Assembly (NCBI GenBank): GCA_938003985.1 | Contig: CALKWZ010000014.1 | Coordinates: forward strand, 1 to 25,271 | DNA length: 25,271 bases | Direction: 5' to 3' | From: an uncultured Verrucomicrobiota bacterium | GTDB taxonomy: Bacteria > Verrucomicrobiota > Kiritimatiellia > CAIQIC01 > Lenti-01 | Part shown: positions 1 to 25,271 of the stretch, in pieces | Numbering within the stretch: position 1 is the first letter of the stretch | Layout: every line of letters starts with the position of its first letter | Made by a program: the position numbers and the translations under genes | The notes under the pieces: generated by a model | What the model was told of the DNA's origin: nothing | The model's database searches: none | The model's input: the letters and a program-made list of their open reading frames with translations, nothing else

Positions 1-2
1 GA

Positions 3-71
3 TTCGGCGGGCGCGGCGGTCCGCGCGGCGGCGGCCGGGGCGGCAACCGCGGCGGCCCGCGCCGGCGCTGA
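3..71 (+). CDS. 3' end of a CDS running in from the left, with an RGG-rich C-terminal tail (possible RNA-binding protein or DEAD-box helicase-like tail)
   Basis: Frame 3 reads FGGRGGPRGGGRGGNRGGPRRR* with TGA at 69-71. Glycine/arginine repeats of this kind are typical of RNA-binding protein tails. Not in the supplied ORF track because it lacks a start in the window. Confidence 0.55.
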   Translation, partial: FGGRGGPRGGGRGGNRGGPRRR

Positions 72-90
72 ACCGCGCCGAAAAAATCCC

Positions 91-119
91 TTGCGCCGCC
101 GCCCGTCTGCTGGTAGGTT
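91..119 (+). promoter_or_regulatory. Candidate promoter for the tRNA genes
   Basis: TTGCGC (91-96), 17-nt spacer, TAGGTT (114-119), about 35 nt upstream of tRNA-Ala. Confidence 0.35.
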
Positions 120-154
120 GCGCGCTCGTTGATTGCCTAGGACACGTGCCGCTT

Positions 155-230
155 GGGGCAGTAGCTCAGTTGGTAGAGCATTACGTTCGCAACGTAGGGG
201 TCGAGGGTTCGAATCCCTTCTGCTCCACCA
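155..230 (+). tRNA. tRNA-Ala(CGC)
   Basis: 76-nt cloverleaf GGGGCAG...CTGCTCCACCA with encoded CCA; anticodon loop TTCGCAA (anticodon CGC); T-arm GGGTTCGAATCCC; G3:U70 acceptor pair characteristic of tRNA-Ala. Confidence 0.95.
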
Positions 231-256
231 AGCTATGCACGTGGCCTGAAGCCCCC

Positions 257-341
257 GGTGGGGTAGCGAAGTGGCCAACCGCAGCAGACTGTAAATCTGC
301 CCTCTATGAGTTCGATGGTTCGAATCCATCCCCCACCACCA
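257..341 (+). tRNA. tRNA-Tyr(GTA)
   Basis: 85-nt class II tRNA; acceptor GGTGGGG/CCCCACC, anticodon stem-loop GCAGA-CTGTAAA-TCTGC (anticodon GTA), long variable arm, T-arm GATGGTTCGAATCCATC, encoded CCA. Confidence 0.95.
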
Positions 342-459
342 TTTTCATGAATGGGTTGGCCGATCAACGCGAAATCGTCTCGTCGTACCCCGAAGCGCTT
401 GCGCGCGAAGCATTCTTGAAATCGGGGCCGGGGCGGCAATGGCTTGTTCGGCAGACTGT

Positions 460-489
460 CTCGCCGTAGGCGAGCCCGCCACCGGCGGG
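460..489 (+). repeat. Tandem palindromes inserted in the tRNA-Tyr-like anticodon loop
   Basis: CTCGCC-GTA-GGCGAG (460-474) followed directly by CCCGCC-ACC-GGCGGG (475-489). Confidence 0.75.
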
Positions 490-518
490 AAATCTGACCT
501 CTATGAGTTCGATGGTTC

Positions 519-570
519 CCCGTCCCGCGCAGTGGCGCGGGACGAGGCCTCGCCCCGGAAACGGGGCGGG
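519..570 (+). repeat. Double-hairpin insertion in the tRNA-Tyr-like T-loop
   Basis: CGTCCCGCGC-AGTG-GCGCGGGACG and CGCCCCG-GAAA-CGGGGCG, enclosed by complementary TTCCCC/GGGGAA flanks. Confidence 0.75.
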
Positions 571-674
571 GAATCCATCCCCCACCACCATCCTGCGCTC
601 AGCGCTGCGTTTGATGACCGCCTAGCCTCCGTTTCTTTCCCGCAAGAACTCGCCTCTCGTTGGCAGTCCGAACT

Positions 675-714
675 TGCACGCCCCCCTTGGGTTGCGGCAT
701 GATATACAAATATT
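675..714 (+). promoter_or_regulatory. Weak candidate promoter region upstream of the biosynthetic locus
   Basis: Locally AT-rich GATATACAAATATT in a GC-rich background, with TTGCAC at 675-680 upstream. Spacing is not ideal. Confidence 0.25.
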
Positions 715-733
715 GCGGCGAACGGAGCGAAGG

Positions 734-1465
734 ATGGCGGAAACAACGAAAACGGCGCTGGTGATCGGGGGGAGCCGCGGCATTGGCCGGGCCATCGTGG
801 AACGCTTGGCCGCTTCGGGTTTCGACGTCTGGCTGACGTACCGGGGCAACCACGCCGCGGCGAACGAAGCGAAAGCCGTCGTGGAGGCCGCGGGCCGCAC
901 CTGCCGTCTGCTGGCGTTCGACGTGGCCGACCGCGCGGCGACGCGCGCGGCGCTGGAGCCGCTGTTGCAGGAACGCTGCCCGGACGCGCTGGTCTACAAT
1001 TCGGGCATCGCGCGCGACAACCTGCTGGCGTTCATGCAGGACGCGGAATGGGACGACGTCCTGCGCACGAACCTGGACGGGTTCTTCAACGTGTCGAAGC
1101 CCGTCGTATTCGAGATGATCCGCAACAAACGCGGGCGCATCGTGGTGATTTCGTCCATTTCGGGCCAGATGGGACAGGCCGGGCAGATGAACTACGCGGC
1201 GTCCAAGGCGGGCCTGATCGGCGCGGCGCGGTCGCTGGCGCGGGAAATCGGCCGCAAGAACGTCTTCGTGAACGTGGTCTCTCCGGGGGTCATCGAAACG
1301 GAAATGACGGCGGATCTGCCGAAGGAACACGTGCTGCCGCTGATCCCCCTGAACCGCTACGGCACGGCGGCGGAAGTCGCGGCCGTGGTGGATTTCCTCT
1401 GTTCCGAGCCGCACATGTACGTTCACGGCCAGGTCATCGGGGTGAACGGCGGCATGGCCATATGA
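734..1465 (+). CDS. 3-oxoacyl-ACP reductase, SDR family (FabG / ApeQ-like)
   Basis: GGSRGIGRAIVERL Rossmann motif, NSGIARDN, ISSISGQMGQAGQMNYAASKAGL (S-Y-K), C-terminal VIGVNGGMAI. The ORF extends upstream to 674, but ATG 734 fits the SDR start. Confidence 0.93.
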   Translation: MAETTKTALVIGGSRGIGRAIVERLAASGFDVWLTYRGNHAAANEAKAVVEAAGRTCRLLAFDVADRAATRAALEPLLQERCPDALVYNSGIARDNLLAFMQDAEWDDVLRTNLDGFFNVSKPVVFEMIRNKRGRIVVISSISGQMGQAGQMNYAASKAGLIGAARSLAREIGRKNVFVNVVSPGVIETEMTADLPKEHVLPLIPLNRYGTAAEVAAVVDFLCSEPHMYVHGQVIGVNGGMAI

Positions 1466-2967
1466 GTTCTCCCCGCCGAGAGCGCTACGACGACGTCGTG
1501 GTCGGCGCCGGCACGGCGGGCTTGGCTTCCGCCTTGCTCTTGGCGCGGTTCGGCCGGTCGGTGCTGCTGCTCGACCGCGCGCCCGCGCCCGGCGGCGCCT
1601 TGCGGCGGTTCCGGCGCGGCGGGGCCGCGTTCGACACGGGCTTCCACTTCACCGGCAGCATCCAGCCGGGGGAACTGTTCGACCATTTGCTGACCGTGCT
1701 CGGCATCCGCAGCGAACTGGACCTCGTGCCGTTCGATTCGGAGGCCGGCCATCGGTTCCGGTTCGCGGAGGCGGACGTGGAAATGGAACTGCCCTTCGGC
1801 CTCGACCGCTGCCGCGACCGCTGGCAGGCGCAGTTCCCGCAGGAACGGGAGGCGCTGAACTGGTATTTCGATGCGCTGCGGTCGATCGCGCAACGCACAA
1901 TGGGCATGGAAGTCGGTCGGCCGCTGACCGCGTTCGGGATGCTCGACGAGGATTTCGTTTCCCTGCGGTCGGTGCTGGATGCGCGCTTCCGCGACCCGGT
2001 GCTGAAAGGGGCGATCGGCGCGTTCGCGATGTGCTACGGATCGCCGCCGGCCAGCGTGTCGTTCGCGGCCCACGCGCGGGTGGCGTTCGGCTTCCACCAG
2101 TCGGGCGGCACGCTCGCGGGCGGCGGGGACGCGCTGGCGGATGCGCTGGCGCGCGCGGCCGAACGGGCCGGGGTGGAAATCTGCTGTTCGTGCGGATTGG
2201 AATCCTTTGCGCCGGGCGCGGACCGGCAGGCCGGCGCCGCGACGTTGTCGAACGGCGCGGAGGTCGCCTTCGAGCGCTGCCTGCTGACCATCGATCCCTT
2301 TGCGATCCTGGATCTGCTGGAGCCGCTGGGCCTCACGCCGGCGTTCCGCGAACGGGTGCAGGCGTTCACGCCTTCGGTCGGATTTTTCGCCGCCTACGGC
2401 ATCGTGGACGGCCCGGAGCCGGCCGGATTCGGCCGCTCGGCCCACTCGGAATTCGCCGGCACGGATTTCGATGCGATGATGGATCCGGCGTATCCGGGCG
2501 ACCGGCCGCTGGTCCTGATCGAAGTGCCCGGCGATCCGGCCACGGGCACGCCGCCGTCCGTCTCGGCGCTGGAACTGTCGTTCGCGCAGGACGTGGCGGC
2601 CTGGGCGGGCACGCGCCGCGGCCGCCGGCCGCCCGAGTACCGGGCCTACAAGCAGACCCGCGCGGCGGCGATCGCGCGGCGGCTGGCCGGCCGCGCGTCC
2701 TATGCGGACCGGATCCGCTGGGTGGACACGGCCTCGATGCTGACGTTCCGGGATTATCAGCATTCCCGCAGCGGCAGCGCCTATGGCATCATGCTGAAAA
2801 CCGGCCAGTACGGCCTGTTCGGCCGCCTGCCGGTCCGGAATTGCTATGCGGCGGGCCAAAGCGCTTTGTTGCCGGGCGTGCTGGGCGCGATGATGTCCGG
2901 GCTGTTCGTGGTACGGCAGATGGTCGGCAAGGAAATCTTCGACGCAGCGACGGCAGGAGCGCGGTAG
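1462..2967 (+). CDS. Phytoene desaturase/retinol saturase-like FAD-dependent oxidoreductase (CrtI-like)
   Basis: N-terminal DDVVVGAGTAGLASALLLARFGRSVLLLDRAPAPGG dinucleotide-binding motif, FDTGFHFTG, long CrtI-type body, C-terminal GQSALLPGVLGAMMSGLFVVRQMVG. ATGA overlap with the upstream gene. Confidence 0.82.
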   Translation: MSSPRRERYDDVVVGAGTAGLASALLLARFGRSVLLLDRAPAPGGALRRFRRGGAAFDTGFHFTGSIQPGELFDHLLTVLGIRSELDLVPFDSEAGHRFRFAEADVEMELPFGLDRCRDRWQAQFPQEREALNWYFDALRSIAQRTMGMEVGRPLTAFGMLDEDFVSLRSVLDARFRDPVLKGAIGAFAMCYGSPPASVSFAAHARVAFGFHQSGGTLAGGGDALADALARAAERAGVEICCSCGLESFAPGADRQAGAATLSNGAEVAFERCLLTIDPFAILDLLEPLGLTPAFRERVQAFTPSVGFFAAYGIVDGPEPAGFGRSAHSEFAGTDFDAMMDPAYPGDRPLVLIEVPGDPATGTPPSVSALELSFAQDVAAWAGTRRGRRPPEYRAYKQTRAAAIARRLAGRASYADRIRWVDTASMLTFRDYQHSRSGSAYGIMLKTGQYGLFGRLPVRNCYAAGQSALLPGVLGAMMSGLFVVRQMVGKEIFDAATAGAR

Positions 2968-2972
2968 GGCAC

Positions 2973-4211
2973 ATGAAACGGGTGGTCATCACGGGCATGG
3001 GGGCGGTTTCGCCGGTGGGCGGCACGGCGGCGGAACAAGCCGACGCGCTGGACGCCGGGCGGCACGGATTGCGCGCGATGCCGGAGTGGGCGGCCTACAA
3101 GGGGCTGCGCAGCTTGGTGGCGGCGCCGGCGGAGCTGAAGAACGAAAAGGCCATTCCCCGGCAAAACCGCCGCTCGATGAGCCGCATGAGCATCTTCGCC
3201 GCGCAAGCCGCCCAGGAAGCGCTGCGCGACGCCGGCTTGGCGCCCGAGGGGCTGGGCGACGGCCGTACCGGTTGCGTGGCGGGTTCGACGACGGGCAGCG
3301 CCATCGCGCTGGCCCAGGTCTACGAGACGATGTTGCCGGAAAAGGATTTCTCGATCCTGCAATCCATGCAGTTTTTCCAATGCCTGTCGCACACCGTAGC
3401 GATGAACCTCGCGCAATTTCTGGGATTGCGCGGCGTGCTGCTCGCCACGAACGCGGCCTGCGCTTCGAGCCTGCAGGCCATCGGCGCGGCGTTCGATCTG
3501 GTGCGGTCGGGCCGGCAGGACGCCGTGTTCTGCGGCGGGGCCGAAGAAGTCCATGCCACGGTCACGGGCTCGTTCGACATGCTCATGGCAGCGTCCACGC
3601 GCTACAACGACCGGCCCGAAGCGGCGTCGCGCCCCTTCGACGCCGCGCGCGACGGCCTCGTCTGCGGCGAGGGCGCCGGCATCCTCGTGGTGGAGGAACT
3701 GGAGCGGGCCTTGGCCCGCGGCGCGCGGATCCGCGCGGAAATCCTCGGATTCCACACGTGCAGCGGGGGCTCCCACATCAGCGAATCGAACCGCGACGGC
3801 ATCGCCGCCTGCATGCGCGCGGCGCTGGCGGACGCGCGGTTGGAGCCCGCCGCGATCGAATACGTCGGCGCCCACGCCACGGCAACCCTGCAGGGCGACG
3901 GCGAAGAGGCCGCCGCCATCCGCGCGACTTTCGGTGGCCAGGTGCCCGTCAGCAGCCTGAAGGGGAATCTGGGCCACACGCTGGGCGCATCCGGCGCCAT
4001 CGAACTGGCCGCGATCCTCGCCGGGCTCGAACGCGGCCACCTGTATCCCACGCGGAACCTGGAAACGGTGGCGGCCGAATGCGCCGGCATCCGCCACGTG
4101 ACGGCATTGGAGCCGACTTCCGCCCGCACGTTCCTGAAAAACAGTTTTGCGTTCGGCGGCATCCACGCGTCGCTCGTGTGCCGCCGCTGGACCGAGGGAG
4201 ACCCCGCATGA
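2973..4211 (+). CDS. Beta-ketoacyl-ACP synthase (FabF-like), complete Cys-His-His triad
   Basis: VVITGMGAVSPVG start; TNAACASSLQA (Cys), VGAHATATLQGD (His), SSLKGNLGHTLGASG (His); FLKNSFAFGGIHASLV. Confidence 0.92.
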   Translation: MKRVVITGMGAVSPVGGTAAEQADALDAGRHGLRAMPEWAAYKGLRSLVAAPAELKNEKAIPRQNRRSMSRMSIFAAQAAQEALRDAGLAPEGLGDGRTGCVAGSTTGSAIALAQVYETMLPEKDFSILQSMQFFQCLSHTVAMNLAQFLGLRGVLLATNAACASSLQAIGAAFDLVRSGRQDAVFCGGAEEVHATVTGSFDMLMAASTRYNDRPEAASRPFDAARDGLVCGEGAGILVVEELERALARGARIRAEILGFHTCSGGSHISESNRDGIAACMRAALADARLEPAAIEYVGAHATATLQGDGEEAAAIRATFGGQVPVSSLKGNLGHTLGASGAIELAAILAGLERGHLYPTRNLETVAAECAGIRHVTALEPTSARTFLKNSFAFGGIHASLVCRRWTEGDPA

Positions 4212-4465
4212 CCCGAGAAGAAATCATCGCCAAAACCAACGCCGTGTTCGCCGAATCCTTCGAGATCGAGCCCGAGCGCCTGAAACCCGAAGCCAACGTC
4301 TTCCTCGATCTGGGGCTCGACAGCCTCGACACGGTGGATCTGGTGGTGGCGATCCAGAAGAAGTTCGGCGTGCAGATCCGCGACGACGAGCGCGTCCGGT
4401 CCATCCGCACGCTGGGCGACGTCTACGACTTCATCGCGACCATCCAGCAAGAAAAGCAGGGATGA
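4208..4465 (+). CDS. Acyl carrier protein 1
   Basis: 85 aa with phosphopantetheine site DLGLDSLDTVDLVVAIQKKFG; ATGA overlaps at both ends. Confidence 0.92.
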   Translation: MTREEIIAKTNAVFAESFEIEPERLKPEANVFLDLGLDSLDTVDLVVAIQKKFGVQIRDDERVRSIRTLGDVYDFIATIQQEKQG

Positions 4466-5211
4466 GGCGGGCTTGGGGCATCTGCTATTCGCTGGCGTTC
4501 TACCCTCTGCTGGCGGTCTACACCGTGTCGGCGGTGGCGGGGATGACGTTGTGGATGCTCCTCGGCGCGCCGTTCCATTCGCACCGGGGCAACATGCGCC
4601 GCTTTCGCCGCGCGATCATCTGGTACGGCGCAGGGGTCGTCCGGATCGTGGCGCGGCCCGTGCTGAAAACCGTCTACGAATCGCCGCCGCGGGACGTGCG
4701 GATCCCCAAGTTTTTCGTCGCCAACCACGTTTCCTCGCTGGATGCCTTCCTGCTGGCCCTGGTGCCCGAGGAGGGCGTGGAGGTCGTGAAGGCCTGGCCG
4801 TTCCGGTTGCCGATTCTCGGCGTTTTCGCGCGTCTGGCGGGTTTCTTGAACGTCGAGCGGATGGAGCCGGACGAATTCCGGGCGGCCGTGGAGGACCTGC
4901 TGGGCGAGGGCTATTCGATCGTGGTGTTTCCCGAAGGCACCCGCTCCGGCAGCCGGCAAGTGGGACCGTTCCACGGGGCGATGTTCCGCCTGGCGCTCGA
5001 GCTGCGCGTGCCCCTGGTGCCGGTGTGCATCGTCGGCAACGAGCGGACGCCGGCCAAGGGCTCCTGGATCCTGGAACCGGCGACCGTGCGGATGCGCTGC
5101 TTGCCGGAAATGGCGTGGAACGAGTTTAGCCACATGACGCCCTATCAGTTGAAAAACCACGTGCGCCGGCTGATCCAGGACGAAGTGGACCGCATGGGAG
5201 CGACCGCATGA
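4462..5211 (+). CDS. 1-acyl-sn-glycerol-3-phosphate acyltransferase-like protein (PlsC family)
   Basis: ANHVSSLDAF (HX4D) and VVFPEGTRSGS motifs; hydrophobic N-terminus. Confidence 0.88.
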   Translation: MRRAWGICYSLAFYPLLAVYTVSAVAGMTLWMLLGAPFHSHRGNMRRFRRAIIWYGAGVVRIVARPVLKTVYESPPRDVRIPKFFVANHVSSLDAFLLALVPEEGVEVVKAWPFRLPILGVFARLAGFLNVERMEPDEFRAAVEDLLGEGYSIVVFPEGTRSGSRQVGPFHGAMFRLALELRVPLVPVCIVGNERTPAKGSWILEPATVRMRCLPEMAWNEFSHMTPYQLKNHVRRLIQDEVDRMGATA

Positions 5212-6518
5212 AGCCGTTGCCGCAAGACTTCGATCTGGCTTTCCGTTCCGCCGACGAAATCCAAGCCGTGCAGGAGCGGCGGTTGGCCGCGCATCTGCGG
5301 CAGTGCCGTCGCGCGCCGTTCTATCGAAAGACGCTGGCCGGCGTGGCAAAGCCTGCGCTGCGCCGCTTCCCGCTGGAAGCGCTGCGCGACTTGCCGCTGA
5401 CGACCAAAGCCGATCTGGAAGCGCGCAACGACGATTTCCTCGCCGTGCCGCCGGAGACGGTGCGCGACATCGTGCAGTCGTCCGGCACGACGGGCCGTCC
5501 TACGCGGGTGATGTACACGGCGCGGGATCTCGAGCGGCTGGCCTACAACGAGGCGGTCTGTTTCCGGGGCTGCGGCATGGGGCCGGGGGATCGCGTGCTG
5601 CTGACCTGCACGCTGGACCGCTGTTTCGTGGCCGGCTACGCCTACCACCTCGGCGCGCAGGCGGTCGGCGCATGCACGATCCGCAGCGGGCTCAATCTGG
5701 CGGAAGGCCACGCCGCGGTCATCGCGCTGCAAAGCCCGACGTTCGTCGTGGGCGTTCCGGGGTTCCTGCGCAAGCTCGGCAAGCACCTGCACGACCTGGG
5801 CCGGCCGCCGCAGGGCATCCGCGGACTGATCTGCATCGGCGAACCCCTGCGCGACGCGGAATTGCGTCCGACGGCGCTTTCGCAGGATCTGGAGCGCCTG
5901 TGGGGCGCACCGGCGTACTCGACCTATTCCTCGTCCGAAATCGTGACGTCGTTCTGCGAATGCGCCGCGCGGTGCGGCGGCCACGCCGCGCCCGATCTGG
6001 GCATCGTGGAAATCGTGGATGCGGACGGGAACGTCCTGCCGCCGGGGCAGGCGGGCGAGGTGGTCGTGACGCCGCTGGGCGTCGAGGGCATGCCGCTCGT
6101 CCGGTTCCGCACGGGCGACATCGGTTACTTGGCGGCCGAACCGTGCGCGTGCGGCCGGCAGACGCCGCGGCTGAGCCCGATCCTGGGCCGCCGCGCGCAG
6201 ATGCTGAAGATCCGCGGCACCACGTTCTACCCGGCCACCGCGTTCGAGGTGCTCAACGACGTGCCCGAAATCGGCGAATACTATCTCCAGGTCGAAACGA
6301 CGGGCGGGGAGGACCAGGCCAGCGTCCATCTGAGCCTCAGTCCCGACCGGCCCGAGACGCGCCGCAAGATCGAAGACCGGTTGCTGGCGCGCCTGCGCGT
6401 GCGGGTCCAGCTCTGCGTGGAGCCGGAAGACGACGTGCGCCGGCAGGTCTACGTGGCCCATTCGCGCAAACCCATCCGGTTCATCGACCGGCGCGGAACA
6501 ACGGCAGCCAAGGCTTGA
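5208..6518 (+). CDS. AMP-dependent acyl/aryl ligase of the phenylacetate-CoA ligase (PaaK) type
   Basis: VQSSGTTGRPTRVMYT P-loop, YSTYSSSE, RFRTGDIGYLAAEPCACGRQTPRLSPILGR, KIRGTTFYPATAFEVL C-terminal subdomain. Confidence 0.85.
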   Translation: MKPLPQDFDLAFRSADEIQAVQERRLAAHLRQCRRAPFYRKTLAGVAKPALRRFPLEALRDLPLTTKADLEARNDDFLAVPPETVRDIVQSSGTTGRPTRVMYTARDLERLAYNEAVCFRGCGMGPGDRVLLTCTLDRCFVAGYAYHLGAQAVGACTIRSGLNLAEGHAAVIALQSPTFVVGVPGFLRKLGKHLHDLGRPPQGIRGLICIGEPLRDAELRPTALSQDLERLWGAPAYSTYSSSEIVTSFCECAARCGGHAAPDLGIVEIVDADGNVLPPGQAGEVVVTPLGVEGMPLVRFRTGDIGYLAAEPCACGRQTPRLSPILGRRAQMLKIRGTTFYPATAFEVLNDVPEIGEYYLQVETTGGEDQASVHLSLSPDRPETRRKIEDRLLARLRVRVQLCVEPEDDVRRQVYVAHSRKPIRFIDRRGTTAAKA

Positions 6519-6520
6519 TC

Positions 6521-6877
6521 ATGGAAATCCTTGCCATCCATACCAATGAAGCCCGCGTGCGCTTTCCGGCGAACGCACCGTACTTCGCGGGGCATTTCCC
6601 CGGCCAACCCATCGTGCCGGGGGTCGTGCTGATCGACGCGGCGGTCCAGATCGCGGCGCAGGCGACCGCCCGCCCGTTGCGCCTCCTCCGGCTGGCCCAT
6701 GCCAAGTTCGTCCAGGCGGTCGGACCGGATCAGGAAGCCCTTTGGCGTTTCCAGATTGCGCCGGACCCGGACCGTTCGGAATGGCTCAAGGTTTCCGGCA
6801 AGTGGAGCCAAGGCGAGACCCGGATCGCCGAAATGCAATTCACCGCGGCAGACGAAGGAGATCGCGATGGCCCGTAG
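6521..6877 (+). CDS. Hotdog-fold 3-hydroxyacyl-ACP dehydratase-like protein (FabZ/ApeI-like)
   Basis: 118 aa; YFAGHFPGQPIVPGVVLIDAAVQIAAQ motif. Confidence 0.82.
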   Translation: MEILAIHTNEARVRFPANAPYFAGHFPGQPIVPGVVLIDAAVQIAAQATARPLRLLRLAHAKFVQAVGPDQEALWRFQIAPDPDRSEWLKVSGKWSQGETRIAEMQFTAADEGDRDGP

Positions 6878-7355
6878 GCGCGAACAAGCCATGTCGTTCC
6901 CGGACGAACCGGCCTATCCGCCGATCCAGGCGGCGGTGCAGCACCGGGTCGGGTTTTCGGAAGTCGATCCGATGCGGATCGTCTGGTTCGGACGCTACGC
7001 GACGTTTTTCGAGCAGGCCTCGGCGGCGCTGCGCGACCGGTGCGGACTGTCGCACGAAGATTTCTTCCGCGCGGGCATCCAGCCGCCCATCGTGCGCTAC
7101 GAGGTCGAATATCTGCGGCCGTCGCGCCTGGACGAGCAGTTGAAGATCGTGGCGCGCCTGCACGGGACCGAAGCGGCGCGGCTGAACACCAGCTATCAGG
7201 TCTTCGGTCCGGACGGGGCGCTGCGCGTGGCGGCGCGCACGGTGCAGGTGTTCACGGAAATCCACACGGGCATCGTCTGTTTCGTGCCGCCGAAAATCTG
7301 GCTCGATTGCCTGGAGCGCTGGCGGAAAGGGGAATTCGCGTGCCTGCAGGCGTAG
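6867..7355 (+). CDS. 4-hydroxybenzoyl-CoA-type acyl thioesterase (4HBT / YbgC-like)
   Basis: HRVGFSEVDPMRIVWFGRYATFFEQASAALRDRCG followed by EVEYLRPSRLDEQL. Start may be 6867 or 6891. Confidence 0.8.
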   Translation: MARRREQAMSFPDEPAYPPIQAAVQHRVGFSEVDPMRIVWFGRYATFFEQASAALRDRCGLSHEDFFRAGIQPPIVRYEVEYLRPSRLDEQLKIVARLHGTEAARLNTSYQVFGPDGALRVAARTVQVFTEIHTGIVCFVPPKIWLDCLERWRKGEFACLQA

Positions 7356-9028
7356 AGCCCGTTTGCCTCGTCGCGCAGGAGCTGCTCTCCGCCTATGGGC
7401 GGGGCGTGGCGCGCTGCGCGGACGGCTTGCTGGCCGGCCAAAGCGCCTTGCGGCCGGCGGTTGGCCGGGAGGGGCCGGCCGCGGTGACGGCGCAATTCAC
7501 GGGCGCGATTCCGCCGGGCGAACTGCCGGTTGCCGGAGTCGGCCGGTTCGCGGCGTTGCTGCGCGCGGGAATGGCGGGAATGGACGTGCCGGCGGATGCG
7601 CCCATCTACCTGGCCACGACGGCCGGCGCGGTCGATGAATTGGAATCCGCCGTTTTTGCCGGCGCCGAATTCGCGGGGCAGGGCGGGTTCTCGCAGTTGC
7701 CTGGACTCGCCGCCGCGGCGCTCGGCGTGGCGCCGGAACGGATTCAAGTCGTTTCCTCCGCCTGCGCGTCCTCGACGGCCGCGCTGGCGTTGGCGGCCGG
7801 CGCCATTCGCCGCGGCGAAACCGAATGCGCGCTCGTGGTCGGCGCCGATATCGTGTCGGAATTCGTGCTGGCGGGGTTTTCGGCGTTGATGGCGGTCGAT
7901 CCGGACGGCGCGCATCCGTTCGATGCGGACCGCAAGGGTGTCGCGCTGGGCGAGGCTTTCGCCGCGGCTTTGCTGATGCGCGGCGACCGGGCCGCGCGCG
8001 AAGGTCGGTCTTGCCTCGGCGCGGTGGCGGGCTGGAGCCTGACCTGCGAGGCCAACCACCTGACCGGACCGTCGCGCGACGGCGCGCCGCTGGCGGAGGC
8101 CATTTGCGGCGCTCTGGACATGGCCGGCGCTGCGCCCCTCGACGTGGCCGCCATTTGCGCGCACGGCACGGGGACCGTCTACAACGACCAGATGGAGCTG
8201 CTGGCGTTCCGCCGCGCGTTCGGCGCGGCGCCGCGGCCGACGTTTTCGGTGAAGGGCGGCATGGGCCACGTGCTGGGCGCCGCCGGTTTGGCGGAAGCGC
8301 TGCTCGTGCTGGAATTCCTGCGGCGCGGCCGGGTTCCGCCGACGGTCGGCTTGCGCCGCGCCGCGGACGATGCGGCCGGCTGGGTTTCTGCGGAACCGCG
8401 CCCGGTGGATTCCGCCGGCATCGCGATTTCCACCAATTCGGGCTTCGGCGGAACCAACGCGGCCGTGGCGCTGACCTTGGCGCCGCGCGGTCTTCCGGCT
8501 CCGCAGGCGAAAACGGAGCCGCAACGGGTGAGCACCGTCCGGGTGGCCGCGGCGGATGCCGCGGCGACGCCGGAGGAAACCGCTTCCTTGCCGCGCAATT
8601 TCAACCGGTTCGGACCCGACGTGCGGCGGGCCTATTTCGCCGTGCGCCGGGCTTTGGCCGCGGCCGGCTTGGCGTCCGAAGCCGGGCGCATCGGATTGAT
8701 CGCCTGCGACCGGGCCGGCAGCGAACGGGCCAACTGGGCCTATTTCGCCGATTACGCGAATTCGGGCCGGACGTTGGCGCGCGGCCAGATGTTCGCGTAT
8801 ACTTTGCCGACCGCGATCGCGGCGGAGTGCGCCATCGCCTGCCGGCTGACGGGACCGTTGCTTTCCGTGGCGGCCGCGGACGGCTCGCCGCGCGCCGCCG
8901 AGTGGGCCGCGCGCGGCCTGCTGGCGGACGGATTGTGCGATGCGGTCGTTTTGCTTTCGACGGATTCCGCCGAAACCCACGCGGCGGCGTGGGGCGCGGC
9001 GGGAGCCCAACCCAAGGAACATCCATGA
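7340..9028 (+). CDS. Beta-ketoacyl synthase with an extra C-terminal ketosynthase-like (Ketoacyl-synt_2-like) segment
   Basis: GTG start overlapping the upstream stop. Triad SSACASSTAAL / CAHGTGTVYND / KGGMGHVLGAAG; then a linker and LPRNFNRFGPDVRRAYFAVRRAL...RGQMFAYTLPTAIAAECAIACRLTGPLLSVAA. Confidence 0.85.
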   Translation: MPAGVEPVCLVAQELLSAYGRGVARCADGLLAGQSALRPAVGREGPAAVTAQFTGAIPPGELPVAGVGRFAALLRAGMAGMDVPADAPIYLATTAGAVDELESAVFAGAEFAGQGGFSQLPGLAAAALGVAPERIQVVSSACASSTAALALAAGAIRRGETECALVVGADIVSEFVLAGFSALMAVDPDGAHPFDADRKGVALGEAFAAALLMRGDRAAREGRSCLGAVAGWSLTCEANHLTGPSRDGAPLAEAICGALDMAGAAPLDVAAICAHGTGTVYNDQMELLAFRRAFGAAPRPTFSVKGGMGHVLGAAGLAEALLVLEFLRRGRVPPTVGLRRAADDAAGWVSAEPRPVDSAGIAISTNSGFGGTNAAVALTLAPRGLPAPQAKTEPQRVSTVRVAAADAAATPEETASLPRNFNRFGPDVRRAYFAVRRALAAAGLASEAGRIGLIACDRAGSERANWAYFADYANSGRTLARGQMFAYTLPTAIAAECAIACRLTGPLLSVAAADGSPRAAEWAARGLLADGLCDAVVLLSTDSAETHAAAWGAAGAQPKEHP

Positions 9029-10296
9029 ATTTGAAGCTGATCTATCCGCGCTGGCCGAAGCTGCAGCACCAAACGGAATTCCATTTGCCGCCGCACGGGC
9101 CGGTGTGCTTCGCGGCCACGTTGCCGCCGGACGTCCAGGTGACGTTCGTCGACGAGAACGTGGACCCGCTGGATCTCCAGGATTCGCCGGAACTGGTCGC
9201 GATGTCGGTCATGCTGACCTGCCAGATTCCCCGCGCCTGGGAAATCGCCGACGCCTACCGCGCGCGCGGCATTCCCGTGATCTTCGGCGGCATCGCCACG
9301 ATGCTGCACGCGGAGGAAACGCAGGCCCACGCGACCAGCGTGTTCCTCGGTGAGGCCGAGGGCCGCATGGAACAGGTGCTGGCCGACTTCCGGGCGGGGC
9401 AATTGAAGCCGGTCTACGATTTCCTGCGCAATCCGCCGGACATCCGGCGGGTGGGGCCGGCGCGCCGCGACATCCTCAACCGCCCGCGGTACAACTTCCG
9501 GGGCGTGCAGATGGTCGATCTGATCCACGCCTCGCGCGGCTGCAAGTTCAAGTGTTTCCCGTGCTGCACGCCGTATCTGGGCGGGTGTTCCTTCCGGCCG
9601 CGCCCGCTCGACGTCGTGGTGGCGGAAATGGCCGCGATCCCGAACAACCGGTTCTTCATCGTCGACAATTCGCTGGCGCAGGACGGCAAGTGGGAGAAGG
9701 AACTGTTCAAGGCCATTGCGCCGCTGAAGAAGAAATGGGTGTCGCATCCGATCTACGACACCGACGAAGTGCTGTCGCTGGCGGCGGACGCGGGCTGCTG
9801 GTACGTCTACCAGGCCGTGGCGGGCATCACGCAGGGCATCCGGCGCCGGATCGAACGGCTGCACGCGCACGGCATCGGCATCGAGGGGACGATCCTGCTG
9901 GGGTTGGACGACCAGACCGAAGACGACGTCAAGCGCATGGTCGACTTCCTGCTGGAAATGAAGTTGGACATGGCGGAGTTCACGGTGCTGGTGCCGTTTC
10001 CGCACACGCCGGTGCGCGAGCAGCTGGAGCGCGAAGGGCGCATCCTGCACAACGACTGGGTGCGCTACACCGGGTCGGAAGTGGTTTACCGTCCCGCCAA
10101 GATGTCGCCGGACACGCTTGAAAAGATGTACCACTACGCCTGGGATGCCTTCTACAAGGAAGCCGACGCCGCGACGCGGATGGCGCGCCTGTTCCTGAAG
10201 GTCATCCACAAGGAAATGAAGGACGGCACCAATCCGGACGTCGGCCGGCGCCGCGACCGGAAGGGCTGGGGCGCGGGAGCCGGCGGGGCGCCATGA
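9025..10296 (+). CDS. B12-binding-domain-type radical SAM protein
   Basis: SRGCKFKCFPC (CX3CX2C), N-terminal Rossmann-like VAMSVMLTCQIPRAWEIADAYRARGIPVIFGG, C-terminal VPFPHTPVREQLEREGRI. Confidence 0.88.
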   Translation: MNLKLIYPRWPKLQHQTEFHLPPHGPVCFAATLPPDVQVTFVDENVDPLDLQDSPELVAMSVMLTCQIPRAWEIADAYRARGIPVIFGGIATMLHAEETQAHATSVFLGEAEGRMEQVLADFRAGQLKPVYDFLRNPPDIRRVGPARRDILNRPRYNFRGVQMVDLIHASRGCKFKCFPCCTPYLGGCSFRPRPLDVVVAEMAAIPNNRFFIVDNSLAQDGKWEKELFKAIAPLKKKWVSHPIYDTDEVLSLAADAGCWYVYQAVAGITQGIRRRIERLHAHGIGIEGTILLGLDDQTEDDVKRMVDFLLEMKLDMAEFTVLVPFPHTPVREQLEREGRILHNDWVRYTGSEVVYRPAKMSPDTLEKMYHYAWDAFYKEADAATRMARLFLKVIHKEMKDGTNPDVGRRRDRKGWGAGAGGAP

Positions 10297-11651
10297 AGAT
10301 CCTGCTGGTCGCCTGCAATCCGGTCGTCGCGCCATACCCGGTCTATCCGCTGGGCATGGCGGTGATCGCCAGCGCCCTGAAGCAGGCCGGCCACGACGTG
10401 CGCCAGCACGACATGCTGGCCGGCAGATTTTCGCTGGATACGCTGCGGGAGGTCTTGGCCGCGGATCCACCCGGCCTGATCGGCGTGTCGTTCCGGAATC
10501 TCGACAACGTGAACGCGTGCAACGAAGCGTGGTACGTCGACCAGCTGGCCGAACTGGTGGCGGCGCTGCGCGCGGCGAGTTCCGCGCCGATCCTGTTGGG
10601 CGGTCCGGGTTTTTCCGTGATGCCGGAACAGGTGCTGGCGGCGTCGGGCGCGGATTACGGCGTGGTGGGGGAAGGGGAACGCCTGGTGGTCGAACTGGCG
10701 GATCGGTTGGCGCGCGGGGAGCGTCCGGAGCAGCGCATCTGGCGCGCCGGGGCCTCGCTGGACGCGGCCGGCATGGCGGCGCCCGCCTACGACGAGGCGA
10801 TTTTGGCTTTCTACCAGGGTTCTGGCGGCGTGACGCCGCTGCAAAGCAAGCGCGGTTGCCCGCACCGCTGCGCCTATTGCACCTATCCGCTGCTGGAGGG
10901 CCACCGGCTGCGCCCGCGCGATCCCGAGCAAGTCGTCGACGATATCGTGGCGCTCCAGGCGCGCGGCGCGAAACAGATCTTCTTCACCGATTCGATTTTC
11001 AACGACCAGGCCGGCCAATACCGCGCGCTGGTGGCGGCCATGCGGCGGCGGGGCGTCCAGATTCCCTGGACCGGATTTTTCCGTCCCGAAATGCTGTCGC
11101 CGGAAATCCTCGCGGACATGAAGGCGACGGGACTGAATTCCGTCGAACTGGGCTCCGACGCGACGTCCGACGCGACCCTGCGCGGCATGGGGAAGGATTT
11201 CACCTTCGCGGAGGTCAAGGCCGTTCATGATCGCTTTCTGGCGGCGCAACTGACGGTATCGCACTATTTCATGATGGGCGGTCCCGACGAAAGCCGCGAG
11301 ACGGTGGAAGAGGGCATCGCCAACGTCCTGCAACTGAAAGGCGCCGCCTCGTTCATTTTCCTCGGCGTGCGGATCCTGCCCGATACGCCCTTGGCCGCGC
11401 GGGCGCTGGCCGAGGGCCTGATCGGTCCCGATACCGATCTGCTGCATCCGATCTACTATTTCTCGCCCGCGCTCGATCGGGATTGGCTGCACGAGCGGTT
11501 GCAGGCGGCGTTCAAGCCCCATCGCCACGTGGTGTATCCGCCGGACGCGATGGACAGCGGTTTGGCCTTTTTGCATCGGTTGGGCTACACGGGCATGTCG
11601 ATCGATCTGCTGCTCAAGCGGGGCGACCGGCGCGGCCAGCGCGCGCAATGA
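10293..11651 (+). CDS. B12-binding-domain-type radical SAM protein
   Basis: SKRGCPHRCAYCTYP (CX3CX2C); N-terminal VACNPVVAPYPVYPLGMAVIASALKQAGHDVRQHDML...PILLGGPGFS cobalamin-binding-like domain. Confidence 0.9.
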   Translation: MKILLVACNPVVAPYPVYPLGMAVIASALKQAGHDVRQHDMLAGRFSLDTLREVLAADPPGLIGVSFRNLDNVNACNEAWYVDQLAELVAALRAASSAPILLGGPGFSVMPEQVLAASGADYGVVGEGERLVVELADRLARGERPEQRIWRAGASLDAAGMAAPAYDEAILAFYQGSGGVTPLQSKRGCPHRCAYCTYPLLEGHRLRPRDPEQVVDDIVALQARGAKQIFFTDSIFNDQAGQYRALVAAMRRRGVQIPWTGFFRPEMLSPEILADMKATGLNSVELGSDATSDATLRGMGKDFTFAEVKAVHDRFLAAQLTVSHYFMMGGPDESRETVEEGIANVLQLKGAASFIFLGVRILPDTPLAARALAEGLIGPDTDLLHPIYYFSPALDRDWLHERLQAAFKPHRHVVYPPDAMDSGLAFLHRLGYTGMSIDLLLKRGDRRGQRAQ

Positions 11652-12583
11652 CCATGGCTGCCGCAGAATCCACGGCCACCGCCCCCGCCGCTCCGGCGCG
11701 ACCTCGTCCCCGCGGGCGGGGCAACGCTCTGGGATTCTGGTTTTTCCGGACGGCCCTGCGGCTCACGGGACTGCGGGGAGCCTACGGTCTGCTCTACTTC
11801 GTGGCGCCTTACTATGCCTTGTTCGATCGCGCGGCGATTGCCGCCGCCGGGGCCTATTTGCGGCGCCTCTTTCCGCGGCAATCGCCGTTGGCGCGGCGGC
11901 TGGCGATCTGCCGCCTGTTCATCCGCCAAGGCCAATGCCTCATCGATCGCGGCGCGCACAACGCCGGAGCCGTCGAATTCCGGTTCGACACGGCGCAGGT
12001 GGAGCAAGCCGGCGTCGCGCTGGCGGGGAATCCGGGCGGTTTCATCCTGCTGCTGTCGCATTTCGGCGGCTGGCAACTGGCCTTGCCCCATCTGCGAAAC
12101 CTGACCGCGGCCCGGCCGGTGTCCCTGCTGATGAACGCGGCGGAAACGCCGGACGTGCAGGCGCACGTGCGCGGCGACGACGCCGGATTCAACGTGATAT
12201 CGCCCGATGCCGGACCGGCCTGCGTGGTCGAGATGGTCGCCCGCCTCCAGCAGGGAGAAATCGTGTCCATCATGGGGGATCGCGCCTACGGCGGCCAGAC
12301 CGCGGTCGTGCCGTTTCTGGGCGAACCCGCCCATTTTCCCGCCAGCGCCTTCGCGGTGGCGCGGGCCGCCCAATGCCCGGTGCTGGCCTTGTTCGCCGTC
12401 AAAACCGGCGGCCAAACCTATGCGTTGGAAACGCGCTTGTTTCCGCCGCCCGCCCGGGACGACCGGCAATCGATCCGCAAGGGCGTGGCCGATTACGCCG
12501 CAACGCTCGAGGCGTACGTCCGCCAACATCCCTTTCAAGGTTTCCTTTTCGACGACGTGTGGCGCCATCCGGAGGCCGGCTGA
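11648..12583 (+). CDS. LpxL/HtrB-like lysophospholipid acyltransferase family protein
   Basis: GFILLLSHFGGWQLALPHLRNL, SIMGDRAYGG, VPFLGEPAHFPASAFAVARAAQCPVLALFA. Confidence 0.82.
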   Translation: MTMAAAESTATAPAAPARPRPRGRGNALGFWFFRTALRLTGLRGAYGLLYFVAPYYALFDRAAIAAAGAYLRRLFPRQSPLARRLAICRLFIRQGQCLIDRGAHNAGAVEFRFDTAQVEQAGVALAGNPGGFILLLSHFGGWQLALPHLRNLTAARPVSLLMNAAETPDVQAHVRGDDAGFNVISPDAGPACVVEMVARLQQGEIVSIMGDRAYGGQTAVVPFLGEPAHFPASAFAVARAAQCPVLALFAVKTGGQTYALETRLFPPPARDDRQSIRKGVADYAATLEAYVRQHPFQGFLFDDVWRHPEAG

Positions 12584-12599
12584 GCCCGGAAACGAGGCT

Positions 12600-12627
12600 T
12601 TGCGCCTTCGGGCAATTGGAGTATAAG
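12600..12627 (+). promoter_or_regulatory. Candidate internal promoter upstream of acyl carrier protein 2
   Basis: TTGCGC (12600-12605), 16-nt spacer, TATAAG (12622-12627), with SD-like AAGGAG at 12644-12649, in the largest gap (71 nt) between 734 and 17914. Confidence 0.4.
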
Positions 12628-12654
12628 GACCGAAAATCGGATCAAGGAGCGACT

Positions 12655-12933
12655 ATGGACCCCCGCGAGCAAGCCCTGGCAGAAATCAAGAAGAAGCTGA
12701 AAGCCCAGTTGATCGATCACCTGAATCTCCAGGACGTCGCGCCGGAGCAGATTAAAGACGACGATCCGCTGTTCGGCGGCGGGCTGGGCTTGGATTCGCT
12801 GGACGCCGTGGAAATCGTGGTCGTCCTGCAGCGGCATTTCGGGGTGGAAATCAAAGACATGGAAGTCGGCCGCAAGGTCTTCCAGACGGTGAATTCGCTG
12901 GCCGATTTCATCTACGAAAAGACGCATGCCTAG
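12655..12933 (+). CDS. Acyl carrier protein 2
   Basis: 92 aa; GGLGLDSLDAVEIVVVLQRHFG; strong SD AAGGAG upstream. Confidence 0.92.
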   Translation: MDPREQALAEIKKKLKAQLIDHLNLQDVAPEQIKDDDPLFGGGLGLDSLDAVEIVVVLQRHFGVEIKDMEVGRKVFQTVNSLADFIYEKTHA

Positions 12934-12936
12934 CGC

Positions 12937-14121
12937 ATGCCTCCGGCCGGCATGAAGGCGGAGATCGCGATTTCAGGTCTGGGCGTCGTGTCCGCGGCGG
13001 GCGGCGACGTGGCCGCTTCGCTCCGGACCTTGCGCGCCGGCCGGCGGCCGGAATGGATCGTCTGTCCTTTCGCCAAGCTGCCCGTGGAATTGCCGATGTT
13101 CGCGGTGCCCGGCGGACCCAACGTCGATCGCACGTTCCATCTGGCCATGCAGGCGGTCGGCCAGGCGCTGGCGGATGCCGGACTCGATTCTTTGCCGGAG
13201 GGATTCCGTCTCGGGGTCTGTCTGGGCACGACTGTGGCGTGCCAGTTGAACGACATTCCGTTCTATGCCGAGTATCGCGCCACGGGCAATCCTTCGCTGG
13301 AACCCGTCGAACGGTTTGCGGCGGGCAGCTTGGCCGAACGCGTCGCGCGGGAAACGCGGGCGACCGGTCCGGCCCTGACCGTGGTGAACGCCTGTTCGTC
13401 GGGGACGGACGCCATGGGCGTGGCCATGGCGTGGCTGCGGGCGGGGCGGTGCGATGCGGTTTTGGCCGGCGGGGCGGATGAATTGAGCCCGATTCCCACC
13501 GTGGGCTTCCATGCGCTCGGCTTGACCAGTCCGGAACCGTGCAAGCCTTTCGATCGGACGCGCCGCGGACTGAACCTGGGCGAGGGGGCCGGCATCGTCG
13601 TGCTGGAACGGGCCGACAGCGCCGTCCGGCGCGGCCGGAAAGGCAATCTGTTCGTCGCCGGGTTCGGCGGCGCTTCGGACGGCTATCACCTGACCGCGCC
13701 CCATCCCGAAGGGCTCGGCTTGGAAATTTCCATCCGCGCCGCTCTGAACGAGGCGGGCATCGAACCCGCCGAGGTCGATTTCGTCAACGCCCACGGCACG
13801 TCGACGCCGGAAAACGACCGCATCGAAGGTGCGACGCTGGCCCGGATTTTCGGGGCCGGAGTGCGGGCCATCTCGACGAAGGGCGCCACGGGCCACACGC
13901 TGGGTGCGGCGGGGGGCATCGAAACGGTGTTTACGGCCTTGGCCCTGCGCGAGGGTTGGATTCCGCCCAGCATTGGTTTCGCGGAACGGGACGAGGGGAT
14001 ACCCTTTGCGCCGTTGACGGAAGTTACGCCGGTCGTCCGGCGGCATGCCCTGTCCACCTCGCTGGCGTTCGGCGGCAACAACGCGGTCGTGGTATTGGAG
14101 CGACGGGAGAATCCGGCATGA
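12937..14121 (+). CDS. Beta-ketoacyl-ACP synthase (KSalpha-like), complete triad
   Basis: VVNACSSGTDAM (Cys), NAHGTSTPEND (His), STKGATGHTLGAAGG (His), STSLAFGGNNAVVV. Alternative start 12952. Confidence 0.92.
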   Translation: MPPAGMKAEIAISGLGVVSAAGGDVAASLRTLRAGRRPEWIVCPFAKLPVELPMFAVPGGPNVDRTFHLAMQAVGQALADAGLDSLPEGFRLGVCLGTTVACQLNDIPFYAEYRATGNPSLEPVERFAAGSLAERVARETRATGPALTVVNACSSGTDAMGVAMAWLRAGRCDAVLAGGADELSPIPTVGFHALGLTSPEPCKPFDRTRRGLNLGEGAGIVVLERADSAVRRGRKGNLFVAGFGGASDGYHLTAPHPEGLGLEISIRAALNEAGIEPAEVDFVNAHGTSTPENDRIEGATLARIFGAGVRAISTKGATGHTLGAAGGIETVFTALALREGWIPPSIGFAERDEGIPFAPLTEVTPVVRRHALSTSLAFGGNNAVVVLERRENPA

Positions 14122-15143
14122 ACCTTGCCGGACTAGGCATCGTGTTTCCCGGCGGAGCGGGCGTGCCCGCGTTGCGGGAGGCGTTGTCCGCCGGCCGCCC
14201 GTTGGTGGGCGAAATGTTGGCCAAAGAACAGGTCCCGGTTTTGAAGGTGCCGGCCGCGGCCCTGACCGGGAATCCCGTGCTGGCGCCGGCCCGGCGGGCG
14301 GATCGCTTCTGCAAGATGACCCTGCTGGCGGCGACGGAAGCGCTGGCCGGCTGCCAAGCGGCGCCGGACCGCATCGGGATCATCCTGGCCACCGCGTTCG
14401 GTCCCCACGGCACGGTGTTCAAGTTCGTGAACGATCTGTTGGAATTCGGCGACGAGCAGGCGTCGCCGACGGTGTTTTCCCAATCCGTCCACGCCGCGGC
14501 GGCCTCGATGGTCGCGGCGGCGGCGCATCTGCACGGTCCGGCGCTGACCGTCGCGGATCTGGCGTTCCCGTTCGAGGAAGCGCTGGCGCTGGCGGATACC
14601 TGGTTGGCCGACGGCCGTTGCGACGCGGTGCTCGCGGGTGCGGTGGACGAAACCTCGGACGTGCTGGCCCACGTGGTCCGGCGCAAATGGGCGCCGGCGC
14701 CCGACGGGATCGCCCGTCCGGCGCAAGCGGGCCAGCCGGCCTACGTGCCCGGCGAGGGCGCCGTGTTCGTGCGCCTGGAACGCGGCAACGGCCCGCTGCT
14801 CACCGTGGCGGATGCGCCGGACGTTTCGGCCGCCGCGAATCTATTCAATGCCGGCGCGCTGGGCGGCGACGACGCGGCGCTCCGCAGGCTGGCGCAATCG
14901 GCCGTTTCCGCGCAAACGTTCGTGTCGCTGCTCGGCAACGTCCGCATCGGCAGCGCCTTCCATTTGGCGGTCGCCGGACTGATGCGCCAAGACGACCGAT
15001 TCTACCCCGACGTGCTGCCGGCGGACCAAACCGGGTTTTCCGGCGGCGGGACCGGTGCGCCCAAGGGACCGATCCAAGTGATTTCCGCATGCGGATCGCG
15101 CGTTCGCGCGATATCGCTCCAGGCGCATGGCGAACGAGGATGA
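14118..15143 (+). CDS. Ketosynthase-like protein lacking the catalytic Cys (KSbeta / chain-length-factor-like)
   Basis: ATGA overlap with the KSalpha-like gene. KS-like LTVADLAFPFEEALALADTWLADGRCDAVLAGAVDE aligns to LTVVNACSSGTDAMGVAMAWLRAGRCDAVLAGGADE of the upstream gene, with Ala149 at the Cys position. Confidence 0.78.
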   Translation: MNLAGLGIVFPGGAGVPALREALSAGRPLVGEMLAKEQVPVLKVPAAALTGNPVLAPARRADRFCKMTLLAATEALAGCQAAPDRIGIILATAFGPHGTVFKFVNDLLEFGDEQASPTVFSQSVHAAAASMVAAAAHLHGPALTVADLAFPFEEALALADTWLADGRCDAVLAGAVDETSDVLAHVVRRKWAPAPDGIARPAQAGQPAYVPGEGAVFVRLERGNGPLLTVADAPDVSAAANLFNAGALGGDDAALRRLAQSAVSAQTFVSLLGNVRIGSAFHLAVAGLMRQDDRFYPDVLPADQTGFSGGGTGAPKGPIQVISACGSRVRAISLQAHGERG

Positions 15144-15144
15144 T

Positions 15145-15399
15145 ATGGCGACGACCCCTGACGAAACGTTGTTGAAGCTGAAGGAACACGTGGCTTTCCT
15201 GCTGGGCGTGGAAGCCTCCGGCATCGCCGCCGACCAACCCCTGCACCTGCTCGGAATCGATTCGATGGGGTTCGTCGATCTGCTGGTGTTCATCGAAAAG
15301 CAATTCGGCCTGTCGCTGATGAACTCCGGCCTGTCCCAGGACGATTTCGCCTCGCTGGCGGTTCTGGCGGGCCGGATCGCCGGGGCCCGGCCATCATGA
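15145..15399 (+). CDS. Acyl carrier protein 3
   Basis: LHLLGIDSMGFVDLLVFIEKQFG phosphopantetheine site. ATG 15145 has SD-like GAGG 5 nt upstream; alternative ATG 15127. Confidence 0.85.
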   Translation: MATTPDETLLKLKEHVAFLLGVEASGIAADQPLHLLGIDSMGFVDLLVFIEKQFGLSLMNSGLSQDDFASLAVLAGRIAGARPS

Positions 15400-16748
15400 A
15401 GGTTCCGAGTTCTTCGCGCAAACGCTACTTGGGCGGAGCCGACTGGTGCGTGGCCGCGTTGCGGCAGGGCACCCTCGAAACCACGGGCAGGCCCATCACG
15501 TTCCACGTGGCGGTTTTCATCGCGGGGCGTCTCGATCCCGCCCGTCTCCAAGGTCGTTTCCAAGACTATTGCGCCCGTTTTCCGCTGCTTTGGGGCCGGG
15601 CCGCCCGCTGCTGGTGTCTGGCCCCGTATTGGAAAAGCCCGGCGAATTCCGCGGAGCGCAAGGCTCCTTTCCGGCACGTGGCGGACGGCGACGCAGCGAC
15701 TCCGGCCGCCGTGGCCCGCCGGATCGAAGAACTGGCCAACGATCCGGATCGTCTGCGCGGGTGCGCCGTTGCGTTGGAATTTCTGCAGGACGCCGCTGCG
15801 GCCGGCGCGCTCGTGTTTTCGTTCGACCATCTGTTGTTCGACGCGGCCGGCGCCGAGCGGTTCATCGACCTGTTCTGTCGATTTGCCGACGGTCGGGCGG
15901 CGGATGCCGAGTTCCCCGATCCGCAGGCGCCGGAGCCGGCGCACCTCGACCAATGGAGCAAGCGCTTCGCCAGCGGGCAGCAACTGAACCGCTCGCTGCG
16001 CGAATTGCTGCCCGGCGCGACCGCCAATCTGGAGTTGCCGGCAAATGCCCGGCGGCGTCCGTTCCGGTTCCGGGTCCTGTCCCTCACGGCGGAGGAAACG
16101 CGCCGCGCGCAGGAACAGGCGTTTGCGACGGCCGGCTACCTGATGTTCACGCCCTACGTGTTGGCCACGGCGGCCGCGACGTTCCAGCCGCGGTTCGCCC
16201 GGCGCGTCGCGCCCAACGCCGACTTCATCGTCACGGTTTCGACCAGCCGCCTGCGGCCGCCCGGCGAGCGCGCGCCGCACGTGTTTTTCAACGATCTCTC
16301 GTTTCTCTATTTCGGATTTCCCGTGGCCGAAGCGGGGGAGCGCGACGAGTTGGCCCGGACCTTGCGCGACCAGATGATCGCGCAGGTCAAGGCGGGCATG
16401 CCCGCCGCCGTAGAGGATTCCAACTTGCTCATGCGGATCTTGCCGCCGCGCGCCTTTTGGAAATTCATGTTCACGTTTTTCCGCAACCGGCTGTCGTCGT
16501 TCGCGCTGACCTGTCTGGGCGATCCCTTGCTCAAGACGAACAGCGTTCTGGGCGGCACGATCCGCACCCACGTCCATTTTCCCGTCATTCCCGTGCCGCC
16601 GGGCTTGGGGCTGATCCTGAACCGCAGCGGCGACGTTTACCACGTCGTGTTGTCCTATTTGGAGGGCGTCCTGTCCGAAGACGAAGTCGCGACGTTGCTG
16701 GACGAATTTCGCCAGCGCTTGCTCAACGGAGCTTCGCCGGAGCCATGA
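15396..16748 (+). CDS. Condensation-domain-like / CoA-dependent acyltransferase superfamily protein
   Basis: 450 aa; FHVAVFIAGRLDPARLQGRFQDYCARFPLLWGR; FSFDHLLFDAAG resembling the HHxxxD active-site region. Confidence 0.6.
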   Translation: MKVPSSSRKRYLGGADWCVAALRQGTLETTGRPITFHVAVFIAGRLDPARLQGRFQDYCARFPLLWGRAARCWCLAPYWKSPANSAERKAPFRHVADGDAATPAAVARRIEELANDPDRLRGCAVALEFLQDAAAAGALVFSFDHLLFDAAGAERFIDLFCRFADGRAADAEFPDPQAPEPAHLDQWSKRFASGQQLNRSLRELLPGATANLELPANARRRPFRFRVLSLTAEETRRAQEQAFATAGYLMFTPYVLATAAATFQPRFARRVAPNADFIVTVSTSRLRPPGERAPHVFFNDLSFLYFGFPVAEAGERDELARTLRDQMIAQVKAGMPAAVEDSNLLMRILPPRAFWKFMFTFFRNRLSSFALTCLGDPLLKTNSVLGGTIRTHVHFPVIPVPPGLGLILNRSGDVYHVVLSYLEGVLSEDEVATLLDEFRQRLLNGASPEP

Positions 16749-17914
16749 AGCCCAAGGTCGAGCGCTGCGACGTCGCGATAGCCGGTGCGGGGACGGCCGG
16801 CATCGTGGCGGCGCTCGCGGCGGCCCGCGGCGGGGCCCGCGTGGTTCTGATCGAAGCCGGCCATCGGGTTGGGGGCATCGCGATCCATGGCCTGCACCGG
16901 TTTGTCTGCGGCCTGTTCCGGAACGGCGGCGCGCGTCCCGGCGAGCCGCTGCACGGATCCGCGACCATGGAATTCTGCCGGCGGCTGGCCGGCGGCGATC
17001 CGGAGCAACTCGCCGTGCGGCGGGGACGGGTCTGGCTGTTGCCGTTCGCAGGCGGCGAGGCGTTGGCGGCCTGCGCGGAAGCGGAAATCGCCGGCTGCAA
17101 GAACATCCGGTTGATCGCAGGCGATCCGGTCGTTCGCGCGGAGCGCGCCGGGAATGGGCTGACGGAAATCGGCTTGGCTTCGGGGCTCGTGATCCAGCCC
17201 GCATGGGCGATCGATTGCACCGGTTCCGCCGCGTTGTGTCGGTTGGCGGGCGCGCAGGTCGATTGGCCGGAGCGGCCCGCCATGGCCGGATACGGATTCG
17301 AAGTGGAGGCTGCCGACGAATCCAAGGCCGGACCGCTGGGCTTGACCCTGGCGGTGCCGTATCTGTTGCGGCAGGCGGCGGATGCCGGCCGGCTCGCGCC
17401 CCATCTGGCCTATGCGACCTGGGAGCCGGCCGGAAAGACGGGGCAGGGATGGATCAAGTTGGCGTTGCCGGCGGCTGCCGTTTCCCGGGCCCGGGAACAG
17501 GCGGATGCCGTTTGGGATCTGTTGAAAACCTCGCCGGTTTTTGCCCACGCCCGCATCCGGCGCCACGTGCCAACTCCCTTGGTCCGGGAAACCGGCCATT
17601 TGCGCGGCGAGCACGTGCTGACGGAAAACGACGTGCTTTGTGCCCGGGATTTTCCGGACGCGGTTGTCCACAATGCCTGGCCCATCGAGAGATGGGAAGA
17701 AGGGCAAGGGGTCTCGTATCGCTACCTGCCCGATGGCCGGGCGCATGGCATCCCGTTGCGGTGCCTGCGGCCGCAAGGCGGGCCCGGCAACTTGCTCTGC
17801 GCCGGCGCGGCCATTTCGGCGGAGCCCGCCGCCGCCGCATCCCTGCGCGTCATGGGCGTCTGCATGGCGCTGGGCGAGGCCGCCGCGCGGCATTGCCTTG
17901 CGCCGGCGCGATGA
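16745..17914 (+). CDS. FAD-dependent oxidoreductase
   Basis: CDVAIAGAGTAGIVAALAAARGGARVVLIEAGHRVGG; C-terminal LLCAGAAISAEPAAAASLRVMGVCMALGEAA. Confidence 0.85.
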   Translation: MKPKVERCDVAIAGAGTAGIVAALAAARGGARVVLIEAGHRVGGIAIHGLHRFVCGLFRNGGARPGEPLHGSATMEFCRRLAGGDPEQLAVRRGRVWLLPFAGGEALAACAEAEIAGCKNIRLIAGDPVVRAERAGNGLTEIGLASGLVIQPAWAIDCTGSAALCRLAGAQVDWPERPAMAGYGFEVEAADESKAGPLGLTLAVPYLLRQAADAGRLAPHLAYATWEPAGKTGQGWIKLALPAAAVSRAREQADAVWDLLKTSPVFAHARIRRHVPTPLVRETGHLRGEHVLTENDVLCARDFPDAVVHNAWPIERWEEGQGVSYRYLPDGRAHGIPLRCLRPQGGPGNLLCAGAAISAEPAAAASLRVMGVCMALGEAAARHCLAPAR

Positions 17915-17922
17915 GCTATACT
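17893..17922 (+). promoter_or_regulatory. Candidate promoter upstream of the 17952 gene
   Basis: TTGCCT (17893-17898), 18-nt spacer, TATACT (17917-17922), followed by an AT-rich leader and GGAG before ATG 17952. Confidence 0.45.
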
Positions 17923-17951
17923 TCTCTTAACAATACAACCGGAGAAGACCG

Positions 17952-18494
17952 ATGAAAACATCCCTGAAAACGATCTTTGTTGCGTTGATTGCCGTTGTCG
18001 CCCTCGTTGCCGTCGGATGGGCGGACGAAGTCGTCGGCAAGGTGACCGACACGGGATTCGGATCGTTCATGCTCGACGACGCCGGCACGCTGCGGCAATT
18101 CAATCTGTCTTCGCGGAACACCGCCTACGAGCCGACGAGTTGGCGGCCTACTTCCGGGGATGAAATCCGCGTGGCCTACACGCCCATTCAAAATCGGCGC
18201 GGAACGACGGTCTTGGCGGTGGATCAAGCCACCTTGGTCAAAGCGGGTCCCCACACGCTCGTCGACTTGGCCAGTCCCGTCGAAGTTGAAATCACCGAAA
18301 CGGGCCGCAGCGGCATCCGCGGCAAGATCCCCAGCGGCCAGATCGTGCGGTTCGCCTACGACCGCGGCGTGCAGCGGATCCCGGCCGGCTGGGTGCCCGT
18401 CGTCGGCGAAAAAGCCCGCGTAACCTTCCGTCTGGACGCCGAGCGCGGCTTCACCGTCGGATATTGGGCGCAAAACCTCGAAAAGCTGCCGTAG
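17952..18494 (+). CDS. Secreted hypothetical protein, about 180 aa
   Basis: Clear signal peptide MKTSLKTIFVALIAVVALVAVGWADE; two similar halves suggestive of small beta-barrel (OB-like) domains; SD GGAG upstream. Confidence 0.75.
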   Translation: MKTSLKTIFVALIAVVALVAVGWADEVVGKVTDTGFGSFMLDDAGTLRQFNLSSRNTAYEPTSWRPTSGDEIRVAYTPIQNRRGTTVLAVDQATLVKAGPHTLVDLASPVEVEITETGRSGIRGKIPSGQIVRFAYDRGVQRIPAGWVPVVGEKARVTFRLDAERGFTVGYWAQNLEKLP

Positions 18495-18630
18495 TCGACC
18501 ATTCCGGCCGGTTTCGGGTCTTTTTGCGGCCGGATCGGATTCCGGCGGCCATTGCTAGAATGCCGTTGCGGGCGGGGCGGGTTTGGCATATGTTTTCTCG
18601 ACGCTATTTTTGCCATTTCCGCTGTCCCAA

Positions 18631-20115
18631 ATGAGTTGCGCATCACTATTGTTCGGCCAGGAATTCTCCCCGGAGGAGATCGCCCAAACCAAGGCCGCCC
18701 ATGGCCTCCTGACCATGGAAGTCGAAGTCGGGACGGCCTGCAATTTCCGCTGCAAGTACTGCTACGTCGGCGACGGGAATTCCGTCGGCAACGGCAAATG
18801 CGCGGAATTGTCGCTGGACGAAATCCGCGACGTGATCGGGCAGGCCCAGGCGCTGGGGGCGCGCAAAATCATCCTGCTGGGCGGCGAACCCATGATCTAC
18901 GGTTTCACGCCGGAACTGTGCGAATGGATCCGCGGACGCGGCCTGGGCGTCGAGCTGTTCACCAACGGCACGAACATGACCGCCGAGATGGCCGCGCGGC
19001 TGTTCAAGCTGGGCGTGCACGTGGTCCTGAAATGGCATACCTCCGACCACCAGATCCAGGATTGGCTGGCGGGAGTGCCGGGCGCGGCCGCCATCATGTC
19101 CGACGCTTATCGCCATTTGCGCGCCGCCGGCTATCCCTCGACGGAGGCGAAGATGGCCTTGAGCACGGTGATCTGCCGCCAGAACGTCGCGGAACTGCCC
19201 AGCCTCTGGAAATGGATGCGCACCGAGGGCATCGAGCCGTATTTCGAGATGATCACCCCGCAAGGCCGCGCGCGGAACAGCGCCCACGACCTGTCGCCTT
19301 CGGTCGAAGAAGTCCGGCAGTTGTTCGAGACGATCCGCACGATCGATCGCGACCAATTCGGGCGGACTTGGGAAGCGCAGCCGCCGTTGGTCGGCAATGC
19401 CTGCCTGCGGCACTCGTTTTCCTGCTTGGTGGCGGCCTCGGGCGACGTCATGCCGTGCGTCGGGGTGTCGCTGCCGGTAGGCAACGTCCGCGAGCGGCCG
19501 CTGGCCGACATTTTGGCCGACAGCGAAGTCATCGCCGACCTGCGCGACCACGAAAACACCATCCAGGGCGCCTGCGGCGCCTGCGACAAGGCGGCGACCT
19601 GCTACGGTTGCCGCGGCGCGGCCTTCCAGTTGACCGGCAACTATCTGGGTTCGGATCCGCTTTGCTGGCGCAACCAGGCGGAAACCGTCGATTGCGGCCA
19701 GTTGCCGATCGATGCCGCGCGGCTGGTGCCGCATCAGGCGCCCGCCCGGATGGTCGCGGCGCTGGAGGCGGTGGGCGAACGGACCGCCACGGTTTCGGCC
19801 GTCATCGCGGACGACAATCCCCATTGCCGCGCGGGCCGGCTGGCGGAAGCGGCGCACGTCGAGTTGATGGCCCAGGCGGCGGCCGCCCTGCACGGGTATC
19901 GCTCCGCGACGCGGCCGGAGGCCGCTCCGCAGCGCGGGATGCTGGTCGGCGCCCGCAACCTGGAAATCCATGCGGACGTCCGCGTGGGCGATCGGCTGAC
20001 CGTGCGCCTGCACAAACAGGCCCGGCTCGGCACGTTCGGCGTGATCGACGCGGAAGTGCGCCGCGGCGAAACCGTGGTTTCGAAAGCGGAGCTGAAAACA
20101 TGGCACGCAGGATGA
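18631..20115 (+). CDS. Radical SAM/SPASM-type protein fused to a C-terminal hotdog (3-hydroxyacyl-ACP dehydratase-like) domain
   Basis: VGTACNFRCKYC (CX3CX2C), ILLGGEPMIYGF, Cys-rich SPASM-like CGACDKAATCYGCRG...DPLCW; then LPIDAARLVPHQAPARMVAALEAV...HVELMAQAAAALHGYR...GARNLEIHADVRVGDRLTVRLHKQ...FGVIDAEVRRGETVVSKAELKTW. Start could instead be further in (18712). Confidence 0.82.
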   Translation: MSCASLLFGQEFSPEEIAQTKAAHGLLTMEVEVGTACNFRCKYCYVGDGNSVGNGKCAELSLDEIRDVIGQAQALGARKIILLGGEPMIYGFTPELCEWIRGRGLGVELFTNGTNMTAEMAARLFKLGVHVVLKWHTSDHQIQDWLAGVPGAAAIMSDAYRHLRAAGYPSTEAKMALSTVICRQNVAELPSLWKWMRTEGIEPYFEMITPQGRARNSAHDLSPSVEEVRQLFETIRTIDRDQFGRTWEAQPPLVGNACLRHSFSCLVAASGDVMPCVGVSLPVGNVRERPLADILADSEVIADLRDHENTIQGACGACDKAATCYGCRGAAFQLTGNYLGSDPLCWRNQAETVDCGQLPIDAARLVPHQAPARMVAALEAVGERTATVSAVIADDNPHCRAGRLAEAAHVELMAQAAAALHGYRSATRPEAAPQRGMLVGARNLEIHADVRVGDRLTVRLHKQARLGTFGVIDAEVRRGETVVSKAELKTWHAG

Positions 20116-20744
20116 GCCGTCGGCCACGTCGGATGGCGGGACTGATCTGCGGCCTGCTCGCCGTTCAGGTCTCCCTCGCCGCGGAACCCGCAACCGACGT
20201 CTTGGGTCAGATGGAACAGGCCATGGCGGACGTCAAAACCGTCAAAACCCGTTTCGTGCAGGAAAAGAAGATGGCCCTGTTCAACCATCCGCTGGTCACG
20301 CGCGGCAGCATCTGGGTCGAACCGCCGGAGCACTTGCTCTGGCGGGTGGAAAGCCCGATGCAGTACGCCCTGGCGCTCGACGGCTCCCGCGTCCGGCAAT
20401 GGGACGGCGAGACCGGCAAAACGACCAGCCTGTCCATGGACGGCAATCCCGTCTTCGCCGCCGTCACCGAGCAGCTCAATGCCTGGTTCGGCGGGCGCTA
20501 TGGCCTGCTGGCCCAGGATTACGACGTCGAGCAGCAGGTCGCCGCGCCCGCCACGTTCGTCTTCGTTCCCAAGCCGACCGCGCCGTCCGCGAAAATGCTG
20601 AAATCGGTGACGGTCGTTTTCCGCGCGGACGCGCGCTACATCGCGTCCATCCGGATCGACGACCGCAGCGGCGACGTCACCACGCTGACGTTCACCGAGA
20701 CCGAGATCAACGTCCCCTTGGATCCGAAAGCCTGGGAGCTGTAG
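20112..20744 (+). CDS. LolA-like outer-membrane lipoprotein carrier family protein
   Basis: Signal peptide GLICGLLAVQVSLAAEP; VKTRFVQEKKMALFNHPLVTRGSIWVEPPEHLLWRVESP; ATGA overlap. Confidence 0.82.
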   Translation: MSRRPRRMAGLICGLLAVQVSLAAEPATDVLGQMEQAMADVKTVKTRFVQEKKMALFNHPLVTRGSIWVEPPEHLLWRVESPMQYALALDGSRVRQWDGETGKTTSLSMDGNPVFAAVTEQLNAWFGGRYGLLAQDYDVEQQVAAPATFVFVPKPTAPSAKMLKSVTVVFRADARYIASIRIDDRSGDVTTLTFTETEINVPLDPKAWEL

Positions 20745-23161
20745 TGGCCGGGCCGTTTCGGGACAAGCTGCGGGCGGGTCTGCGGCGGCGGTCGGCCGTC
20801 TTGGGCTTGGTCGCGCTGGTCTTGCTGCTGTCCGCTGCCGCGTTGCCGTTCAGGAGCTTCAACGGGCGCATCGACGTCATGCTGCCGGACCGTTCCGAAC
20901 TGCGGGACGTTTTCGGTTTTCTGCGCGACATCCACGTCGCCGACAAAGTGCTGGTGACGCTTTCCATGCGCGCCGGGACGGTCGATCCCGACGCGTTGGC
21001 CGCGGCGGCCGATGCCTACGTCGCCGGTCTCGATCCGGCCTGGGCCGCGCCTCTGGCGGCGGGGAGCCCGGTTGCCGACGTGGCGGGGGACTTCGACCGC
21101 TTGGCGCGGCGGTTGCCGGACTATCTCGCCGCGGAAGATCTGGCCCGATTGCGCGACGGCGCGGCGTCGGCCGCCGGCATCCGGGCCTCGCTGCAGGCCC
21201 TGAAAAGCCGCCTGCAACGCCCGGAAGGGATGTGGTCCGCCGTTGCCCCCGGAGCCGATCCGCTGGACTGGAACGGCCGGCTGGCGGCGGGCATCCTCCA
21301 TGCGGTGTCCTCCTTCGGCTACCGCGCGGTGCCGGTGGGCAACCATCTGATGGACCCGGAGCGGCGCCATCTGCTGCTGGTGCTGCAAACACCCGTCCTG
21401 ATGACGGATACGGCCCGGGGCCGCGGCCTGCTGGAGCATCTCGCCGCGCGCGCCGCGGAACTGCCGCCGACGGTCGAAGCGCGGCTCGTGTGCGGGCATC
21501 TGCATACCGCCGGCAACGAAACCCTCATCCGGTGGGACGTCCAACGCACCGCGCTGGCGATTTCCGCCGTTTTCCTGGCGCTCTTTTGGGGCGTTTACCG
21601 CGATCCGCGCGCGCTGGCGATCATGCTGATCCCGATGCTGGCCTGCGTGCCCGCGCTGGCGTTGGCGGCGGCGTTTTTCGAGAGTTTTTCCTTCATCGTG
21701 CTCGGGTTCGGTTCGGTGATCGCGGGTATTGCCGTGGATTACGGCATCCATAGCTACGTCGCGGCGCGCAGCGCGCAGCCCGACCGCAATCTGGCGGCCA
21801 TTCGCCGCCCGGTTGCGCTGAGCGCGCTGACCACGCTCTGCGTGTTCATCGCGTTCTGTTTTTCCAGCATTCCGGCCTATCGGCAACTCGGGGCGTTCGC
21901 TTCGTTCGCCATCGTGATTTCGCTGGTGTACGCCTTCTGGGCCTTGCCCCCGTTCGTGCGTCGGCGCGCAACTGCGGTGCCGGAGCCGGTGCCGGCGGCG
22001 AGGGGCAACGGCTCGCGAACGCAGGCCGCCTGGATCGCGCTGGTCGCGGCGGCGGCGTTGGCGGCGGGGATTGGCTTGCTGGCCCGGCTGTCGCTGGATC
22101 CGGACGTTTCCAAACTGGACGGCACGCCGCAAGCGGTTCTCGACGAGGAGGCCCGGGCCATGGCGATCTGGGGCGGGGGGCAATCCATGGCCGCCATCCT
22201 CGTCGTGGAGGCTCCGGACGAGCAGGAAGCCCTACATCTGAACGACCGGCTGTACGAGGATTTGCAGGCCGCCGGGTTGCCGGCTTCCGAAATGTCCAGT
22301 CTGGCACCGCTGTGGCCCTCCGCCGCGACCCGCCAGGCGCGCCGCGCGGCTTGGAACGAAGCGTGGACGGACGAACGCATCGCCGAATTGCGCCGGACGC
22401 TGGCGACGGAAGCCGCCGCGCTCGATTTCTCGGAAGCCGCCTTCGCCGCCTTCTGGGAGCGGTTCGCGGAGTGGCGGGACCTGGCCGCCGAACAGGAGTC
22501 CGTCGGTTTCCTGGAGCCGCTGCGCCGGCAATTCATCCACGCGCAGGACGGCAAGGTGCGCGTGACGACGTTCGTCCCCGACGAGCCGCGCTGGATCGCG
22601 GCGGCCCAGGAGTTGCAACAAGAGCTGGCGGCGCTGCGCGTGATTTCCAGACGGGCGTTTTCGGCGGACTTGTCCGCGGCGGTGCTCGGCGAAATGCTGC
22701 GGACGACGATCTGGGCGGGAACGTTCATCCTGCTTGCGACGGGGCTGGTGCTGCGGCGCGCCGGCATGCTGGCGCTGGCCATCCTCCCGGCCGTGGCCGG
22801 CATGGTCTGGGGCGGGGCGGGCATGGCGTTGTGGGGACTGTCGCTGAACGTGTCCAATCTGGTCGCGGGCATCCTGGTCTTCGGTTTGTGCATCGACTAC
22901 GGCATCTGCATGGCCTATGCCCAGCGGCGCGGGATGCGGCGCGACATGTCCCGCGCGGTGACGCTGTCGGCGCTGACGACGGCGCTGGGCGCGGCGGTGC
23001 TGTTGATCGCCGACCATCCGGCCTTCCTGGCGATCGGCATCACGCTGGTGTTCGGCGTGAGCGCGGGTTACGTCTACGCCCGGTGGGTGTTGCCGGCGCT
23101 GCAAATCCTGTTCCCGCGCCTCAATCCGCCCGATGAATGCGCGGCGGAGGAGGGCGCATGA
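20744..23161 (+). CDS. MMPL/RND-superfamily exporter
   Basis: GTG start overlapping the TAG stop; about 805 aa with two sets of clustered TM segments (e.g. ALAIMLIPMLACVPALALAAAFFESFSFIVLGFGSVIAGIAVDYGIHSY and VSNLVAGILVFGLCIDYGICMAYA). Confidence 0.9.
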   Translation: MAGPFRDKLRAGLRRRSAVLGLVALVLLLSAAALPFRSFNGRIDVMLPDRSELRDVFGFLRDIHVADKVLVTLSMRAGTVDPDALAAAADAYVAGLDPAWAAPLAAGSPVADVAGDFDRLARRLPDYLAAEDLARLRDGAASAAGIRASLQALKSRLQRPEGMWSAVAPGADPLDWNGRLAAGILHAVSSFGYRAVPVGNHLMDPERRHLLLVLQTPVLMTDTARGRGLLEHLAARAAELPPTVEARLVCGHLHTAGNETLIRWDVQRTALAISAVFLALFWGVYRDPRALAIMLIPMLACVPALALAAAFFESFSFIVLGFGSVIAGIAVDYGIHSYVAARSAQPDRNLAAIRRPVALSALTTLCVFIAFCFSSIPAYRQLGAFASFAIVISLVYAFWALPPFVRRRATAVPEPVPAARGNGSRTQAAWIALVAAAALAAGIGLLARLSLDPDVSKLDGTPQAVLDEEARAMAIWGGGQSMAAILVVEAPDEQEALHLNDRLYEDLQAAGLPASEMSSLAPLWPSAATRQARRAAWNEAWTDERIAELRRTLATEAAALDFSEAAFAAFWERFAEWRDLAAEQESVGFLEPLRRQFIHAQDGKVRVTTFVPDEPRWIAAAQELQQELAALRVISRRAFSADLSAAVLGEMLRTTIWAGTFILLATGLVLRRAGMLALAILPAVAGMVWGGAGMALWGLSLNVSNLVAGILVFGLCIDYGICMAYAQRRGMRRDMSRAVTLSALTTALGAAVLLIADHPAFLAIGITLVFGVSAGYVYARWVLPALQILFPRLNPPDECAAEEGA

Positions 23162-23835
23162 AACGGTTGCGGACCGGAGTCATGGTTATGGCCGGGCTGT
23201 GGCTGACGGGGTGCGCGACGGCGCCGTTCCAGCGGCCGGAACCGTTTGCGGCGACCGGACTCGCGCCGGAACGGGTTCCGGCGGCTTTCGCGGAACGCTT
23301 GGCGCCGCGCTACGAACAAGCGCAAGCTCTCGTGTTTCGCTTCTATCTGCGCGAAATCGCCGCGCTGGGCTATCTCTCCGTGGACGTGCCCGCCCGCTCG
23401 TTCGCGATGGCCTGCCTGAATCCGGTCGGCATCAAGTTGTTCGAGCTGGTCGGAACGAACGGCGAAGTCGAGGCCCGGTTCGTCGCGCCGGAAATCGAAA
23501 AGCACGGCGGCGAACTGGCGCAAGCGGCGGGGGCGGACTTGGCGCGGGCCTACTTCGATTGGCTGCCGCCGGCCGGCGCGACGTGCCGCCGCGCTAAAAA
23601 CCGGCTGATTTTCACCGCCGCGGATGCCGCGGGGCGCACGGAATACCGCTATGCCGGCCGCGACGGGTTTTTGGCCGAAAAAATCCGCATCGAAGCCGGC
23701 CGCGTTCGCTGGAAGGTGGACTATCGCGATTATCGCCGCGGCGCGGAGGGCTGGATCCCGACCGGACTGGTGATCCACAACCGGCGTTATGGCTATCGCC
23801 TGGTCGCCATCGCGAAAGAGTCGGAGGCTCCATGA
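23158..23835 (+). CDS. Predicted lipoprotein (DUF3261-like, as found in APE loci)
   Basis: Lipobox MAGLWLTGCATAP; ATGA overlaps at both ends; RNRLIF-type beta-rich body ending in GLVIHNRRYGYRLVAIAKE. Confidence 0.65.
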   Translation: MKRLRTGVMVMAGLWLTGCATAPFQRPEPFAATGLAPERVPAAFAERLAPRYEQAQALVFRFYLREIAALGYLSVDVPARSFAMACLNPVGIKLFELVGTNGEVEARFVAPEIEKHGGELAQAAGADLARAYFDWLPPAGATCRRAKNRLIFTAADAAGRTEYRYAGRDGFLAEKIRIEAGRVRWKVDYRDYRRGAEGWIPTGLVIHNRRYGYRLVAIAKESEAP

Positions 23836-25271
23836 AAGTCCTGTTGGTGCGCCCCCATCTGATCCTGGCGCTGTCGCGCCGCTTCAATGCTTTCCTGCAT
23901 CTGGAGCCGTTGGATTTGGAGATCGTCGCCGGCGGCGTGGAAGCGCCGCACGAGGTGGAAATCCTGGACCTGTCGCACGGCCGGCGGCCGTTCGCCGCGC
24001 TGCGGCGGAAACTGCGCGACATGCGGCCGGATCTGGTGGGCTTCGGCTGCTACTCGAACCAAGCGGCGGCGGTGCGCGAGCTGGCTGGCCTCGTCCGGCA
24101 AGTCCTGCCGACCGCGAAGATCGCGGTGGGCGGGGTCCACGCCAGCATCGCGCCGCAGGACCTGAACCGGCCCGAATTGTACGATTTCGTGGTGCGCGGG
24201 GAGGGCTCCGTGGCCATCCGCCGCCTGCTGGCGGCGCTGGAGCGGGGCGCGGCCATCGCCGACGAAGGCGTGCTGCCCGTCGGCGCGCCCGAATTCGCCG
24301 CCTTGGCGGAAGGACCGCCGCCGGCCCATCCCGACTACCGCGAAGTGGCCAAGCCCCGCCGGGACTTGGTCGATCGCTCGAAGTATTTCTGCATCTGGTC
24401 CGGCAAGCCGGATGAAAGCCTGGCCACGCTCTATCCGCGCACGGCGTCCATGCGCACCAGCGTGGGCTGTCCGCGGCGGTGCAGCTTCTGCGTCGTGCAT
24501 TTCCTGGCCCATGGGCGCTATATCCAGCGGGATCCCGCCGACGTCGTGGACGAAATCGCGTCGATCCCGGAGGATTACGTCTATTTCGTGGACGACGAAA
24601 TGTTCATCAATCCCGTGCGCGCCGAAGCGATCGCGCGCCTGCTGCTCGAACGGGGCGTGCGCAAGCAGTACGTCAGCTGGGCGCGCAGCGACACCATCTG
24701 CGCGCATCCGGAGCTGTTCAAGCTGTGGCAGCGGGCCGGCCTGCAAGTCGTCTACGTCGGGTTGGAATCGATGGAAGCGGATGCCCTGAAAAACTTCAAC
24801 AAGGGCGTCGATCCGGACACCAACCGCCGGGCCGTGGCGATCCTGCGCGAGGCCGGCATCGTGCTGCATTCGGCGCTGATCGTGAATCCCGATTTCACCC
24901 AAGCGGATTTCCAGCGGCTGCACCGGACGGTCGCGGCCATCGCGCCGGCGGAAATGTCCTTCACGGTGCTGGCGCCGTCGCCGGGCACGGACTTCTGGCG
25001 GGAAACCCGCGCGCGGTTCATCGCGCCCGATCCGTACGCCTTCTACGACTGCATGCACACGCTGTTGCCGACGCGCCTGCCCATGCGCACGTTCTACCGC
25101 TATTTTTCGCTGCTGTACCTGCGCGGATTCCAGCACAATCCCTGGCGCGCGCACCGCGTGAAGGTGCCGTTCCGGGATCTGCTGCGGCTGATGTGGAGCG
25201 GAGCGCGCACCGGCTGGACCCTGCACGGGCTCCACCGCGATTATCCGCCCGAAGCCCGCGCGGCGTGCGGG
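23832..25271 (+). CDS. B12-binding-domain-type radical SAM protein, truncated by the window edge
   Basis: Open frame of 480 codons to the edge, missing from the supplied ORF track. MKVLLVRPHLILALSRR...LVGFGCYSNQAAAVRELAGLVRQVLPTAKIAVGGVHASIAPQD; RTSVGCPRRCSFC (CX3CX2C); VVYVGLESMEADALKNFNKG. Confidence 0.88.
   Translation, partial: MKVLLVRPHLILALSRRFNAFLHLEPLDLEIVAGGVEAPHEVEILDLSHGRRPFAALRRKLRDMRPDLVGFGCYSNQAAAVRELAGLVRQVLPTAKIAVGGVHASIAPQDLNRPELYDFVVRGEGSVAIRRLLAALERGAAIADEGVLPVGAPEFAALAEGPPPAHPDYREVAKPRRDLVDRSKYFCIWSGKPDESLATLYPRTASMRTSVGCPRRCSFCVVHFLAHGRYIQRDPADVVDEIASIPEDYVYFVDDEMFINPVRAEAIARLLLERGVRKQYVSWARSDTICAHPELFKLWQRAGLQVVYVGLESMEADALKNFNKGVDPDTNRRAVAILREAGIVLHSALIVNPDFTQADFQRLHRTVAAIAPAEMSFTVLAPSPGTDFWRETRARFIAPDPYAFYDCMHTLLPTRLPMRTFYRYFSLLYLRGFQHNPWRAHRVKVPFRDLLRLMWSGARTGWTLHGLHRDYPPEARAACG

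What the first reader, a model, noticed from the sequence alone, without database searches (positions are those of the whole stretch)
734..25271. Hybrid type II fatty-acid/aryl-polyene-like locus with four radical SAM enzymes and a CrtI-like oxidoreductase
Seen: about 20 consecutive same-strand genes covering reductase, four ketosynthase-family proteins, three ACPs, dehydratases, thioesterase, acyltransferases, LolA-like, MMPL exporter and lipoprotein. Established: this set resembles bacterial aryl polyene (ape/flexirubin-type) loci, but those do not normally carry several B12-type radical SAM proteins or a phytoene-desaturase-like enzyme. Radical SAM plus phytoene-desaturase-like plus FabF/FabZ/ACP genes were proposed as ladderane candidates in anammox bacteria. 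Inference: the locus may make an envelope-linked polyunsaturated or ring-containing lipid/polyene of a new type. No ammonia lyase, methyltransferase or glycosyltransferase is visible, so the starter unit is unclear.
Basis: partly seen in the sequence, partly recalled or inferred. Interest (0 to 1): 0.85.

Follow-up and report, generated by a model that had tools for sequence, protein, structure and literature searches.

The report
Radical-SAM-decorated aryl-polyene-type lipid operon
This is a real 24-gene operon that couples an aryl-polyene-style lipid assembly and outer-membrane export line to four radical SAM enzymes, but it belongs to a widespread "ladderane-like" cluster family first noticed in 2009, whose product is still unknown.

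Summary
Bases 734-25271 hold 24 tightly packed same-strand genes. They include a complete aryl-polyene (APE)-type set: KR, three active KS, a CLF, three ACPs, ApeI/ApeP dehydratases, a thioesterase, an aryl-type AMP ligase, two lipid acyltransferases and LolA/RND/DUF3261 export. They also include three B12-type radical SAM enzymes, one SPASM radical SAM enzyme, a CrtI/CrtD-fold flavoprotein and a second flavoprotein.

The "new type" reading is only partly supported. One radical SAM enzyme passes NCBIfam TIGR04072 ("lipid biosynthesis B12-binding/radical SAM"). The same gene set, with the radical SAM genes interleaved, recurs in at least 521 GTDB species loci from PVC bacteria, Nitrospirota, Omnitrophota, Desulfobacterota and a Brocadiia MAG. 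This is the family Rattray et al. (2009) found shared by Kuenenia, Desulfotalea and Geobacter, and that genome mining labels "ladderane" in non-anammox bacteria.

- The SPASM radical SAM enzyme is fused to an ApeP dehydratase.
- An unannotated 450-aa protein has a condensation-domain fold.
- KS2 carries a fused mini-CLF.
- This PVC lineage has deleted the family's glycosyltransferase.
- A conserved second AMP ligase lies just past the window end.

The most likely product is a radical-tailored polyene lipid of the outer membrane. Ladderane production is unlikely.

The parts
734..1465 (+). g01: FabG/ApeQ-type 3-ketoacyl-ACP reductase (243 aa)
   Evidence: PF13561 E 3e-50. NCBIfam FabG 283.5 bits, above its cutoff of 273. 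FlxB 273 bits, below its cutoff of 340. It is the first gene of the cluster in Nitrospiraceae and Omnitrophota relatives too.
1462..2967 (+). g02: CrtI/CrtD-fold FAD protein (501 aa), either a desaturase or a saturase of a polyene chain
   Evidence: PF01593 E 2e-14. CrtD/CrtI NCBIfam hits fall far below their cutoffs. The AF2 model has pLDDT 92; the top PDB match is 4rep gamma-carotenoid desaturase, E 1e-22. Orthologs of 36-43% identity sit at the same position in L091 and L092.
2973..4211 (+). g03: KS1, a FabB-like/ApeR-position ketosynthase with intact Cys-His-His
   Evidence: PF00109/PF02801. PRK09116 387 bits. PDB 4ewg E 4e-94. Active-site motifs read.
4208..4465 (+). g04: ACP1
   Evidence: PF00550 E 2e-12. 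NF003757 75 bits, above its cutoff of 65.
4462..5211 (+). g05: PlsC/ApeD-type lysophospholipid acyltransferase
   Evidence: PF01553 E 3e-21. The role of ApeD is described in the APEL paper.
5208..6518 (+). g06: AMP ligase 1, PaaK/FlxY/ApeH-like; the presumed starter-acid loader
   Evidence: FlxY 385 bits (cutoff 520) and PaaK 152 bits. It corresponds to the 'phenylacetyl-CoA ligase' of the Rattray synteny.
6521..6877 (+). g07: ApeI/FabZ-like hotdog dehydratase
   Evidence: PF07977 E 8e-10 and PF22818 E 1e-4. The HFPGQPIVPG motif is present.
6867..7355 (+). g08: 4HBT thioesterase in the ApeK position (162 aa)
   Evidence: PF13279 E 9e-12. The start follows the gene calls on L088.
7340..9028 (+). 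g09: KS2 (active triad) fused to a C-terminal truncated KS-like 'mini-CLF'
   Evidence: PF00109/PF02801. The C-terminal 182 aa hit PF00109 at E 1e-6. The two parts are fused in PVC loci and split into a KS plus a roughly 234-aa ORF elsewhere. AmcF is the second-best NCBIfam hit at 157 bits.
9025..10296 (+). g10: divergent B12-domain/radical SAM/DUF4070 protein; the most conserved protein of the cluster
   Evidence: CKFKCFPC motif. Pfam hits are weak. Identity is 59-69% in loci outside the window's own order-level clade, against about 45-54% for g11. It lies directly upstream of g11 in 67 of 70 loci. The orthogroup collapses to two full-length 50%-identity representatives, after which identity drops to 40% or less.
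10293..11651 (+). g11: TIGR04072 'lipid biosynthesis B12-binding/radical SAM protein'
   Evidence: 577.8 bits against a cutoff of 360. The next-best hits are BzaD (189 bits) and the Trp 2-C-methyltransferase family (145 bits). CPHRCAYC motif.
11648..12583 (+). g12: LpxL-type acyltransferase, equal to the C-terminal half of an ApeJ-like GT2-DUF2062-acyltransferase
   Evidence: PF03279 E 1e-13. Residues 16-309 align to residues 390-683 of the 691-aa fusion protein in L017. The GT2/DUF2062 domains are seen in relatives.
12655..12933 (+). g13: ACP2
   Evidence: PF00550 E 9e-12. NF006617 70.5 bits.
12937..14121 (+). g14: KS3, the ApeO-position elongating ketosynthase
   Evidence: PF00109/PF02801. 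PDB hits: 9s5h_B 200 bits, 6kxd_A (depositor name 'Ketosynthase') 190 bits, 6qsp_A 160 bits.
14118..15143 (+). g15: chain-length-factor-like partner with the catalytic Cys replaced by Ala
   Evidence: PF00109 E 6e-14 and PF13723 E 1e-8. The substitution was read from the sequences.
15145..15399 (+). g16: ACP3
   Evidence: PF00550 E 5e-9.
15396..16748 (+). g17: free-standing condensation-domain/PapA5-like protein, previously annotated only as 'hypothetical'
   Evidence: No Pfam or NCBIfam hit. The AF2 model has pLDDT 89 and pTM 0.91. Foldseek matches 8s6l at E 4e-21 and NRPS C domains at E 1e-17 to 1e-19. The family profile hits an NRPS at E 3e-6. A D144-H145-x3-D149 motif is invariant.
16745..17914 (+). 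g18: PF12831 FAD-dependent oxidoreductase
   Evidence: PF12831 E 2e-52. It is co-conserved with g17 across phyla.
17952..18494 (+). g19: small secreted protein of unknown function, specific to this clade
   Evidence: No family hit. It has an N-terminal signal-like segment. It is found in only 5 of 80 genome loci.
18631..20115 (+). g20: radical SAM/SPASM enzyme fused to an ApeP-type dehydratase domain
   Evidence: PF04055 E 2e-19 and PF13186 E 1e-7. A profile of the C-terminal 150 aa hits 6qsr_B at E 4e-19. The fusion is present in Brocadiia, Nitrospiraceae and Omnitrophota loci.
20100..20744 (+). g21: LolA/ApeL-like periplasmic carrier
   Evidence: PF03548 E 3e-14. LolA2_flexi 77.8 bits against a cutoff of 125.
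20744..23161 (+). g22: RND (HAE3/HpnN/ApeM-like) transporter, 805 aa
   Evidence: HpnN 79 bits and HAE3 57 bits, both below cutoff. The MMPL hit is weak.
23158..23835 (+). g23: DUF3261/ApeN-like lipoprotein
   Evidence: PF11659 E 2e-3. LTGC lipobox. The exact protein is found on eight public contigs.
23832..25271 (+). g24: B12-binding radical SAM enzyme, HpnR/BchE-like; cut by the window end (full length 484 aa)
   Evidence: PF04055 E 2e-17 and PF02310 E 3e-16. HpnR 234 bits against a cutoff of 650. Full-length gene on L001.

Best explanation
The window holds one co-transcribed biosynthetic operon. It is a member of a conserved, phylum-spanning cluster family that grafts radical chemistry onto the aryl-polyene-lipid (APEL) pathway.

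Shown:
- Gene content, translational coupling, and conservation of the interleaved set across phyla.
- Four intact radical SAM motifs.
- An rSAM/SPASM-ApeP fusion.
- A KS plus mini-CLF fusion.
- A condensation-fold protein.
- Deletion of the glycosyltransferase half of the ApeJ-like enzyme.

Inferred mechanism:
1. AMP ligase 1 (ApeH/FlxY/PaaK-like) activates a carboxylic, probably aromatic, starter and loads an ACP.
2. KS1 and the KS3/CLF pair, with the FabG-type KR and the ApeI/ApeP dehydratases, build a conjugated polyene acyl-ACP. There is no enoyl reductase.
3. The KS2/mini-CLF pair and the adjacent B12-rSAM pair (g10/g11), the dehydratase-tethered SPASM rSAM (g20), the HpnR-like rSAM (g24) and the two flavoproteins modify the ACP-bound chain or head group without oxygen. 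C-methylation is the most likely change. Desaturation, saturation or C-C ring closure are also possible.
4. A second, FadD-like ligase just outside the window, together with ACP3 and the condensation-like enzyme, supplies and couples a second acyl unit.
5. The PlsC-type and LpxL-type acyltransferases fix the chains on a glycerolipid anchor.
6. The LolA-like, RND and DUF3261 proteins carry the product to the outer membrane.

In this PVC lineage the sugar bridge found in APELs is probably absent.
For: - Operon structure.
- APE-type parts: 6qsp_A; 6qsr_B, E 4e-19. FlxB, FlxY and LolA2_flexi are the closest named relatives.
- No enoyl reductase among the 24 proteins.
- Family membership: TIGR04072 at 577.8 bits against a cutoff of 360.
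- Conservation of g06-g24 in Nitrospirota, Omnitrophota, Desulfobacterota, Hydrogenedentota and Brocadiia loci, and of the FabG-CrtI-KS1-ACP-PlsC block at the 5' end in L091 and L092.
- g10 lies directly upstream of g11 in 67 of 70 loci.
- The rSAM-ApeP fusion is conserved.
- g17 has a condensation fold with an invariant DHxxxD motif.
- The second ligase is conserved inside 13 distant clusters.
- The nearest named relatives of g11 (BzaD, Trp 2-C-methyltransferase family) and g24 (HpnR) are C-methyltransferases.
- The APEL structure and the roles of ApeD, ApeJ, ApeL, ApeM and ApeN come from bioRxiv 10.1101/2020.12.19.423268.
Against: - No product is known for any member of the family. Every chemical step is inferred from homology.
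- All APE/flexirubin equivalog models score below their curated cutoffs, so the starter need not be aromatic and the chain need not be an aryl polyene.
- Similarity of the radical SAM enzymes to methylases is remote (189-234 bits against cutoffs of 450-650). B12-rSAM enzymes also catalyse cyclisations (BchE) and ring contractions (HpnJ), both of which appear among the weaker hits.
- The Kuenenia homologues of the CrtI-like protein did not desaturate phytoene, and heterologous expression of the Kuenenia genes gave no new lipid (PMC4790861).
- The host is an uncultured PVC bacterium, so no lipid data exist.
Confidence: 0.6

Rival explanations
1. The locus is a true ladderane cluster, and the host makes cyclobutane-ladder lipids as anammox bacteria do.
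For: - The gene classes are the same as in the Kuenenia candidate clusters: B12-rSAM, phytoene-dehydrogenase-like protein, KS/CLF-like FabF pair, dedicated ACPs and a PCL.
- TIGR04072 carries the short name rSAM_ladder_B12.
- A Brocadiia MAG has a syntenic cluster.
- The best PDB hit of KS3 is 9s5h_B, an unnamed 2026-era KS heterodimer chain, at 200 bits.
Against: - The closest genomes are Verrucomicrobiota and Kiritimatiellia MAGs, not anammox genera.
- The family occurs in at least 521 species, whereas the papers read describe ladderanes only in anammox bacteria.
- Desulfotalea carries the syntenic cluster but has no ladderanes.
- The cluster now considered specific to ladderane producers is the small Cluster I, kuste3603-3608. 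The family seen here appears to correspond instead to the larger kuste3335-3352 cluster, judging from the published gene list.
- The LolA/RND/DUF3261 export genes point to the outer membrane, not to an internal organelle.
Confidence: 0.03
2. The cluster is an anaerobic polyunsaturated fatty acid pathway (Rattray's hypothesis). Its product would feed membrane PUFA or head-to-head C31 polyene hydrocarbons rather than a pigment-like outer-membrane lipid.
For: - There is no enoyl reductase.
- A CrtI-like protein and radical SAM enzymes could desaturate a chain without O2.
- D. psychrophila carries the family, makes C31:8/C31:9 hydrocarbons and lacks a Pfa-type PKS.
Against: - The KS/CLF pair, KR and ApeI/ApeP dehydratases generate conjugated polyenes directly. 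No desaturase is needed, and the product is not the methylene-interrupted pattern of PUFA.
- The aryl-type ligase, two lipid acyltransferases, the condensation-like enzyme and the dedicated LolA/RND/lipoprotein export set fit the APEL logic.
- A reviewer of the 2009 paper called this chain of inference weak at each step.
Confidence: 0.1
3. Two unrelated pathways lie side by side: an ordinary APE cluster and neighbouring radical SAM genes that serve something else.
For: Characterised APE clusters have no radical SAM genes (core gene list). The radical SAM enzymes have no assigned substrate.
Against: - The radical SAM genes sit between pathway genes, with 4-nt start/stop overlaps.
- The interleaved order is conserved in dozens of loci from many phyla, although the SPASM/LolA/RND/DUF3261 block has moved in the PVC lineage.
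- One radical SAM enzyme is covalently fused to the ApeP dehydratase.
Confidence: 0.02
4. It is a conventional aryl polyene or flexirubin pigment. The B12-rSAM enzymes merely replace the missing SAM methyltransferase ApeB by methylating the aryl head, so the product is a known chemotype.
For: - There is no ApeB-type methyltransferase.
- The closest named relatives of g11 methylate aromatic carbons: BzaD and the Trp 2-C-methyltransferase family.
- APE head groups are mono- or dimethylated.
Against: - Ten genes beyond the APE core are conserved as a set, which is far more than head-group methylation needs: KS2/mini-CLF, three B12-rSAM, SPASM rSAM, CrtI-like protein, PF12831 flavoprotein, ACP3, the condensation-like enzyme and the second ligase.
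- The Kuenenia version additionally has genes annotated 'SAM methylase'.
Confidence: 0.15

Closest known systems
The 'ladderane-like' FAS II/radical SAM cluster family: Kuenenia kuste3335-3352, Desulfotalea psychrophila, Geobacter and Pelobacter loci (Rattray et al. 2009); NCBIfam TIGR04072; antiSMASH 'ladderane' hits in non-anammox bacteria
   Same: - A TIGR04072 B12-rSAM above the curated cutoff, with a second B12-type rSAM next to it.
- Phytoene-desaturase-like flavoprotein, PaaK-like ligase, several FabF paralogues including a catalytically dead one, extra ACPs, FabG, a FabZ-like dehydratase and an RND-type membrane protein.
- Synteny with loci from Nitrospirota, Omnitrophota, Desulfobacterota and a Brocadiia MAG.
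   Different: - This PVC lineage has lost the GT2-DUF2062 glycosyltransferase, and the polysaccharide deacetylase seen in at least one relative (L025) is absent.
- KS2 is fused to its mini-CLF.
- The SPASM-rSAM/LolA/RND/DUF3261 block has moved to the 3' end.
- The second AMP ligase has been flipped to the opposite strand.
- A small secreted protein has been added.
- Kuenenia sequences themselves could not be compared here.
Aryl polyene lipid (APEL) clusters apeB-R of Xenorhabdus doucetiae and E. coli CFT073; flexirubin flx clusters
   Same: An ApeH/FlxY-like ligase, ApeR-type KS, ApeO/ApeC-type KS/CLF, multiple ACPs, ApeQ/FlxB-like KR, ApeI and ApeP dehydratases, ApeK-type thioesterase, ApeD-type and ApeJ-C-type acyltransferases and ApeL/ApeM/ApeN-type export proteins. 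There is no enoyl reductase.
   Different: - All flexirubin equivalog models score below cutoff.
- There is no ApeB methyltransferase, no GT half of ApeJ, and no ammonia lyase or DarAB.
- Ten conserved extra genes are present: four rSAM, CrtI-like protein, PF12831 flavoprotein, KS2/mini-CLF, ACP3, the condensation-like protein and the second ligase.
- ApeP is fused to a radical SAM enzyme.
Anammox 'Cluster I' (kuste3603-3608: amxACP, amxFabZ, amxFabF2/amxFabFmut, PDH, B12-rSAM)
   Same: A KS/CLF-like heterodimer logic, a dedicated ACP, a FabZ-type dehydratase, a phytoene-dehydrogenase-like enzyme and a cobalamin radical SAM enzyme acting in a FAS II-like context.
   Different: Cluster I is a six-gene cluster described as unique to ladderane producers. 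It has no ligase, acyltransferases or LolA/RND export genes. The present locus comes from a non-anammox PVC bacterium and belongs to the larger family that non-anammox bacteria share.
Hopanoid side-chain and ring tailoring enzymes: HpnR, HpnJ and HpnN (with HpnI and HpnK recalled from memory)
   Same: Radical SAM enzymes with B12 domains act on a membrane lipid, alongside an RND exporter. g24 hits HpnR at 234 bits, g10 hits HpnJ at 46 bits and g22 hits HpnN at 79 bits. Relatives also carry a GT2 and a deacetylase.
   Different: All scores are far below the family cutoffs, and the substrate here is ACP-bound polyketide/fatty acyl, not a triterpenoid. The analogy is one of logic only.

Membership tests
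TIGR04072-type 'ladderane-like' lipid cluster family (Rattray 2009) | B12-binding radical SAM protein passing the TIGR04072 equivalog cutoff | tested here: met
   577.8 bits against a cutoff of 360, covering 2-441 of 452 aa.
TIGR04072-type 'ladderane-like' lipid cluster family (Rattray 2009) | Second radical SAM gene adjacent, plus further radical SAM genes in the same FAS II-like cluster | tested here: met
   g10 lies directly upstream of g11 in the window and in 67 of 70 loci. g20 and g24 are conserved across phyla.
TIGR04072-type 'ladderane-like' lipid cluster family (Rattray 2009) | Phytoene-dehydrogenase-like amine-oxidase-family flavoprotein in the cluster | tested here: met
   PF01593 hit. 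CrtD-like fold. Orthologs at the same position in L091 and L092.
TIGR04072-type 'ladderane-like' lipid cluster family (Rattray 2009) | Phenylacetyl-CoA-ligase-like enzyme, divergent FabF paralogues including one without the active-site Cys, extra ACPs, and a lipid-transport membrane protein | tested here: met
.
TIGR04072-type 'ladderane-like' lipid cluster family (Rattray 2009) | Glycosyltransferase (kuste3335 type) in the cluster | tested here: not met
   None of the 24 proteins has a GT domain. The GT2-DUF2062 module present in most of the 58 loci outside the window's clade is deleted here and in the 8 loci of that clade.
TIGR04072-type 'ladderane-like' lipid cluster family (Rattray 2009) | Direct orthology to Kuenenia kuste3335-3352 and D. 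psychrophila proteins | not tested
   Those sequences were not retrievable by name. Only a syntenic Brocadiia-class MAG (L087) was compared.
Aryl polyene lipid (APE/APEL) BGC | Core set of KS (ApeO, ApeR), CLF (ApeC), two ACPs, DH (ApeI, ApeP), KR (ApeQ) and transporter (ApeM) | tested here: met
   All classes are present. KS3 hits 6qsp_A at 160 bits. The ApeP-domain profile hits 6qsr_B at E 4e-19.
Aryl polyene lipid (APE/APEL) BGC | Equivalog-level identity to characterised APE/flexirubin enzymes (FlxB, FlxY, LolA2) | tested here: not met
   FlxB 273 against 340, FlxY 385 against 520, and LolA2_flexi 78 against 125.
Aryl polyene lipid (APE/APEL) BGC | ApeB SAM methyltransferase and bifunctional ApeJ (GT plus acyltransferase) | tested here: not met
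   There is no methyltransferase. Only the acyltransferase half of ApeJ is present.
Aryl polyene lipid (APE/APEL) BGC | Aryl (4-hydroxyphenyl) starter and conjugated polyene product | not testable with these tools
   This needs pigment and lipid analysis or in vitro loading assays.
Anammox ladderane Cluster I | Occurrence restricted to ladderane-producing anammox bacteria | tested here: not met
   The closest genomes are Spartobacteria, Verrucomicrobia and Kiritimatiellia MAGs at 91-97% identity.
Anammox ladderane Cluster I | amxFabF2/amxFabFmut-type KS/CLF heterodimer | tested here: inconclusive
   A KS3/CLF pair is present. KS3's best PDB hit is 9s5h_B at 200 bits, only marginally above ordinary FabF at 194 bits, and the identity of 9s5h was not verified. 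The CLF has no specific hit.
Anammox ladderane Cluster I | Ladderane lipid product | not testable with these tools
   The host is uncultured. Desulfotalea, which carries the syntenic cluster, lacks ladderanes.

The most novel reading that the evidence does not exclude
The conserved extra module acts on ACP-bound enoyl or polyene intermediates to forge C-C bonds (rings or cross-links) rather than only methyl groups. This module comprises KS2/mini-CLF, the g10/g11 B12-rSAM pair, the dehydratase-tethered SPASM rSAM and the CrtI-like enzyme. Under this reading, hundreds of anaerobic species make an undescribed class of carbocyclic polyketide lipids of the outer membrane. The anammox ladderane machinery would be a specialised offshoot of this family. 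That would make ladderane-type chemistry testable in cultivable carriers such as Geobacter.
Probability: 0.12. Interest if true: 0.9.

Novelty: new member of a known kind. Interest (0 to 1): 0.45.

Why it matters
[quoted passage not shown] This cluster family puts four such enzymes inside an aryl-polyene-type lipid pathway in at least 521 species from many phyla. The chemistry is therefore probably common among anaerobes, yet it remains unknown.

Knowing the product would define a new envelope lipid of environmentally abundant Nitrospirota, Omnitrophota, Desulfobacterota and PVC bacteria. It could supply biomarkers. It might also show what the homologous enzymes do in anammox bacteria, where genetics is impossible.

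The window itself adds a natural variant without the glycosyltransferase, plus several sharper annotations. It does not add a new kind of system.

Tried and rejected
- Literature search for TIGR04072, rSAM_ladder_B12 or the NCBI product name found no paper.
- The sigma-70 promoter and terminator scan of 300-800 found nothing and is uninformative for this phylum.
- Rfam found only the two upstream tRNAs and no riboswitch, cobalamin or otherwise.
- PDB sequence searches with ACP2 and the ApeI-like dehydratase did not discriminate between anammox-type and APE-type relatives.
- The CLF has no informative solved relative.
- Upstream context could not be recovered. Every public contig carrying the identical FabG ends about 520-790 bp upstream of it, within or just beyond the tRNA region.
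- g10 (9025-10296) was considered as a possible non-radical-SAM B12 protein because its Pfam radical SAM hit is weak. This was rejected because CxxxCxxC is intact and conserved.
- 6699-7355 was considered as a 218-aa thioesterase. This was rejected in favour of the 6867 start used by the gene calls on L088.
- A horizontally acquired island was considered. GC content is uniform at 63-73% across the window, and relatives of the same lineage carry the cluster, so there is no support beyond the tRNA-fragment repeat.

Full report
**What is in the sequence.** The window is 63-73% GC throughout, so raw ORF lists are noisy. Third-position GC framing and start-codon inspection give 24 consecutive + strand genes from 734 to the window end. 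These agree with the gene calls on public metagenome contigs that encode identical proteins. Seventeen of the 23 junctions overlap, mostly by the 4-nt ATGA type, and only three gaps exceed 5 nt. The locus therefore reads as one operon. Upstream lie tRNA-Ala(CGC) and tRNA-Tyr(GTA).

**Gene inventory** (Pfam; NCBIfam):
- FabG-type KR.
- CrtI/CrtD-like flavoprotein.
- KS1.
- ACP1.
- PlsC-type acyltransferase.
- PaaK/FlxY-like AMP ligase.
- ApeI/FabZ-like dehydratase.
- 4HBT thioesterase.
- KS2, with a C-terminal truncated KS-like domain.
- A divergent B12/radical SAM/DUF4070 protein.
- A TIGR04072 B12-radical SAM protein.
- LpxL-type acyltransferase.
- ACP2.
- KS3.
- A CLF, with the catalytic Cys replaced by Ala.
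- ACP3.
- A 450-aa protein with no family hit.
- A PF12831 flavoprotein.
- A 180-aa secreted protein.
- A radical SAM/SPASM protein.
- LolA-like protein.
- RND transporter.
- DUF3261 lipoprotein.
- An HpnR/BchE-like B12-radical SAM protein.

All four radical SAM proteins keep CxxxCxxC, and the three full KS keep Cys-His-His. No enoyl reductase, ammonia lyase, SAM methyltransferase or glycosyltransferase is present.

**Where it comes from and where it ends.** Proteins identical to those in the window occur on ENA and Logan metagenome contigs. The closest genomes are MAGs labelled Spartobacteria, Verrucomicrobia UBA2281 and Kiritimatiellia, at 91-97% identity for the TIGR04072 protein. The host is thus a PVC-superphylum bacterium, not an anammox planctomycete.

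On contig L001 the last gene is 484 aa, so the window cuts only a few codons. The next gene is a convergent FadD-like AMP ligase. Orthologs of that ligase (43-54% identity) lie inside the cluster, on the cluster strand, in 13 distant loci. The cluster therefore extends one gene past the window.

**It is a member of a large, already noticed family.** The 10293-11651 protein scores 577.8 bits against NCBIfam equivalog TIGR04072, 'lipid biosynthesis B12-binding/radical SAM protein', whose cutoff is 360. More than 2,000 90%-identity clusters match it at E below 1e-20. These came from PVC groups, Nitrospirota/Thermodesulfovibrionia, Omnitrophota, Desulfobacterota/Geobacterales/Pelobacter, Hydrogenedentota and others.

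A tblastn matrix of the 24 window proteins against 87 fetched loci shows that g06-g24 recur together across these phyla. The divergent B12 protein lies directly upstream of the TIGR04072 gene in 67 of 70 loci with enough sequence. Looking up distant homologs of the CrtI-like protein shows that Nitrospiraceae and Omnitrophota clusters also start with FabG, CrtI-like, KS1, ACP and PlsC, preceded by unrelated genes. A MAG labelled Candidatus Brocadiia has the same set.

This matches the gene list of Kuenenia kuste3335-3352: glycosyltransferase, phytoene desaturase, FabZ, ACPs, FabG, two adjacent radical SAM enzymes, phenylacetyl-CoA ligase, three FabF including a non-canonical one, and a deacetylase-like protein. 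It also matches the synteny Rattray et al. reported with Desulfotalea, Geobacter and Pelobacter. Genome-mining papers already report 'ladderane' BGCs in Verrucomicrobiota, Omnitrophota and other non-anammox phyla, with no product known. Hence 'a new type' is not supported. 'An uncharacterised type' is.

**The radical SAM genes belong to the pathway.** Beyond the conserved interleaving and translational coupling, the SPASM enzyme carries a C-terminal hotdog domain. A 19-sequence profile of that domain hits PDB 6qsr_B at E 4e-19 over the full domain, well ahead of FabZ structures. From memory, 6qsr is the ApeI:ApeP complex; the depositor's name for chain B is a FabA/FabZ dehydratase. Precomputed Pfam lists PF22817 ApeP-like for the orthologs. 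A radical SAM enzyme is therefore covalently tied to the dehydratase that works on ACP-bound intermediates. This disposes of the 'unrelated neighbour' alternative.

- The 450-aa protein (15396-16748) and its roughly 126 detectable homologs are all 'hypothetical' with no Pfam domain. An AlphaFold model from a 28-sequence alignment (pLDDT 89, pTM 0.91) matches 8s6l at E 4e-21 and many NRPS condensation, cyclisation and X domains at E about 1e-17 to 1e-19. The family profile also hits an NRPS by sequence at E 3e-6. A D-H-x3-D motif is invariant. It is a free-standing condensation/PapA5-type enzyme, most simply an acyl-ACP-dependent ester- or amide-forming transferase.
- KS2's C-terminal 180 residues are a truncated, Cys-less KS-like domain. 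This domain is fused in PVC loci and a separate roughly 234-aa ORF elsewhere. KS2 therefore has its own small CLF-like partner. The cispentacin AmcF and AmcG models are among the NCBIfam hits for KS2, KS3 and the CLF.
- The CrtI-like protein has a carotenoid-desaturase fold: 4rep, E 1e-22, TM 0.77. Some sources name its homologs retinol saturase, so the direction of the reaction is open.
- The divergent B12 protein g10 is the most conserved protein of the cluster. Its orthogroup collapses to two full-length 50%-identity representatives before identity drops to 40% or less.

**How this copy differs from the family norm.** In most loci outside the window's own clade, a gene of about 1.2 kb lies between the TIGR04072 gene and the LpxL-type acyltransferase. 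It encodes GT2 plus DUF2062 and is sometimes fused to the acyltransferase, as in ApeJ. A polysaccharide deacetylase gene lies between ACP2 and KS3 in the one such locus scanned (L025). In the window and its eight closest relatives the gap is -3 to 18 nt. The window protein aligns only to residues 390-683 of the 691-aa fusion. The glycosyltransferase half has therefore been cleanly deleted in this lineage. The SPASM/LolA/RND/DUF3261 block has also moved from behind the first ligase to the 3' end, and the second ligase has been inverted.

**Most likely function.** The closest characterised system is the aryl polyene lipid pathway. In Xenorhabdus the ape cluster makes an aryl polyene esterified to GalNAc-phosphate-glycerol that also carries a C26:5 conjugated fatty acid. 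ApeD (PlsC-type) and ApeJ (GT plus acyltransferase) do the lipid assembly, and ApeL, ApeM and ApeN do the export.

The window has counterparts of all the core parts listed, but they score below the flexirubin equivalog cutoffs. I therefore infer the following:
1. Ligase-primed, ACP-bound polyene assembly without enoyl reduction.
2. Anaerobic radical tailoring by the four radical SAM enzymes and two flavoproteins.
3. Supply of a second acyl unit through the FadD-like ligase, ACP3 and the condensation-like enzyme.
4. Attachment to a glycerolipid.
5. Export to the outer membrane.

The nearest named relatives of g11 (BzaD and the Trp 2-C-methyltransferase family) and of g24 (HpnR) are C-methyltransferases, so methylation is the default guess. 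BchE- and HpnJ-type chemistry also appears among the hits, and neither it nor ring formation can be excluded. None of this chemistry is shown.

**Why it is probably not a ladderane cluster.**
- In the papers read, ladderanes are described only from anammox bacteria.
- Desulfotalea has the syntenic cluster but no ladderanes.
- Current work treats the small kuste3603-3608 cluster as the one unique to ladderane producers.
- Heterologous expression of the Kuenenia genes gave no new lipids, and their CrtI-like proteins did not desaturate phytoene.
- As of 2026 the ladderane pathway is still unknown.

**Verdict.** This is a real, well-delimited operon. It is a GT-less, rearranged PVC member of a widespread and previously noted cluster family that has never been characterised chemically. 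Interest is moderate. The family is an attractive target, because reviews still list only ladderanes and jawsamycin as radical-SAM-modified ketoacyl lipids. This window, however, does not reveal a new kind of system or make the open question more testable than the Geobacter and Desulfotalea loci known since 2009.

Noticed in passing
window 155-341 and 476-590: tRNA-Ala(CGC) and tRNA-Tyr(GTA) lie upstream of the operon. About 200 nt downstream, the 3' half of tRNA-Tyr is repeated (279-321 matches 476-518 at 84%, and the acceptor end recurs at 569-590). The repeat is split by a roughly 50-nt GC-rich palindromic insert. It looks like a pseudo-tRNA or an old integration-site scar. All public contigs carrying the identical FabG end about 520-790 bp upstream of it, within or just beyond this region.
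   Followed up: partly
L001 12368-13789 (- strand), about 240 nt beyond the window end: A convergent FadD-like AMP ligase (473 aa) has orthologs inside the cluster in 13 distant loci (43-54% identity), usually right after the PF12831 flavoprotein. It is part of the conserved gene set but lies outside the window.
   Followed up: yes
L001 13797-15219; L074, L081, L083; L050, L078, L079: The DUF4410 and MipA outer-membrane protein genes just downstream of the cluster also have homologs within the fetched ±10 kb around the cluster in a few distant loci (three each). They may be loose accessory members.
   Followed up: partly
window 9025-10296: The least well-annotated radical SAM protein (weak Pfam hits, DUF4070 tail) is the most conserved protein of the cluster: 59-69% identity in loci outside the window's own order-level clade, against about 45-54% for its TIGR04072 neighbour. 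At 50% clustering, only two full-length representatives exist before identity falls to 40% or less.
   Followed up: partly
window 17952-18494: A 180-aa protein with a signal-like N-terminus and no family hit is inserted between the flavoprotein and the SPASM enzyme. It is found in only 5 of 80 genome loci.
   Followed up: no
L087 14847-15743 (- strand); L013 13285-15350: The Brocadiia-class cluster is interrupted by an opposite-strand gene carrying a weak (sub-threshold) PF07963 N_methyl match, a prepilin-type N-terminal motif. One Lentisphaerales locus has an unexplored 2-kb insertion between the acyltransferase and ACP2.
   Followed up: no
window 5-64: A run of imperfect 12/24-nt CGGCGG-type direct repeats sits at the very start of the window, in a stretch whose frame bias suggests the end of a - strand gene.
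   Followed up: no

Follow-up and report, generated by a model that had tools for sequence, protein, structure and literature searches.

What chemistry could a radical SAM enzyme perform when it is covalently joined to a dehydratase-type hotdog domain? The question is raised by one gene in the window, the whole 25,271-nucleotide stretch of DNA from an uncultured Verrucomicrobiota bacterium that was analyzed here. Hardly any radical SAM enzymes are known to act on fatty-acyl or polyketide chains tethered to an ACP. A review from 2026 names ladderanes (hypothetical) and Jaw5 as the sole ketoacyl lipids believed to undergo modification by radical SAM enzymes (PMC13459092). The preliminary description of this DNA reported a single frame containing CX3CX2C, GGEP, SPASM-like cysteines, LVPHQAPARMV and VELMAQAAAAL, and all of these motifs were located as it stated. 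Its placement of a 137-residue hotdog segment from about 19701 agrees with a domain that begins near residue 358 (nucleotide 19702), where 137 residues are left, and Pfam, Foldseek and the conserved loci bear out a single polypeptide joining a radical SAM/SPASM enzyme to a FabZ/ApeP-type hotdog. The gene is composed as follows.

18631-20115, plus strand: radical SAM/SPASM/ApeP-like hotdog fusion gene, 494 aa, TGA stop (ORF, GC3, Pfam)
18724-19194, plus strand: radical SAM core, aa 32-188 (PF04055, E 2.4e-19)
19402-19665, plus strand: SPASM domain, aa 258-345 (PF13186, E 1.1e-7, 32.5 bits against a cutoff of 21.5)
19666-19701, plus strand: linker WRNQAETVDCGQ and fusion junction, 12 residues between SPASM and hotdog, with columns 347-357 poorly conserved
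19702-20112, plus strand: ApeP-type hotdog domain, aa 358-494 (PDB sequence match, Foldseek, column counts, alignment)

The fusion gene is real and widely conserved, and its domain matches exceed chance by a wide margin. Its open frame spans 18583 to 20115; the real start is the ATG at 18631, also used by independent gene calls and by the family alignment, and its GC3 of 0.84 is usual for a coding frame in this DNA. An identical 494-residue protein is called on at least 10 contigs, which derive from three or more samples, the fused architecture is present in 27 genome loci from many phyla, and the combination of radical SAM and hotdog is common to more than 1,500 sequence clusters, likewise of many phyla; together these ruled out an assembly or frameshift artefact. 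Homologues in which the two parts are separate genes, which the preliminary description would have taken as a sign of misassembly, do exist, but as minority lineages they do not speak for misassembly. At one locus, L044, the radical SAM and hotdog parts are separate genes that meet exactly at the linker position. Close orthologues of the radical SAM part lack the hotdog in Desulfobulbaceae, Desulfatitalea, Desulfobacter and Allochromatium, and no free-standing ApeP was found within 10 kb on either side of these unfused genes, even at E ≤ 10. Since orthologues without a hotdog or a nearby ApeP exist, the tether is not essential to the radical chemistry.

The N-terminal part passes the Pfam gathering cutoff for Radical_SAM (PF04055; 70.5 bits against 29.5), and its fold agrees with the partial TIM barrel of that superfamily. 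It contains CNFRCKYC at residues 37-44 (18739-18762), a CX3CX2C motif formed by C37, C41 and C44, and GGEP at residues 84-87 (18880-18891); all 43 aligned homologues share the three cysteines and G84-P87. The SPASM cysteines are C258, C265, C276, C315, C318, C324, C327 and C345, all invariant in the same number of sequences except C265 (at least 90%), and the domain, which fits the SPASM pattern of 7-8 Cys including CX2CX5CX2-3C, is predicted to hold two auxiliary [4Fe-4S] clusters. Foldseek matched the N-terminal part of the model to SkfB, BlsE, SuiB and PqqE (probability 1.00 for each), as well as to CteB and anSME. No NCBIfam equivalog cutoff was reached: AhbD, the heme b synthase, is the best match (E 3e-40) but falls far under its family cutoff (138.7 against 500 bits), followed by NirJ2 (109.8 against 500), MftC (99.3 against 265) and PqqE (91.5 against 381). 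These closest named families act on tetrapyrroles or peptides, not on lipids. The fusion protein thus has the CX3CX2C and GGE motifs, the full SPASM cysteine set and the fold in common with SkfB, PqqE, MftC, AhbD/NirJ, anSME, SuiB and CteB, but it is without an RRE or a peptide context, and a C-terminal hotdog has not been described for any of these enzymes. The statement in the preliminary description that no characterized enzyme is known with this architecture also held, insofar as a literature search on radical SAM-hotdog fusions returned no paper describing one.

The AlphaFold2 model of the fusion protein has a pLDDT of 89.2 and a pTM of 0.89, values that indicate a defined two-domain arrangement. 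Its C-terminal part does fold as a hotdog: Foldseek aligned it with FabZ structures at TM 0.78-0.82 and with ApeP (6qsr_B) at TM 0.74, and 6qsr_B is also the best PDB sequence match of the domain (E 1.7e-4 over 134 residues). With hmmscan, the Pfam ApeP-like model (PF22817.2) gave 14.1 bits against a gathering cutoff of 27 (E 0.035); precomputed annotation (PF22817.3) lists ApeP-like without a weak mark for this very protein and for each of its 120 top homologues. FabZ and FabA are self-sufficient dehydratases in which the catalytic His lies in GHFP(G), about 14 residues before the catalytic Glu or Asp of the central helix (xLEAMAQ). The preliminary description held that both catalytic residues of the dehydratase are kept, taking the His of LVPHQAP as one of them, and this assignment failed. 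That residue, His368 (19732-19734), aligns with the His of FabZ LPHRFPFLL, a non-catalytic motif, and its column is variable in the family (H 72, Q 45; n = 117); column counts and the alignment to FabZ and ApeP ruled it out as the catalytic His. The GHFP His is lost through a deletion of 4-5 residues, the same as in ApeP of E. coli and Xenorhabdus, and position 403, which aligns with the catalytic His, is R45/T34/V10/A8 and never His in the 117 sequences. Of the catalytic pair, Glu411 alone (19861-19863, in VELMAQ) is invariant, in 117 of 117 family members at 48-92% identity; Gln415 of the FabZ active-site helix is invariant in the same set. With the GHFP His deleted and only Glu411 kept, the domain amounts to half an active site, and it is expected to be unable to dehydrate on its own.

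The same arrangement is found in ApeP of the heterodimeric ApeI:ApeP dehydratase from the aryl-polyene (APE) type II PKS (PDB 6QSR; E. coli CFT073 c1188/c1196), which shares with the fusion hotdog the fold, the deletion of the GHFP His and the retained Glu, at a sequence identity of only about 22%. ApeP stands alone as a protein of about 150-180 residues, whereas the ApeP-type domain described here forms the C terminus of a radical SAM/SPASM enzyme. ApeI and ApeP together form a single active site (PMC8041823), and a candidate for the complementary half is encoded elsewhere in the window.

6521-6877, plus strand: ApeI/FabZ-like small hotdog gene, 118 aa, carrying FAGHFPGQPIVPGVVLID with His25 and Asp39

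The preliminary description had not noticed this gene. Its product matches FabZ (1e-6), ApeI (6qsr_A, 1.9e-3) and the NCBIfam FabZ model (3e-9). All 25 orthologues keep the His, while most have Q or some other residue at the acid position. Of the 27 fused loci, 20 have an ApeI-like gene in the vicinity, and most of the others are truncated by contig ends; besides the fusion and this gene, the window contains no further DH-type hotdog, neither ApeP nor FabZ. The complementary pattern also recurs within single proteins: natural ApeP-like–ApeI-like didomains make up 13 of the top 150 representatives of this hotdog, a further ApeP-ApeI didomain is encoded at a separate locus (L018, ORF 5216-6139), and such didomains keep the same Glu. 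From its motif, the 6521-6877 product is proposed as the partner that supplies the catalytic His, and by analogy with ApeI:ApeP the two proteins would be expected to pair into a heterodimer. Fusion of dehydratase subunits to pathway enzymes or to each other has precedent in the ApeH-ApeI protein of A. baumannii, in which ApeI is fused to ApeH (PMC8041823), and in the natural ApeP-ApeI didomains, but there the subunit is joined to an acyl-ACP synthetase or to the other hotdog, not to a radical SAM enzyme.

The genes around the fusion place it in a large orphan cluster of lipid or polyene type, a kind found in anaerobic bacteria. The neighbors that bear on this are listed below.

5208-6518, plus strand: AMP-dependent ligase, ApeH/FlxY-like (PF00501; NCBIfam FlxY, 385 bits; synteny)
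20100-20744, plus strand: LolA-like carrier, ApeL equivalent, its start overlapping the end of the fusion gene (PF03548, E 2.8e-14; gene call in L082)
20744-23161, plus strand: MMPL/RND-like exporter, ApeM equivalent (weak PF03176, E 0.0048; conserved synteny)
23137-23835, plus strand: DUF3261/LolB-like lipoprotein, ApeN equivalent (PF11659, E 0.002; synteny)

The cluster contains three ACPs, three KS genes and a CLF-like gene, an SDR/KR, a thioesterase and acyltransferases in addition to the LolA, MMPL and DUF3261 export genes. The ACP-based context suggested in the preliminary description is borne out by this gene set as one of ACP-dependent chain building. In nearly all loci the next gene after the fusion is LolA-like, the L-M-N order equals that of the E. 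coli APE cluster, and the AMP ligase directly precedes the fusion gene in most other genomes. Across phyla the recurrent order is SDR-PDS-KS-ACP-AT-AMP-fusion-LolA-MMPL-DUF3261-ApeI-TE-KS-B12-B12. The canonical APE core set consists of ApeC/O/R (KS/CLF), E/F (ACP), H, I, K, L, M, N, P and Q; it has no radical SAM genes and yields an aryl polyene. The cluster described here has homologues of H, I, K, L, M, N, P and Q as well as KS/CLF genes and ACPs, and it adds four radical SAM genes. The AMP ligase, thioesterase, LolA, MMPL, DUF3261, KS/CLF and KR neighbors and the small His-bearing ApeI-like partner are common to both kinds of cluster, whereas three B12-radical SAM genes, a CrtD/phytoene-desaturase-like gene and an FAD oxidoreductase are present here and absent from APE clusters. 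One of the B12-radical SAM genes (10293-11651) passes TIGR04072, rSAM_ladder_B12, with 577.8 bits against a cutoff of 360. The cluster belongs to an uncharacterized "ladderane-type"/APE-like class. Its gene set and reported carrier phyla match those of the "ladderane-type" FAS-like clusters (Kuenenia kuste3335-3352 and Desulfotalea psychrophila; antiSMASH "ladderane"; TIGR04072), whose carriers outside the anammox bacteria are not known to produce ladderanes. The fused gene was found in a Ca. Brocadiia-class MAG, and a homologue search seeded with that MAG's protein listed no named anammox genus among its matches.

The reading that accounts best for these observations, and which is probably correct, is that the fusion is a three-cluster radical SAM/SPASM enzyme bearing the ApeP-type subunit of a heterodimeric 3-hydroxyacyl-ACP dehydratase and acting on ACP-bound intermediates. 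The Glu411 half-site and the GHFPG His of the 6521-6877 product would come together in one composite active site, as in ApeI:ApeP, and this ApeI/ApeP-type pair would provide the only dehydratase in the type II PKS/FAS-like machinery that the cluster encodes. If the pair is the only dehydratase, the fusion bolts a radical enzyme onto the dehydratase of the elongation cycle. Its radical SAM domain would in that case take as substrate an ACP-tethered 3-hydroxyacyl or 2-enoyl (polyenoyl) intermediate held at the dehydratase; H-atom abstraction by the 5'-deoxyadenosyl radical would be followed by two-electron oxidation or C-C bond formation, a step that may be routed through the two auxiliary clusters. 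This type of radical chemistry is considered the likely one; the ACP-bound substrate, like the heterodimer, is inferred. Radical modification during chain growth has a counterpart in the cyclopropanases Jaw5 and C10P, which work with an iterative PKS on enoyl intermediates from its dehydratase (PMC13459092), but those enzymes are HemN-like rather than SPASM enzymes, are separate proteins and have no dehydratase fusion. A more specific version, in which the radical SAM domain works as an integral stage within an iterative type II PKS/FAS cycle and carries out H abstraction and ring closure or C-C bond formation on each 2-enoyl-ACP before the next elongation, is speculative and on present evidence doubtful. 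A stepwise "type c" logic of this kind has been proposed for ladderane-like ring formation, without an enzyme candidate (PMC10139942). Should closure of a ring or C-C bond in each cycle prove correct, the product would be a cyclized or cross-linked outer-membrane lipid of a new type in anaerobes.

The alternative that survives best, although it is unlikely, keeps the acyl chain and discards the dehydration: the hotdog would serve only as a docking or substrate-recognition module, like the RRE of peptide SPASM enzymes, and hold the acyl chain or the ACP. Absence of the catalytic His is compatible with such a role, the unfused orthologues imply a hotdog that is accessory to the radical chemistry, and the pTM of the model hints that hotdog and catalytic domain share a fixed interface. 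Invariance of both Glu411 and Gln415 across the family is hard to explain for a pure scaffold, however, and a docking role would leave the conserved ApeI-like His subunit without an ApeP partner in the cluster. Retention of the same Glu in the natural didomains also counts against a docking role.

Action on a released lipid rather than an ACP-bound chain is improbable. The radical SAM part would here be an AhbD-like oxidative decarboxylase or late tailoring enzyme, with polyunsaturated hydrocarbons as a possible outcome, and the fusion would be an incidental co-localization. The AhbD match points in this direction, as does Desulfotalea psychrophila, an organism with unusual polyunsaturated hydrocarbons (PMC2649909) and with a syntenic cluster of the same class; its Desulfobulbaceae relatives carry unfused orthologues. 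The AhbD score of 139 bits is nevertheless far from the cutoff, a thioester-bound chain cannot be decarboxylated, and the stable fusion to a dehydratase subunit across more than 1,500 clusters argues for ACP-bound intermediates.

It is very improbable that the hotdog is, in line with the preliminary description, a self-sufficient dehydratase or isomerase combining Glu411 with a His of its own chain. His368, His398 and His409 are all present in this sequence, the last two near the active-site helix, and H398 or H409 could in principle act as a base in the sub-clade of this sequence. None of the three is conserved, however (F72/H41 at 398 and Y58/H50/F8 at 409, besides the H/Q variation at 368), His368 lines up with the LPHR motif, which has no catalytic role in FabZ and ApeP, and the GHFP segment is deleted. 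It is scarcely credible that the gene is an artefact after all, given its recurrence, or a RiPP peptide maturase unrelated to the lipid genes, a reading prompted by the N-terminal resemblance to SkfB-, PqqE- and MftC-type maturases and by a small secreted ORF (17952-18494) just upstream, and ruled out because the RRE is absent and that upstream neighbor is not conserved, being missing from the canonical arrangement, where the AMP ligase takes its place.

In this probable three-cluster enzyme joined to half of a dehydratase, the covalent join points to a substrate, the dehydratase's ACP-bound intermediate, and to a partner, the ApeI-like protein, and with both indicated an in vitro reconstitution can be designed. 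The family is large (more than 1,500 clusters) and sits in orphan "ladderane-type"/APE-like clusters, which genome mining repeatedly reports from Desulfobacterota, Planctomycetota, Verrucomicrobiota/Lentisphaerota, Omnitrophota and Nitrospirota. Cultured carriers usable for testing include Victivallis vadensis DSM 14823, in which the gene is fused, and Allochromatium palmeri DSM 15591 and Desulfatitalea alkaliphila, in which it is unfused.

The window has a G+C content of 66-72% and contains abundant spurious long ORFs on both strands, among which the frame 18583..20115 was conspicuous for a third-position GC of 0.84. The start of the fusion gene was placed at the ATG at 18631, giving a 494-aa product; the same start was called independently on other contigs and coincides with the N terminus of the family alignment. 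The motifs quoted in the preliminary description were all found where it had placed them: CNFRCKYC (residues 37-44), GGEP (84-87), eight cysteines in the SPASM region, LVPHQAPARMV and VELMAQAAAAL. Pfam gave two domains above the gathering score and a sub-threshold match:

aa 32-188, Radical_SAM, E 2.4e-19, above gathering score
aa 258-319, SPASM, E 1.1e-7, above gathering score
aa 362-445, ApeP-like, E 0.035, sub-threshold

A 515-aa Arg/Gly/Pro-rich ORF spanning the entire gene on the opposite strand (18646-20193, minus) was rejected as a high-G+C artefact; similar antisense ORFs shadow most genes of the window.

The radical SAM/SPASM-hotdog fusion is real and old. That both parts form a single polypeptide, as first proposed, was borne out by the identical 494-aa sequence called on at least 10 contigs, in at least 3 ENA samples, by the occurrence of both parts in one ORF at 27 loci of species-representative genomes, and by 1,544 clusters (E<=1e-100) in a protein search seeded with a distant family member, the top 120 of which were all fused. 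In a search of 5.8 billion proteins, 120/120 top matches had full-length coverage at 48-92% identity, shared the three Pfam domains and were ~485-505 aa long. The fused loci come from Lentisphaerota (including the cultured Victivallis vadensis DSM 14823), Omnitrophota, Nitrospirota/Thermodesulfovibrionia, Planctomycetia, Phycisphaerales, one Ca. Brocadiia-class MAG, and other PVC-group, "Deltaproteobacteria" and Pseudomonadota MAGs. At one homologous locus (L044), the radical SAM/SPASM and hotdog parts are adjacent genes, with the boundary exactly at the linker. One clade of close orthologues, 50-55% identical over the radical SAM part, stops after the SPASM domain, and no ApeP-like sequence was found within 10 kb of its genes; its members are from Desulfobulbaceae, Desulfatitalea, Desulfobacter and Allochromatium palmeri. 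A rough neighbour-joining tree places these unfused proteins within the fused radiation, which suggests one fusion event and a later loss in that clade. In a Victivallales MAG within the fused clade, the gene (L041, 3917-4954) also stops after SPASM, and no hotdog match was found in the remaining 1.7 kb of contig; the missing domain could reflect secondary loss or misassembly. Two homologues, P0062 (727 aa) and P0133 (720 aa), are triple fusions (radical SAM-SPASM-hotdog-LolA) with a C-terminal LolA-like carrier.

The AF2 model of the fusion protein, built from an alignment of 43 sequences, had a mean pLDDT of 89.2 and a pTM of 0.89. Residues 358-494 contain a long central helix (406-425) surrounded by long strands. 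In Foldseek searches of the PDB, this domain matched FabZ structures (target TM 0.78-0.82) and ApeP (6qsr_B; TM 0.74, 22% identity), in agreement with its earlier assignment as a hotdog. ApeP 6qsr_B was also its best PDB sequence match (E 1.7e-4, 134 residues). The N-terminal 350 residues matched SkfB, BlsE, SuiB, PqqE, CteB and anSME by structure, with SkfB and PqqE as the sole PDB matches by sequence; the nearest NCBIfam models (AhbD, NirJ2, MftC and PqqE) gave scores far below every cutoff, and no curated family covers this part. Three Fe-S clusters are predicted for the protein, a radical SAM enzyme of the SPASM type. Neither of its parts is of a new kind, and the three Pfam domains are already given by public annotation pipelines; database names are only "radical SAM protein" or, for fragments, "predicted hotdog family dehydratase." A literature search found no description or test of the architecture, consistent with the initial remark that no characterised enzyme of this kind was known, and it is absent from a 2026 review of radical SAM enzymes that modify lipids (PMC13459092).

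The active site of FabZ/FabA enzymes is formed by His and Glu/Asp from the two subunits of the dimer (PMC10139942), and the preliminary description held that the fusion hotdog had kept both catalytic residues. The domain was aligned with E. coli FabZ, ApeP and ApeI from E. coli CFT073, and Xenorhabdus ApeP. In E. coli FabZ, the catalytic His lies in GHFPG and the catalytic Glu in LILEAMAQ. His368 (LVPHQAP) aligned instead with the His of an N-terminal motif (LPHRFPFLL in FabZ, YLPH(D/E)AP in ApeP) and is replaced by Gln in 45/117 family members (His in 72/117), which rules it out as the catalytic His. The GHFP segment is absent from the window hotdog, and the same 4-5 residue deletion occurs in both ApeP proteins; the position aligned to the catalytic His, 403, holds R, T, V or A in the family, and the other His residues of the fusion are not fixed (398, F/H; 409, Y/H/F). 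Invariant residues of the active-site helix are Glu411, Gln415, Ala418 and Gly422. Of the presumed pair, Glu411 alone is kept, and since the GHFP His is deleted, the fusion hotdog is, judged by alignment, an ApeP-type half-site with Glu and without His.

A candidate source of the His is a second gene of the window:

6521..6877, plus strand, ApeI-like small hotdog of 118 aa with GHFPG, starting 3 nt past the AMP-ligase stop codon

This gene is masked in ORF lists by a spurious 524-aa ORF (5303..6877) and went unnoticed in the preliminary description. Its product, whose sequence includes APYFAGHFPGQPIVPGVVLIDAAVQ, matches FabZ (E 1e-6), ApeI 6qsr_A (E 1.9e-3) and NCBIfam FabZ (3e-9), and no further dehydratase-type hotdog was found within the window. 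An ApeI-like gene lies nearby in 20/27 fused loci, most of the others being cut by contig ends. Orthologues in 25 loci mostly have Gln or another residue at the acid position, Asp39 of the window protein being an exception. Because their His is kept in 25/25 and the Glu of the fused domain is invariant, conservation is complementary at the sequence level, each protein keeping one of the two residues. ApeI and ApeP are described as forming a dehydratase heterodimer that has only one active site, and A. baumannii has an ApeH-ApeI fusion (PMC8041823). When the fusion hotdog was searched against 1.84 billion representatives, the best 150 matches comprised 46 radical-SAM-fused, about 91 free-standing and 13 ApeP-like--ApeI-like didomain proteins, the last with Glu kept in the N-terminal half and GHFP in the C-terminal half. 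These natural didomains further support the putative pairing of the ApeI-like protein with the fused domain. Examples (~290-315 aa) include the homologues P0163, P0167 and P0197 and the product of L018 5216-6139 (plus strand), which belongs to a second, tandem paralogous cluster copy without a radical SAM/SPASM gene.

The radical SAM enzyme forms one polypeptide with a hotdog that bears the Glu but no His and would be one subunit of the only dehydratase in the cluster; its putative His-bearing partner is encoded in cis. The two hotdogs would pair as a FabZ-like heterodimer sharing a single active site, which would position the radical SAM domain on the elongation-cycle dehydratase, and the target of this domain may be a 3-hydroxyacyl or enoyl intermediate carried on ACP. 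After H-atom abstraction, the auxiliary clusters of SPASM enzymes usually take away an electron, so the most likely outcomes would be one more desaturation or C-C bond formation within the molecule, neither being preferred. The existence of unfused orthologues shows that the tether is an optimisation rather than a requirement. The hypothesis is clear and can be tested, and suitable organisms are in culture.

The cluster genes in the window all lie on the plus strand, in this order:

1-6, SDR/KR, CrtD-like desaturase, KS, ACP, acyltransferase, FlxY/PaaK-like AMP ligase
7-9, ApeI-like hotdog, 4HBT thioesterase, KS
10, two B12-binding radical SAM genes (9031-10296, 10293-11651)
11-14, LpxL-like acyltransferase, ACP, KS (12937-14121) and CLF-like gene (14118-15143) with overlapping stop/start codons, ACP
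15-17, 450-aa protein without family (15396-16748), FAD oxidoreductase, small secreted protein without family (17952-18494)
18-22, fusion gene, LolA-like, MMPL-like, DUF3261, third B12-binding radical SAM gene (~23901-25271+)

The second B12-radical SAM protein scored above the cutoff of NCBIfam TIGR04072 "rSAM_ladder_B12" (578 bits vs 360); the third, HpnR/BchE-like but below cutoff, runs past the window end. The CLF-like protein weakly matched cispentacin AmcG (31 bits vs a cutoff of 80), and an ORF in another frame over its gene (14045..15175) was judged spurious. The 450-aa protein, encoded between ACP and FAD oxidoreductase genes, had no Pfam or NCBIfam match and is conserved in the homologous loci L001 (410 bits) and L055 (118 bits). 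The product of 17952-18494 (180 aa, with an N-terminal signal-like segment) had no family match; its gene lies directly 5' of the fusion in this lineage only (also L082-L084) and is not in the canonical order.

The E. coli APE cluster follows the same H-I...K-L-M-N...P logic. The class to which the window's cluster belongs was first noted in 2009 in Kuenenia and Desulfotalea (PMC2649909), has been labelled "ladderane" by antiSMASH in many non-anammox phyla, with function unknown (PMC9902471), and is not the one exclusive to anammox bacteria that Dietl et al. studied. The order in most other genomes is SDR-PDS-KS-ACP-AT-AMP-[fusion]-LolA-MMPL-DUF3261-ApeI-TE-KS-KS'-B12-B12. Compared with these, where it lies between the AMP ligase and ApeI-like genes (L003-L017), the block of fusion, LolA, MMPL and DUF3261 genes has moved in the window (18631-23835), and L001, the window's closest relative, has the same relocated order.
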